This document shows, one piece after another, positions 1 to 64,000 of a DNA stretch of 64,000 nt; position 1 is the stretch's first letter, and each line of letters opens with the position of its first letter. The stretch spans positions 806,001 to 870,000 of the forward strand of contig OZ251248.1 of assembly GCA_965240325.2 (NCBI GenBank). Reading direction: 5' to 3'. The notes beneath the pieces were generated by a model. It made no database searches. It worked only from the letters and a program-made list of their open reading frames with translations, and had not been told where the DNA came from. The DNA comes from Rebecca billardiae RCC1528. Its lineage: Eukaryota; Protista; Haptophyta. The position numbers and the translations under genes were made by a program.

Positions 1-3000
1 TCCAGCCGGCGGGCAGCGACGAGGCGAACGAGAGCATCAGCTCCGGCAGCCATGCCATCTCGGTGTCGAGGTGGACGGGGACTCCGAGCGCGTTGGCGGC
101 GATCAGAATCTCCGGAGCCTGAGATTGCGGCAAGGGCGGGAGATCGCGGGGAGATTGCGGCAAGGGCGGGAGATCGCGGCGAGATCCGACGTGGCGGGCG
201 GGGAGGGCGCGGCGCGACGCGTGAGGACGCGAGGGCGGCGGACGGCGCGCAGCGCAGCAGCTGTGCGCGCCAGCAGTGCACACGCAGTCCGGCGCGCCGG
301 GCGCCCGCCCGCGCGCGCGCCCGCCCGCGCGCGCGCTCGGCCGCGCGCGCTCGGCCGCAGCGCGCGGCGCGCACCGGGCAAGGCTTGAGCCGGATGGCGG
401 CGCTGCGCATCTGACGGTACGGCCCAGCGACCTCGCTGATCGCCTGCCGCCGCGCCTCGTCGTGGAGCTCGTCCAGCCGCTCCTCCTGCGGCCGCGGCGG
501 CGGCCGAGCGGGCGAGCGCGCAGCGACAATGGTCAGCGGCGTGCGGTGGGCGCGCGCCGCTGCGCGCGGGCGCGCGCGGGCACGTCGCGCGCGCGCGCGG
601 CGTGCGGCTCGGCCGCCAGGCGGCGGCATGGGCGCGCGCTCGATGTGCGGGCCCGCGCGGCCCGCGCGCGCACCCGCTCGCGGTTCACTTGCTCGAAGAC
701 ACGCGCCACGATGGAGGAGGTCGCGCCGGTTTCGGCCGCGCTGTGCGCGGCGGCGGCGCGCTCGGCGGCGGTCGACGTGTCCGAACGCTTGCGCGTTGGC
801 GGCCGCGGCGTCTCGATGGCCTTGCCCTTGCCCTTGCGGTTGGGCGCGAGGTAGGGCAGCGTCTGCGCGCGCGTGCCGGTGCCAAAGTCGTAATAGTACA
901 GCGAGCCGTCCGCGCCTCCGAACTGCATCCAGCCTGCACAGGCGCAGGCGCAGCGCGCGCGGCGGCGGCGCCAGGCGTCAATGGGAGGGATGATGGGGAG
1001 TCCCGTGAATTGCCATACTTCTTCCCTCGGAGGGCGGAGGGAACGGCGCGGACGTGCCGGCATGGACCCAACACGCGGCGCGGCGCGGCGGCGCACGGCT
1101 CGCACGCGGCGGCGCACGGGAGGGCTGCGCGGCGGCGCGCGGCCTCCGCGCGGCGCAGGCGCGCGCGCGCGCGCGCGCACTGTCGTAGTGAGCAAACTTG
1201 CGCTTGACGCCCGCGCCAAACGCGCGCCGGTACGCCACGAAGTCTCGGAAGGTTCCGAGAAGCGGGTGCTCGTCGCGGCTCTCGCCCGTGAGCACGTTGA
1301 CGAAGCTGCAGTCGCCGAGGAAGCGCGGCGGCTCGGCGGGCGCGGCCTCGCGCCACAGCACGGGCAGCGGCGCGGTCAGTGCCTCGATGGCCACCCAGAG
1401 CAAGAAGTGCTCGGACGATTCGGAGGAGGCGTCGATGCTGCGCGCGGGCGCGGGCCGCGCGCGCGCGCGTGAGCGGGCGGTGTGCGCCTCGCGGCCTCCG
1501 CGCGCGGCAGCTGCACCGCGCGCACTGGGCGGGGTAGGGTTGTGGCGTAGGGCTGGCGGAGGGCGCGCGCCGCGAGCGCGCACCCGAGCAGCTCCGCCAT
1601 CGCCGCCACGTCTTCGGGCGCGACCGGGCGCACGGCGCGCGGCTGCATCGACGGGCGCGGCTGAAGCTGCATGCACGCGACCACCTGCTCGATCGACGAC
1701 GCGGCGACGCCCGCGTTGTACCCGAGCTCCTGCCGGCTGAGCTCGCTCGCCGCGCGGCTGAGCCGGGTGAACAGCTTGCGCTCGTCGCCGTGGCGCTCGA
1801 GTGACACCCACGGCGCCTCCCGCTCCGTGGGCACCGGCACTCGGACCGCGAGCGCGGCGGCGGCCTCGGCGCCGGCGCCGGCGCGCCTGTCGGTGAGCTG
1901 CGCGTGCGCCGCGCGCACGGCGTGCATCGTCTTCGCCAGCCGGCGCTTGAGCGGGCGGCGCGTCGCGTACACTCGCTCGAGCCGGCGCACGACCGCGGCC
2001 GGCTCAACCACGCCCGCGCGCAGCCGAGATTCAATCTCGTCGAGCGCGCGCGCGAGCCACTCTCGAGCCTCGCGCGTGCGCTCGCCCTTCGGGCAGCCCG
2101 CCTCGAGCTCGCGCAGCGTCTCCGCGCGGCCGCGCAGCCAGCCCACCGCGCGCTTCTTCAGGCCGAGCTGGTCGACGGGTCGGCGCGGGTGCGCCGAGAG
2201 CTCGGCGAGGAGCGACTCTGGCGGCGGCGGCGGCGTCCGCTCCTCAAAGACCGCCGGCAGGGGCTGCTCGGCGGCGGGCGGCGCGGCGTGGGCGTCGGCG
2301 GGCGCGGGCGCGCCGTCCGGGCCCGACTCTGCCGGCACCGCCGACCCGTCGGGCTGCTGCCCCGGCGTCGTCGTCGTCGTCGTCGTCGCCGGCGGCGGCG
2401 GCGGCGGCGGCGGTGGCTCGACCCTCGCCATCTCCTCAGCGGCGTCGCCGCCCTCCTCCTCCAGCTCCTCCAACAGCGGCGCCAGGCGCTGCTGCGCATA
2501 AAAGGCGGCGGCGCCGGTGCCGTCCGTGCCGCCGTCCGCGCCGCCGCCGCCCTCGCCCTGCTCCGCGCCGGAGCCGGTGGCGCCGACGAGGCCGGGATCC
2601 GAGTCGGCGTCCGCCGCGTCCGCGTCCGCGCCCGCGCCGCCGCCGCCCGGCGCGCCGCCGCCCGCGCCGATCGGCGGCGGCTCGGCGAGCTCGAGCACGG
2701 CCGAGTAAGAGGACACGCGCCGCTGCCGCTCAGACAGCACGGCGGCCTCGAGCGCCGCCGCGCTCTTCAGCGACTCCTCGCACTCGCGCAGCCCGTCCGA
2801 GATGGCCTTGCGCACGTTGATCTCGAGCACGTTGGGCTTCTCCGTCGCCTCCACCGAGACCAGCGCCTGCCAGTCCTCGATGCGCAGCAGCTCGGCGACG
2901 GTGGCGAGCATGAGCTCGCGAGAGCCGACCTTAAGGAACGCCTCCTCGAGCGCGCTGACGAGTGTGTGCGGATGCCCGAGCCGCTGGTCCGACGTGCTGC

Positions 3001-4217
3001 GCACGCGGTACCGAAGCAGCGCGGCGGTCGGCTCGGCTCGCTCCGCGTCGGGCGGCGGCTCCATCAGCTCGAGCTGCGTCTCGTCAAAGTTGAGATAGTC
3101 CGCGAGATCGGACGCGAGCGCGCGCGTGTACGCGCGCTTCAGCTCGCCGCGCTGCAGGTGCTCCGAGCGCTCGCAGCCGTGCGAGAGGAAGCAGCGCACG
3201 GTGATCGTGGTCGGCGGCACCTGCAGCGCGGCGCGCAACTCCTCGACGACGCCCAGCCCGCCGCGCGACACGTGCGCCGCATACACGGCGCGCTTGTACT
3301 CGCGCTTCGCGTGGCGCGTCGCGCCGAGCGCGCCGACGAGCGACTGGCGGCGCGCGAGAAGCTCGGCAAAAAGCGCGCCGCCCTCCCACTGGCGCAGCGC
3401 CTGCAGCACGCGGCGCGAGCCCTCGCACCGGTCGAGCTCGGCCGCGAGCATCTCGCGCGCGACGTACGGCCCAAAGGCCGCGTCCCACGACGCGCGCATC
3501 GTGCGCGTCTGCTCCTGCTGCTCGACGAGCTTCGAGGCGACCAGCTTGGACACGGTGGCGGTCGTCCACTTGTCCCCGGTCTCACCGAGAAGCTCGTGCA
3601 GCTGGTTGATCCGGCCGCGGAGGGTCTCGTACGCCACGGCGGCGGCGAGGAGGCCCTGCACGGGCCGCGCCGCCTCCGAGCGCCGCTCCGCGCGCGCGTG
3701 CGCCGACACGTGCCCGCGCAGGCCGCACAGAGCCGTTACGGCCCACGGCGCCGAGAGCGTAACCGCCTCCGCCTCCGCCGCGGCGCCGTCGAGCAGCTGG
3801 AACCGGCGCGAGCTCGCGAGGCGCTCGGAGAGCACGTGCTGCAGCGAGTTGGACGAGAGCTTCTCGAGCCGGTTGCCGATCAGGATGGAGTGCGCGCCCT
3901 CCTCCGCCGTCTCCAGCTGCGTCAGCCGGCGCGCCATCCACGAGTGAGCGTCGCGCCGCACCGGCGCCGCACCGGCGAGGCCGAGCGCGGTGCCGGCAAA
4001 AGTGCCCGTGGCCTCGGCGGCGCTCGCGGGCGGCGGCGGCGGATCGGGCAGCTCCTGCGGCGGGAACAGGTCCTCCGCCTCCGCCGCCGGCGCGCCCGCG
4101 CCCGCGAGCACCGCCGCCGCCGCCGCGCGCGCGCGGGACGCCGAGCTCGTGCGCAGGCTGGCGCGTGCGTGGCCGCCGCGCCGCTCGCTGGCACGGGACG
4201 CGGCGCTGCCGGCCCGC

Positions 4218-4274
<57 letters not shown>

Positions 4275-6085
4275 GCCGTGGCGGCGGTCGTCGACTGCGG
4301 CATGGCCGCCGGGGCCGCCGCGGGGGCCCCGGCGGCAGCGGCGGGCGCGCCCGCCCCGCCCGCCCCGCCCTCGCCCGCCGCCGCGTCCGCGTCCGCCGCC
4401 GGCGCCGACATCTGCTCGGCCGCCGCGCCGCCGGCCAACTTCAGCACGAGTCCAGCCGCGGCGGCCTCGACGCCGTCTGGGTCGAAGGTGGCGAGGCACT
4501 CCTCGAGCTGGTGCTGTGCGCCGATGGTGAAGGAGGTGGCGCCGAGCCCGCGGAAGAAGTTCGACTGCGCCGACACCGGCTCGGCGTTGTGCAGCGCGCG
4601 CACCGCCACCAAGCGCTCCTCGTACTCAGCGCACGCCTGAGCGAGCCCCGGCTTGGGCGCGAGCAGCAGGCTCAGCAGCGGCGCGCGCGTCGTCCGTCCG
4701 GCGGCGCGCGAGTACTCCGACCACACGAGCAGCTGGACCTCCTTCCAGCGGCGCACCTGCCGCTGCCACTTGAGCGCCGCGGCGCTGAGCAGCGGCCCGT
4801 GCTCCGCCAGCTTCCGCCGGAAGTGCATCCGCTGCGCGCGCAGCTCGCGCAAGAGCCTCCGGCCAATCATAATCCGCGCATGCACTTGCACCTTGAGAAC
4901 GCCCGACATGTAACCGTCGTACTCGCGGATGCCGGAGAAGAGCGCGAGGCGGCGGCGCGCGGCGATGGCGCGGCGCACCGCGCGCGAGTGCAGCTCGTCC
5001 GTCAGCTCGCGCTTCTGCTGCTTCGTGAACGCCGAGACGAAGGCGCCATCCTCGTGCCTATGCCGCCAGTACCACTGGATCCGAGCGGCACAGGCCAACT
5101 GTCGCTTGGCGAGCCGAAGGCGGCAGCGGCGCGCGAGCATGTGGCGGCGGTGCGCCATGGCGATCTCGGAGGCGGCGAGGCGGCGCGCGAACGTGCACCG
5201 CTTGCGCGCGCCGAAGCCGTCCGCCGCGCCGTACAGCAGCATCGACACCTCAAACCACGGCCGGCCGACGAGCGGCGCGCGGCCGCCGTGCGGCGAAGCG
5301 GGCGGCGCGCCGCCGCCGCCGCCGCCGCGCCGCTTGGCGCCCGCCGCCGCGGCCGCGGCGGCGGGCGAGCCCTCCGCGGGCGGGTCGAGCGGGGTGCGGC
5401 TGAGGCGGCGGTGCGCCGCCGCGTGCGCCGCCGCCGGCGGCGTCGCCACGTCGCGCGCCGCCACCGCGAGCTGTGAGAGCGCCGGGTCGCGGCCGGCCGC
5501 GGCGGACGCGCGGCGCGGCGGCGCGGCCGCGGCCGCGGCCGCGGCCGCGGCGGGCGCCGCGACGGGCGCGCCGGCGGCGGGCGCGCCCGCCGACGCGTCG
5601 GCGGGCGCGCCCGCCGGCGCGGCGTCGGCGGCGCCGGGCGCGCCGCCCGGCGCGCCCGCGGGCGCGCCCGCCGCCGCGGGCGCCGCCGCGCCCGGCTCAG
5701 GCGCGGGCGCCCCGATCGCGTGCGCGTGCTGCGCCGCCGCCTGCGCGCGGATGCGCTTGGAGATGTTGGCGACGCTGGTGTGCTCGCCCTCGCCGTACGG
5801 CAGCGAGAGCTCCATCTGGTCGAGCCGGTACAGCCGCGAGCGGTCGAGCAGGTGCTCGCGGATGAACACATCCGCCTCGCGCATCTCCGCGAGCTCCGCC
5901 GCCGAGTGGCAACGTTCCGGCGAGAACCTCTGGCGCCATTCCTCAGCCATGGAGTCGCCGCCTGCGGGCACGAACCAGTGCAGGCAGAAGGGGTCGGAGG
6001 CGAGCGGCAGCGGCAGTAGCCAGAAGTCCGAGAGCGCCTTCAGCACGAAGTTGAACCCGGAGAAGAGCGCCTTCCCGCCGCGCCC

Positions 6086-6160
<75 letters not shown>

Positions 6161-7435
6161 GCCGCCGCCTGCGCGAGGCTCGTCCAGTGAGCGCAGCGCG
6201 CGCCGATCGAGCAGCGGGACCTCGTCCGGGTCGGCGGGCGCGCCGGAGCGCGTGCGCTTCGCGGCGCGGTGGTGGTGGTGGTGGTGGTGCGCGCCGGGCG
6301 AGCCGCCGCCGTGCGTCGGCGAAGCGTTAGCGCCACCGCCGGCGCCGCCGCGCCCGGCCTGCGTCGACGCGCGGCGCGGCACGGCGCGCGCGCCGCCGAG
6401 CGCGCCCGAGCCGCCCGCCGCGTGCTGCTGGCGCTTGGCGACGAGCGCGGGGTCCATCGCCGCGCCGGGCGCCGTGTGCGCGCGCTGGCAGTGCCGCAGC
6501 ATCTGCACCATCCGCAGCAGCGTCAGCCGCACCTCTGCGAGCGTCAGGGAGGCCGACTCCAGAATATCTGCCGCCGCGTCCGCCGAGCTTGGAACGGGGC
6601 GGAGCGCGGCGCCGCTGGGCTGGCGCGCGGCGCCGGCGGCGGCGCGCGAGGCGGTGGACGGCTCGACGAGCGCGCTCCCGCCATCGCCGCCGCCGTGCTC
6701 GCCACTCCCGCCGCCGCCGTCGCGCATCGCCTCGCGCTGCCTCCGATGTTCCTCCATCTTGGCTAGAAGCGCCCAGCGCGCGCCCAGGCCGAAGAGGGCG
6801 TCGAGCTGGCGCTCGTACACGTGCGTCAGGACGGCGAAGGCGCGCTGGTCGGTGAGGAACGCCTTGTACACCACCGTCTCCTCCTCGCCGCCCGGCGGCT
6901 TGTTGTTCCACCCGGCGAGCAGCGGCGGCGGCGCGAGCTGGCCGACCACAAAGGACCGCGAGGAGGGAAGGACGACGGGCAGCTGGCCGACGGGGCGCAG
7001 GAAGTCCTCCTTGGTGAGCCCGGTCGAGCCGGCCTCGCGCTCGTCCTCCGCCTGCTCCCGCGCGCGCGCGAGCGCCACGCTCAGCTCGCGCGAGCCGACG
7101 AGCTTCTGCGCTCGGACGGCCGCGAGCCGGCGCTCATCGGAAAGTACCGAGTGCGGGCCGGGGTTGGTGGCGCTGACGTCGAGGCGGCGGGAGACGCGCA
7201 TCGCGCGGTCGGCCGCGTCGCGCGACGCCGGGCGCATCGCCTTGGGCCCCTCCGTCAGCTCCCTCAGCGTGCCCTGCACCGTGCAGCGCGTGCCGGCGAG
7301 CGACCCCGAGCACACGAGCACGACGTGCCATCCGCGCGGCTTAGTCTCGAGGAGCTTGACGCGCTCGCCGGTCTGCTCGAGCTCGTGCGTCGCGGCGAAC
7401 GAGCCGCGCTGCGGCGCGCCGTACGACGAGCGCAT
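1..7435 (-). CDS. Large IQ-motif protein with repeated CEP164-like WW modules (3' end lies beyond the left edge of the window)
   Basis: Long exon 7435..1584 (ATG at 7435; the ORF is open up to 7540). GT-AG introns at 1583..1438, 1180..934, 673..486 and 374..119 join in frame to give MAELLG-IDASSESSEHFLLWVAIEALTAPLPVLW, WMQFGGADGSLYYYDFGTG and EILIAANALGVPVHLDTEMAWLPELMLSFASSLPAGW, which resemble the CEP164 N-terminal helix/WW unit. IQ-like motifs: AARIQWYWRHR, LKVQVHARIMIGRR, ALKWQRQVRRW. Confidence 0.75.
121..185 (+). repeat. Intronic tandem duplication of ~30 bp (gagattgcggcaagggcgggagatcgcgg)
   Basis: Two near-identical copies start at 121 and 151. Confidence 0.85.
4220..4274 (-). repeat. 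(CAG)n microsatellite encoding poly-Gln
   Basis: Pure ctg run on the + strand; reads as a run of ~17 Gln in the - strand CDS. Confidence 0.95.
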
Positions 7436-7815
7436 GCCGGACCACACGCCGCGCTGCTCCTTCGGCGCGGCTTGCGCGGACACGCACGGCGCGCACCCAA
7501 AGCTGTCGCTCAGCAAGGGCCGCCGCGACCCTTGTAACAACTCCGCCCCTTGAGAGACACCGGACCGGGTAACACCGCAACAGTGAAGGAAGGCCGAGTC
7601 CCGACCCGAACTGACTCAACTGAGCCGGGTAACTGGGTACTATCTAGTAGTGGCTGTGGGCGTAGTGGACTATTGGGGTGAGTACTTTGCCCATCATACT
7701 GGCCTGCACGATGGAGGCTTGCATCCACGTGCTGCGCTGGCCGCTGCGGTTATCTGGCACGGCCAACGCACTGGCAAGTCTGGCACCGGTCGCACCTGCC
7801 AGGCGCGCTGGCAAC

Positions 7816-10800
7816 ATGGCAGCGACGGAGAGTGCGGCGCCGCGCAAGGCGGTGGCGACGTTCGGCGCGCGGAGCAAGTCGCAGACGGTGGTGCTCGTCG
7901 GTCAGTTCGCCGCCACGCGCAAGGAGGCCCTCGAGCAGCTGCTGGTACGCGCGCGCACGCCTCGCGCCCCGCGCGCGCCACGGTCGCGCGCCGCTCCGAC
8001 GCGCAGCCCGCCCGCGCCGTGCCGCCGCGCCGCCGCGTCCGGCGCGGCGCGCAGTCGGAGTACCCCACTCGGCTGGGCGTGCCGGTGCAGCACTCGACCT
8101 TCCCGCCCAAGGAGGGCGAGGAGGACGGCGTCCACTTCCACTTCACCGCCAAGGACGTGATGGAGGACACGATCGCGGCCGGCTCGACGTTTGTCGAGTT
8201 CAGCCACCGCGAGGGCGAGTACGTGGGCACGAGCCGCGCGGCGATCGACGAGGTGCGCGCGTCGGGGAGGACGTGCGTCCTCGACGTCGACGCGCACTCC
8301 GCCGCGCTCGTGATGAAGTCCGGCATCGAGGCCGTGTACGTGCTGCTCCAGCCGCCGTCCACCGAGGCGCTGCACCAGCGACTCAAGGAGAGGTGCGAGC
8401 GCGCCGGGGCAGGGCGGCGCGCGTGCGTGCCCGGCGCGTGCGCCGCGCCGCACCGCGGCGGCTCCGGGGCGCCCATGCCTCTCCCCCCCTCTCTCTCTCT
8501 CTCTCGGCTCTGTCGGGCACGCGTGTGCGCGTGTGCGCGCGCGTGTGAGCGTGTGCGCGTGTGCGCGCGCGTGTGAGCGTGTGCGCGTGTGCGCGTGCGT
8601 GTGTGAGTGAGGGCCTGGGCCGGCGCTGGGTAGACGCTGGCTAACCCTCGTGCGGCTGGGCGCGGCGTGGTTCGGGCGCGTGGCGGAGCGGCGTCGTGAC
8701 GCGCCTCGCCCTCGCCCACGCACCCCGCGCCCGCCCCGGCCGCGCCCGCCCGGCCGCCGCGCCGCGCAGCGGGCTCTCGGATGAGACGACGGGAAAGGAG
8801 CTCGCGCTCGCCGCGCTCGAGACCGAGCTGCTGCAGCGCGAGCGGAAGCAGTTCTCGCACGCGCTGCGCGAGGGCCTCGACGCGGCGGAGACCGCCGACG
8901 TGCTGCGCGACGCGCTGCTGCCGATGGCGCCGCCGGTCGTCATCTGCGGCCCGTCGGGCGTTGGCAAGGGCACGATGATCAACCTTCTTCTCAAGGAGTT
9001 CCCCGACGACTTTGGGTTCTCGGTGAGCCACACGACGCGCGCGCCGCGGCCGGGCGGAGGACGGCGTGCACTACCACTTCACGTCCAAGGAGGCGATGGA
9101 GGCGGCGATCGAGAACGGCGAGTTCGTCGAGCACGCGAACGTTCACGGGAAACTACTACGGCACGAGCCTGGCGTCCGTCAAGACGGTCGCGCGCGAGGG
9201 CAAGTCGTGCGTGCTCGACATCGACGTGCAGGGCGCGCGCGCGGTGAAGGCGTCGTCGCTCGGCGCCGTCTTCATCTTCATCGCGCCCCCCTCGATCGAG
9301 CAGCTCGAGGAGCGGCTGCGCGGCCGCGGCACCGAGACGGAGGAGAAGATCCAGCTCCGCCTCGCGAACGCGCGCGCCGAGATGGCCGCGGCTAAGGAGC
9401 GGGGCTTCTTCGACCACGTGATCGTGAACGAGCACCTGGGCACGGCGTACTCGACGCTGCGGCGCAAGCTGACGGGCATCTCGCCGCCGGTCGTCATCTG
9501 CGGGCCCTCCGGCGTGGGCAAGGGCACGCTGATCGACAAGCTGCTCAAGTGCGCGCCCGACGCGTTTGGCTTCTCGGTGAGCCACACGACGCGCGCGCCG
9601 CGGCCGGGCGAGCGCAACGGCGTGCACTACCACTTCACGTCCAAGGCGGAGATGGAGGCGGCGATTGCGAACGGCGAGTTCGTCGAGCACGCGAACGTGC
9701 ACGGCAACTACTACGGCACGAGCGTCGCGGCGGTGGACGCGGTCGCGCGCACGGGCAAGTCGTGCGTGCTCGACATCGACGTGCAGGGCGCGCGCGCGGT
9801 GAAGGCGTCGTCGCTCGGCGCGGTGTTCGTCTTCATCGCGCCGCCGTCGATCGAGCAGCTCGAGGCGCGGCTGCGCGGGCGCGGCACCGAGACCGAGGAG
9901 AAGATCCAGCTCCGCCTCGCGAACGCGCGCGCCGAGATGGCCGCGGCGCAGGAGCCAGGCTTCTTCGACCACGTGATTGTGAACGACGACCTTCTCGCGG
10001 CGTTCTGCCAGCTGCGGCTGGTGCTCACCGGGATGGCGCCGCCGATCCTGATCTGCGGGCCGTCGGGCGTGGGCAAGGGCACGCTGATCGGCAAGCTGCT
10101 CGACGACTTCCCCGACGACTTTGGCTTCTCGGTGAGCCACACGACGCGCGCGCCGCGTCCGGGCGAGGAGGACGGCGTGCACTACCACTTTGCCACCAAG
10201 GAGGCGATGGAGGCGGCGATCGAGAGCGGCGAGTTCGTCGAGCACGCGAAGGTGCACGGGAACTACTACGGTACGAGCGTCGCGGCGGTCGAGTCGGTGA
10301 CCAAGCTGGGCAAGTCGTGCGTGCTCGACATCGACGTGCAGGGCGCGCGCGCGGTCAAGGCGTCGTCGCTCGGCGCGGTGTTCGTCTTCATCGCGCCGCC
10401 GTCGATCGAGCAGCTCGAGGCGCGGCTGCGCGGGCGCGGGACGGAGACGGAGGAGAAGATCCAGCTGCGCCTCGCGAACGCGCGCTCCGAGATCGCCGCC
10501 GCCGAGGAGCCGCGCCTCTGGGACCACGTGATCGTCAACGACGAGCTCGAAGCGTGCTACGTGAATCTGAAGCGAGTCGTGTCGTCGTACAGAGTGCTCA
10601 ACCTAGGCCAGCGGTTTGTCGCGCGCTGCCTGGGGCAGCTCACGCCGGACCTGCCGCCGCCGGTGGCGGACGACGGCTCGACCGCGCTCGCGTACCACGT
10701 CGGGCAGCACCGGCTCAGCCTGCGGGTGCGCGCGCACTCTGGCGGGCTGCTTCTGACTCGCGCTGCCACGTGCTTGCGCGCGCCCACCTGCGCGCCCGCG

Positions 10801-11985
10801 CGCGCGCCGGCGCGTTGCGGCGGTGCGCCGGGGCGCACGCGCGCGGGGGCTTGGCGCGCGCCCCTCCGCCTGACCCGCCGGCGTGCCTCCGCCCGGCCGC
10901 GCCGCGCCGCACCCCGCGCCGCCCGCCCGCTCGCGCAGGGCGCGTTCGTCTCCCAGATCCGGCTGCTCTCGCGCTGCGCGGGCCTACACACGCTGGACGT
11001 GGCGCACAACAAGCTGGCAGACCTTCGGCCTCTGGGCTCGCTCAAGTATCTGCTGGCGCTGGACGCGAGCCACAACGTGCTGGGCGAGGGCGCGTGGTTC
11101 GAGCCGCCGCTCAACCTGCAGGTGCGCGCCGCCGCCCGGGCCGCGCCGCCGCCGCCGTGCGCCTCGGCGCGCGCGGCCGCCCGCGCTCACCGCACCCCGC
11201 GCGCCCCTGCGCCTTTGGCGCCACGCGTTGGTGGCGCTCCGCGCTCCGACCGCCGCGGCGCGTGCGCGTGTGCGCGCGCGTGCGTGTGCGCGCGCGTGTG
11301 TGTGCTCCGTGCGCGCTCGCAGGAGCTGAACCTCTCGCACAACCTGATCAGCAGCCTGGAGGTGGTGGGCGCGCACAGGCACCTGCGCCGCCTCGACGTG
11401 TCGAACAACCGGCTCGCGTCGATGGCGGGGATGGGGCCAATGGAATCTCTCGAGAAGCTCGACCTGAGCGACAACCAGATCGGCACGATCGGGGGGCTGT
11501 CCCAGACGCTCTTCCTGCGCGCGCTGCGGCTGGGGAACAACCAGATCGTGGCGGCGGACGGGCTGCGCGCGCTCGAGCGGCTCGAGCTGCTCGACCTGAG
11601 CAACAACCTCCTCACATCCCTCGACGGGCTGCAGGCGTGCACCTCCCTAATGGACCTGCACCTCGCAGACAACGCAGTCTCCAACTCCAACGAGATGGCG
11701 TACGTCGCGCCGCTCACGCTGCTGCGCACGCTGGACCTCAGCCGCAACCCGGTGGTCTCCTGCGGCTCGGAGGCGGTGCCGTACCGGCTGCACGTCGCGC
11801 GGCAGCTCCCCTCGCTCACGCTGCTCGACGGCGCCGACATCTCCGCCGAGGAGAAGGTGGGCGCCGCGTGGCACTTTGGCTCGGCAGACGAGGAGCTGCG
11901 CAAGATCCGCGCGACGCACATGCCACCCGCGGAGAAGCAGGCGCCGGCCCCCGCGCGGCTCGCGGCGACCGCGCTGCGCGCGTGA
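7816..11985 (+). CDS. Tandem guanylate kinase (x4) + LRR protein, LRGUK-like
   Basis: Exons 7816..7944, 8055..8392, 8770..10725, 10939..11121 and 11323..11985. There is one degenerate GK domain ([31 protein letters not shown]) and three canonical GK units ([41 protein letters not shown]). These are followed by SDS22-type LRRs (LxxLDLSxNxI) and an LRRcap ([17 protein letters not shown]). Frame disruptions occur near 9057 and 9150. Confidence 0.85.
8930..10590 (+). repeat. Three tandem ~555-bp near-identical GK-coding units
   Basis: Units start at 8930, 9484 and 10039 (spacings of 554 and 555 bp). Confidence 0.9.
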
Positions 11986-13100
11986 GCGCGGCCGGAGCGG
12001 TCCGTGGCGCGAGCACGCGAGGCGTGCGCGCGGCCGGAGCGGTTGGGGGCGCGAACGCGCGAGGCCGGAAGCGCGCAGTGCGCCAGCGGCGAGTGCGGTG
12101 GGCAGCGGTGGCTGCTGCCGCGCCGCAGCGCCGCACCGCTCCACTCCGGCCCGGGCGGGCCGACCTGGCCGCAGTCCTGCCGCAGGCCGGGACCTGGCGG
12201 TTCGCCGTCGCAGCGGCCGTGGTCGGGCTGGGTCCGTGGTCACCACCGCCAGGCGCCCCCGGCCCAGACGGCGGCAGGCCGGACTCCACGACGAGGTCGA
12301 GGTGCTGACGACGACGATGCCGGATGCGGCGGGCCGCAGCGGCACCGCGTCCGCGGCCCCGCCGGAAGGGCTGGCAGGAGGTCTGCTACGAAGACAGCAG
12401 CTGGCGTCACCCCTACTCCTTGGCCAATATGCCGTCGTCAGTTGTATATCACCATATACCCGTCGTCGTCGACACTCGTCGTAGTATTCTGTCCGCCGTG
12501 TCCGTCCGTGCCCCACTCGGGGACTCCCTCCCGCCAGAGGCAGAGCGCTCTTCAAGAGACTGGTCGGAAAGCCGTTAGCCGATCATCGGCATCGCAGACC
12601 TAGGCTTGTCGTTACAGTACTACGCTTTGGCCATCCGAAAGCTCTGCAGAGGTTCGTCGCCTCCAACAGACGACAGCGACTCGAGCGCGAACAAGATTGA
12701 TATGAAGAACTGCACACATTGGTAGGGTCTTAAACAAACGACATATCGTTTCCCGTTATGTATCGTTTCCCGTTGCAAGTGCGATAGTAATTTAGCCTTT
12801 TCGCGAGTTTTCGGCGACGTCGTCATAAACCCGAGCACCTGCCGCACGCATCCAGCGATTCCGACGCCCCAAATCTACATCGGCGGTCCAATAATAGCCA
12901 TGCTGGCTGACGAAGTCCGTTGTGCCCGGGAATGTGCCACGACTCAGAGTTGCACAGCGCGACGCGACGAAGAGCAGATCGCATCCATGGGCGGTGGCCC
13001 GCATACGATGCGAGGCCGTGAGCACGCTGGAATACCCACGCGCGTGAGCGCGGCTGGACGTCTCGTCCGGCCGGAGCGCGTGAGCCACGCCGCCGCGCCC

Positions 13101-16100
13101 ATGCCCGCGCGTGGCCGACTTCCCGGGGGCTGCCGCGCGTTGCGCGCCGGCCGCCCGCGCCTCCGCCCGCCCAGCGCGTGGGCGGTTTCCGCCCTCGCCG
13201 CGCTGCTGCTCGCGATGGGTGCGCCGGGAGCTGCTGGCGTGTTACCGATTTTCCCGCCGAGCCCGCCGCCGTCTCCGCCGCCGCCGGCTCCGCCACCGAG
13301 CCCTCCGCCGCCGAGCCCGCCGCCGAGCCCGCCTCCGTCGCCTCCACCGAGCCCACCGCCGAGCCCGCCGCCCAGCCCGCCGCCGAGCCCGCCGCCGGCG
13401 CCCCCTCCGAGCCCGCCGCCTTACCCGCCACCCTCGCCTCCGCCTTACTCGCCGCCCTCGCCTCCACCTCGCCCGCCGCCGAGCCCACCGCCGAGCCCGC
13501 CGCCAGGCCCGCCGCCGAGCCCGCCGCCGCCACTGCCGCCGCCGAGCCCTCCTCCCAGCCCGCCACCGGGCCCGCCGCCGCCATCGCCGCCGCCGAGTCC
13601 GCCGCCTTCCCCACCGCCCAGCCCGCCACCCGGCCCGCCCCCGAGCCCGCCGCCTCCATCGCCGCCGCCCAGCCCGCCGCCGCCAACGCCGCCACCGAGC
13701 CCACCGCCAACACCGCCGCCGTCGCCGCCCCCAACGCCGCCACCGAGCCCACCGCCAACACCGCCGCCGTCGCCGCCCCCACCGCGCCCGCCGCCCACTC
13801 CGCCGCCGAGCCCGCCGCCGCGCCCGCCGCCCATCCCGCCACCGTCGCCGCCGCCGCCGTCGCCGCCGCCGAGCCCTCCGCCGCCGAGCCCGCCGCCAAG
13901 CCCGCCGCCGAGCCCGCCACCGTCGCCGCCGCCGCCGAGCCCGCCGCCCAGCCCGCCGCCCAGCCCGCCGCCCAGCCCGCCGCCCAGCCCGCCGCCGTCG
14001 CCGCCGCCGCCGTCACCGCCGCCGAGCCCTCCGCCGCCGAGCCCGCCGCCGAGCCCACCGCCGAGCCCGCCGCCGTCGCCGCCGCCGCCGAGCCCGCCGC
14101 CCTCACCGCCGCCGGCGCCGCCGCCGAGCCCACCGCCCGTGCCACCCTCGCCGCCGCCGAGCCCGCCGCCGCCGAGCCCGCCGCCGTCGCCGCCGCCGAG
14201 CCCGCCTCCGTCGCCGCCGCCGAGCCCGCCGCCGTCGCCGCCGTCGTCGCCGCCGCCCAGCCCGCCGCCCGCGCCCACCATCCGCGCGAACGACGCGTAC
14301 AAGGCCTGCCTCGCCGCGCCCGCCAACTGCACGGCGATCCAGTTCGGAGACGCCGGCCTCACCCGTACGATCCCCACGGAGCTCGGCACGCTCACAAACC
14401 TCGCGCTGCTCGAGCTGTTCGGGAACGACCTCACCGGCACGCTGCCGACGGAGCTGGGCGCGCTGGGCACCTCGCTCAGCGAGGTCAGGCTGTACGCCAA
14501 CTCGCTCTCCGGCACGATCCCCACGGAGCTCGGCGCGCTCTCGCGCACCCTGGTGCATCTGTCTATCTCTGAGAACTCGTGGACGGGCTCGGTGCCGTCG
14601 GAGGTCGGCCTTCTGAGCTCGCTCACCGCCCTCGGCTGCCGCAAGTGCAAGTCGCTCGGCCAGAGCGCCACGCTGCCCTCCGAGCTCGGCGCCCTCACCG
14701 CGCTCGAGATCCTGCTGCTGCAGGGCGCGAGCGTCCGTGGGACGATTCCGCAGGCGCTGGGCGGGCTCACGGCGCTCCAGACGCTCGAGCTGCGCTGGTC
14801 GGAAATGTCCGGGACGTTTCCGAGCGAGCTGGGCGGGATGACCGCGCTCACGCTGCTGCAGATGCGAGACCTCTCGCTCACGGGCACGCTGCCCAGCCAG
14901 ATCGGCGCGCTCACGGCGCTCACCGGGCTCGAGCTGGACAAGAACCGTCTGACTGGCGCGCTCCCGCCGACGCTGAGCCAGCTCACTCGCCTGGAGTACG
15001 CCGACTTGGACGATGGCAATAGCCTGGGCGGCGGCCTTCCGGCGGACATTGGCGCGCTCACCGCGCTCACCGCGCTGTGGCTGCACGCGAACTCGCTCAC
15101 CGCCGCGCTGCCCGCGTCGCTCGGCGGCTGCACGGCGCTCGTCGAGCTCGAGCTGCACGCCAACTCCATTGGCGGCACGCTCCCGCCCGAGATTGGCGGT
15201 CTGAGCGCGCTGAGCAGCCTGCGGCTCGACGACAACTCGCTCCGCGGGCCGCTGCCCGCGAGCCTGGGCTCGCTGACGGCGCTGACCGAGCTGCAGCTGA
15301 GTCCGAACAGCGCGCTGAGCAGCAGCCTGCCCACCGAGCTGGGCGCGCTCACGCGGCTGGAGCGGCTTGAGGCGTATCTCACCGCGCTCAACGGCACACT
15401 GCCGACCGAGCTCGGCCGCTGCACCGCGCTCAGCTACGTGTACGTTCGCGGAAACTCCCTCTCGGGGCCGGTGCCGTCCGAGCTGGGCGCGCTCACACGC
15501 GCCAAGGTGCTGTGGCTGGGGACGCACACGCCCGGGCTGAGCGGCCAGCTGCCCTCGCAGCTCGGGGCGCTCACCGCACTGACTGAGCTCGAGATCCACC
15601 AGAACGCGCTCGCCGGCACGATCCCGGCCGCGCTCGCGGCGCTGACGAAGCTGAAACGGCTGTACCTCTACGAGAATGTTCTCAGCGGCTCCGTCCCCGC
15701 GGCGGCGCTGGGCGCGTGGAGCAAGCTGACCTCGCTCGAGCTGAACGACAACCGGCTGAGCGGCACGCTCCCGACGGCGGTGGGCGCGCTGACAGACTTG
15801 CTGCGCTGGCACCTAACGGCCAACTCGGTCGGCGGCTCGCTGCCGACAGAGCTTGGCCTCGCCACCGACCTGACCGCCCTGCTCTTCGGCTCGAACCGGT
15901 TCGCATCCGCCGTCCCCGCCGAGCTGCTCGCGGGCGTCACCGGCCTCCGCGCGCTCGACCTCGCGCACAACCGGCTGACGGGCGCGCTCCCGACGAGCTT
16001 GGGCAGCGTCGACTACGTGGTGTCGCTCGACGTGTCTCACAACTCCCTGAGTGGCTTCCTGCCGACCGCTTGGCCGTGGGCGGACATGGACTCGCTGGTG

Positions 16101-19100
16101 AGCGCGTCGTTCGCGAATAACACGCGGCTGGAGGGCACGCTGCCGGCAGAGCTGGGCTCGGCGGCGGCGCTCACGAGCTTCGACCTGTCGGCGACGGAGG
16201 TGTGCGGGCCTGGAGCCGAGAGCGTGGCCGCTGTGACGCCGAGTCCGCTGCCGTCGTGCTCGCCGCCGTCCGCGCCGCCGCCCAGCCCGCCGCCCAACCC
16301 GCCCTCGCCGCCGCCGAGCCCGCCGCCGCCCACGCCGCCGCCGAGCCCGCCGCCGAGCCCACCGCCCTCGCCGCCACCCAGCCCGCCGCCGAGCCCGCCC
16401 AGCCCGCCGCCCAGCCCGCCGCCCAGCCCGCCGCCGGGCCCACCGCCCAGCCCTCCGCCGCCGACGCCGCCACCGAGCCCGCCGCCGAGCCCGCCGCCCA
16501 GCCCGCCGCCGAGCCCGCCGCCCAGCCCGCCGCCCAGCCCGCCGCCGTCACCGCCGCCCAGCCCGCCGCCCAGCCCGCCGCCGCCGTTGCCACCGCCGAG
16601 CCCGCCGCCGAGCCCGCCGCCGTCGCCGCCCCCGAGCCCGCCGCCGCCCACACCGCCGCCCAGCCCGCCACCCAGCCCACCGCCCGCCCCGCCGCCGAGC
16701 CCGCCGCCGAGCCCGCCGCCGAGCCCGCCGCCACGCTCGCCGCCGAGCCCGCCGCCCAGCCCGCCGCCCAGCCCGCCGCCGGGTCCGCCGCCCTCGCCGC
16801 CGCCCAGCCCGCCGCCCTCGCCGCCACCGCCCTCGCCGCCGCCCTCACCGCCGCCGAGCCCGCCGCCGAGCCCGCCGCCGAGCCCGCCGCCGAGCCCGCC
16901 GCCGAGCCCGCCGCCGCGCCCGCCACCCAGCCCGCCGCCCAGCCCGCCGCCGAGCCCGCCGCCGTCACCGCCGCCGAGCCCGCCGCCGAGCCCGCCGCCG
17001 CCGAGCCCGCCGCCAAGCCCACCGCCGTCGCCGCCACCGTTGCCCTCGCCGCCGAGCCCGCCGCCCAGCCCGCCGCCATCGCCGCCACCGTCACCGCCGC
17101 CGAGCCCGCCGCCGCCGAGCCCGCCGCCGAGCCCGCCGCCCAGCCCGCCGCCCAGCCCGCCGCCGAGCCCGCCGCCGTCACCGCCGCCCAGCCCACCGCC
17201 CAGCCCGCCGCCACCGAGCCCGCCGCCGAGCCCACCGCCGAGCCCACCGCCGTCGCCGCCGCCCAGCCCGCCGCCGCCCAGCCCGCCGCCCAGCCCGCCG
17301 CCCAGCCCACCGCCATCGCCGCCGCCGAGCCCGCCGCCGAGCCCGCCGCCGAGCCCACCGCCATCGCCGCCCCCGAGCCCGCCGCCAGGCCCACCGCCGT
17401 CCCCGCCGCCGAGCCCGCCGCCGAGCCCGCCACCAAGCCCACCGCCGTCGCCGCCGCCGCTGCCCTCGCCGCCCAGCCCGCCGCCCAGCCCGCCGCCCTC
17501 GCCGCCGCCGTCACCGCCGCCGAGCCCGCCGCCGCCGAGCCCGCCGCCTTCACCGCCGCCGAGCCCGCCGCCATCGCCGCCCCCAAGCCCGCCACCGAGT
17601 CCGCCGCCCTCTCCACCGCCGCCGAGCCCGCCGCCGAGCCCGCCGCCGAGCCCGCCACCAAGCCCGCCGCCGTCACCGCCGCCAGCACCGCCGCCGAGAC
17701 CGCCGCCGAGTCCGCCACCATCCCCGCCGCCCACGCCGCCGCCCTCACCGCCACCGAGCCCGCCTCCGCCGAGCCCGCCGCCGAGCCCACCGCCCAGCCC
17801 GCCGCCGAGTCCGCCGCCGAGCCCACCTCCGCCGAGCCCGCCGCCGAGCCCGCCGCCCAGCCCGCCGCCCAGCCCGCCGCCGAGCCCGCCGCCCAGCCCG
17901 CCACCGCCGAGCCCGCCGCCGTCGCCGCCGCCTGGCCCGCCCCCAAGCCCGCCGCCGAGCCCGCCACCACCTAGCCCGCCGCCATCGCCACCGCCGAGCC
18001 CACCGCCATCGCCGCCGCCGAGCCCGCCGCCGAGCCCGCCGCCGAGCCCACCGCCGAGCCCGCCGCCGTCGCCGCCACCACCGAGCCCGCCGCCCAGCCC
18101 GCCACCGTCGCCGCCTCCCAGCCCGCCGCCGAGCCCACCGCCGAGCCCGCCGCCGTCCCCGCCTCCCAGCCCGCCGCCGAGTCCACCCCCGAGTCCGCCG
18201 CCGTCGCCGCCGCCGAGCCCGCCGCCGCCGTCGCCCCCGCCGAGCCCGCCGCCGAGACCGCCGCCGAGACCGCCGCCGAGCCCGCCACCGCCGTCTCCGC
18301 CGCCGAGCCCACCACCGTCTCCGCCACCCAGCCCTCCGCCGAGCCCACCGCCACCATCGCCACCGCCGAGCCCGCCACCCAGCCCGCCGCCGAGCCCACC
18401 CCCGTCACCACCGCCGACCCCGCCCCCTAGTCCGCCGCCGTCACCTCCGCCAAGCCCACCGCCGCCGTCGCCGCCGCCGAGCCCGCCGCCGAGCCCGCCG
18501 CCGAGCCCACCGCCGAGCCCGCCACCGCCGTCTCCGCCGCCGAGCCCACCGCCGAGCCCGCCGCCGAGCCCGCCGCCGAGCCCGCCGCCGAGCCCGCCGC
18601 CTAGCCCACCGCCGAGCCCGCCGCCGAGCCCACCGCCGAGCCCGCCGCCGAGCCCGCCGCCGAGCCCGCCGCCGAGCCCGCCGCCGAGCCCACCGCCGCC
18701 GAGCCCGCCACCGAGCCCGCCGCCATCCCCGCCGCCATCGCCGCCGCCCAGCCCACCGCCGCCGAGCCCACCACCTTCGCCGCCACCGAGCCCGCCGCCG
18801 AGCCCGCCGCCGTCCCCACCGCCGTCCCCGCCGCCCAGCCCGCCGCCAAGCCCGCCGCCGAGTCCGCCGCCTCCGTCGCCGCCGCCGAGCCCGCCGCCGA
18901 ACCCGCCGCCGAGCCCGCCACCGAGCCCGCCGCCGCCGAGCCCACCACCTTCGCCACCGCCGAGCCCGCCGCCGAGCCCGCCGCCTTCCCCACCGCCGTC
19001 CCCTCCACCGAGCCCGCCCCCGAGCCCGCCGCCGAGCCCGCCGCCGCCGAGCCCGCCGCCCAGCCCGCCGCCCTCGCCACCACCATCGCCGCCCCCGAGC

Positions 19101-22100
19101 CCGCCGCCACCCACGTCGCCGCCGAGCCCGCCGCCGTCGCCGCCGCCCAGTCCGCCGCCGTCACCGCCGCCGCCCAGCCCGCCGCCCAGCCCGCCGCCCC
19201 GCCCACCGCCCAGCCCGCCGCCGAGCCCGCCACCTAGCCCGCCGCCGAGCCCGCCACCGTCGCCGCCGCCAAGCCCGCCGCCGCCGAGCCCACCTCCAAG
19301 CCCACCGCCGTCGCCGCCGCCGAGCCCGCCGCCGTCTCCACCGCCTCCGAGCCCGCCTCCGAGCCCGCCGCCGAGCCCGCCGCCGTCACCGCCCCCGAGC
19401 CCGCCACCGCCAAGCCCGCCGCCGAGCCCGCCGCCGTCGCCGCCGCCCAGCCCGCCGCCGTCGCCACCGCCGCCGAGCCCGCCGCCATCGCCGCCGCCGA
19501 GCCCGCCGCCAAGCCCGCCGCCGTCGCCACCGCCGCCGTCGCCACCACCTTCGCCGCCGCCGAGCCCGCCGCCAAGTCCACCTCCGAGCCCGCCGCCCTC
19601 CCCGCCTCCGTCGCCGCCTCCCTCGCCCCCGCCATCGCCCCCGCCGAGCCCTCCGCCGAGCCCGCCTCCAAGTCCTCCGCCCCCATCGCCGCCGCCGAGC
19701 CCGCCGCCGAGCCCGCCGCCGAGCCCGCCGCCAAGCCCACCGCCGCCGTCGCCACCGCCGAGCCCGCCGCCCTCCCCGCCGCCCTCCCCTCCACCCAGCC
19801 CGCCTCCGCCCTCCCCGCCGCCGAGCCCACCGCCGAGCCCACCACCCAGCCCACCGCCGAGCCCGCCGCCGAGTCCGCCACCGTCGCCCCCGCCGAGCCC
19901 GCCGCCGAGCCCGCCGCCGAGCGCGCCGCCGTCACCCCCACCGAGCCCGCCGCCAAGCCCACCGCCGAGCCCGCCACCACCATCGCCGCCGCCGAGCCCG
20001 CCGCCGTCGCCGCCGCCGAGCCCGCCGCCGAGCCCGCCGCCACCGAGCCCGCCGCCGAGCCCGCCACCGAGCCCGCCGCCGAGCCCTCCGCCGAGCCCGC
20101 CGCCAAGCCCGCCGCCGCCGGCGCCGCCACCGAGCCCGCCGCCATCCCCGCCACCCTCGCCACCACCGAGCCCGCCTCCGCCCTCCCCGCCGCCGTCGCC
20201 ACCGCCGAGCCCGCCGCCGAGCCCGCCGCCAAGCCCGCCGCCGAGCCCGCCGCCGGCGCCTCCACCGAGCCCGCCGCCGAGCCCACCGCCGAGCCCGCCG
20301 CCGGCGCCTCCACCGAGCCCGCCGCCGAGCCCGCCGCCGGCGCCGCCACCGAGCCCACCGCCGAGCCCGCCGCCAAGCCCGCCGCCGAGCCCGCCACCAC
20401 CATCGCCGCCACCGAGTCCGCCGCCGTCGCCGCCGCCGAGCCCGCCGCCCAGCCCGCCGCCGCCGAGCCCGCCGCCGAGCCCGCCGCCGAGCCCACCGCC
20501 AAGCCCGCCGCCGAGCCCACCGCCCAGCCCGCCGCCACCCGCGCCGCCGCCCAGCCCGCCACCGAGCCCGCCACCGAGCCCACCGCCTTCGCCACCGCCG
20601 CCGAGCCCCCCACCCTCGCCACCACCAAGCCCCCCGCCGAGCCCCCCGCCGAGCCCCCCGCCACCGTCGCCGCCGCCCTCACCGCCGCCGTCGCCGCCAC
20701 CGAGCCCACCACCCAGTCCACCGCCCCCGAGCCCACCGCCGTCTCCGCCGCCCTCCCCGCCACCGAGCCCGCCGCCTTCACCGCCGCCGAGCCCGCCGCC
20801 ATCGCCGCCGCCGAGCCCGCCCCCTTCCCCGCCGCCGAGCCCGCCGCCATCGCCGCCGCCGAGCCCGCCGCCGAGCCCGCCGCCACCGAGCCCGCCACCG
20901 TCGCCGCCGCCGTCGCCGCCGCCGTCGCCGCCGCCGAGCCCGCCGCCCCCGAGCTCGCCACCGTCGCCACCACCTTCGCCGCCGCCGAGCCCGCCGCCGA
21001 GCCCGCCGCCGCCGAGCCCGCCGCCGAGCCCGCCTCCGAGCCCGCCACCAAGCCCACCGCCGTCGCCGCCACCGCGTCCGCCGCCGAGCCCGCCACCAAG
21101 CCCTCCCCCGTCGCCGCCGCCGTCGCCACCGCCGTCGCCGCCGCCGAGCCCGCCGCCCCCGAGCCCGCCACCGTCGCCACCACCGTCGCCGCCGCCCAGC
21201 CCGCCGCCGAGCCCTCCACCGCCATTGCCGCCACCCAGCCCGCCGCCAACTCCCCCGCCCTCCCCGCCGCCTAGCCCTCCGCCCCCGAGCCCGCCGCCCA
21301 GCCCACCGCCGTCGCCGCCGCCGAGCCCGCCGCCGAGCCCGCCGCCGCCGAGCCCGCCGCCGAGCCCGCCGCCGTCACCGCCGCCGAGCCCACCGCCATC
21401 GCCACCGCCGCCGTCGCCACCGCCGTCGCCACCGCCGTCGCCGCCGCCATCGCCGCCACCGAGCCCGCCGCCGCCCGCGCCGCCGCCGGCGCCGCCGCCA
21501 TCACCGCCGCCGACCCCGCCCCCGAGCCCGCCGCCGCCTTCGCCGCCGCCCAGCCCGCCGCCGTTGCCGCCACCCAGCCCGCCGCCCAGCCCACCACCGC
21601 CGAGCCCGCCGCCCAGCCCGCCGCCCAGCCCACCGCCCAGCCCGCCGCCGAGCCCACCGCCGCCGAGCCCGCCGCCGAGCCCGCCACCGTCACCGCCACC
21701 GAGCCCGCCGCCCTCGCCGCCGCCGCCGAGCCCGCCACCCTCGCCGCCGCCGTCGCCGCCGCCGAGCCCGCCGCCGAGCCCGCCGCCGCCGAGCCCGCCG
21801 CCGAGCCCGCCACCATCGCCGCCGCCGAGCCCGCCACCGTCGCCGCCGCCGCCGAGCCCGCCACCGTCGCCACCGCCCACGCCGCCGCCGAGCCCGCCGC
21901 CCAGCCCGCCTCCGCCGTCGCCGCCCCCGTCACCGCCGCCCTCGCCACCACCATCGCCGCCCCCGAGCCCGCCGCCACCCACGTCGCCGCCGAGCCCGCC
22001 GCCGTCGCCGCCGCCCAGTCCGCCGCCGTCGCCGCCGCCGCCGAGCCCGCCGCCATCGCCACCGCCCAGCCCGCCGCCATCCCCACCGCCGAGCCCGCCC

Positions 22101-25100
22101 CCGCCGTCGCCGCCGCCGTCGCCGCCGCCATCGCCACCGCCGAGCCCACCGCCGAGCCCACCGCCGCCGTCGCCTCCGCCGAGCCCGCCGCCCGGCCCGC
22201 CGCCGAGCCCGCCGCCCTCGCCTCCGCCCTCGCCGCCGCCGAGCCCACCGCCGAGACCGCCGCCGTCGCCGCCACCTTCGCCGCCGCCGAGCCCGCCTCC
22301 AATCCCACCGCCGAGCCCGCCGCCACCGTCGCCGCCGCCCAGCCCACCGCCCAGCCCGCCGCCCTCGCCGCCGCCGAGCCCGCCCCCACCCTCGCCACCG
22401 CCGAGCCCGCCGCCGAGCCCGCCGCCGAGCCCGCCGCCCTCGCCGCCGCCCGTCCCGCCGCCGAGCCCACCGCCATCGCCGCCGCCACCGTCGCCGCCGC
22501 CGAGCCCGCCGCCGAGCCCGCCGCCGTCGCCGCCGCCCAGCCCGCCGCCCCCGCTGCGGCCGCCGAGCCCGCCGCCGAGTCCGCCGCCCTCGCCGCCGCC
22601 GAGCCCGCCGCCACCGAGCCCTCCGCCGCGCACGCCGCCCGCGCCACCGCCGAGCCCGCCGCCGAGCCCTCCGCCGCCGAGCCCGCCGCCGTCACCACCG
22701 CCGAGCCCGCCGCCCTTCCCGCCACCGAGCCCGCCGCCTCCGAGCCCGCCGCCGAGCCCGCCGCCGAGCCCACCGCCGCTGCCGCCGCCGAGCCCGCCGC
22801 CGCCCTCGCCGCCGCCCTCGCCGCCACCCTCGCCGCCGCCCTCGCCGCCGCCGCTACCGCCGCCCAGCCCGCCGCCGCCCTCGCCACCGCCCTCGCCGCC
22901 GCCGAGCCCACCGCCGAGCCCACCGCCGAGCCCGTTGCCGCCACGGCTGCCGCCCAGCCCGCCGCCCACGCCGCCGCCGAGCCCGCCGCCGCCCAGCCCG
23001 CCGCCCCGCCCGCCGCCCAGCCCGCCGCCGCTGCCACCGCCCTCGCCGCCGCCGCCGCGCCCGCCGCCCTCTCCGCCGCCGCCGCTGCAGCCGCCATCGC
23101 CGCCGCCGTCGCCGCCGCCGCCGCCGCCGTTGCCGCCGCCGAGCCCGCCCCTCGCGCCGTCGCCGCCGCCGAGCCCGCCGCCGTCGCCGCCGCCGAGTAG
23201 GCCTCCGCCGCCACCACCGCCATCGCCTCCTCCGAGCCCGCCGCCGAGCCCGCCGCCGCCGAGCCCGCCGCCGAGCCCGCCGCCGCCCTCGCCGCCGCCC
23301 TCGCCGCCGCCCTCGCCGCCGCCCTCGCCGCCGCCGGGGTCAGAGAGCTACCTGGCCCTCACGGTCGACGCCTCCGTCGAGGATCTCAGCGCGCCCTCTG
23401 CTCAGCAGCAGCTCGCCGCCGCCGTCGCCGAGGAGGCGGACGTGCCAACGGGCTGGGTCCGGGTGCACTCGGTCGCGCCCGCCTCTGCGCGCGTCGTGCT
23501 CGCGTACTTCACGCCGAGCGCCGGTGGCGGCGCGGACGACGTGCTCAGCCGTCTTCAGGCGAGGAGTCTCGAGCAGCTCTCGGCGCGGCTCTCCCTGAGC
23601 GTCCTCGCGCCGCCGGTGCCGGTGGTGCAGGGCTGCACGGAGCCGAGCGCGCGCAACTACGACTCGGCGGCGGAGGTGGACGATGGTGGGTGCGTGGCGT
23701 ACTCGCCGCCGCCGGGCGCTCCACCGGCGTCGCCGCCGAGCCCGCCGCCCTCGCCGCCGCCGAGCTCGCCACCAGCGCCGCCGCCCGCACCGCCGCCGCC
23801 GCCGCCCTCGCCGCCGCCGAGCTCGCCACCAGCGCCGCCGCCCGCACCGCCGCCGCCGCCGTCCTCGCCGCCGCCGCCGCCGCGCACGGCGCCGCACGCG
23901 CCCCCATCGCCGCCGTCGCCGCCGCCGTCCGCGCCGCCGTCCGCGCCGCCGCTGCCGCCGTCGCCGCCGCCGCACGCGCCGCCGCGCGCACCGCCGTCGC
24001 CTCCGCCCAGCCCGCCGCCCAGCCCGCCGCCGCGCGCGCCGCCGTCGCCTCCGCCGAGCCCGCCGCCCAGCCCGCCGCCGCGCGCGCCGCCGTCGCCGCC
24101 ACCGTCGCCGCCGCCGAGCCCGCCGCCCGCGCCACCGCCGAGCCCACCGCCGCCCTCGCCGCCACCGTCGCCACCGCCGAGCCCGCCGCCGCCCTCGCCA
24201 CCGCCCTCGCCGCCGCCGAGCCCGCCCTCCCCGCCGCCGCCGCCGCGCACGGAGCCGTTCCCGCCGCCGAGCCCGCCGAGCCCGCCGCCCGCGCCGCCGC
24301 CCGCGCCGCCGCCGAGCCCGCCGCCTAGCCCGCCGCCTGCGGCGCCGCCCGCGCCGCCGCCCAGCCCGCCGCCCTCGCCGCCGCCCTCGCCGCCGCCCTC
24401 GCCGCCGCCCTCGCCGCCGCCCTCGCCGCCGCCGCGCCCGCCGCCGCCCACGCCGCCGCCCAGCCCGCCGCCGCCGCCGCCGCCCGCGATCCGCGTGACC
24501 ATCCTCTCCGCGCAGCCAACTGGTGCCCCGGACGGCGCGCGCGGCGTGAGCGTCGAGCTGGCCGGGGCGGGCTTCAGCGCGCTGCAGCAGGACGACGGTG
24601 ACGAGGCGGGCGGCGGCGAGTCGGCCCAGTGCGCGTTCACGCCCGCGCCAGGCGGCGTGCTGAATGCCTCGGCGCCGCCGATCCTCTCTCGCGCGCGCGT
24701 GCTGGACGACGCGCGCGTGCTCTGTGACGCGCCCGCCGCGGGCTCGCGCGGCACGTACTCCCTCGGCCTCGCCCTCGACGGCGTCGGCGTCTCGGGCGAC
24801 GCGGACGTGGGGGGGCTCTTCGCGCCGGTGCGCTTTGACGTGTACTCCATCGACGACGGCGTGGTCGTGCGCGAACTCCGGCCGCCAGGCGGGCCCGCGC
24901 TTGGCGGTACGGCGGTCACGCTTGTGGGCTCGGGCTTTGCCGACTACGGCCCCGGGCAGCTGTGCTGCGTGCTCGGCGGCGCGGGGCGGAACTGCACCGC
25001 GCCGGCGAGCCTGCTGCCGCCGGACGCGGCGGACGGCTCGAGCCGCGCTGTGTGCGTGCTGCCGATCCTTGCCGTCGCCGACGGCGGCGCGCCCGCGCCG

Positions 25101-28100
25101 CCCGCGCCCAGCACGCAACCTCTTGAGATCTCGCTGAGCGGCGGCGCGCCCCTGTCGACCACGGCGTCAGGCGTCGGCTTCAGCACGTTTGGAGAGGCCT
25201 CGCTCTCCGCCGTCTCGCCCGCGCGCGGCGACGCGAACGGCGGCACCGACGTGACGCTGAGCGGCGCCGGGTTCGACGCGCTGCGCGGCGGCGCGCTCGT
25301 GCGCGTGCGCTTCGGCGCGGCGCTCGCCGACCCGCCGACCCACGTGAGTAACACGAGTATCGTCGTGCGCACGCGATATGGCGCGGAGGGGCCGGCGGTG
25401 GTGTCCATCGCGCTGAACGGCCGGCAGTTCTTCGCGCCCGCCGCCGCGCCGGGCTTCGAGTTCGTCGGGCTGCACGCGCCGCGGCTGCTCTCTGCGGCGT
25501 TCAACGCGGAGGCGACGGCGCTGCTGCTGCGCTTCGACGCGCAGCCGACCGACCGCGCGGGCATGGGAAGCGCGGTGGGCGCGTGCGCGACGGTGCTCGA
25601 CGACGCGACGCTCGCGATCGTCGCGGGTGGCGCCGGCCGCGCCGCGAGCGCGCCGCCGCAGTGCTACTGGGCGGACGACTCGACGCTCGTCGCGCAGCTG
25701 AGCGCGCGCACCGCCGTCGCGCCCGGCTCGCGCATCGGCGTGCGCGCCGCCGCGCTCCGGCCGGCGCTGTGCGGCGAGCCGTGCGCGGCCGCGCTGGCCT
25801 CGGGCGCAGAGGCGGCGACCATCGACGCGGACGCGCCGTGCGGCGAGGGCGTGCCGTGCCCGTCGCCCGTCGCGGTAATCCGCGGCCCCGCCTCCGTCTC
25901 GGCGTGCCCCTACGCGCCGCTCCAACTTGACGGCACCGCCTCGTCCCGCGGCGGCATCAAGCCACCGGCGTTTGCGTGGCGCGTCGACCCGACGCGCTCG
26001 GCGCGCGCGACGTCGCTCAACGCGAAGCTCGCGGCGCTGCCCGCGCGCACGCCGGTACTCTCGCTCGGCGGCGGCTCGGCCGACTCGGGCCAGCCGCCCG
26101 AGCTGGGCGTCACCGGCGAGTTCGTCTTTGCGCTGCAAGTGACGTCCTTCCTCGGTGTCGTGTCGGCACCGGCCGAGTGGCGCGTGGCGCGCGGCGCGGG
26201 CGCGAGCCCGCGGCTGCAGATTGACGGCGCGCCGGAGCTGACGGCGCGCGCGGGCGCGGAGACGCACGTGATCGGGCTCGCGGCGCTCGCGCCGTGCTGG
26301 CCCGACTCGTTCGAGCCCGGGATGCGCTTCGAGTGGTCCCTGCTCGGCGTAGCCGAGAGTGCAAGTGGCGCCGCGATCGAACTGGGCGACGCTGCGGCCG
26401 CGGGCGTTCGCCTCCCGGCGCTCGCCGACGAGACGGCGGCGTCGTTGCTGCTCCCGCGCTTCTCGCTGTCGGCCGGGTACACGTACACGCTGCAGCTGCG
26501 CGCGTCGATGCTCGCGGCGCCGGCGCAGGCGGCGAGCGCGAGCGTGCGCGTGCTCGTGGCGCCGCAGCCCCTCCGAGCGGTCGTCGCGGGCGGCGACCGA
26601 CGCGTGCCCACCGACAACACGCTCGTGGTCGACGCGTCGGCGTCGTTCGACCCCGACGACGCGAGCGGCGCGGAGGGCGAGGCGGCCGGCCTTGGCTTCG
26701 CGTGGGCTGTGAGCAACGGCACCGCGCCCGGCGGCGCGCCGGTGCCGCTGCCGCCCGGCGCGGTCAACACCTCCGGTTCCATCTTCACGCTCGCCGCGCG
26801 CGCGCTGTTTCCGGGAAACTACCGGCTCTCGCTCGTCGTCTCGAAGGCGGGGCGCGAGCCGGCGGCGGAGGCGGTTGGCCTCGAGGTGGTGGCGGGCGCG
26901 GTGCCGACGATCCAGTTCGAGCCGCTGCGGCTGCCCAAGTACGCGTCGGTCTTCGAGCGCAACACGCAGCGCCTCGCAATCGAGACACGGCTCGACGCCG
27001 CTTCGCTCGAGGCTGAGGCTCGCGGGTTCGTTACTTTCCGTTACACCTGGTCCGCGCACCGCGTGGGCGCGCTCGGCGCGCTCGAGGACGCGGGGCTGGA
27101 GCTGGGCGACAGCGGCGCGGTGACGACCACCGGCGCGGACAGGCCGACGCTCGCCTTCCGCAGCGGCGTCCTCGCGCCGGGCGCCGTGTACTCGTTCCGC
27201 CTCCGCGTCATCGGCGGACTGCAGGACGCTCAGGGAGAAGTGACCGTCACCATCAACCGCCCGCCGTTCGGCGGCTCGCTCGAGGTGGCGCCGCCGGCGG
27301 GTGTGGCGCTGCTCACGACGTTCGAGCTGCGCGCGGACGGGTGGACGGACGACGACGCGGACGACCTGCCGCTCAGCTACGCCTTCACGCACGCGCCGCG
27401 CGCCTCCGCGGCCGCGCCGAGCGCCGCGGCGGCCGACGCCGCTGCCTCCACATCGCTGGGCGCCGCCTCGAGCGCTCCCGCCGCGGACGTGCTTCTGCCC
27501 GTAGGCAACCGGACGCTGCGCGTGCGCGTGACGGACGCGCTGGGCGGCGCGGCGGACGCCGAGGCGGACGTGTCCGTCGCCACGCCCGACGCGCTCTTCG
27601 CCTCGCCCGCCGGCGCGGCCGGCGGCTCGGCCGCCAAAGATCGCGCGGGGGCAGACGCCGCGCTCGCAGACGCGCTCACGCGCGCGCGCGCGGCGGTCGC
27701 GACGGGTGCGACCGCGACGGCCAACCAGCTGGTGAGCGCGCTCGCGGGTATCCTGGACGAGACGCCGGCGGGCGCGAACGCGAGCGAGGCGAGCGCGGTC
27801 GTGGGCGAGCTCCTCGCCGTCACGGCCGCCGCCGCGGCCATGGGCGGTTCACAAACCGCCGAGTCGCGCGCGGCGACGGCGGTCGCGCTCGCGAGCGTGC
27901 TCGGCGGCGGCTCTCGCGCGCTCAGCGCGGGCGCGCAGCTGAGCGGGTTGTCGCAGGTGGCGGCGCTCGCGGCGCAGTCGGTGGGCTCGGGCGTGGACGC
28001 CTCGACCGCCGCCTCGCTGCTCAGCGCCACCGACGCCGCGCTCGGCGACGCAAGCACGCCGCTCGGCGCCGCTGACGAGGCCGCGCTGGGCGCGGCGGCG

Positions 28101-31100
28101 ACGCAGGCGGTGAGTTCGCTGGCGCGCGCGCTGCTCGCCGGCTCCGTGGTCGGCGAGGCGCCGTTCGAGGCGGTGGCGGCGGCGGTGAACGTCTCCGCCA
28201 CGCGGGTGCCCGCGGCCGACGTGTCCAACGCCACGCGCCCCGGCCCCGGCGGCGGCGGCTCCGTCACGCTCCCCTCGACAGTCCTCAGCGCGGTGCCATC
28301 TGAGTTCATCACCGCGGGTGTGGACCTCGTGTTATGGAGCGTGGCGCGCAACGTGCACGGGGACCCGTCGGCGCAGGCGAACGGCTCGAGCTACGGCGCG
28401 GGGCTGGCGACGCCGGTGTTCTCCGTCTCGCTCTTCGCCGCGGGCGCGCCCACCGCGCTCACCATCGCCGGACTCTCGCCGAGCACGCCCATTCTGCTCG
28501 AGGTGCCTTTTTCGGATGGCGGCGGCGGCGGCGCGGGCGGCGCGGCGCTCGGCGCCCCCGGGACGGGCGATGGCGGCGGCGGCGGCGGCGGTGAGTACGC
28601 GTGCGTGTGGTGGGACACGTACAGCAGCTCGTGGGTGGGCGACGGGTGCGAGGCGGTGCTCGCGCCCTCCGCGCTCACGGGCCTCGTCGCGCAGCACTGC
28701 GCGTGCACGCACCTGACCGACTTTGCGGGTGTCGTTGTTCCTGACACGGCCGAGGGAGCGCGGGACGAGGCGGCGTCGTTCTCATTGAACACCCTCTCGA
28801 CCGACGACCTGGCGGCGGCGGTGGGCGCGGGCGGGCCGGTGCTCGAGCGCAACCCGTACATCTTCTGGCTCGTCATCGCCATCGCCGGCGCCAACTTCCT
28901 CTCCGTCCTCGCCCTCGGCGCGCGAGATCGGCGCGAGATCATATCTCGGCGCGCCAAGATTGACGCGCTGCTGAGGCGCACGCCGGGGCTCACGCCTCGC
29001 GGCGCGGCGCGCAGGGCGAGCGCGCTGCCGAGCGGCCGCGCGGCGGTGCGGCAGGCGGCGGAGGACGCGCTCTTCGGCGTCCGCCCCGCGCGCGCCTCCG
29101 AGCGCGCCTCCTCCGCCTCGTACTCCGCCGCAGCCGACCCGAACTCGACGCGGCGCGACGCGGCCGAGAGCGCTGCGGTCGCGCTCGGCGCCGCACCGGA
29201 CAAGACGATCGCGGACAAGCTCGAGGAGCGGCTGGACGAGCTGGACGACTACGTGGAGGCGCAGCGGCGCGCGGCGGCGGCCACGCTGCAGCGCATCGCG
29301 CGCGGCCGGCGCACGCGCCGCGAGGTCGACGCCGCGCGCCCGGAGATCGAGGGACCTTCGAAGGCGCGGTTGCGCGCCGCCGACCGCTCGAGCGATCACG
29401 CGCTCACAAAGCTGGTACGAATGATCGGCATGCGGATTAGCGCCGACCACTCGCTGCTCGGGATGTTCTTCTCGGACTCGGAGGAGGCGCGCCGCGCCGA
29501 GCTCGCGCAGATCTTCTGGAACACCGCGCTCCTCGGCCTCCTCATCACCTGTCTCCTCTACTCGGGCGGCAGCGGCCCGCCGACCTCGGGGCCTCCGAGC
29601 GTGAATTTAATTGGGGCGCTGTTGACGGCTCTGTTCACGACGGCGCTGAGCGTGCCCGCGCTGCTGCTGTACCGCGCGATCTACCGGTGGGGCTACGGCC
29701 GCCGCGCCGCGCCGCTCTCCAAGCGCATCTTCGCCGCCTTCCTCCACGCCGAGCTCGAGCAGCGCGCGCGCCGCCGCTCGCCGTTCGCTTCGGCCGTGCG
29801 TCACTCCGTCAAGACGGGCGCGTGGTCCCTCTCGCCCCACTCGAGCTTCTCGCTCACGCGCAAGTTCTCGGACCGGCGCGGGGAGGGCGGCGAGGCGCTG
29901 CGCGCCGCGGCGCCCTTCGACCTCGCGCTCGCGCGCCTGCGCGCCGGCACCGTCGCGCCCGAGGGCGCGGCGCCGGCGGGCGCGGGCGCGCCGGGCGCGC
30001 AGCCTCCGGTGCCACCGCCGCCGGTGCCGCCGCCGCCGCCGACGGCCGGCCCCGCCGCCGGCGGCGGCAGCGGCGCGCCCGAGGCGGCCGGCGCGCCGAG
30101 CCGCGTGCGCGTCGGCGCGTGGGGACCGGCGGCGGGCGCGCCCGCCGCGCGGCTCCCGCCCTCGCCGCGCTCGGCCTTCAACGCCGGAGCTACGCCGGGC
30201 GCGGCGCCCGCGGCCGCGCCCGCGGCCGCGCCCGCCGCCGCGCCCGCCGCCGCCGCCGCCGCCGCCGCGGTCGCCGCGCCGCCGCCGGGCGCGGGCGCGC
30301 GCGCCGCCGCCGCCGCAGCTTCGCCGCTCGCGTTCCCCGGCGCGCGGCGACTGAGCGACGGCGCCGCCATCTCGCCGCCGCAGCCGCCGCGCCCGCTGCC
30401 GCGCCCGGCGCGGCCTCTGCCTCGGATCGCCGGCGGCGGCGCGGGCGCGCGCGCCGACCCTGGCGCGGGCTGCACGTCCGCCGCGGCGGCGCGCGCCGCG
30501 CGCATCGACGCGCTGCTACGGGAGACGAACGCGTTCTGCAACCCCACAGCCTCGACCTCGCTCGCCTCCGTGGCGGGCGTGGCGCAGCCCGCCGCCGTCG
30601 CGCCCTCCAGCTTCACGCGGCGCGGCGCGCCGCTCGACTCGGCACGGTCCACGTCCAGCACCGGAAGTTTCCGGAGACTTCCGCCTCTCGAGCGGAGCCA
30701 GGCCAGCCAGGCACGGGGCTCCGCGCACGGGCTCGCGCCGGTCGTGCCCGAGTCGCGCGTGCCCACGGCGGACGCCGCCGCGGCGCACGGCGCCGCGCCG
30801 CCGCCGAGCCACGAGCCCGCGCGCGGCAGCGGCGGCGAGGCCGCCTCGGCTGCGCCGCTGGCCGCGAGCGGCGCGCCGCCGGCGGGTGCGACGACGCCAG
30901 CCGCCGCAGTAGCCATGGCGGCGGCGGGCGCGGCCGAGCCCGCCGCGGCGCGCCCGGGTCGTGGCGCGGGCGTGGCCGCGACGTCGGCGGTGGCGGGGGG
31001 CGTGCCCACGCCCGTCGCCGAGGCCGCGCGCGCCTCGTCGCCGCCGCGCCGCGCCGCGCACCCTCACTCGCCGCCGCTGGCCGCGCTCCGGTCGGGCTTG

Positions 31101-32741
31101 AATGCGGACGGCGGCGCGGTTACGAGCAGCGGCGGCGGCGCCGCGGGCCGCGTCGCGGCCGACCGGCCGATCGCGCTCACGCCCAACCCGCACGCGGGCA
31201 GCCTGCTCGGGGCCGAGCGGGTGCTCACGCCGCAGGGCATCGCCGGCGAGCGCCGGCCAGGCTCGCGCGGCCTGGCGACAGTTGGCGCGCGCGGCGCGGG
31301 CGCCGGGCTCGGCGCGCGCCCCGGCGCGCGCGGCGCGGGCGCGGGGCTGGGCACGCGCCCGCCCGCCCGCCTCTCGCCGCGCGGCGCGGCCGCGGCGCGC
31401 ATCGAGCCGGAGGGGGAGGACCTGAGTGGGTGCGAGCCCTCCGTGCAGCCCGCGCCCGCGCGACGCGCGGCGGAGGCCCGGCGGAGCGGCTCGGGCAGCG
31501 GCTTCCACCTTCCGCGCGCGCCGATGCGCCTGTCGCCGCGCGGCGCGGACGCGGTTCGAATTGAGCCAGAGGCTGGCGACGCGGCGGCAGCCTCTGGCGG
31601 GCCGGGCGGTGCGGCGGCGCCCGCGGCCTCGAGCGGGCGGCGCCCACCCGGCTTCTCGCCGTTGCGCCCGCGCGGCGTCTCCGCCGCGCGCTCGGCCGCG
31701 AGCATCGAGCCCGAGAGCGACGACGACGACGACGACGACGATGGCGCAGGCGGCGGCGGCGCGCTCGGCGGCGCGCTTGGCGGCGGCCGCGCGGCGCTCG
31801 GCTCGCCCGCGCCGACCCCGCCGCCGAGCCCGCCGCCGCCCGCTGCCACGTGCAGCTCGTCGCCGCGCGGCGCGACGGGCGAGCGGCCCCGCGGCCTGCC
31901 GATCTCGCCCGAGCTCCCGCGCCCGCGCCGCGCCATCTCGCCGCGAGGCCCCGCGGCCAGCCCCGCCGCCGCCTCGCCCTACCGGGGCGAGACGGCCTTG
32001 CAGTTTCGGACGGGCTCGCGGCCGCCGCTGCCGCGGGGCGGCGACTCGGGCGCGCCCGCGGCGGAGGGCGCGGCGTCGGGGTCGGGGTCGGGGAGCCCGC
32101 GGCTCTCCGAGCCGGCGGAGGGGCACGCGCTCGACGACGAGACCCTCCAGCTGCTTCGCGCAAAGTTTCAGGCCTTCGACACGGACGGCAACGGCTCGAT
32201 CGACGCAGAGGAGTTCGGCGCCCTCATCGGCGCCCTCGGCTTCAAGCTGCGGCCGCGGAGGGTGCGCGCGCTCGCGCACGAGCTCGACGGCGACGGGAAC
32301 GGGCTGATCGACTACGACGAGCTCGTCGCGTGGTACGACGCGATGGTCGCCGAGGAGGCGGCGCGCGAGGCCAAGCGCGCCAAGGGCTGGCGCGGCGCGC
32401 TGCGCAAGGCCAGGCAGATGCTGGAGGTGCCGCCGCGCGCGCGGCTCGGGATGGCGTGGCTCGCGATGTGGGCGATCTTCACGGTGATGGCGATCCTTGT
32501 CGTCGCGCTCGCGATCACCTTCGGCGCGGAGGAGACGCGCTGGCTGCTGCTCAGCTGGTCGCTCGCCGAGGTGCAGACGCTCGGGCTCGAGGAGCCGGTC
32601 CTGATCGCGCTCACCGTGCTGCTGCCGTTCCTGCTCGACCGGCTGCTCTCGCAGGGCGGCGCGACGGGCGAGGCGATCAACGAGATGCTCGCGCAGAGCG
32701 TGGGCATGGCCGTCGGGATGGTGCACACCCTGTGCGGCTAA
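13101..32741 (+). CDS. Giant intronless polycystin-1/REJ-like receptor with extensin stalks, plant-type LRRs, IPT, REJ, GPS, 5 TM, IQ and EF-hands (~6546 aa)
   Basis: Single ORF, open from 12900; ATG 13101 precedes the signal-like AVSALAALLLAMGAPGAAG. LRRs LxxLxLxxNxLxGxLPxELG span ~14340-16210. IPT-like units (PPGGPALGGTAVTLVGSGF; PARGDANGGTDVTLSGAGF) span ~24870-25470. The REJ end reads NRPPFGGSLEVAPPAGVALLTTFELRADGWTDDDADDLPLSYAF. The GPS reads CVWWD..WVGDGC..CACTHLTDF at ~28600-28725. TM helices lie at ~28860, 29510, 29610, 32450 and 32540. EF-hands: FDTDGNGSIDAEEF and LDGDGNGLIDYDEL. Confidence 0.9.
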   Translation: MPARGRLPGGCRALRAGRPRLRPPSAWAVSALAALLLAMGAPGAAGVLPIFPPSPPPSPPPPAPPPSPPPPSPPPSPPPSPPPSPPPSPPPSPPPSPPPAPPPSPPPYPPPSPPPYSPPSPPPRPPPSPPPSPPPGPPPSPPPPLPPPSPPPSPPPGPPPPSPPPSPPPSPPPSPPPGPPPSPPPPSPPPSPPPPTPPPSPPPTPPPSPPPTPPPSPPPTPPPSPPPPRPPPTPPPSPPPRPPPIPPPSPPPPSPPPSPPPPSPPPSPPPSPPPSPPPPSPPPSPPPSPPPSPPPSPPPSPPPPSPPPSPPPPSPPPSPPPSPPPSPPPPSPPPSPPPAPPPSPPPVPPSPPPSPPPPSPPPSPPPSPPPSPPPSPPPSPPSSPPPSPPPAPTIRANDAYKACLAAPANCTAIQFGDAGLTRTIPTELGTLTNLALLELFGNDLTGTLPTELGALGTSLSEVRLYANSLSGTIPTELGALSRTLVHLSISENSWTGSVPSEVGLLSSLTALGCRKCKSLGQSATLPSELGALTALEILLLQGASVRGTIPQALGGLTALQTLELRWSEMSGTFPSELGGMTALTLLQMRDLSLTGTLPSQIGALTALTGLELDKNRLTGALPPTLSQLTRLEYADLDDGNSLGGGLPADIGALTALTALWLHANSLTAALPASLGGCTALVELELHANSIGGTLPPEIGGLSALSSLRLDDNSLRGPLPASLGSLTALTELQLSPNSALSSSLPTELGALTRLERLEAYLTALNGTLPTELGRCTALSYVYVRGNSLSGPVPSELGALTRAKVLWLGTHTPGLSGQLPSQLGALTALTELEIHQNALAGTIPAALAALTKLKRLYLYENVLSGSVPAAALGAWSKLTSLELNDNRLSGTLPTAVGALTDLLRWHLTANSVGGSLPTELGLATDLTALLFGSNRFASAVPAELLAGVTGLRALDLAHNRLTGALPTSLGSVDYVVSLDVSHNSLSGFLPTAWPWADMDSLVSASFANNTRLEGTLPAELGSAAALTSFDLSATEVCGPGAESVAAVTPSPLPSCSPPSAPPPSPPPNPPSPPPSPPPPTPPPSPPPSPPPSPPPSPPPSPPSPPPSPPPSPPPGPPPSPPPPTPPPSPPPSPPPSPPPSPPPSPPPSPPPSPPPSPPPSPPPPLPPPSPPPSPPPSPPPSPPPPTPPPSPPPSPPPAPPPSPPPSPPPSPPPRSPPSPPPSPPPSPPPGPPPSPPPSPPPSPPPPSPPPSPPPSPPPSPPPSPPPSPPPSPPPRPPPSPPPSPPPSPPPSPPPSPPPSPPPPSPPPSPPPSPPPLPSPPSPPPSPPPSPPPSPPPSPPPPSPPPSPPPSPPPSPPPSPPPSPPPSPPPSPPPPSPPPSPPPSPPPSPPPSPPPPSPPPSPPPSPPPSPPPSPPPSPPPSPPPSPPPSPPPGPPPSPPPSPPPSPPPSPPPSPPPLPSPPSPPPSPPPSPPPSPPPSPPPPSPPPSPPPSPPPSPPPSPPPSPPPSPPPPSPPPSPPPSPPPSPPPSPPPAPPPRPPPSPPPSPPPTPPPSPPPSPPPPSPPPSPPPSPPPSPPPSPPPPSPPPSPPPSPPPSPPPSPPPSPPPPSPPPSPPPGPPPSPPPSPPPPSPPPSPPPSPPPSPPPSPPPSPPPSPPPSPPPSPPPPSPPPSPPPSPPPSPPPSPPPSPPPSPPPSPPPSPPPSPPPSPPPSPPPPSPPPSPPPRPPPRPPPSPPPPSPPPSPPPSPPPSPPPSPPPPSPPPSPPPSPPPSPPPSPPPTPPPSPPPSPPPSPPPPSPPPSPPPSPPPSPPPSPPPPSPPPSPPPSPPPSPPPSPPPSPPPSPPPSPPPSPPPSPPPSPPPSPPPSPPPSPPPPSPPPSPPPSPPPSPPPSPPPPSPPPSPPPSPPPSPPPSPPPSPPPSPPPSPPPSPPPPSPPPSPPPNPPPSPPPSPPPPSPPPSPPPSPPPSPPPSPPPSPPPSPPPSPPPSPPPPSPPPSPPPSPPPSPPPSPPPPTSPPSPPPSPPPSPPPSPPPPSPPPSPPPRPPPSPPPSPPPSPPPSPPPSPPPSPPPPSPPPSPPPSPPPSPPPSPPPPSPPPSPPPSPPPSPPPSPPPPSPPPSPPPSPPPSPPPSPPPPSPPPSPPPSPPPSPPPSPPPPSPPPSPPPSPPPSPPPSPPPSPPPSPPPSPPPSPPPSPPPSPPPSPPPPSPPPSPPPSPPPSPPPSPPPPSPPPSPPPSPPPSPPPSPPPPSPPPSPPPSPPPSPPPSPPPSPPPSPPPSPPPSPPPSAPPSPPPSPPPSPPPSPPPPSPPPSPPPSPPPSPPPSPPPPSPPPSPPPSPPPSPPPSPPPSPPPPAPPPSPPPSPPPSPPPSPPPPSPPPSPPPSPPPSPPPSPPPSPPPAPPPSPPPSPPPSPPPAPPPSPPPSPPPAPPPSPPPSPPPSPPPSPPPPSPPPSPPPSPPPSPPPSPPPPSPPPSPPPSPPPSPPPSPPPSPPPPAPPPSPPPSPPPSPPPSPPPPSPPPSPPPSPPPSPPPSPPPPSPPPSPPPSPPPSPPPSPPPPSPPPSPPPSPPPSPPPSPPPSPPPSPPPSPPPSPPPSPPPSPPPSPPPSPPPPSPPPSPPPSPPPSPPPSPPPPSSPPSPPPSPPPSPPPSPPPPSPPPSPPPSPPPSPPPSPPPRPPPSPPPSPPPSPPPSPPPSPPPSPPPPSPPPSPPPSPPPSPPPSPPPPLPPPSPPPTPPPSPPPSPPPPSPPPSPPPSPPPSPPPSPPPPSPPPSPPPSPPPSPPPSPPPPSPPPSPPPSPPPSPPPSPPPPAPPPAPPPSPPPTPPPSPPPPSPPPSPPPLPPPSPPPSPPPPSPPPSPPPSPPPSPPPSPPPPSPPPSPPPSPPPSPPPSPPPPSPPPSPPPSPPPSPPPSPPPPSPPPSPPPSPPPSPPPSPPPPSPPPSPPPTPPPSPPPSPPPPSPPPSPPPSPPPSPPPSPPPPTSPPSPPPSPPPSPPPSPPPPSPPPSPPPSPPPSPPPSPPPPSPPPSPPPSPPPSPPPSPPPPSPPPSPPPGPPPSPPPSPPPSPPPSPPPRPPPSPPPSPPPSPPPIPPPSPPPPSPPPSPPPSPPPSPPPSPPPPSPPPSPPPSPPPSPPPSPPPVPPPSPPPSPPPPSPPPSPPPSPPPSPPPSPPPPLRPPSPPPSPPPSPPPSPPPPSPPPRTPPAPPPSPPPSPPPPSPPPSPPPSPPPFPPPSPPPPSPPPSPPPSPPPLPPPSPPPPSPPPSPPPSPPPSPPPLPPPSPPPPSPPPSPPPSPPPSPPPSPLPPRLPPSPPPTPPPSPPPPSPPPRPPPSPPPLPPPSPPPPRPPPSPPPPLQPPSPPPSPPPPPPLPPPSPPLAPSPPPSPPPSPPPSRPPPPPPPSPPPSPPPSPPPPSPPPSPPPPSPPPSPPPSPPPSPPPGSESYLALTVDASVEDLSAPSAQQQLAAAVAEEADVPTGWVRVHSVAPASARVVLAYFTPSAGGGADDVLSRLQARSLEQLSARLSLSVLAPPVPVVQGCTEPSARNYDSAAEVDDGGCVAYSPPPGAPPASPPSPPPSPPPSSPPAPPPAPPPPPPSPPPSSPPAPPPAPPPPPSSPPPPPRTAPHAPPSPPSPPPSAPPSAPPLPPSPPPHAPPRAPPSPPPSPPPSPPPRAPPSPPPSPPPSPPPRAPPSPPPSPPPSPPPAPPPSPPPPSPPPSPPPSPPPPSPPPSPPPSPPSPPPPPRTEPFPPPSPPSPPPAPPPAPPPSPPPSPPPAAPPAPPPSPPPSPPPSPPPSPPPSPPPSPPPRPPPPTPPPSPPPPPPPAIRVTILSAQPTGAPDGARGVSVELAGAGFSALQQDDGDEAGGGESAQCAFTPAPGGVLNASAPPILSRARVLDDARVLCDAPAAGSRGTYSLGLALDGVGVSGDADVGGLFAPVRFDVYSIDDGVVVRELRPPGGPALGGTAVTLVGSGFADYGPGQLCCVLGGAGRNCTAPASLLPPDAADGSSRAVCVLPILAVADGGAPAPPAPSTQPLEISLSGGAPLSTTASGVGFSTFGEASLSAVSPARGDANGGTDVTLSGAGFDALRGGALVRVRFGAALADPPTHVSNTSIVVRTRYGAEGPAVVSIALNGRQFFAPAAAPGFEFVGLHAPRLLSAAFNAEATALLLRFDAQPTDRAGMGSAVGACATVLDDATLAIVAGGAGRAASAPPQCYWADDSTLVAQLSARTAVAPGSRIGVRAAALRPALCGEPCAAALASGAEAATIDADAPCGEGVPCPSPVAVIRGPASVSACPYAPLQLDGTASSRGGIKPPAFAWRVDPTRSARATSLNAKLAALPARTPVLSLGGGSADSGQPPELGVTGEFVFALQVTSFLGVVSAPAEWRVARGAGASPRLQIDGAPELTARAGAETHVIGLAALAPCWPDSFEPGMRFEWSLLGVAESASGAAIELGDAAAAGVRLPALADETAASLLLPRFSLSAGYTYTLQLRASMLAAPAQAASASVRVLVAPQPLRAVVAGGDRRVPTDNTLVVDASASFDPDDASGAEGEAAGLGFAWAVSNGTAPGGAPVPLPPGAVNTSGSIFTLAARALFPGNYRLSLVVSKAGREPAAEAVGLEVVAGAVPTIQFEPLRLPKYASVFERNTQRLAIETRLDAASLEAEARGFVTFRYTWSAHRVGALGALEDAGLELGDSGAVTTTGADRPTLAFRSGVLAPGAVYSFRLRVIGGLQDAQGEVTVTINRPPFGGSLEVAPPAGVALLTTFELRADGWTDDDADDLPLSYAFTHAPRASAAAPSAAAADAAASTSLGAASSAPAADVLLPVGNRTLRVRVTDALGGAADAEADVSVATPDALFASPAGAAGGSAAKDRAGADAALADALTRARAAVATGATATANQLVSALAGILDETPAGANASEASAVVGELLAVTAAAAAMGGSQTAESRAATAVALASVLGGGSRALSAGAQLSGLSQVAALAAQSVGSGVDASTAASLLSATDAALGDASTPLGAADEAALGAAATQAVSSLARALLAGSVVGEAPFEAVAAAVNVSATRVPAADVSNATRPGPGGGGSVTLPSTVLSAVPSEFITAGVDLVLWSVARNVHGDPSAQANGSSYGAGLATPVFSVSLFAAGAPTALTIAGLSPSTPILLEVPFSDGGGGGAGGAALGAPGTGDGGGGGGGEYACVWWDTYSSSWVGDGCEAVLAPSALTGLVAQHCACTHLTDFAGVVVPDTAEGARDEAASFSLNTLSTDDLAAAVGAGGPVLERNPYIFWLVIAIAGANFLSVLALGARDRREIISRRAKIDALLRRTPGLTPRGAARRASALPSGRAAVRQAAEDALFGVRPARASERASSASYSAAADPNSTRRDAAESAAVALGAAPDKTIADKLEERLDELDDYVEAQRRAAAATLQRIARGRRTRREVDAARPEIEGPSKARLRAADRSSDHALTKLVRMIGMRISADHSLLGMFFSDSEEARRAELAQIFWNTALLGLLITCLLYSGGSGPPTSGPPSVNLIGALLTALFTTALSVPALLLYRAIYRWGYGRRAAPLSKRIFAAFLHAELEQRARRRSPFASAVRHSVKTGAWSLSPHSSFSLTRKFSDRRGEGGEALRAAAPFDLALARLRAGTVAPEGAAPAGAGAPGAQPPVPPPPVPPPPPTAGPAAGGGSGAPEAAGAPSRVRVGAWGPAAGAPAARLPPSPRSAFNAGATPGAAPAAAPAAAPAAAPAAAAAAAAVAAPPPGAGARAAAAAASPLAFPGARRLSDGAAISPPQPPRPLPRPARPLPRIAGGGAGARADPGAGCTSAAAARAARIDALLRETNAFCNPTASTSLASVAGVAQPAAVAPSSFTRRGAPLDSARSTSSTGSFRRLPPLERSQASQARGSAHGLAPVVPESRVPTADAAAAHGAAPPPSHEPARGSGGEAASAAPLAASGAPPAGATTPAAAVAMAAAGAAEPAAARPGRGAGVAATSAVAGGVPTPVAEAARASSPPRRAAHPHSPPLAALRSGLNADGGAVTSSGGGAAGRVAADRPIALTPNPHAGSLLGAERVLTPQGIAGERRPGSRGLATVGARGAGAGLGARPGARGAGAGLGTRPPARLSPRGAAAARIEPEGEDLSGCEPSVQPAPARRAAEARRSGSGSGFHLPRAPMRLSPRGADAVRIEPEAGDAAAASGGPGGAAAPAASSGRRPPGFSPLRPRGVSAARSAASIEPESDDDDDDDDGAGGGGALGGALGGGRAALGSPAPTPPPSPPPPAATCSSSPRGATGERPRGLPISPELPRPRRAISPRGPAASPAAASPYRGETALQFRTGSRPPLPRGGDSGAPAAEGAASGSGSGSPRLSEPAEGHALDDETLQLLRAKFQAFDTDGNGSIDAEEFGALIGALGFKLRPRRVRALAHELDGDGNGLIDYDELVAWYDAMVAEEAAREAKRAKGWRGALRKARQMLEVPPRARLGMAWLAMWAIFTVMAILVVALAITFGAEETRWLLLSWSLAEVQTLGLEEPVLIALTVLLPFLLDRLLSQGGATGEAINEMLAQSVGMAVGMVHTLCG
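13254..14277 (+). repeat. Ser-Pro3/4 (extensin-like) coding repeat, block 1
   Basis: Degenerate ccg ccg ccg agc units. Confidence 0.95.
16258..23338 (+). repeat. Ser-Pro3/4 coding repeat, block 2 (~7.1 kb)
   Basis: Uninterrupted SPPP/SPPPP repeats. Rare variants recur (PLPSPPS at ~17040 and ~17460; PPPPTSPP at ~19110 and ~21980), showing higher-order duplication. Confidence 0.95.
23703..24487 (+). repeat. Ser/Ala-Pro coding repeat, block 3
   Basis: SPPP/APPP repeats. Confidence 0.9.
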
Positions 32742-33554
32742 CTCGCCCGCGTTCGTTTGCGGGCCCGACGCCCATGCTGCGCACGCTGCTGGCCTTGCTC
32801 CGCCGCGGCTTGATGGTAGGATTTTCATTTTCGATATGTCGATATCATCAGACGATCAAATTCGACAAATAAATAATCGTCGCGTCCTGCGCCTGCGGCT
32901 CGGCAGTCTTTTGATTTGACACATCAATTCCACCCGTTCCACGGGGTGTTGTTCGCCTCCAGGCGCCCCGCGCCCGGCTCGTGGCGGCAGGATGGCGATC
33001 AAGTGGCGCGTGGCCGACGTGCGGCCCGAGATATACGTGACTTGGGCGCCGCGCGCCGCGCTGGCGGGGCGGCCGGGACCCATGCGCGCCTTCGAACCCC
33101 CGGCGCCCGCGTGCTCATCGGCTTCCTCCGCCTGCGAGTAGCCCACGACCGCGCCCGCCGCACTCTTTGAGTGGGTTGACCGCGCCCGAGCCTGCTCGCC
33201 GCCGAGCGCAGGGATGAGTTGAGCACGGCGCGAGGCGGCGATGGCGGTCGGGCGATCGCATGAGCCCATTTGGGCCCCATCTGCCACGGTGCGACCGCTT
33301 CAGCATGCGTATGTGACCCCACATGTCATGGTTGTCTCATGTCGGGTAGCAGGTGAGCACTGTCGGCCAGCATGTCCGCGCGCGCGCGCGCGCGCTCGCG
33401 CAAGGCTATACGGGTCGGATGCCGCTCCGTGGCGTCTCGTGATGTCTGCACTACGCAAACTGGCTGGCACGATTGGTCCGCATCTGTAGTTATGCGACGC
33501 CTGCCGTGTTCGCGACGAGAACTCAAGCAAGTTCTTCTGGCGACCAGAGTTGCC

Positions 33555-34730
33555 CAGGGACCGTCGCTCGCACTTTCCGCGGCTGCGAGTAGAGTGAACT
33601 CGCACTCGCACTTTTGAGGGGACTTTGCGAGTGCACTGCGAGTTGAACTCGCAGGCCCACTGGGCGGAATGGGCGGCTGCGAGTGCGAGTGCGAGTAAAG
33701 TGCGAGTCCCAACTCGCAAAGTGCGAGTCCCAACTGGCAACGTGTCCGGGGGCGCAGCCCCCGGACACGCCCAGCGGGGGGTCCGGGGGGCCTCCCCCGG
33801 GGCCCCGCCGGCCTGAGGCGATGAAATTTTTTGGCCCTATTTGGCCCTATTAGAGCATGCCTTACACCCGACCCGCCGCCCTGACCACCCTGCCACCGCG
33901 CCTGCGTCGCCAGCTGTTTGTCGGCGCGCGACACCTTCTTGAAGCCCGCAGCGAGGAGGCCCGATTGCTTGAGCTGCTTCTCGACGGGCATACTCACCGA
34001 CATGCCCACCTGCTGCATGGTCCGCTTCGCCCCCAGCGCTGCCTCGTCCGCCTTGATGGAGGCCTTCTTGCTGTACTCGGTCAGCGGGTGCATCGTCTTC
34101 AGGTGGTTGCCCGCGTTTGTGATCGTGAAGACCGACTTGCCCCCCTTCGAGCGCACCTTGTCGAGGGGGAGCGTGAAGCGCTGGCCGCATCCCGGCATGA
34201 CGCACACGTGCGTGTACAGCTTCGGGTTGCTCGACTGACTGCCCACCTGAACGTACGAGAAGTCGGTCGGCGCCGCTTGCGAGATGGGGTGGACGTGCGT
34301 CCACAAGAGCGAGACACCTTTGCCGTTGGGGGGCAGATCGAGCCAGGCCGGGTCGATCACCCCGCGCTGGTTCGACAGCGACCAGACGGTGATCTCGGCA
34401 GCCGGCGCCGACGCAGGCGCCGAAGCGACCGGCGCCGCCGATGAGCTCGCCATTTGCCGCCCTGGGCGGGGGCAGCGAGGCTTTGACGCTTTGTGACTCG
34501 CCTGCCGTGCAGGCGGTCACGAGGCCGCCCAGGGACTCGCACTTCTGCTCGCGCCAACTCGCATACTCGCGCTAGACCGCACCTTGCGAGTACCTTTGCG
34601 AGTTGACTCGCAAGCCCGCTGGGCCGGATCGGCGCCTTGCGAGCGCGAGTGCGAGTGCCCTGCTCGCACTCGCGCTCGCGCCCTGCTCGCACTCGCACCG
34701 CGAGTGCCTCGCTGCGAGCACCAGCCCCTG
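33555..34730 (-). mobile_element. Internally deleted hAT-superfamily DNA transposon
   Basis: 8-bp TSD gagttgcc at 33547-33554 and 34731-34738. Imperfect 18-bp TIRs: CAGGGACCGTCGCTCGCA / CAGGGGCTGGTGCTCGCA. Dense subterminal GCGAGT/ACTCGC motifs lie at both ends. Confidence 0.9.
33890..34453 (-). pseudogene. Truncated hAT transposase (N-terminal BED zinc finger only)
   Basis: LWTHVHP...HVCVMPGCGQRF...TITNAGNHLKTMHP matches the BED finger pattern. Coding-like sequence stops near QLATQARW, and no catalytic or dimerisation domain follows. Confidence 0.75.
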
Positions 34731-35318
34731 GAGTTGCCGTCAGCATTGACGCACGTTGCGAGCTGGCAGAACAGTGAAGGTCATGCCCTTGCTGGCCCAC
34801 GCTGGGCAATACACGGTAATCAGCATGTCCTGATGCCAACTGTGATGTGTTTCCGACCCGTCTGGCCCTGCACAGGCGCGGCGCGCGCGGACACGCTGGC
34901 CGACAGTGCTCGCCCGCTACCCGACATCCATGACAAGTGGGGTCACATACGCATGCTGAAGCGGTCGCGCCGTGGCAGATGGGGCCCAAATGGGCTCATG
35001 CGATCGCCCGACCGCCATCGCCGCCTCGCGCCGTGCTCAACTCATCCCTGCGCTCGGCGGCGAGCAGGCTCGGGCGCAGTCAACGCACTCAAAGCGGGCG
35101 GCGGCCGCGGTCGCGGGCGACTTGCAGGCGGAGGAAGCCGATGCGCACGCGGACGCCGGGGGTTCGAAGGCGCGCGTGGGTCCAGGCCACCCCGCCAGCG
35201 CGGCGCGCGGCGCAAACAGCAACTCCTCGACAGCAGAGCGCGTGGATCGCCGCGACGTCGACGTCGCCCGCCCGCCCCCGCCCCCTCTCAACGGCCGCGG
35301 CCCCGCGTGCGCCCACTG

Positions 35319-35367
35319 TGGTCCGGGAGCTCATAGGTCGTGTCACGACCTATGAGCTCCCGGACCA
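35319..35367. repeat. Perfect palindrome with 24-bp arms and a 1-nt spacer
   Basis: tggtccgggagctcataggtcgtg-t-cacgacctatgagctcccggacca. Confidence 0.95.
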
Positions 35368-35469
35368 TGTCCGAACTAATGCCTTTCTGGATCGACGGGT
35401 CGATCCAAAAAAAGAGCGCCGCCATCGTGGATCCGAGGCCACGCGTGCGGTCTCGTTGGGAAGGGCGCG

Positions 35470-36635
35470 ATGATGACGAGGCATCTGCTCCACGTGGCCG
35501 TCGCGTGCGCGCTCGCCGCGAGCGCGGCGGGGCAGGTGCGAGACTCGTGGCGGCAGGGGATGGGCCCGAAGCTCGACGGCCCATACTGCGGCGACGACAA
35601 CTGCTACACCCTCCTCGGCGTCAGTCCGGACGCCGAGCCGCCTGAGATCAAGAAGACCTATCGGAAGCTGGCGGTCGAGTATCACCCGGATAAGAACCCG
35701 TCGGCGAGCGCGCGCTCGGAGTTCCAGAAGATCGCGGCGGCGTACGAGGTGCTCTCCGACTCGAAGCGGCGCGAGTCGTACGACTACGGCCTCGCCAACC
35801 CGATGCTTCTCGCCATGCACCTCGCGCAGTTCAAGGCGGCGCGGAACACCCCCAAGACCGACCTGCGCGCGCTGGCGGTCGGCCTCGTGCTCGCGGTGTC
35901 GGTGCTGCAGTACCTGTACCGCAAGAACAGGTACGAGAACGCGTGCGAGACGGCGAAGAAGGTGCCCGCCGTCCGGCGCAAGTACGAGGAGTTCCTCGCC
36001 GAGGCGGTCGCGCAGCTGCAGGCGGCGGCGCCGGCGGCGGCCGACGGCGGCGCCGGCAAGGGCGACGATTCAAATCGCGGCAAGCCGAAGGGCGCGAAGA
36101 AGAGCAACGGCAAGGGCGGCGAGGGCGGGCGGAAGGACAAGATGACCCTCGACGCCGAGGCCATCGCGCACGAGCGCCTCCTCCGCGACGTCGGGCTCGA
36201 CGAGCGCTTCCCAAAGCCGGCGCTCACTGACGTGCTCGCAGTCTCGCTCTTCACCGCGCCCGTCGCCGGCGCGAAGTGGCTCGTGTGGTACGTGAACTGG
36301 CTGGTCAAGGTGTGCGCGCGCGCGCGCGCTGTCGCGCGGCTGCGCGCGCGCCCTCGCGCGCTCACGCGCCGCGCGCCGCGCGCCCCATGCAGTTTGATAT
36401 CGGCGGGCAGCCGTACGGGCCAGACGAGCAGGCGTACCTGACGCGCCGCGCAATGCACATCTCCGTGGGTCAGTGGGAGGCGCTCTCGGCGGAGAAGCGG
36501 GAGGAGCTCTGCGCCAAGGAGCTATGGGTCGCCGAGAACTTCGAGGCGTTCCGCGAGGAGGAGATCGGGCGCGCGGGCGGGCAGGTGCGGGCGGGCGGCG
36601 GCGGCGGTGGCGGCAAGAAGAAAAAGAAGCAGTGA
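35470..36635 (+). CDS. DNAJC25: DnaJ homolog subfamily C member 25-like ER co-chaperone
   Basis: Signal peptide, then [13 protein letters not shown], a J domain with HPD, and a TM after PKTDLR. Intron 36310..36392 is followed by [22 protein letters not shown]. Confidence 0.85.
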
Positions 36636-36684
36636 CGAAACGGTGGTGACGAAACGCTGACGAAACAGTGACGAAACTGACGAG
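36633..36684 (+). repeat. Short tgacgaaac repeats starting at the DNAJC25 stop codon
   Basis: Four full copies plus one partial copy. Confidence 0.75.
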
Positions 36685-37340
36685 AGCGCGCTGCGCAGCC
36701 GGCGTGGGACGCGCGTGGGACGCGCTTGGCGCGGGCGCGCGCGGCGTGCGTCGCGGCGGGCCGCGCCTCCATCCGCCAGTGTGCACGGTGGTCCGGGCAC
36801 TGCTGCAGCAGGCGCTCCCGGCCTCCGGCCCGCTCAGGCTTCTGCTGGCAGCTGGCAGCTGGCCGCTACGCCGCGGACAGCAGCGGATGCCGGTCGTTGT
36901 CGGCTGCTTAACCGCTTCGCTCTGCGCCTGTCTGCTCCCTCTCTCCCCTGATCGACGACGTCGGCAGCAGCCGCAGGCGCTAACATCAACATGCGATGCC
37001 GTGCGCGCGTTTAATGGGCTGGGCCTCGGCGGCGCCGCGGCGATGGCCCGCCGCGTCGCAGCGCTGCTCGTCGCCTACTAGTCGTCCCTGGTGGCTATCA
37101 ACAGGGGCTGAGGGTGAGGGTCACTCGCGTCGCAGAGCAGCTGAGAGTAAGATCATCGTCAGTAGCTAGTCGGGACTGAACTAGTCGTGCGGCAGGCGGC
37201 AGCCTGAGTTCTCACTAATCTCAGTGCGACTGTCACTAGTGTCACAGTGTCGGTGTCCTGCCGAGGCATGCGCTCAAGGGCGGTGAGAATAGCAAGAACG
37301 CGCCGGTCGTGGAGATCATCGTGAGATTGCCCATCGTCTC

Positions 37341-38109
37341 CAGGGTTCGTGACCGAATTCCCCCCCGAATGATTCGGGGGGGAATTTTCGGGGGGGAATC
37401 CGAATTCTGGCCTCCATCTTCAGGGGGGGAATTCTGGCTGTCCGGGTCGGGGCGTGTGTGATCCGGACTCCCAGCATGGCACGCCACAGTGGCGTGCCCG
37501 GGCATAACAGCGACGGTGAGTCGGTCACTGCGCCAGCACCAGTCCGCACGCAGTGAATGTCACAGTTCTGCACAGCCATGGATCTCACCCTAACTACATC
37601 AGGATCAGACTCGATCTCGACGAATGGCTGGTCCCATCCCGGCGCCCGTCCTCGCGGGCGTTGTGCTCAGCACACCGTGCGAGTCGGGCTCCGCAGCGCT
37701 GCCGAGCACAGGCAGTGCTTACTGCTTGCCGCGCCAACCACTCAGTAGATGGCAGGAGTCAAGTCAAGGCAGGGAACACGGCGCCCACAGACCGGCTGCC
37801 GTTGCGCTGCCGGTCAACGCGCGTCACCACGGACACGGTTCCCCGCACCGCGAAACTGCACTGACAATCGGTGTACCGGGCTCTGACCGAACCACACCAC
37901 CAGCTGCTGGCCCGGCACGGCCGCTGCGAGCATATTAGTTGGGCACGGCATGACGTCGACGGCACGCGAATCCGCCGACGCCATTGCAGTCCAGCCGCCC
38001 TCAGAGGCCACATTTCGGGTCCGGATGTGGCCCACCCCGAAATTCGGACCCCGAAATTCGGGGTCCGAATCCGAAGGGTGGGTCATTCGGACCGAATTCT
38101 CGAACCCTG
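37341..38109. mobile_element. Non-autonomous hAT element (MITE-like, 769 bp)
   Basis: 8-bp TSD atcgtctc at 37333-37340 and 38110-38117. TIRs CAGGGTTCGTGA / CAGGGTTCGAGA. Subterminal CCGAA/TTCGG arrays at both ends. Confidence 0.9.
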
Positions 38110-38170
38110 ATCGTCTCGACGTGCGTCCAAAGCCCAGCTGTGTGTGGCCGGGAGGCGGACGTGCGGGGCG

Positions 38171-39757
38171 ATGGCGACGCTCCTGCTCCTGCTGGCGCGC
38201 GTTGCGATCGAGCTCGCGCTCTGCGCGCTCTTCGTGCTCGCGGTGATCCTCATCCACGAGCACTTCGACGACTGGGTCACGCGCGCCTTCACCTCGCACT
38301 TCTCCGAGCTCCTCGGCGTGCCGGTGAGCGCGCTGAGCGTGCGCGTGCGCCCGAACGGCGTGACGATCGAGACGCTGACGGTACCCAACCCGAACATCGA
38401 CGGGATCAAGTGGGACTTCTACGCGTTCTGCGAGGTCGGCCGCATGCACCTGCGCACGGGCACGCTGCTCAACACGCTCTCGCTCGCGGGCATCAACAGC
38501 GTGCGCGTCGGCGGCCGCCGGCTGCCGCTGTGGCTCGGCTTTGGCGTGCGCGTGGTCGAGCGGATGGAGATCGCCACGCTGTGGATGTACGTGGACGAGA
38601 AGGAGCCGGCCGGCGGCACTGCCCCGAGCCGCTCGAACCTCGGCTACTTCACCGACCGGCTCTCCGGCAGGCCCAAGCCGGCGCGGGCTAGTACAGGCTC
38701 GCCGCCTGGCTGTGACGTGGCGTGCTCGCCGGCCAAGGGCGTCGCCGCGCCGTCGGGCGCAAAGGGCAGCGGCCTGCGAGCGCTCGCGCTGCCCGAGCCG
38801 CTCCGCTCCGCCTCCTCCGCCTCCTCCGCCGCCGGCTCGTGCGCGCACGCCGGCAGCACGACGCTCGAGCGTGAGACGTCGAGAGGATCTGAGGGCCGGG
38901 GCGCGGAGGGGCGTATGGGAGAGTCGCTCGCCAGCTCGATGGTCTCGTCGCTGGGCACTCTGATCGGCGGCGGCGGTGGCGGCGGCGGCGGCGGCGCGGC
39001 AGGGGGCGGCGTGGGCTCTCTGGGCACGTTGATTGGCGGCGGCGGTGGCGCCGCCGCCGCCGCCGCGGCAGGGGGCGGCGTGGGCGGCGGCGGGGCGGCG
39101 GCAGCCGGTGGGCCGGAGCCAGCCACGCCACGGGGCGAGGGCAGGGGCGCGGCAGCTACAACACCGGTGGGCGATGGCGGCGCGGCGGCTGCGGCGGCTG
39201 CGGCCGGCGCCGCCATCTTCGCGGCCGACGGCGCCGCGGCCGCACCCGACTCGACGCCACTCGCCTCGCCGCTGGAGACGCTGCGCAGGTGCGCGCGTGG
39301 ATGCGCGCGCGCACGGGATGCCGCGCGCCCGATCCCGCCACACGCGCGTGCGCTAGCCGTGCCCAGGGGCCCTCCTCGTCCGCACGCGCGCGCGCGCGCT
39401 CTCGCCCTGGTTGCAACCGCTCACCGGGCGGCCGCGCCCTGGCGCCCTGGCGCCCTCATCTGCACGCGGCGCGTCGGCGCCGCCGCGGCTGCGCGCGCGC
39501 GCGCGCGCAGGCTGGGCGAGCGGAAGAAGGCGGCAGTGCTCAGTGCGGTGCACTCGCGGCTCGTCGGCCGCGTCGAGGGCGAGGACGACTCCGAGCCGCT
39601 GTTCGGCGCGCACCTGAGCGTCGAGCAGACGGACGTGCGCAACATCCACCTGCAGCACGGCGAGGTGCCCTTCAGGTGTGCGCCGCCGCCCGCCGCCGAG
39701 TGTGCGGGTCGCTGAGGGTGCGCTCGGGCACGCGCGCCACGCAGCGCCGCTCATGCG

Positions 39758-39800
<43 letters not shown>

Positions 39801-40554
39801 ACCCACCCCCCACCCACCCCTCGCGCGCGCGCGCCGCAGACTGGACTCGTGGAGCATGGGGCCGTACAGCGGCGACAATTCCACGTTCGCGCGCGCAGCG
39901 CTCGTCGGGATGATTGAGCAGGCGATGGCCCACGCGGTGAGCCACGCCAAGGAGGCGGCGGCGGGGAAGATGCACGACACGGCGGCGGTGGTGCAGGCAA
40001 AGCTGCAGGCGACGGGCGCGCTCGTCTCCAACGTGATCGGCGAGATCAAGCAGTTTGACACCGGCTCCGTGCAGCAGATTGTACACCAGCGGGGCGGCGC
40101 GCTGCTCAACAACCTCAACAGCCGGCTGCAGCTCAGTGGGAAGACCCACCAGGGCGGCGGCGGCGCGGCCGGGGCGGCGGGCCAGGCGGCGGGCGCGCAG
40201 CAGCAGCTGCACGCGGCTGTGGCGAGCAGTAACGCGGCGGCCGTCTCCAGCATGGCCGCCGCGGCCGCCGCCGGGATCAGCTCCCTGCGCAGCGTGGCGC
40301 CCGCGGCGAGCAGCAGCCCGGCGCAGGCGGCGCCCGTCGATCCGGTGGCCGTGCTGCAGCCGCTGCTCAGCGCGCGAGCGCGCAGCCCTCCTGACAGCGG
40401 TGCCGGGGCCGCTGCGCCCGCGCTGGGGGACGGCGGCGCCGCCGTCACCGGGGCTGGAGGCACCAGCGACGCGCCATTGTTGACGTCTTCGGTGGCGGGC
40501 GTGGACCGTCCCGCGGTGCCGGAGGCGGCTGCCGCCGGCGGTTCTGCTTCTTGA
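38171..40554 (+). CDS. N-terminally anchored AsmA-like protein with low-complexity inserts
   Basis: TM helix, then LLGVPVSALSVRVRPNGVTIETLTVPNP...VVERMEIATLWMYVDE...SNL. Introns 39289..39510 and 39676..39839 join in frame. Confidence 0.55.
39762..39800 (+). repeat. Intronic poly-C tract
   Basis: About 39 C residues. Confidence 0.9.
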
Positions 40555-41355
40555 TGACGCGACAACGTTATATTATTATTAGCAGCGCCAGTCATCGTCT
40601 GCGCGCGTCGGCCCGGCGTTGACGACGTGGTGATGGCCGGAGACTGCGCTAGTTATTCATCAGACAGCAGCAGATATTATTGCGATGATGACGATGATAT
40701 ATGATGATGAGCAGATGATGATTGCCGCCGCGCGCGGACCACCGGCGGCTGTGCGACGGCTGTCCACCGACCGCCCGGCGCGCTACGAATGGCGTCGCCG
40801 CACTCGTCAGTGACGCTCGTCCGCTGGCTGCGGCGCGACGATCACGCGATGACTCCGCCGCAGCGCAGTTATTATATACCGGCCGCCGCGCGCGATACGA
40901 ATAATAATATATACCGCCGAGTCCGAGACCGCCACATACTACGACGACTGATGATGTCGCGGTCATCGCCGTCTACTACTGATATCTACTGAGACGGCGG
41001 CGCGGCGGCGCTACGCCGACGCCGTATACGGCGCGTCCGACGCCGGCGGCGGCGGTGCGGCCGATTTCGTAGTCTGACGACGACGATGATGATGCGGCGG
41101 GAGACGACTGTCTGCTGTGACGAGGGCACGGTGGCCGTGCTGCTATATCATCACCGTCGCCGTGTGCTACTGCGGTACTAAGAGTACTACTAGTGGCGGC
41201 AACCCGGTCGTGCTCGCTGCCAGTGCGAGTAGTGGTTGTCTAGTAGTATATCGCGTTAAATCAGGCCGAAGACGCTGACCAGTGTGACGCCGCCTGGCGG
41301 TCTCAGCCTGGATGAGGGCTTCGAGGTGTGCTTGAGGACTTGAGTTGCGCCACGG

Positions 41356-42306
41356 TCACGCCACGGCCACGCCATCGCCATGGGGTGCTGCCACAGCCGC
41401 CGTCTTCTGCTTCTTGGCTTGCTCTCCCGTCACGGTGGGCACCGACTCGTCGAGCGGGTCGTCCTTGCGCGGCTTGGGCTGTGGTGCCGGCTCGTTGGTG
41501 CAGAGTGTCGCACCTGGGGCGTCGGCGGAGATGTCCTGCAGCGGGCGCTTCAGGGCATCCGTTGCCGGGGCCGTCTCGGAGGGCGTAGTCTCGGCTGCGC
41601 CCGCTGCAGGCGCAGCATTGGCCGAACCCGCGAGTGGCTGCGCGCTCGCGGCGGCGGCAACACGCGCCTTATCGACCAATGCCGTGGGTGGCTGCGTGCT
41701 CGCGGCGGCTTGCACACGAAACTGCTTGCACAAAGCTGCGAGTGGGTGCGCGCTCTTGGCGGCAGCAACACGCGCCTTAGTGGCCGAAGCCGCGAGCGGC
41801 GCGGCGGGAGGAACATGCGCCTGGGCGCTCGCCGCGCGCGACTCGGGTGAGCAGGCCTTAAGCCAGGGCGCGAGCACGTGGGCCGCGCGCTCCTTTGTTC
41901 CCTTGAGCTCGAGAGTCAGCCGCTGGATGCCTTGCGCACAGTCCACGAGCACACGGTCCGTGCTCTCGCAGTCGAGCCAGGTGACACGGCTGCCAACGTG
42001 CTGGCTCTTGTAGCCCTCGTGCACGAAGATGTAGGCAGGGCGCTCGATGACGACGGTAGGAAAGTTGCTCAACGACACGACGGTCTCCAAGTCCATGGCC
42101 AGCTCTACCTTCTCGACCACGGTGGTGGCCATGTTGAACTTCCCGAACGTCAACGCGAGGTTGTTGTTGTGAGCAGTGCCCAAAACGGACAAGGTTGTCT
42201 TGTAACCGATCGCGTGCGAGTGCGACTGCTGACTCCAGTCGATGGCGCTCTTGCTATCCTCGATCACGAAGTTCTTCGCCTCGAGCTGGTTCGCCTTGCT
42301 GGGCAT
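41356..42306 (-). CDS. Hypothetical protein (orphan, intronless)
   Basis: ATG at 42306 (MPSKANQLEAKNFVIEDS...). Complex, protein-like composition over ~155 aa, followed by an Ala/Pro-rich tail with a duplicated segment and a basic end (QAKKQK). Confidence 0.55.
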   Translation of the reverse strand: MPSKANQLEAKNFVIEDSKSAIDWSQQSHSHAIGYKTTLSVLGTAHNNNLALTFGKFNMATTVVEKVELAMDLETVVSLSNFPTVVIERPAYIFVHEGYKSQHVGSRVTWLDCESTDRVLVDCAQGIQRLTLELKGTKERAAHVLAPWLKACSPESRAASAQAHVPPAAPLAASATKARVAAAKSAHPLAALCKQFRVQAAASTQPPTALVDKARVAAAASAQPLAGSANAAPAAGAAETTPSETAPATDALKRPLQDISADAPGATLCTNEPAPQPKPRKDDPLDESVPTVTGEQAKKQKTAAVAAPHGDGVAVA

Positions 42307-43034
42307 GGTGAGGTGCGCGCGAGGTTGATCGCGGTCGGCGGGCGGCGGCGGGTGGCGATTTGGTTGGTAGAAGCGCGCAGCGCGTACAGTAAGCGCGCGT
42401 CGCGGCCAACGACTTTTCGCCCTGCTCACCACCTCCGTTCCCCATGCCAACGGTCGCACGCGCGGGCCCGGACCCTGATCGCGTTTACTTGTTGCCAGGC
42501 GGTTCCGGCTTGTTCTTGTGGCCAACTTCAAGTTCAACTCAGGCAGACGATGGCGGCGCCTGGCCCTGGAGCCTCGAGTCACGGTGCCAGGAGAGGTCGC
42601 ATGAGACCGCCAAGTCGTCGACCCGAATCGCTCGCTACCGATTTATAAAGAGTGATGGCGGTCCGCACTCCGCAGTCTCACTATATATATATACAGTACA
42701 TACGACGAGCTTTGTAGCCAAGATGCGCGCGGCTCACGAGTCACGTCGGATCGAGCTAGCCGCACGGGCACGGCCGCCAGCACCGCTCACGCCGCTGGAT
42801 TCTCAATCTCGGGTGCGCGGCTCACCGCTGGCGCGGACAGGCCGCGCGGGCCGACGGAGCCCGCTGCTCCATGCCCGGCCGCCAACCCCGCCACGCACGA
42901 TCGACGACGCCTCAATCCGACAGGCCGCGGCCAGATGTCTCTCCCGGCCGCCGGAACCGCCGGCACCGTCACACGGCAGCGGCGGGCGGCGCGACGCGAC
43001 GACGCTCGTCGTCGCGGCGCGCCACCGGCCCGTG

Positions 43035-44972
43035 TCATCGCGCAGCGCCGCCCAGCGGCGGCCCCGTGGGCGAGGACGGGCCCCTCGGCGCGACGAACGT
43101 CTGCTGCCGCCTCGCGCCGCCCGCGGGCGCGCCGCCCGCCGCGTCGAAGCTCAGGTTGGCGCGCGTGTTTCGTCTGGACGCGCCGCGCTGCATGCCAGCC
43201 TGCGTCGCCGAGACGAGCTGCGCGGTGGTGAGGCGGAAGGAGCCGCGCGACTCGATGGGCACCTTGGCCTTGCTCAGCTGCTCGCGCAGGTCGGCGAGCA
43301 GCTGCTCCATCTGCGCCGCCTGGTCGTCCATCTGCGCCTCCACCTCCCCGAGCATCGACTGCAGCTTCTGCTTGTGCACGTCGATCAGCTGCTCAATCAG
43401 CGCAAGCGATGCGCCCGGCCTGCCGTGCGCGTGTCGCTTGTGCAGCTCTTTGAGCGTGCGGTTGCGCTTCTCGATCTCCATCGTCTTGTACTCCTCGTCG
43501 AAGTTGGCGCCGATGATCGTGATCGGCAGCGAGATCACGATCAGCCCGCACACCATGCACATGGACGCCACCACCTTGCCCGCGCCCGTCACGGGCACGT
43601 GGTCGCCGTACCCAACCGTCGTCATCGTGACAAGGCAGAACCAGCCCGCCGCGAGAATGGACTCGAACGGCGACTGCGAGCCGTCCTCGCGCAGGTAGCA
43701 CTGGCAGGACTCGTAGTACTCGCCTTGCTCCGCGTAGAAGATCAGCGCGGCGAAGACCACCACGCACAGCAGCACGAAGAAGAGCAGCCTGCGCGCGCAG
43801 CGGCGGGTGGCGCAGCGGCGGTGGGCGGTGAGCGTCGCGGCGCCAGCCCGCGGCCGCGCGGTGCGCCGAGGGCGCGCGCCCGTTGGCGCGCGGCGGCGGA
43901 GCGAGGCGGCTGGCTCGGGCGCGCGGGCATGCGGCGCTCGGGCGCGTCGGCGGCGCGCACATGGCGATGGCCGACACCGACTTCTGCAGCGTGCGCATCA
44001 GGATGACGATCCCGGTGAACGAGCGAGACACCTTGAACACCCGAAGCACGCGCGTGAGCCGCAGCACCCGGACGATCGAGAGCGAATTGAGCGAAGTGCC
44101 GGCGCCTGGGAGCAGGAAGCGGACGACGAGCTCGATGTACCACGGCGCGATCGCGATCAGGTCGATCACGTTGAGCGGCGTGAGCACAAAGTCCTTCCTC
44201 GACGGGATGTCTCTGTGCCTGTCGCCTGCGCGCGCGCCGTCGGCGGCAGCAGAGCGCAGCAGGGGGCCAGCCGGCCAGCGGTGGCGCCGTCAGAGGTTGG
44301 GCAGCGGTCAGACAGCCGCCAGCCGGCTGAGCGGTGGGTGAGCGCGGGGCGCGGGGCGCGCGGCGCGTGGCGTCGCACCTGCCGCGAAGAAGCGGACCAC
44401 GTACTCCAGCGTGAAGATCAGGATGCACGTCAGCTCGATCGACGCCCACGGCTCCTCAGCAATCTGCCGCTCGCACACGCGCCGCAAGAAAGGCGAGTCT
44501 AGTTGGATCGGGTCGGAGGGGTCGGCGTCGATGGAGGAGGTCCAGCGGCAGCCTTTGAGGGAGCCGGCGAGGAAGCCGATGACGGACAGGATGATCACCG
44601 CGAGGATGACCATGGACACCATGCGTGCCTGCGCGGCCGCGCGTGCGCACGGACCGGGCACGTGTCGCTCGGGCGGCGTGGCGCTCGGGCGCGAGCGCGC
44701 GCGCGGCGGCGGCCGAGCAGGGCAGGGCTGCCCGCGGGACGCACCAACGGGGAGAACGACGGGTCCTCGAACACGAACCACACTTTCTGCCGGAGCGTCA
44801 GCTCGCCCCGATCACCCCGATCCTCAAAATCGGAGACGGAGCTGCCGCCAAAAGTGATGTCGCGACTGCTGCCGTTGCGATTGCCGTTTGCACGTGTGGC
44901 GGCCAGGCTGGGGGGCGGGCGCCCTGGAGCACGCGTGCCTTTCCTCGTCAATGACGGTGCGAAGACCTGCAT
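43035..44972 (-). CDS. Voltage-gated K+ channel (Kv/Shaker-like 6TM)
   Basis: Introns 44744..44629, 44378..44226 and 43960..43789. Motifs: WFVFEDP, S3 NVIDLIAIAPWY, S4 VRVLRLTRVLRVFKVSR, filter TMTTVGYGD, S6 LPITIIGANF, and a C-terminal coiled coil. The start codon is uncertain. Confidence 0.9.
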
Positions 44973-45902
44973 CGGCCCCGGCGATCCGCCCGAGCCGGCG
45001 CCGCGACTGCCCTCGCCGCCACCAGCCCGAGCAGCAATGGCGGTGGTGCCTCCACTGCGAGTCTCTGTGCTGCTCGAAAGTGTTGCGGCCGGACCAGATT
45101 TCAAGAGGGCAACAAGTACAAATGCGCGGAACGACCTATTGGGAGCTCATATTTGGGCCGCGGGCGGTTACAAATGCATACCGCTTGGAACTGGTCAGGA
45201 GCGGGGCTCGCCGGGTAATTGGCATATGAGCAGATGCGAAACATCGTAGTCATCGTCCGATCGTCGTCACTCATCGGGCATCTTGTTGATGAGCGATGAC
45301 AGCGAATAAGAACCGACGGCAAGTTGACTGACTCGGACCAAGGCAATGCCCTAAGCCCTTGTAATGATGCACTGTGCGCGCAGCCTCGCCTAGTCCGGAG
45401 CAGTGATACGTGTGATGGTAACCGCGGACGCGGCTGGACAGCCCACAAGAGCCTGCGCGAGCCATCCTCGGAGACGCGCCTCCGTTCTGACAGTCAGTCT
45501 GTTGACGGAGCCCCCGGGCCCGGCGCGACAGTCGCACGCCGCGGGCTAACGAGTAACGGCCACGCTCGGGCGTCGCCGAGACCGCGCACCACGTCGGGCC
45601 CGTGAGCTCCGCGCCGCCGTGCACCGCCGCCGGGGCTCGGGCGACAGTCACGCTGATGGCGTAGCACTCGTGTCCGGTCACCACCGCCGTCAGGCTCACG
45701 AGGGCCTTAGCCTCGCCGCCGCACGGAAGCTGAGCGGTGCGCTGACGGCTAGCACGCCCGCGCGGCGCGCGCATGCCGCGCGGCGAGGCGGCTCGAGCTC
45801 GTGCGGTGCGCGCAGGGCGGGGCGGCTCGGCGAGGGCGGCGTCGACACCACGACGACGCTCCGTGTGGCCCGCCGCCCGGTCCGCCCATCGCTGGGCGCG
45901 CG

Positions 45903-46426
45903 CTAGCATATGACACACTGGCATCGGCCCGCAGCCGTGGCAGACCGTGAGCCGCCGTCGCCGCCCGCGCCGCCCGCTTTCTCGCTCCCCGCCGCCGCGC
46001 CACCCGCCTTGCTGTCCGAGGGCGGCGGCATGACGAGCAGGTGGAATGTGGTCGTTTCCGACGCCGAGAAGTGCGGTAGATCCTGGAGCACCTTGTCATC
46101 CTCGAGGAACTTGCCCGCGAACAATAACCGAATGTGTGTCGCGTCTGGGGGGCGGTTTGTCATGTCTGCGCGGCGCGCGCGGCGACGGGGGCGGGGTGGG
46201 CGCGCGGGGTTGAGCGCAGCGTGGCCCCATGCGCCAGCTGGGCCGGTGCGCGTCGCTCGGCCGCCAGAAGGCCCGCGCCGCCGCGCCGGGGTGCGCGCGC
46301 ACCGGAGGGCCACCTCTCGACGACGAGCTGCTTCGCCGCGAGCACCGTCGATGTGGGCGAGATGTCGCTGAAGCTGAACTCGCGATTTTCCGCGTTGTAG
46401 AGGAAGCGCAGCGTGCATGTCGCCAT
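45903..46426 (-). CDS. UBL3: Membrane-anchored ubiquitin-fold protein (MUB/UBL3 family)
   Basis: Intron 46302..46166. Sequence TVLAAKQLVVERWP..IRLLFAGKFLEDDKVL..TTFHLLV with the C-terminal CaaX-like end RCQCVIC*. Confidence 0.85.
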
Positions 46427-46728
46427 CGCCGCCGGGCGCCGCGAGCGACGCCAGCCGCGGGAGACGCCTGGCCGCTGCTGCTCCGGACGCTAGGGCGCGC
46501 CCGCCCCTTTCAGCGGCGAGGAGCAGGATCAGCAGGTTGCCGCAGCTGCTCTCATGAACCGAAGTCATGGGTGCGCGGTGGCAGCCTGGCAGGACCTTTT
46601 TTTTCCGTTCTTGGGCTCCAGAAAACCCATCAAAAAGCAAGCTCCGGGTCGCCACAGATTCGGATTCCCGCCGCCGCTGGCGGGTAATTATTCGAACCCG
46701 TCAAAAACGACGGGGCACCTCGCCAGCC

Positions 46729-47692
46729 ATGGCGACGTCCGACGCAACCATCACTGCCGTCGAGGCATGGGCCGGGGCCATAGACTGGCCGGTCGACACG
46801 AAGCCGACGGGCTGCGGTGCGCGCGTACGCCGAGCCCCACCTCGCGCCCGCGCGTGCCCCGCGCGCGGCCAACAACTGCCGCGCCCTCGCGCCCGCGTGC
46901 CCCGGCGCCGCCGCCGCAGGGCTGCACAACCTGGGGAACACGTGCTTCATGAACTCCGTGCTGCAGTGCCTGACGCACACGCCGCCGCTCGCGCTCTGCT
47001 GCCTGCAGATGCACCGAGCCGCCGAGCCCGCCGCGCAGCCGCCGGGTGGGCTCGGCAGCTCGCGCGTCATGCGCATGCTCGCCGAGCACATCCGCGAGGC
47101 GCTCACGACGGACGAGCCTTCGCTCGAGCCGACGCTCGCCGCGCGGATGGAGGAGGTCTCGTCGTACCTGACGCCGGGGCAGCAGGAGGACGCGCACGAG
47201 CTGATGCGCCTGCTCGTCGACGCGGCGACGAAGCTCCCCGCCTCCGAGCGCGCGCACCCGGCCGCCGAGCCGGGCGCGAAGCCGCCGCGCCCGTTTGTTG
47301 AGCAGCTTTTCTTGGGCGAGCTCGAGCAGAGCGTGCGGTGCGCGGCGTGCGGCGGGCGGAGCGCGTCGGGCGAGCCGTTCCTCGACCTGAGCCTCGAGCT
47401 GAGCGCCGACGGGCACACCTCGCTCGCCGACGCGCTCGCCGCCTTCCTCAGGCCCGAGCAGCTCTCCGAGGCGGACCAGTCGTACTACTGCGAGCGGTGC
47501 AAGGAGAACGTCGCCGCACAGAAGGAGTACCGGCTGCGCCAACTGCCGCCCGTGCTGCTGCTGCACCTGAAGCGGTTCCGGCAGCAGCGCTGGGGCCGCT
47601 CGAAGATCCCGAGCCACGTCGAGCTCCCCGTCGAGCTCGACCTGCGCGACATCGACGCCTCCGAGCCCGCGTCAGCCGGCGGCGCGGATGTA

Positions 47693-47743
<51 letters not shown>

Positions 47744-48066
47744 TCACCAGGTGAGGGCGAGGGGGCGGAGGCGCGCGACGACGATGACGAGCCCGGGGTG
47801 AGCGCGGGCGGCGGGTCCGGGCCCGGAGGCGGCGGCGCGGGCGCGGCGCGGCGAGACAGCGCGTACGTGCTGTACGCGGTCATCGTGCACCGCGGCCGCT
47901 CCCTCGCCGCGGGGCACTACATCGCCTTCGTCCGCGCTCTCTCGCCGCCGCCCGCGGCGGGCGGGCCGAGCGCGCAGTGGTGGTGTTACGACGACGCTAA
48001 TGTACGCGCGCGCGCGCGTGCGCATGCCGGCATGGCCGTCCCCGCGCCGGAGCGGACGCGCGCGCG

Positions 48067-48105
<39 letters not shown>

Positions 48106-48764
48106 GGACACGCCGCGCGAGCGCGATGCGCCCGCATGGTGGGGGCAGGCAGCGCGGCGCGCGCGTGGCGACGGGTGTGCCCGCGCCCGCCGCGCCGCGA
48201 GCGCCCGCGCGACGCTCACGGCTCGCGCCGCGCGACAACAACCCACCCGCTCTGCCGCGCCGCGCCGCCGCGCAGGCGTACGAGGTGGACGAGGAGCACG
48301 TGCTCTCGCAGCAGGCGTACATGTGCTTCTACTTGCGCGCGTCGTGGTGGGGCTCGGCGCCCAGGCTGGTCGCGCCCGTGGTCCCAGCGGCGCGCAGGGC
48401 GCTCGGCGCGCCCGCGCACGCGGCGCGCCTCCGCGCGCCGTGGGCCTCGCTCGCCGGCTTGCACGCCGCCGTGCTCGTCTGCGTGCTCGGCTACTGCGCC
48501 GCGCGGGTGGACGTGCTGCGCGCAGAGCTGCGCGAGGCCGCGGAGGCGCTCGCGGGCCTGGGCAGCCGACTGCTCGGCCTGCTCCCCGCGGCGGCGGGCG
48601 GCACGCTCGCCGCCTCGCGCTCCGACGCGCCGCTCTCGCTCGAGGCGCTGCTGGCGCCGACGCCCGAGCTGTTCCCGACGGCCGCGGCGCCGCTCGTGCT
48701 GCTCCTGGTCTGCTCCAACTACTCGCTGCGCTACTGCCTGCACAAGTTTGTGTACGACGAGTGA
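46729..48764 (+). CDS. Ubiquitin-specific protease (peptidase C19) with hydrophobic C-terminal tail
   Basis: Introns 46817..46919 and 48002..48275. Cys box GLHNLGNTCFMNSVLQCL, QQEDAHE, CxxC pairs, LHLKRF, His box HRGRSLAAGHY, WWCYDD and QAYMCFY. Confidence 0.9.
47693..47743 (+). repeat. (GACGCG)n coding repeat (Asp-Ala)
   Basis: About 8 units inside the USP insert. Confidence 0.9.
48067..48104 (+). repeat. Intronic poly-G tract
   Basis: About 37 G residues. Confidence 0.9.
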
Positions 48765-48838
48765 CGCGTGACGAGGATCCCGCCGCCGGCGTCCTCATCC
48801 ACTCCCGGCCCGCACCCGTCTGCCACTCTGCGCAGTCG

Positions 48839-49133
48839 CCGCGGTTGTGGGGTGTATTTGATTCCGCACGTTACCCACAAACTAGTTCACACTTCAGAAC
48901 GGCGGAATCCGGAGTAAATGATACATGCCACTTATGTGGCTCGCCAATCATGAGTGCCAGTTGTTGGTGCCAGATTCGAGATTGGCAAGCAGTTTTTACC
49001 CCTTGCCAGGCGATCTCATCGATCTCCTTGTTTCTAATATATGGGGGTATGGGCCAGTCCTAAACCTCGTGGGCGAGATACTCCCAGATCGCGCGCTCCA
49101 AAACCCCCGCCTCCTCGAACCCCACAACCGCTG
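48839..49133. mobile_element. Putative degenerate hAT-like MITE (~295 bp)
   Basis: Ends CCGCGGTTGTGGGGT and ACCCCACAACCGCTG form a 14/15 inverted match around a lower-GC interior. The TSD is not intact. Confidence 0.45.
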
Positions 49134-49165
49134 GCAAGTGCGTGGGACGCGGCTGTGCGCGCGAC

Positions 49166-52100
49166 ATGCACGGCCTCATCCACGTGGTGCTGCGCTCCCT
49201 CGTGCTCGAGGTGGGCGGCGACGAGGCGTGGGAGCGCGTGCTCGAGCGCCTTGAGATCGACGACGACGCCGCGGTGCTCGAGCTCCGCCAGCACGAGGAC
49301 GCGGTGACGGTGAGCGCCGTGCAGGCGGCGGTGCACGTGCTCGGCGTCGAGCTCGACGCCGGGCTGCGGCTGTTCGGCGAGCACTTCGTCAAGTTCCTGC
49401 ACGAGACGACGAGTTACATCCCAACCATCCGCTCCTTCGGCTCCGACGTGCTCGAGTTTGTGCGCAACATCGACCACATGCACCGGCAGCTGCAGGAGGT
49501 GTACACCGACTCGTCCTTCCCGTCCTTCCTCGTGAGCGGCGAGCAGGAGGCGCCGACGCCGACGGCCGGGGCGGCGGAGAAGGCGGCGGGCGCGGGCGTG
49601 AGCACGGCCCTCGGCCGGCCCGTCGAGCTGCTCAAGGAGCCGATGAAGCTCTCCTTCGCCTCGAAGCGCGGCGCGCTGCTCGCGCCGGTTGCCGAGGGCG
49701 CGCTCGTCGAGGTCGCGCGCCGCGTGTACGGCCAGGAGCTGAGGCTGGAGCGCGAGCCCGTGGCGCGCGACGGGTACCACGTGACGTGGCTGGTGCACGT
49801 GCGCGCGCTCGGCGTGCCCTCGCGCGCGCCCACGCCGCCCGAGGCCACGCCCGCCCGCGAGCGCAGCGGCCGCTCGGCGTTCGAGCGCCGAGCGGGCGCG
49901 CTCTGGCACTCGGCGCTGGCGTCGATGGGCGGCGGCGCCGAGCGGCGCCGGCCGCCGCCAGCGCGCGCGGGCCTGCGCACGAGCACGCGCGACAGCGCCA
50001 CCCTCGAGGACGACTTTGTGGACCTCGAGAACGAGCTCGCGGGCGGCGAGGACGCGCAGAGCGACCCGTCGGACCGCGGCGACGGCGGCGCCGCCTCCGC
50101 CGCTACCGTCGCGCACGCCAGGCGCACGCGCGTCGGCGTCGACCTCTTCGACGGCGGCGCGCGCGCGGGATGCGGCCGGTCGTCGGGCGGCGTCGCCGTG
50201 CCCGACCGGTACCGGCTCGTCCCGCTCCGCGGCTTCGTGCACCCGGCGACCGAGGCCCTCTTCCGCACGCGCGCGCTCGCGCGCGGTTACGCAGAGACTG
50301 CGCGCGCGCTGAGCATTGGCTACTGTCTCGTCTCCATCCCGTTCGTCGTCTTCGCCGGCGCGTTCGGCGCGGCGGAGTGCCCGGCGGTGGTCGCCTCGAT
50401 CTGCACGCACCTGCTCTCCATGTGCTTCGCGCTCGCGGTCGCGCTCGCCTCCGCCCCCGTGCTCTCGGCGCACGCCGCCGCCAGCACCGCTGCGGCCAAC
50501 GCAGCGCTGGCGCGCATCGAGCGGATCACCCTGGCCTGGCTCGCGACGGCGGCGGTGCAGGTGCTCGTGCTCACGCCGTGCCGGCTGGCGCTGCTGCTCG
50601 AGTGGCACGCGGGGCACGGCGGCGGCGGCGCGGACGACGGCGCCGAGCTGCTCGAGGCGAGCTGCGCCGCCGCCCTCGCCTTCTCCCCCGCGTGCTCGCA
50701 GGCCTCCACGCTGCTCGTCGCTGTCGGCGTTTTGATCGTCGGCTCGACGACACTGCCGATGTGCGCGCAGCACTTCGCCGCGCTCGCGCTCGTGACGGTG
50801 GTGGCGACGGTGGTCGCGGAGGCGTGCGCGCCGCTGCCGGGGCACACGCCCATGGAGGGCGTCGTCGACGCCGCGCTCCTCGCCGCGCTCAGCGCGGTGC
50901 TCTGGCGCGCCGGCGCCGCGCGCATGTGCCGAGAGCGCCAGCACTTCACCGCGCAGCACTCGATCCTCGCCGCGACGCGCCGCTGGCAGCAGCTGAAGAA
51001 GACGGAGGTGGAGACGCACCTGCGCGCGTCGTCGGCGGAGGTGGCGAGCACGGCGCGCTCGAAGCTGATCCGCGTCGTGATGCACGACCTGCGCTCGCCG
51101 CTCCTCGCCGTGCGCACCGTCGCCGACACGCTCGTGGATGAGGGCCCGCGCTCGATGCTGGGCGAACCTTCCGTGAAGCGTCACCTCGAGACGCTTCGCA
51201 CGTGCTCGGCGATGATGGAGGGGATCGTGTCGGACATGCTCGACTTCGAGCGGATCGACTCCGGGCGGATGGTGCTCGTGCACCGCCCCTTCTCGCTCCC
51301 GCGCCTCTTCGCCGACGCCGAGATGGCCTTCGCCCAGCTCTGCGCGCGCAAGAACGTACGGCTCACGTTTGAACACCCTCCCGACTCGCTCGCGAGCGCG
51401 CGGTTCGTTGGTGACGCGCGCCGGCTGCTGCAGTGCCTGTGCAACGGGCTGAGCAACGCGAACAAGTTCTGCGACCCGGGCGGCGCGATCTGCGTCCGCG
51501 CGTGGCAGACCGCGCACGCGCGCAAGGGCTGGGCGCGCGTGCACGTCGCCATCGTCGACGACGGCGTTGGGCTGGACAACGGCGAGCTACGCACCCTGCA
51601 GCAGGGGGTCGCGTTTAGTCAAGTCGGTAAGGGGCAGATGCAGGGGAACGGCGGCACCGGGCTCGGGCTGACGATCGTGCGGCACATCCTCAAGCTGCAC
51701 CACGGCTCGGAGCTCGCGCTGTACTCGGCGGGGCACCGCAAGGGCACCACCTTCGAGCTGCGCATCTCGATGCCGCTCGCGACGGATGAGGACGAGGCGG
51801 CGGGCCGGGGGGTGCATCTGTCGCCGCCGCTGCGGCCGCGCGCGCACACGCTCTCGGTGCGACAGGTCGGCGGCGCGGGGAGCAAGAGCGGGCCGCTCTC
51901 GCCCATCGCGAGGGGCTCCGCCGTCAAGCGCTCGCAGTCGGGGCCGTGGCTCGCCTCCTCCGGCATCGTGCCGCTACAGACCGCCGCCGCCGGCAGCGGC
52001 GATGGGCTCGGCGCCGCCGCCACCGCGATGGCGCTTGCCGCGAGCGCTCCAGAGCCGGAGCCCAGCCCGGCCGACGCCGCCGCCGCCGCCGCCGCCGCTG

Positions 52101-52957
52101 CCGCCGCCGACCGCGCGGTCGCCGAGCTGAGCTGCCTCCACGTCGAGGTGCGCCCCGCCACCCCACCCCGCGCGCGCCGGCGCGCTGAGCCTCCTCCGCG
52201 GCTCGCGCCCCGCCGCGCCCACCGCGCGCCCCGGCACCGCTCACCGCACTGCGCCCCTGCTTGCCGCGCCGCCGCCCGCGCGCACGCCCGTCTCGGCGAC
52301 GCGCCCGCGTCGGCGACGCGCGCGCAGGACGACATGATGCTGCAGCTCTCGATCCAGGCGCGGCTCTTCGGCCGGCACAAGGTCGCGTGCGACGTCGCGA
52401 GTAACGGCCGCGAGGCGGTCGACCTCGTCGCGAGCCGCGCCAAGGACGGGCTTGCGCCGTATTCGCTCGTCCTCATGGATAACCAGGTGGGTATTCTGAG
52501 TAACGAATTCCCCGCGCCTATTGCGCGGGGCTTACGGGCTGGCCCGCGCCTACCCGCATGCGCGCCGACGCCCGAGGGCGGTCGTGGGCTGTCGGGCTGC
52601 GCGGCGTGGCGCGCGCGCGCGCGCTCACGCGCCGCCCTCGCCCCCCACCCACCGCGCGCGTGCGCCACACCGCAGATGCCCACGATGAGTGGCGCCGAGG
52701 CGACGCGCGCGCTCCGGGCGCTCGGCTTCGAGGGTCGGATCATCGGCATGACCGGCGACCCGGCGGGCTCGACGGACCGCGACGAGTTCGAGGCGGCGGG
52801 GCTGGACGAGTGCGTGGACAAGACACCAGAGGGCGTCGAGCTCGTCGAGCGCCACCTGCTCGAGATCGTGCGCCGCGCGAGGCACTCGGGCTCGTCGGAC
52901 CAGGGCCGCGGCACAGCGTCGTCGGCCGTCTCACATGGCAGCAGGAGCGGCGGGTAA
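49166..52957 (+). CDS. Hybrid histidine kinase: H-NOX, multi-TM, HisKA, HATPase_c and receiver
   Basis: H-NOX: MHGLIHVVL..GDEAWERVL..LRLFGEHF..IRSFGSDVLEFVRNIDHMH..FPSF..FASKR..EGAL. About 5-6 hydrophobic segments lie at 50310-50905. H box VMHDLRSPL, N box NGLSNANKF, G1 DDGVGL, G2 GTGLGL. The REC domain (LHVE/DD..LVLMDNQ/MPTMSG..IIGMTG..VDK) is split by introns 52148..52327 and 52487..52675. Confidence 0.9.
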   Translation: MHGLIHVVLRSLVLEVGGDEAWERVLERLEIDDDAAVLELRQHEDAVTVSAVQAAVHVLGVELDAGLRLFGEHFVKFLHETTSYIPTIRSFGSDVLEFVRNIDHMHRQLQEVYTDSSFPSFLVSGEQEAPTPTAGAAEKAAGAGVSTALGRPVELLKEPMKLSFASKRGALLAPVAEGALVEVARRVYGQELRLEREPVARDGYHVTWLVHVRALGVPSRAPTPPEATPARERSGRSAFERRAGALWHSALASMGGGAERRRPPPARAGLRTSTRDSATLEDDFVDLENELAGGEDAQSDPSDRGDGGAASAATVAHARRTRVGVDLFDGGARAGCGRSSGGVAVPDRYRLVPLRGFVHPATEALFRTRALARGYAETARALSIGYCLVSIPFVVFAGAFGAAECPAVVASICTHLLSMCFALAVALASAPVLSAHAAASTAAANAALARIERITLAWLATAAVQVLVLTPCRLALLLEWHAGHGGGGADDGAELLEASCAAALAFSPACSQASTLLVAVGVLIVGSTTLPMCAQHFAALALVTVVATVVAEACAPLPGHTPMEGVVDAALLAALSAVLWRAGAARMCRERQHFTAQHSILAATRRWQQLKKTEVETHLRASSAEVASTARSKLIRVVMHDLRSPLLAVRTVADTLVDEGPRSMLGEPSVKRHLETLRTCSAMMEGIVSDMLDFERIDSGRMVLVHRPFSLPRLFADAEMAFAQLCARKNVRLTFEHPPDSLASARFVGDARRLLQCLCNGLSNANKFCDPGGAICVRAWQTAHARKGWARVHVAIVDDGVGLDNGELRTLQQGVAFSQVGKGQMQGNGGTGLGLTIVRHILKLHHGSELALYSAGHRKGTTFELRISMPLATDEDEAAGRGVHLSPPLRPRAHTLSVRQVGGAGSKSGPLSPIARGSAVKRSQSGPWLASSGIVPLQTAAAGSGDGLGAAATAMALAASAPEPEPSPADAAAAAAAAAAADRAVAELSCLHVEVRPATPPRARRRAEPPPRLAPRRAHRAPRHRSPHCAPACRAAARAHARLGDAPASATRAQDDMMLQLSIQARLFGRHKVACDVASNGREAVDLVASRAKDGLAPYSLVLMDNQVGILSNEFPAPIARGLRAGPRLPACAPTPEGGRGLSGCAAWRARARSRAALAPHPPRACATPQMPTMSGAEATRALRALGFEGRIIGMTGDPAGSTDRDEFEAAGLDECVDKTPEGVELVERHLLEIVRRARHSGSSDQGRGTASSAVSHGSRSGG

Positions 52958-53238
52958 GTGTGGCGGCATCGCCGCAGGCGCACGAGGCGGCCAGCACGGG
53001 GAGCCCGCTCAGCACGCATTCATCACTGCGCGCGACACATCAGCATATATCAGTAACAGTCTCAGCATGCGCGCACGGGCCTCGCATCATCAACCGCGCG
53101 TAGTTATTGCATCAGCATGATGCTGCTACCATTCAATAAGCGTATACAGTATAGTAGTGAACTGTACGGTACCGGTAGGTCAGTACAGTGAACTGAGATC
53201 GACTCTGTTCGGCTGAGCGCGTACTACGTGGAGAGAAA

Positions 53239-54708
53239 ATGGCCACGGCACGGGCGCACGCGCGTCGCCTCGCGCTCGACGACCTGCCGCCCGAAGTGCT
53301 CGGACGCATCCTCTCGCACCTGCTGCCGCGCGACCTCGCCAGCCTGAACGCCACCGCGCGCCTCTTCCACGCCGCGCCGCCCGGCGGGTGCTCGCTGGTC
53401 GAGCGCGCGCTACGCGAACTCACGCGCGCGCGCGGGCACGAGCGCACGCTGCCGGCGTCGCTGCCCTCGGGCGTGCGCACGTGGACGGAGGAGCTGTTCG
53501 TGCGCGAGCGCATCGGTGAGCTCGCGTGCGCGCACTCGTCTCCCGTGGCGGCCGGCTTTGGCTTCTTCAGCGCGTTTGTGGACGCGGAGGGCGGGCTGCA
53601 CACGTGTGGCGAGGAGGAGGAGCTGGACGAGAACGGAAATTGGACGGGCGAGTGTCGAGCGCACGCGGATATCGGCCACTCGGGCGTGACAGTGATGCGC
53701 GTGCCCACGCTCGTCGCCTCCCTCAGCGCAGTGCGCGTGGTCGCGGTGGCGGCTGGTGAGCACCTGCTCGCGCTGAGCGATGCCGGCGCTGTGTACGGCT
53801 GCGGCGAGAACGGGTACGGCCAGCTGGGCGTGGGCGACGGCGAGGTCCGGCGCGCGTTCGTTCCGGTGGTGGCGCTGGCCGATATCGTGGTGGTGAGTAT
53901 CTGCTCTGGACGCGATCACAGCCTCGCGCTCTCCGCCGCTGGCTGTGCGTACAGCTGGGGCTGGAACTACTACGGCCAGCTCGGCCACGGCGACAAGAAG
54001 GACAGGTGGGAGCCGACGCGCATCGAGGCGCTGGACGGCGTGCGCGTGGGCGGCGTGGCTGCAGGCATTGGGCACACCCTGCTGCTCTCCGCCACTGGCG
54101 CAGTTTACACCTGTGGCTACGGCTTCTGCGGCGTGCTCGGTCATGGCGACCATCAGCAGCAGCGCACGCCGAGGCGCATCGAGGCGCTCGCGGGCGTGCG
54201 CGCCGTGCACCTGAGCTCGGGCGCTATGCACAGCCTGGTGGTGGACAGCGCAGGTGCGGTGTACTCGTTTGGGCTTGGTGGGGGTGGCTGGCTCGGGCAC
54301 GGCGACACGCGCGGTGAGCTCACGCCGAGGCGGATTGACGCCCTCGCTGGTGTGCGCATCGTGCGCGCGTGTGCTGGTGCAAACAGCTGCGCGGTGCTGG
54401 GCGCGGACGGCAGCGTGCACACGTTTGGGTACAACAGGGACGGCCAGCTTGGGCTGGGACTCGGAGAGCTGGGCCATAGCGTTCCGGCACGCGTGAGCGC
54501 CCTCGCTTACGTGCGCGTGGTGCGCTGTGCCCTGGGCTCCACCCACTCGCTGTTTGTGAGTGCGGACGGCCGCGTGTACGCGTGCGGCAGGCGGTCGGCT
54601 GCGCTCGGCCTCGGCATGAGCGCGGCAGAGCAAGACGAGCCCACCCAGCGGATTGGCACGCCCGCGCGCGTCTCGGACTCGACGGCGTGGCGCACGCGTG
54701 TCTGCTGA
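53239..54708 (+). CDS. F-box + RCC1-repeat protein (copy 1)
   Basis: LDDLPPEVLGRILSHLLPRDLASL is an F-box. RCC1 repeats follow (YSWGWNYYGQLGHG, AAGIGHTLLL). Intronless. Confidence 0.9.
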   Translation: MATARAHARRLALDDLPPEVLGRILSHLLPRDLASLNATARLFHAAPPGGCSLVERALRELTRARGHERTLPASLPSGVRTWTEELFVRERIGELACAHSSPVAAGFGFFSAFVDAEGGLHTCGEEEELDENGNWTGECRAHADIGHSGVTVMRVPTLVASLSAVRVVAVAAGEHLLALSDAGAVYGCGENGYGQLGVGDGEVRRAFVPVVALADIVVVSICSGRDHSLALSAAGCAYSWGWNYYGQLGHGDKKDRWEPTRIEALDGVRVGGVAAGIGHTLLLSATGAVYTCGYGFCGVLGHGDHQQQRTPRRIEALAGVRAVHLSSGAMHSLVVDSAGAVYSFGLGGGGWLGHGDTRGELTPRRIDALAGVRIVRACAGANSCAVLGADGSVHTFGYNRDGQLGLGLGELGHSVPARVSALAYVRVVRCALGSTHSLFVSADGRVYACGRRSAALGLGMSAAEQDEPTQRIGTPARVSDSTAWRTRVC

Positions 54709-55092
54709 GATCGCGCGGCGCTCGGTGCGAGGGCCAACGGCACCGCTGCAGTCACGTGGATGTGTCTGTGACGGCTACAGTATCATCAGTCGGACCTGCC
54801 GTACGACTGTACTACTAGGCCGCCTCGTCGCTATACGACATAGCAGGCAGTCGCGTAGGCTGCCTCGGCGGGTGGACTCCGGCGGGCCGCCGACTCGGCG
54901 ACGGTGCCGATACGCACTGCCGTACGACAGTCGTACCGGGCGCGTACATGATGCGCAGCGCCATATGCTGATGATGATGGCCAGCAGCATCGGCGTCACT
55001 GACGCGATGATGATGCCATCGTCGCATCATGTGCGTAATATATATGTATATATGGACGGCGGCGACGACGCGCGACTGTGACGACCGTGGAA

Positions 55093-56914
55093 TCACTGAG
55101 GTTCACCGCCTGCCCTGAGCAGCGGCTCGCTCAGCGCCGCGTCAGCGCCGGTCGCGGCGGCCGAGGAGGAGGCCGCGCCGGGCGGGGCCGGCGTCGCCGC
55201 GAGCTCCTCCAGCGCGGCAGCGGCCTTGGCGCGCAGGCGCGCGTCGTCAGCGACGGCCGCTCGGAGCGCCGCGAGCGCGTCGTCGAAGCGCGCGCCCGCG
55301 GCGGGCGGCGGCTGCCGCTTCTGCTCGGGCGGCGGTGCGTGCGACGGGTGCGCGGCGCCCGATGCGCCGGGGCCGGCGCCGCCCGCCGCCTCCGCCTCTG
55401 AGAGGGCGTCCATCCGGCCCTCGATGAACTCGTCGAGCAGGTTGGCCGCGCCGAGGGTGGCGAGCACCGCGCACAGCAGCGGCAGCATCACGCTCGGGTC
55501 GCGCAGCGCCTCGAGCCGCGCCGCGCCGAGCGCGGCGCACGCGCCGATCGCGCCCAGGTTGAGCCACTGCTGCCACGTGTGCACACGGCTCAGGAGCCGG
55601 CCGAGCGCGGCGCCGCGCCGGCCGGGCGCGGTGTGGTTGGGCGGCGCGTGCGCGAGCGCGGTGGCGAGGAAGGCGGCGAGCAGCAGCGCGGTCCCGTACG
55701 CCAGCAGCCACTGCGCGTGGCCCCGCGCCTCCGCCACCGAGAGCAGCGACATGGCCAGCCCGGAGCTGACGAGCCCGAGACCGAACGCCTGGCACGGCAT
55801 GGCGAGAAGGAACACTCCGGTGGCCTCGCCCGAGCGGCGGATGGCGTGGCGGTCGACCTCGACCTCGCACGCGTCGAGGAGCAGCACCTTGAGCGAGAGC
55901 AGCAGCAGGAAGCCGAACGCGAACCGGCTCAGCGGCGGCCGCTCCTCCGAGCTCACCGACGTGAGATTGTCCACACCGTCGCCCAGATAAATCACGAGCA
56001 ATAAAGAAATGCGCTCCGTGTAATGCTCGATGTGGAATGGGATGTAGAGTGGGGGCAGCCCGCACTTGTGGTAGGCGATCAGGGCGGGGAAGAGCGCGAA
56101 GTTGAGCGTGCCGAGCACCACCACCGGCGCCAGCCAGTACGCGCCCTCCGCCAGCGCGTACCCCACCGCCGCCACACCCAGCTTGAACAGCGTGACCGAG
56201 AGCTCGAGCGCGCCGTACCGGCCGGCGCGCGCGCCGCGGAAGTAGCCGAGGACGCGGAGGTGGGTGAGCGCGTGCACGGCGTAGGAGAAGCAGAAGCCGA
56301 GGTAGAGCTGGCGCGTGCGGTCCGACCCCTCGCCGATCGAGCACACCACGCCGATCACGCCGGCCATGAACAGGCCGAAGTGGAAAAAGTTGTACGCGTC
56401 ATTCACGCCAAAGCGCGTGCCGTAGTTGGCCTGGTCGGACCAGAGCGACCAGAGCGCGAGGAAGAGGAAGGTGTACTGCGCGAGCGACAGCCCGGAGGGC
56501 CCGTGCTCACCACCGCCGCCAGCCGCCGCCTCCGCCTCCTCCGCCTCCTCCGCCTCCGCGCTCTCCAGCAGCCGCTCGCGCAGCATGTCGCCGAGCCGGC
56601 GCGCGCCGGTGACAAAGATGAGGTCGAAGAAGAGCTCGGACCTGCGAGCGCGCGTGCGGCACGCGCGGGCGGCTGAGTCCGCCTCGCTCGCGCCGCCGAG
56701 CGAGCGGTGGCGGCGGCGGCTCTCGCGGCGGCACGCGGTCGCGCGCTCACCACGTCATCTTGCGCTCCGCCTCATACGAGTCCTCCGTCCTCTCGCCGCG
56801 GAGCGCCTTGGGCCGGCCGAGCGTGAGCAGCTCGTACCACTTGAAGCCCGTCAGGAGGCCCAGGTCGTGCACGGCGTGGCCGGCGCCCTCCACGTTGAAG
56901 CCGTCCTCCGCCAT
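55093..56914 (-). CDS. LtrA (low temperature requirement A)-family multi-pass membrane protein
   Basis: Intron 56750..56642 joins ERKMTW/SELFFDLIFV. Also W..QANYGTRFGVND, HYTERISLLLVIYLGD and many TM helices. Confidence 0.8.
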
Positions 56915-57071
56915 GGGCGCGGCGGGGTGGTCGTGGTCGTCCCTCGTGGATGGCCGTCGCGTCCGGCACGGGAGCCTCAAGCTCTCGAGGCGGCCCGGCC
57001 CGGATCTTCCGCTCAGCAGACACCCTCGCCGGCCAACCGTCTGCCGTGTGCGCACTGGTGCGCGGCGCGCG

Positions 57072-58553
57072 ATGGCCAGCACGGCACAAGCGCACGCGCG
57101 GCGCCTCGCGCTCGACGACCTGCCACGCGAGGTGCTCGAGCGCGCCCTCTCATTCCTGCCGCCGCGCGACCTCGCCAGCCTGAACGCCACCGCGCGCCTC
57201 TTCCACGCCGCGCCGCCTGGCGGGTGCTCGCCGGTCGAGCGCGCGCTGCGCGAGCGCGCGCGCGCGCGCGGGCACGAGCGCACGCTGCCAGCGTCTCTGC
57301 CCTCGGGCGTGCGCACGTGCACGGAGGAGCTGCTCCTGCGCGAGCGCGTGCTCCAGCTCGTGAGCGCGCATGTGTCCTCAGTCTCGGCCGGCTTTGGCGT
57401 CAGCGCGTTTGTGGACGCGGAGGGCGGGCTGCACACGTGCGGCGAGGAGGAGGTGCGGGACGGCGACCCGATGCAGGCGGCTGAGTATCGAACGCACGCG
57501 GCCGTCGGTCACGTTGGCTGGCCACAAGTGCGCGTGCCCACGCGCGTCACCTCGCTCGGTGCTGTGCGCGTGGCCGCGGTGGCGGCCGGTAGCTCCTACC
57601 TGCTCGCGCTGAGTGAGGCCGGCACCGTGTACGGCTGCGGCCAGAACAGGTCCGGCCAGCTGGGCGTGGGCCACGACGAGGTCCGGCGCGCGTTCGTTCC
57701 GCTCGTAGCACTGGCCGATGTCGTGGTGGTGAGTATCTGCGCTGGTCGCGATCACAGCCTCGCGCTCAGCGCTGCGGGCCGTGCGTACAGCTGGGGCTAC
57801 AACAGCTACGGCCTGCTCGGCCACGGCGACGAGAAGGATCGGTGGGAGCCGACGCGCATCGAGGCGCTAGACGGCGTGCGCGTGGGCGGCGTGGCTGCAG
57901 GCGCTCAGCACACGCTGCTGCTCTCGGTCGGTGGCGCCGTCTACTCGTGCGGTGCCGGCTACTGCGGCGTGCTCGGTCATGGCGACCAGCAGCAGCACAC
58001 GCACACGCCGAGGCGCATCGATGCGCTCTCGGGCGTGCGCGCCGTGCACCTGAGCTCGGGCGCTATGCACAGCCTGGTGGTGGACAGCGCAGGTGCGGTG
58101 TACTCGTTTGGGCTTGGCTGGGACGGCCGGCTCGGGCACGGAGACACGCGCGGTGAGCTCACGCCGAGGCGGATTGACGCCCTCGCTGGTGTGCACATCG
58201 TGCGGGCGTGTGCAGGCGCAGGCAGCAGCGCGGTGCTGGGCGCAGACGGCAGCGTGCACACGTTTGGGGACAACCGGTACGGCCAGCTCGGGCTGGGACT
58301 CGGAGAGCTGGGCCATCTCGTTCCGGCACGCGTGAGTGCCCTCGCTCAAGCTCGCGTGGTGCACTGCGCCATGGGCGAGTTCCACTCGCTGTTCGTGAGA
58401 GCAGACGGCAGCGTGTACGCGTGCGGCCAGCGGTCGGCTGCCCTCGGCCTCGGCATGAGCATGGCCGAGCAAGTCGAGCACGCGGATGAGCCCACCCAGC
58501 GGATTGCCACGCCCACGTGCGTCGGGGCGGCGTGGCGGGCGTGTGTCTGCTGA
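57072..58553 (+). CDS. F-box + RCC1-repeat protein (copy 2)
   Basis: Colinear paralogue of 53239..54708; ATG at 57072. Confidence 0.9.
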   Translation: MASTAQAHARRLALDDLPREVLERALSFLPPRDLASLNATARLFHAAPPGGCSPVERALRERARARGHERTLPASLPSGVRTCTEELLLRERVLQLVSAHVSSVSAGFGVSAFVDAEGGLHTCGEEEVRDGDPMQAAEYRTHAAVGHVGWPQVRVPTRVTSLGAVRVAAVAAGSSYLLALSEAGTVYGCGQNRSGQLGVGHDEVRRAFVPLVALADVVVVSICAGRDHSLALSAAGRAYSWGYNSYGLLGHGDEKDRWEPTRIEALDGVRVGGVAAGAQHTLLLSVGGAVYSCGAGYCGVLGHGDQQQHTHTPRRIDALSGVRAVHLSSGAMHSLVVDSAGAVYSFGLGWDGRLGHGDTRGELTPRRIDALAGVHIVRACAGAGSSAVLGADGSVHTFGDNRYGQLGLGLGELGHLVPARVSALAQARVVHCAMGEFHSLFVRADGSVYACGQRSAALGLGMSMAEQVEHADEPTQRIATPTCVGAAWRACVC

Positions 58554-58721
58554 CGTGCGCCTCTGGTGACGCCATGGCACCAGCAGCAAGTCTTGATGCA
58601 TGCAGCATGTATATGGACATGGTACGCGTGGACGGACCTGCCGCAGCGGCCCACCGTCAGCAGCTAGCACTTAGCCTGACAGCACGCGGCGGATATATCG
58701 CGACGATGAGGCGGAAGGACC

Positions 58722-59350
58722 AAGGGGGTTCAATCAAGGGCGGGGGAGAAAGCACAGCGGGGGATCCGGGACCATCAGGTGCGCCGTCCCGCCCGGCCTC
58801 TGGGAAATTGAGAGCCGGCCCGGTGTTTATCATTTCAGTGTGAATCCATCATCGGTCGGGACTCGGGACGGAACGAAAACTTTCGTCCCGGGGAGAGGCA
58901 GCCGGCCAGCGCCGCGCCCGCAGCAGCCCCGCCGCGCGGCGGGCGCCGAGCGGCGCCTCCGCGTGCAGAGCCGGGCCTCGGGCGCGAGCGAGCGAAGCGC
59001 CACAGCGAAGGCGTCTGGATGCGCGGCCTGCCCGGACCCGCGACTCAGCGTGTCCTTGTGCACAGAACGAACCCGAACCGGACTGCTGACCCCGAGGCCG
59101 ACCGCAGCACCAGCTGCCACCATCTCAGGGTTACCCGTGAGCTATACCCGCATAACCGAACTGTTATACAACTAAAACAGCATATACATTTCAAAACGAT
59201 ATAGAGCAAAACGTGTTCACATCATCGCTTTCTATGCGTATATATATATGGGAAAACACTACGCCGGACATTCAATTCCCGAGATACGAGAGCGGGACGG
59301 CGCACCTGATGGTCCCGCTGTGCTTTCTCCGCCCTTGATTGAACCCCCTT
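58722..59350. mobile_element. Non-autonomous element with ~100-bp terminal inverted repeats
   Basis: aagggggttcaatcaagggcgg..agaaagcacagcgg..gaccatcaggtgcgccgtcccgc at 58722 is mirrored at ~59250-59350. The superfamily is unclear. Confidence 0.7.
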
Positions 59351-59375
59351 ATTGGACGGACGATCGCGTCAGCGG

Positions 59376-59574
<199 letters not shown>

Positions 59575-60541
59575 TGCTGCATCACTGCAGCTGCTAGCTA
59601 CGCGACGACTAGTATAGCTGCCGTACCGGGCCGGCTGCTGTGATACTGCTCGGACGCCGAGTGCCAGCCGCGCCGCGTGATGCCCGCCGAGTCATCGCGG
59701 TAGTACAGTACCATTACTAACTACGGCAGTCCGAGCACGGAGCAGCGGCGGCCACGAGTGACTGATGGCACGCGGCACGGCCGGCAAGGCTGAAGGCAGA
59801 CGACGCGACGACGATGGCGGCGCCACTATAGTCTATACGGGCACTAGCCCATCACTAAGCGCAGCGAGTAGCGCAGTACGATCCGGATAAAGCGGCACGG
59901 TCAGTGCGCGTGCCGTGCCGCGGCACTTAAGTGCTGCGCCGACTGATGTGATGACACTGTGACTCTGCCCGAGGTACGGCCGCTACCGTATAGCACTGCG
60001 CAGTCGCGTAGCGTCGTCGTACGTATGATGAAGCGCATCGCCATCGGCGGTCAGCATCTTGCGCCATCTATCATCTGCTACTGCTACGACTGTCGTCAGT
60101 ACGACTCGGCTAGTCGTCGTCAGGAGTCATCAGTAAGCAGTCCGCCGCCCGGTACTCTGCGTCGGTAGTCGTAGTCGCGCGGCCCGTCCGCCACGCCTGG
60201 CGCTGCTAATGTCGACGGCCGCGGCTCAAGCAGCAGCTAGCTGCTACTAGTTACTCTAACTACTGACGTAGCTACCGACTACGCTCACGTCATCGATCGA
60301 TCTGCTGACGACGATGACCGTGCTGCTAGCCCAGGCGCCGACGGTGGCATCAGCATCGTAGTCGTCAGCATCAGCTCACCGCCACGCCCGATGACCCGGC
60401 CCAGTAGCCGCCGGCACGCGCATTATTCCGCGCGTGCTGAGTAGCTAGTAGCAGTCGCATCCATTCTCGCAGCGCGGCGTCGGCTGTGCAGTCGCGTCGC
60501 GATCCCGGGCCCAGACGCCTAACAGCTCGCCGGCAGCTGCG

Positions 60542-61880
60542 TCACGCCAGCCCCATCGCGTGCAGGTCGTCGCGCGCCGAGCGCGTCGCGCGCCCGAAGA
60601 GCGCGCCGGGCTCGAGCGCGTACGCCAGGATGGCGCCGGGCAGCGGCGCATCCTGGCGGTGCGGCTCCGGCGCGCGGCCGGCGCGGGGCGGCCCGGCGTC
60701 GGCGCCGGCGGCGCGCGGCGGCAGGCTCCGCCCCGCGACGTACAGCTGCGTCGCGCCCGCCGCGCCGGCCACGCTGATCGCCTCGGGCAGGTCCGGCACG
60801 GCGCGCCACTCCTGCAGGAGCGCCGAGTCCGGGACCGAGTCCGGGCGCTCCGGCGCGCGCGCGTCGCCGAGCCCGGGGCCGGCGCCGCGCTCGCCCGCGC
60901 CGCCCGGCGGGCCGGCGCGCACGGCGCGCGCCCAGCCTTCGCCCACGAGCACGGCCACGGCGCCGGCGGCGCCGCCACCCGCGCCCTGCTCCGACTCGGC
61001 GGCGCCGCCGCCACCCGCCGCGCCGCCGCCGCCGACGAAGCGCACGAAGTGCGCCGCGCCGCGCGCGCCGCCGCGCCGCGCGCCCGGCGGCGGCCAGAGC
61101 TCGCGCAGCGCGGCGCCGTTGGCGTGCACGACAACCGCGGCGGGCGTCGCCGCGGCCTCGGCGTCGGTGGCGCCCTCCGCGGCCGCGAGGCCGGCGGCGA
61201 CGTAGCCGAGCGGCGAGACGGCGAGGCAGCGCACGCGCGGCTCGGGCGGCGCGCGCGCCCCGCGCGGCGCGCGCCGAGGCGACGCGCGCGGCACGAACGC
61301 GCGCAGGCAGGCGCCGTCGGCCGTCGAGTGCAGGAGCACTCGGCCGCGCGCGTCGGCTGTCGCGGCGAGCCGCGCGCGCGCGCACAGCGCGCCGCACACG
61401 ATCGGCCGGCAGTGGCCGCGAAGGATGGCGGAGGGGCGGTCGGCGAGCGCGGGCGCGGGCGCGCCGGCGGCGCGCGCGCGCAGCACCGCCGCCGCGCGCG
61501 GCTCGCTCAGCGTCGGGTCGTGCGCGCGCCACAGCAGCGCGAGCCCGTCGCGCGCGGCCGTCAGCAGCAGACGACCGCCGCCGCCCGGCGTGGCACACAC
61601 GACAGTGACTGGCGCCGAGTGCCAGCGGACTCGGTGCACGGTGCTCCCGATGCCGTCCGGCCCGACGAGCGCGAAGCCGATCGCGCCGGCGCCCAGCCCG
61701 CCCCACACCGCGAGGAACGACGCGCCGCTCTGCGCGGCGGCAGCTGCTGAGATGATGGCGGCGGAGGGCGCGGAGGCTGGGTGCGCGCCGCCGGGCTGCG
61801 AGCTGCCCGCGGCTGCGGCTGCGGCGGCGGACGCGGACGCGGGGACCGCGGAGCCGCATGCAGCGCCGACGCTCGCCGCC

Positions 61881-61915
<35 letters not shown>

Positions 61916-64000
61916 CGCCGCCGCGCTCAGCGGCACAAGCGCCGCGCACTGCGTGCACGGCGCGTAGCAGCGCGCCGCGCGCGCGCCGCCGTGCCGCCTG
62001 TCGTCGTCGGCGGCGGCGCCGCCGGCCCGCTCCGGGCTGCCGGCCCGCAGCGGCAGCTGGATCAGTCCGAGGACCCCTAGCTCGACTGCGCCGGCCGCGC
62101 CGGGCGTGGCGCCGAGCGCATCGGCGCGCGGGGACGGCTCGAGGCTCGTCCGCACGAGCCGGAGCACGCACCACACGCCGCCGCCGCCATCGTCATCGCT
62201 GCTGCGCCGCCGCCGTCCGCCTGCGCCGGCGCCTCGCGGGCTGCGGCGCGGCTGCGGCGGCGGCGGCGCGGCCGCTGCGCCTTGGGAGCGAGCGGAGACG
62301 GCCACCGCCTCCGCAGCGGCGGCAGCCGGCGTCGGCGCGGCCCCGTGCGCCGGAGCCGCGTCGCCGCTGAGTGGCAGAGGGTCGGCCACGAGCGCCAGCA
62401 CGGCCTCGCTGCCGCCGCCGCCGCCGCCGCCGTCCGGCACGGCCGTCGGTGTCGGCGGCGCTGCGGCCGAGCCGACGCCGCCGGCGCCGCCGGTGGGCGG
62501 TGCTGCGCCGGCACCGCCAGCGCCAGCCGCCGTGCCGGGCGGCGGCGGCGGCGGCGCGGCGGCGGCGCCACCGCCGCCGCCGCCGCGGCCCGCGCCGAGC
62601 GGGGCGATGGCCAGGACCACGCGGCCGTGCGCGCGCGTCGTCAGCGGCCAGGGCGCGAGCGGCGCGCGCGCGAGTGGTGCGCGCAGCGCGTCCGCGGCAG
62701 TTGCCCAGTGCAGCGGGCGGCTGAGCGGCAGCAGCGGCCTGCGCTGCGGGTGCGGCGCGCGCCACAGCCGCGCGGGCGTCTGCCCGAACGCCGCCGCCTG
62801 CTCCCGGAGTGCCGCCCGTTCCACCGGACTCTCGATCGTCTCCAGCCGGACTGCAGCCGGGTAAGTCAGGTAGTAGAATAGATTCGCCGACGCCTCGGCG
62901 GCCGGCCCAGACTGCTTGTGCCCAAAGACAAGGTCGATCCAGCCGTGCAGGCTCGCCGAGACCGCCTCCGACTCGAGCGCGCGGCGGTGCACCTCCACGA
63001 ACGCGTGCGCGTCGCCGCGCGCCCAGCGGGGCAGCTCGACGTCGCCGAGCGTGACCCCATCCTGCCGCGTGCCGAGCGAATATCGGTTCCGGTTTTTTAA
63101 AAAGTCGGCGGCGCTGCCTGCGCGCGCGGTCGGGCGCGGGCGCGCGCGGCCGCGTGAGTGGTGGCCGGTGCGCGCCTCGGCGGCCAGCCCGGCCCAAGCG
63201 GCGGCGGCGGCGGTGGCATCCGCATCCCTCGCGCGCGTGCACGCACGCGGCGCGGTGCGCTGCCGGGCGGTTGTCGCGCCCGCGCGCATGGCTGCGCGCG
63301 TGCGCAGAGCGGGCCGCGACTCCACGGCAGCAGCAGCCGCGCGCGCCCACGCGAGTCTGCGCATAGACCAAGCAGCCGTCCAACACAAGCTATACACTCT
63401 GGACACACACGCATTTGCAAGCACATAGAGACACACCACCGACAATAACCACACACGAGTCGAGAACACTCCAAATAGAAACGGAATAGAAAAACCATAG
63501 AAAGACGCCGGCGCGCGCGCACCGTAAAACTCAGGGATCAGCTCCTTCACGTCAGAGAGGACTGAGAAGGCGGAGGCGGCGCACCGGACTATTGAGTCGA
63601 ACTGGCGGTCCGGCAGGTCGAAGCGGCCCTCCTGCACGGCGATGGCGCACGACGTGTACGGCTCGAGGCTGCGGGGTGGGCGGCGCGCGGCGGAGGGCTA
63701 GGCGTGTGAGCGACGCCGCAGCAGCCGCCACCGCCCCCACGGCGCTCGCGGCACCGCGCTCGCCGTCGCGCGCACTGCGCTCAGCCGCGCGTGGCGGCGC
63801 GGCGGCGCGGCCGCGCGCGCTCGCAGCCGGCGACAGCACGCGCGGGCGCGCGCGCGCGTACGGCGCGCGCACCGCAGCAGGAAGAAGAGCACGATCCCCA
63901 TCGACGAGTAGTGCGAGCCGTAGTGAAACGGAGGCACGCCGCCCTGTCCCGCGCCCGCCTGGCCGAGGTGGGTCAGGTCCATGCTTCGGTATCGCTCGGT
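60542..64000 (-). CDS. BEACH-domain / WD40 protein, 3' part
   Basis: FHYGSHYSS, GRFDLPDRQF, DVKELIPEFY, DVELPRWA and LHGWIDLVFGHKQSG, then WD40-like repeats (HSAPVTVV, LRGHCRPI). Introns 63872..63669 and 63522..63118. Confidence 0.9.

What the first reader, a model, noticed from the sequence alone, without database searches (positions are those of the whole stretch)
13101..32741. A 6500-aa intronless polycystin-1-like receptor fused to plant-style LRR-extensin modules
Seen: signal peptide, SPPP, ~26 plant-type LRRs, ~2350 aa of SPPP, IPT x2, REJ, a GPS with an intact HL/T cleavage triad (28710-28718), and membrane helices, with no intron across 19.6 kb although most neighbouring genes are spliced. 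Known: REJ+GPS+TM defines polycystin-1-type proteins, and LRR+extensin defines plant LRX cell-wall sensors. Inference: an autoproteolysed surface receptor holds a ligand-binding LRR far from the membrane, possibly for mechanosensing, adhesion or recognition. I do not know of this combination having been described.
Basis: partly seen in the sequence, partly recalled or inferred. Interest (0 to 1): 0.8.

Follow-up and report, generated by a model that had tools for sequence, protein, structure and literature searches.

The report
Giant stalked polycystin-1-like surface receptor
A very GC-rich alga, probably a pavlovophyte haptophyte, has one 19.6-kb reading frame for a 6,546-residue surface protein: a leucine-rich-repeat head on a serine-proline rod about 0.9 micrometre long, anchored by the self-cleaving, channel-less front half of a polycystin-1-type receptor; I found no paper describing this layout, and the one public gene model I checked cuts the rod off.

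Summary
Window 13101-32741 (+) is one open frame of 6,546 codons. In order it encodes:
- a signal peptide
- a Ser-Pro3 rod (352 aa)
- about 25 plant-type LRRs with Cys caps
- a second Ser-Pro3 rod (2,359 aa)
- a small conserved domain
- a third rod (261 aa)
- two IPT/TIG domains
- REJ (Pfam 1.3e-45)
- a GAIN domain with HL|T at 28710-28718
- five TM helices with an IQ motif and a canonical EF-hand pair

The rods are translated. Ser uses both AGC and TCN codons, 97% of codons are Ser or Pro, and every length change is a multiple of three.

The base is the front half of polycystin-1 (REJ, GAIN, TM1-5), with no PLAT domain and no channel half. The "plant LRX" part is a resemblance, not membership. 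The closest named relatives are from Pavlovales haptophytes.

In Diacronema lutheri the same rod-plus-REJ/GAIN/5-TM layout is one 5,921-codon frame. The public model is cut to 3,751 aa. The LRR head was not seen in any relative outside this genome.

This scan has already met paralogues with other heads on other DNA of the same genome (s1-341030, s1-363204, s1-338770, s1-360711 and others).

Short in-frame introns and an assembly join inside the rod are not excluded. Function is inferred: a tethered adhesion or force sensor.

The parts
13101..13241 (+). Start codon and signal peptide (Arg-rich n-region, Ala/Leu-rich hydrophobic core)
   Evidence: ATG at 13101. Hydrophobic peak at ORF aa 99-117. 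In-frame GC3 rises from 0.60-0.67 upstream to about 0.9 downstream.
13242..14279 (+). Distal Ser-Pro3 rod (about 350 aa, roughly 0.11 micrometre if it forms a polyproline-II helix)
   Evidence: In 13224-14279, 352 codons include 259 Pro and 64 Ser, and Ser is coded by both AGC and TCG.
14280..16259 (+). LRR head: about 25 plant-type 24-residue repeats with a Cys pair at each end
   Evidence: Pfam LRR_14 1.4e-40, LRR_1 4.5e-38, LRR_8 3.9e-27. 23 strict-pattern repeats. Best relatives are only 30-43% identical and come from bacteria, plants and diatoms.
16260..23336 (+). Main Ser-Pro3 rod: 2,359 codons, roughly 0.73 micrometre as a polyproline-II helix
   Evidence: 1,776 Pro and 519 Ser. Ser codons are AGC 331, TCG 125 and others 63. 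Pro runs are 3 long (469 times) or 4 long (80 times), and the frame is kept throughout. DNA units match only about 70-73%. The codon mix is even along the array, with no change point.
23337..23702 (+). Conserved inter-rod domain of about 120 aa, ending in a Cys-bounded PGCT...NYD...C motif; fold unknown
   Evidence: 32-34% identical to the same position in L001 and in D. lutheri L002. No Pfam hit and no usable Atlas hit.
23703..24485 (+). Proximal Ser/Ala-Pro rod (261 codons, roughly 0.08 micrometre)
   Evidence: 182 Pro, 44 Ser and 20 Ala.
24486..25466 (+). IPT/TIG immunoglobulin-like domains (two detected)
   Evidence: Pfam TIG 1.6e-13, two stretches. Relatives carry 1-3 TIG domains at the same place.
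25467..27629 (+). REJ module (Pfam core 26448-27590)
   Evidence: Pfam REJ 1.3e-45. 1,999 library proteins match 25467-28940 at E<=0.001, the best at 44% identity over the full length.
27630..28739 (+). GAIN domain (helical subdomain A, beta-sandwich subdomain B) with the GPS motif at 28599-28727
   Evidence: AlphaFold2 model with pLDDT 77.7 and pTM 0.75. Foldseek top hits are GAIN domains of BAI3, BAI2, CELSR1 and latrophilin, E 1e-9 to 1e-7.
28710..28718 (+). His-Leu-Thr autoproteolysis triad (predicted cut between Leu and Thr)
   Evidence: CAC CTG ACC. His, Thr and Phe are invariant and Leu nearly invariant in 19 family members.
28860..28922 (+). TM1
   Evidence: Hydropathy peak 2.33. 53% identical to D. 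lutheri TM1.
29286..29318 (+). IQ-type calmodulin-binding motif (LQxxxRGxxxR) in the first cytosolic loop, where polycystin-1 has PLAT
   Evidence: Family consensus IQRxxRGxxAR with invariant Gly and Arg. The Pfam IQ hit is only weak, E 0.062. The model of this loop is all-helical, with no beta-sandwich.
29502..29669 (+). TM2 (29502-29564) and TM3 (29601-29669)
   Evidence: Hydropathy peaks. This block is 33-40% identical in relatives.
29727..32099 (+). Ala/Gly/Pro-rich low-complexity cytosolic loop of about 790 aa, variable in length among relatives; the place where short unrecognised introns could hide
   Evidence: Composition. In-frame GC3 is 0.87-0.98. The D. lutheri relative has about 390 aa here.
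32154..32336 (+). EF-hand pair with two canonical 12-residue Ca2+ loops
   Evidence: Pfam EF-hand_7 3.3e-12. 42% identical to D. lutheri over this block and TM4-TM5.
32454..32651 (+). TM4 (32454-32522) and TM5 (32580-32651)
   Evidence: Hydropathy peaks 2.71 and 1.93. Aligned to the last residues of D. lutheri P0152.
32739..32741 (+). Stop codon; true C-terminus
   Evidence: The alignment to P0152 runs to residue 3749 of 3751. GC falls to 0.68 downstream. No further related ORF lies downstream.

Best explanation
This is one gene for a giant membrane-anchored surface glycoprotein of a pavlovophyte-type haptophyte.

Shown:
- After a signal peptide, the ectodomain is a chain of three Ser-Pro3 rods carrying an LRR solenoid near the far end.
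- A small conserved domain, IPT/TIG domains, a REJ module and a GAIN domain lie next to the membrane.
- The GAIN domain has the invariant His-Leu-Thr site.
- The membrane part has five helices. In a 35%-identical relative these fold like TM1-TM5 of polycystin-1.
- An IQ motif sits where polycystin-1 has PLAT, and a canonical EF-hand pair sits in the large cytosolic loop. There is no channel half.

Inferred:
- The prolines are hydroxylated and glycosylated. The rods then form stiff polyproline-II helices at about 3.1 Angstrom per residue, which places the LRR head roughly 0.8-0.9 micrometre from the membrane.
- The GAIN domain cuts itself, leaving the 5,200-residue outer piece held non-covalently.
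- Binding of a ligand or surface to the LRR head, or drag on the rod, pulls on the GAIN domain. That pull either changes the 5-TM bundle or releases the outer piece and exposes the new N-terminus.
- The signal is read out or tuned through Ca2+/calmodulin (IQ, EF-hands), possibly with a separate channel partner.
For: Single coding unit:
- The frame is unbroken over 6,546 codons, with in-frame GC3 about 0.9 throughout.
- The main rod is 97% Ser/Pro. Ser uses two unrelated codon families, and all length changes are multiples of three.
- DNA repeat identity is only about 70%, and there is no change point along the array.

Domains:
- Pfam LRR, TIG, REJ and EF-hand.
- GAIN fold.
- Invariant His/Thr/Phe/Cys.

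Family:
- 44% identical relatives carry TIG-REJ-GPS-EF-hand. Named ones are D. lutheri KAG8459354.1 and a Pavlovales sp. CCMP2436 protein.
- D. lutheri contig JAGTXO010000041.1 has a single 5,921-codon frame: signal peptide, about 1,850 aa of Ser-Pro3, the same inter-rod domain, TIG, REJ, GPS and the 5-TM/EF-hand base.
- A second assembly (L001) has the rod running in frame into the same inter-rod domain.

Base:
- The top structural match is polycystin-1 residues 3070-3610 (Z 16.4, rmsd 3.9, 191 aligned), well above all non-EF-hand rows.
- The C-terminus is colinear with the relative's C-terminus.

Rod physics:
- 429 residues gave 133 nm in MST3 (PMC11015965).
- 12.4 Angstrom per tetrapeptide in the TLP-4 glycofibril (PMC11725842).
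Against: - There is no transcript, protein or localisation evidence.
- The LRR head was not found joined to REJ/GPS in any of 150 family representatives or 55 giant LRR proteins. Its link to the base therefore rests on this assembly alone, plus unchecked scan notes.
- The Pfam GPS score is below the curated cut-off in this protein.
- The membrane-module model is of a relative, not of this protein, and has only moderate confidence (pLDDT 66.9). Foldseek did not find polycystin-1.
- I found no report of proline hydroxylation or glycosylation in haptophytes.
- Signalling is wholly inferred.
Confidence: 0.6

Rival explanations
1. The anatomy is the same, but the protein is mainly a structural or adhesive surface fibre and not a signalling receptor. 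It could be a one-molecule hair, a tether for scales or mucilage, or a gamete agglutinin-like adhesin. The REJ/GAIN/5-TM part would then serve only as an anchor and release point.
For: - Stand-alone glycosylated polyproline or tetrapeptide chains do form fibres hundreds of nanometres long (PMC11015965, PMC11725842).
- Chlamydomonas agglutinins are cane-shaped hydroxyproline-rich head-and-shaft flagellar molecules (PMC2113723, abstract listed).
- REJ/GPS proteins of sea urchin sperm and Ectocarpus male gametes are linked to gamete recognition (PMC4700764).
- No catalytic or channel domain is present.
Against: The cytosolic IQ motif and the canonical EF-hand pair are conserved across the family. 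So is the self-cleavage triad. That conservation is hard to explain for a passive anchor.
Confidence: 0.22
2. The reading frame is a chimera. An LRR-plus-rod gene and a rod-plus-REJ/GAIN gene were joined by assembly collapse inside the Ser-Pro3 array, or they are transcribed separately.
For: - The 7-kb low-complexity array is the kind of sequence where assemblies break. The L001 contig ends inside its rod.
- No relative outside this genome shows LRR joined to REJ.
- No RNA data could be obtained.
Against: - Both flanks are in the same frame as the array.
- Codon and unit composition change smoothly, with no junction.
- Rods lead in frame into the same inter-rod domain in two other assemblies.
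- D. lutheri was assembled from PacBio reads with N50 23 kb (PMC8379373). This shows that arrays of this size can be spanned, although that is not this window's assembly.
Confidence: 0.1
3. The long ORF is an accident of very high GC content, or a dead gene, and is not expressed as a protein.
For: Stop codons are rare at 75-86% GC. The opposite strand of the rod also has a 2,310-codon ORF, and frame +1 of the rod has no stops.
Against: - GC3 is about 0.9 only in this frame.
- Six independent Pfam families lie in order in one frame.
- Ser is kept through non-interconvertible codons.
- Relatives are 30-45% identical, with invariant functional residues.
Confidence: 0.02

Closest known systems
Polycystin-1 family (PKD1, PKD1L, PKDREJ, sea urchin REJ proteins)
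   Same: - REJ module followed by a GAIN/GPS domain with His-Leu-Thr just before TM1.
- N-terminal LRRs also occur in PKD1 (my own knowledge).
- The 5-TM bundle of a relative aligns best to PKD1 residues 3070-3610.
   Different: - No PLAT domain; an IQ motif sits in its place.
- No six-helix channel-like half; five TM helices instead of eleven.
- An EF-hand pair lies inside a cytosolic loop.
- There are no PKD repeats, C-type lectin or WSC domains. Three Ser-Pro3 rods totalling about 2,970 residues replace them.
Chlamydomonas MST3 / Mstax, the axial protein of the mastigoneme (PMC11015965; bioRxiv 10.1101/2024.12.24.630281)
   Same: - A giant (about 8,000 aa) hydroxyproline-rich chain running from a free distal Ser-Pro rod, past carbohydrate- or ligand-binding domains and a very long proline array, to a polycystin-type membrane domain and a long cytosolic tail.
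- It shows that single glycosylated polyproline-II chains can span hundreds of nanometres.
   Different: - MST3 has a PKD2-like channel-type domain completed by SIP, not REJ/GAIN/PKD1-type TM1-5.
- Its array is the Hyp11-(X2Hyp)n-Hyp12 repeat, which binds an MST1 sheath, not plain Ser-Pro3.
- It has lectin domains, not LRRs.
- It comes from a green alga, not a haptophyte.
- No sequence homology was tested or claimed.
Adhesion GPCRs (latrophilin, BAI, CELSR, GPR126)
   Same: The GAIN fold and GPS site are the best structural matches. Both have a long adhesive ectodomain held by a self-cleaved GAIN domain, consistent with force-sensing logic.
   Different: No seven-helix secretin-like domain and no HormR. 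There are five helices of polycystin-1 type.
Plant LRX (LRR-extensin) proteins and extensins
   Same: Plant-type 24-residue LRRs followed by a Ser-Pro(n) array.
   Different: - About 25 LRRs rather than about 10.
- Rods lie on both sides of the LRR block.
- The unit is Ser-Pro3 (469 units) with few Ser-Pro4 (80).
- There is no Tyr in the main rod, so no extensin cross-link motif.
- The protein is membrane-anchored, and no specific similarity to LRX was found.
Ectocarpus Esi0130_0068 (PMC4700764)
   Same: An algal REJ plus GPS multi-pass membrane protein, proposed as a gamete recognition receptor under positive selection.
   Different: It is 1,427 aa with 6-7 TM helices and a polycystin channel hit. 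It has no rod and no LRR.

Membership tests
Polycystin-1 family | REJ domain in the ectodomain | tested here: met
   Pfam PF02010 at 1.3e-45, 156 bits against a cut-off of 25.
Polycystin-1 family | GAIN domain with a GPS His-Leu-Thr/Ser site directly before TM1 | tested here: met
   The fold matches solved GAIN domains at E 1e-9. HLT lies at 28710-28718 and is invariant in the family. The Pfam GPS score itself is just under the cut-off. Cleavage itself was not tested.
Polycystin-1 family | PLAT domain in the first cytosolic loop | tested here: not met
   No PLAT hit in Pfam. The loop is all-helical in the model of a relative and carries an IQ-type motif.
Polycystin-1 family | Eleven TM helices, the last six forming a PKD-channel-like domain | tested here: not met
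   There are five hydrophobic helices and no PKD_channel hit. The ORF ends colinear with the end of the D. lutheri relative, and nothing related lies downstream.
Polycystin-1 family | TM1-TM5 bundle of the PKD1 type | tested here: inconclusive
   The model of relative P0008 (35% identical, pLDDT 66.9) gives 8z6b_A residues 3070-3610 as top match, Z 16.4 over 191 residues. Foldseek and sequence searches did not find it. This window's own protein was not modelled, because the module exceeds the size limit.
Adhesion GPCR | Seven-helix secretin-like membrane domain after the GAIN domain | tested here: not met
   Five helices and no 7tm_2 hit.
Plant LRX / extensin | Ser-Pro(3-5) array with Tyr-based cross-link motifs, in a secreted wall protein without a membrane anchor | tested here: not met
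   The main rod has no Tyr in 2,359 codons, and the first rod has two. Five TM helices are present.
Plant LRX / extensin | Specific sequence kinship of the LRR domain to LRX | tested here: not met
   The best 120 matches are generic: bacteria, plant LRR receptor kinases and diatoms at 30-43% identity. None is named LRX.
MST3/Mstax-type mastigoneme axis | PKD2-like membrane domain and Hyp11-(X2Hyp)n-Hyp12 repeats | tested here: not met
   No PKD_channel hit. Pro runs are almost all 3 or 4 long, with none of 11-12.
Hydroxyproline-rich glycoprotein (general) | Prolines hydroxylated and O-glycosylated, forming a polyproline-II rod | not testable with these tools
   Only the sequence pattern is seen. 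I found no haptophyte data in the review I checked.

The most novel reading that the evidence does not exclude
Pavlovophyte haptophytes carry a family of micrometre-long, single-molecule glycoprotein 'hairs' that are themselves GAIN-gated receptors. Interchangeable binding heads (here LRRs; lectin arrays, RCC1 and integrin-type propellers in paralogues noted by this scan) sit on Ser-Pro3 rulers above a channel-less polycystin-1 base with built-in Ca2+/calmodulin sites. Together they would form a surface recognition and force-sensing repertoire. This would also mean that extensin-like Ser-Pro(n) rods are used outside the green lineage.
Probability: 0.3. Interest if true: 0.8.

Novelty: new variant of a known kind. 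Interest (0 to 1): 0.62.

Why it matters
- Force sensing: if real, this is a natural design in which a self-cleaving GAIN domain is loaded through a stiff tether nearly a micrometre long. The force-sensing ideas for polycystin-1 and adhesion GPCRs could then be tested in a small, culturable alga.
- Evolution of polycystin-1: the REJ/GAIN/TM1-5 front half can exist and be conserved without the channel half.
- Proline rods outside the green lineage: kilobase-scale Ser-Pro3 arrays, usually discussed for plants and green algae, occur in a haptophyte.
- Annotation: gene predictors cut such genes short. The public D. lutheri model lacks about 1,950 N-terminal residues. It also splices out a stretch holding a conserved Cys. 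Proteome surveys therefore undercount this family.

Tried and rejected
No expression, splice or continuity data were obtained.
- Whole-protein search for giant relatives of the TIG-REJ-GAIN part: one weak TIG-only hit.
- Search for giant proteins with a similar LRR block: 55 hits, none with REJ or GPS in their precomputed Pfam lists.
- Search with the LRR block alone: no close orthologue and no named Pavlovales hit.
- Pattern scan of the 150 family representatives for plant-type LRRs: none.
- Inter-rod domain: no Pfam hit and Atlas feature scores of 0.83 or less. Both fold jobs had gone to other parts, so its fold was not predicted.
- Sequence searches of the PDB with the ectodomain (no hit) and the membrane-module profile (only calmodulin-type EF-hands).
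- Foldseek on the membrane model: only EF-hand lobes.
- Exact look-up of a neighbouring ORF to identify the assembly: not on record. The species stays unresolved. No library protein is more than about 47% identical over the full REJ-GAIN part, so this gene is not in the searched collections.
- Intron hunt by in-frame GC3 dips: only noise-level dips, including one at the conserved GPS site. This cannot exclude 100-nt GC-rich introns.
- Rejected: green-alga origin, because the named relatives are Pavlovales. Rejected: continuation of the gene past 32741.
Full report
**What is there.** The window is very GC-rich: 0.68-0.87 in 2-kb steps, and 0.86 over the repeat. ORF listing gives one frame open from 12900 to 32741 on the + strand, 6,613 codons. 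In-frame GC3 is 0.60-0.67 in the first 60 codons and about 0.9 from the ATG at 13101 to the stop. I therefore take 13101 as the start, giving 6,546 codons. The opposite-strand ORF of 2,310 codons over the repeat and the stop-free +1 frame show that openness alone means little at this GC content. The case has to rest on other evidence.

**Domains, in order.**
- A hydrophobic signal-peptide core lies at ORF aa 99-117.
- Three Ser-Pro3 blocks have 352, 2,359 and 261 codons.
- Between the first two lies an LRR block. Pfam gives LRR_14 1.4e-40 and LRR_8 3.9e-27. 23 repeats match a strict plant-type 24-residue pattern, and about 25-26 fit by periodicity. A Cys pair sits at each end (read).
- After the main rod comes a domain of about 120 residues with no Pfam or Atlas match.
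- Then follow the third rod, two TIG stretches (1.6e-13) and REJ (1.3e-45).
- A GPS hit falls just under Pfam's cut-off (20.6 against 22.5 bits).
- Five hydrophobic helices follow, and an EF-hand pair (3.3e-12) lies before the last two.
- There is no PLAT and no PKD_channel hit.

**Are the rods translated?** In the 2,359-codon rod, 97% of codons are Ser or Pro. Ser is written with AGC (331), TCG (125) and four other codons. AGY and TCN cannot be exchanged by a single synonymous step, so the amino acid, not the DNA, is what is kept. Pro third positions vary: CCG 1,307, CCA 248, CCC 166, CCT 55. Tandem Repeats Finder gives only 70-73% matches between DNA units. Pro runs of 3 (469 times) and 4 (80 times) alternate without ever shifting the frame. 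Codon and unit composition drift smoothly along the array, with no change point. That argues against two different arrays having been joined.

**GAIN domain.** An alignment of 27297-28949 with 18 relatives has His, Thr, Phe and two Cys of the GPS invariant, and Leu nearly so. The AlphaFold2 model (pLDDT 77.7, pTM 0.75) shows a helical subdomain followed by a beta-sandwich whose last strand follows the cleavage site. Foldseek's best PDB matches are the GAIN domains of BAI3, BAI2, CELSR1, latrophilin-1, GPR126 and others, E 1e-9 to 1e-6.

**Relatives and organism.**
- An exhaustive profile-free search with 25467-28940 found 1,999 proteins at E<=0.001. The best were 44% identical over the whole query.
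- The top ones carry TIG-REJ-GPS, and several have a C-terminal EF-hand.
- The named ones are Diacronema lutheri KAG8459354.1 ("EF-hand domain-containing protein", 3,751 aa) and a "REJ domain-containing protein" of Pavlovales sp. CCMP2436.
- The D. lutheri genome has 73% GC and 45% single-exon genes (PMC8379373), like this window.
- An earlier scan note called the genome a haptophyte (s1-350539). My result agrees and narrows it to the Pavlovales neighbourhood.
- The species is not resolved, and the gene itself is not in the searched collections.

**The rod belongs to the family.** On the D. lutheri contig (L002, GC 0.75) the frame of the annotated gene stays open upstream, giving 5,921 codons. 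These encode a signal peptide, about 1,850 residues of Ser-Pro3, the same inter-rod domain, an array of about 100-residue repeats, TIG, REJ, GPS and the same membrane module. The public model starts only after the rod.

On a second assembly (L001, GC 0.66) the called protein P0002 begins at the inter-rod domain. The frame is nevertheless open upstream through 576 Pro-rich codons, up to the contig end. The inter-rod domain is 32-34% identical among the three, including a PGCT...NYD...C motif.

The public D. lutheri model splices out three in-frame, stop-free segments.
- Two are credible introns (GTGCGC...CAG, 99 and 120 nt). Both are absent from this window's gene.
- The third encodes the conserved second Cys and a Pro linker, so it is probably a mis-call.

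The lesson for this finding is that an unbroken frame does not prove the absence of introns in such genomes. The 790-residue low-complexity loop (29727-32099) is where one could hide.

**Membrane base.** The window's C-terminal part aligns to the D. lutheri protein block by block and in the same order. The blocks are GPS and TM1, an IQ-type helix with TM2 and TM3, and the EF-hand pair with TM4 and TM5. The alignment runs to within two residues of the relative's end, so 32741 is the true stop. Nothing related lies downstream.

The family consensus of loop 1 contains IQRxxRGxxAR with invariant Gly and Arg. The window has LQRIARGRRTR at 29286-29318. Pfam's IQ score is weak (0.062).

This protein's module exceeds the size limit, so I modelled the most compact relative instead (P0008:1060-1609, 35% identical to the window, pLDDT 66.9).
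- Foldseek saw only calmodulin-like lobes.
- The full structural scan put polycystin-1 (8z6b_A, residues 3070-3610, i.e. TM1 to TM5) first, at Z 16.4, rmsd 3.9 Angstrom and 191 aligned residues. The next rows were EF-hands at Z of 11.8 or less.
- The tool's own note says helical bundles can reach about Z 13 by chance, so this is supportive, not conclusive.

This agrees with the separate first-reader note on the same window (s1-350830).

**The LRR head.** I could not confirm the LRR head outside this genome. None of the 150 family representatives has plant-type LRRs. None of 55 giant LRR proteins has REJ or GPS. The LRR block alone finds only generic matches at 30-43% identity in bacteria, plant receptor kinases and diatoms. 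Scan notes report other LRR-headed paralogues (s1-341030, s1-353051, s1-360711). They also report lectin- and RCC1-headed ones (s1-363204, s1-338770, s1-350569, s1-350669) elsewhere in this genome. I could not check them, and they are not independent evidence.

**How it probably works.** The functional reading is all inference.
- Length: at 3.1 Angstrom per residue, the three rods would be about 0.11, 0.73 and 0.08 micrometre. That figure comes from 429 residues spanning 133 nm in MST3 (PMC11015965) and 12.4 Angstrom per tetrapeptide in TLP-4 (PMC11725842). The LRR head would sit roughly 0.8-0.9 micrometre out.
- Mechanism: a self-cleaved GAIN domain at the foot of such a lever suggests a contact or drag sensor, or a releasable adhesin. 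The conserved IQ motif and the two canonical EF-hand loops point to Ca2+/calmodulin coupling.
- Alternative: a purely structural or adhesive role, as a hair, a scale tether or an agglutinin-like gamete adhesin, is a serious rival.

**Comparison with the known.**
- It shares REJ, GAIN/GPS and probably TM1-5 with polycystin-1. It fails two defining features, PLAT and the channel half, so I do not file it as a polycystin-1 orthologue.
- It shares the GAIN logic with adhesion GPCRs but not the 7-TM domain.
- It resembles plant LRX only in having LRRs next to a Ser-Pro array.
- Its nearest functional analogue is Chlamydomonas MST3/Mstax. That protein is a giant hydroxyproline-rich axis with a polycystin-type anchor (PMC11015965; bioRxiv 10.1101/2024.12.24.630281). 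The anchor (PKD2-like), the repeat type and the lineage all differ.
- Full-text searches found no paper describing REJ/GAIN proteins with proline rods, or such proteins in haptophytes.

**Limits.**

Noticed in passing
L002:4051-21813 (Diacronema lutheri JAGTXO010000041.1, reversed): The public model KAG8459354.1 (3,751 aa) is a truncated version of a 5,921-codon open frame. It lacks the signal peptide and about 1,850 residues of Ser-Pro3. It also starts with a Met that is not in the long frame.
   Followed up: yes
L002:19777-19896 and L002:21589-21687: Two short GC-rich introns (GTGCGC...CAG, 120 and 99 nt) are both in frame and free of stop codons. In such genomes an unbroken ORF can therefore hide introns. 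A third annotated 'intron' (10309-10521) encodes a conserved Cys and a Pro linker and is probably a mis-call.
   Followed up: partly
window 23337-23702; L001:1706-2110; L002:9790-10330: A conserved domain of about 120 residues, with no Pfam match, sits between proline rods. It ends in a PGCT...NYD...C motif and its fold is unknown. By position it could play the role that SEA-type modules play in mucins, but this was not tested.
   Followed up: partly
window 33046-33336 and 34923-35213: A 291-nt inverted repeat (95% complementary) lies just downstream of the gene. It flanks 1.6 kb containing a 375-codon minus-strand ORF (33326-34453) with no Pfam hit. It looks like a DNA-transposon-like insertion.
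   Followed up: partly
window 16037-22969 (-): A 2,310-codon ORF lies on the opposite strand of the Ser-Pro3 array. It is a by-product of the stop-poor GC-rich repeat, not a gene.
   Followed up: partly
window 35470-36441 (+): The next gene downstream has a DnaJ domain (Pfam 2.7e-24). The tail of its ORF looks like read-through into an intron.
   Followed up: no
L001:2-1729: The Logan contig of SRR30664515 ends inside a Ser-Pro4-type rod that runs in frame into protein P0002. Short-read assemblies break in these arrays, so family members in public collections are systematically truncated at the N-terminus.
   Followed up: yes
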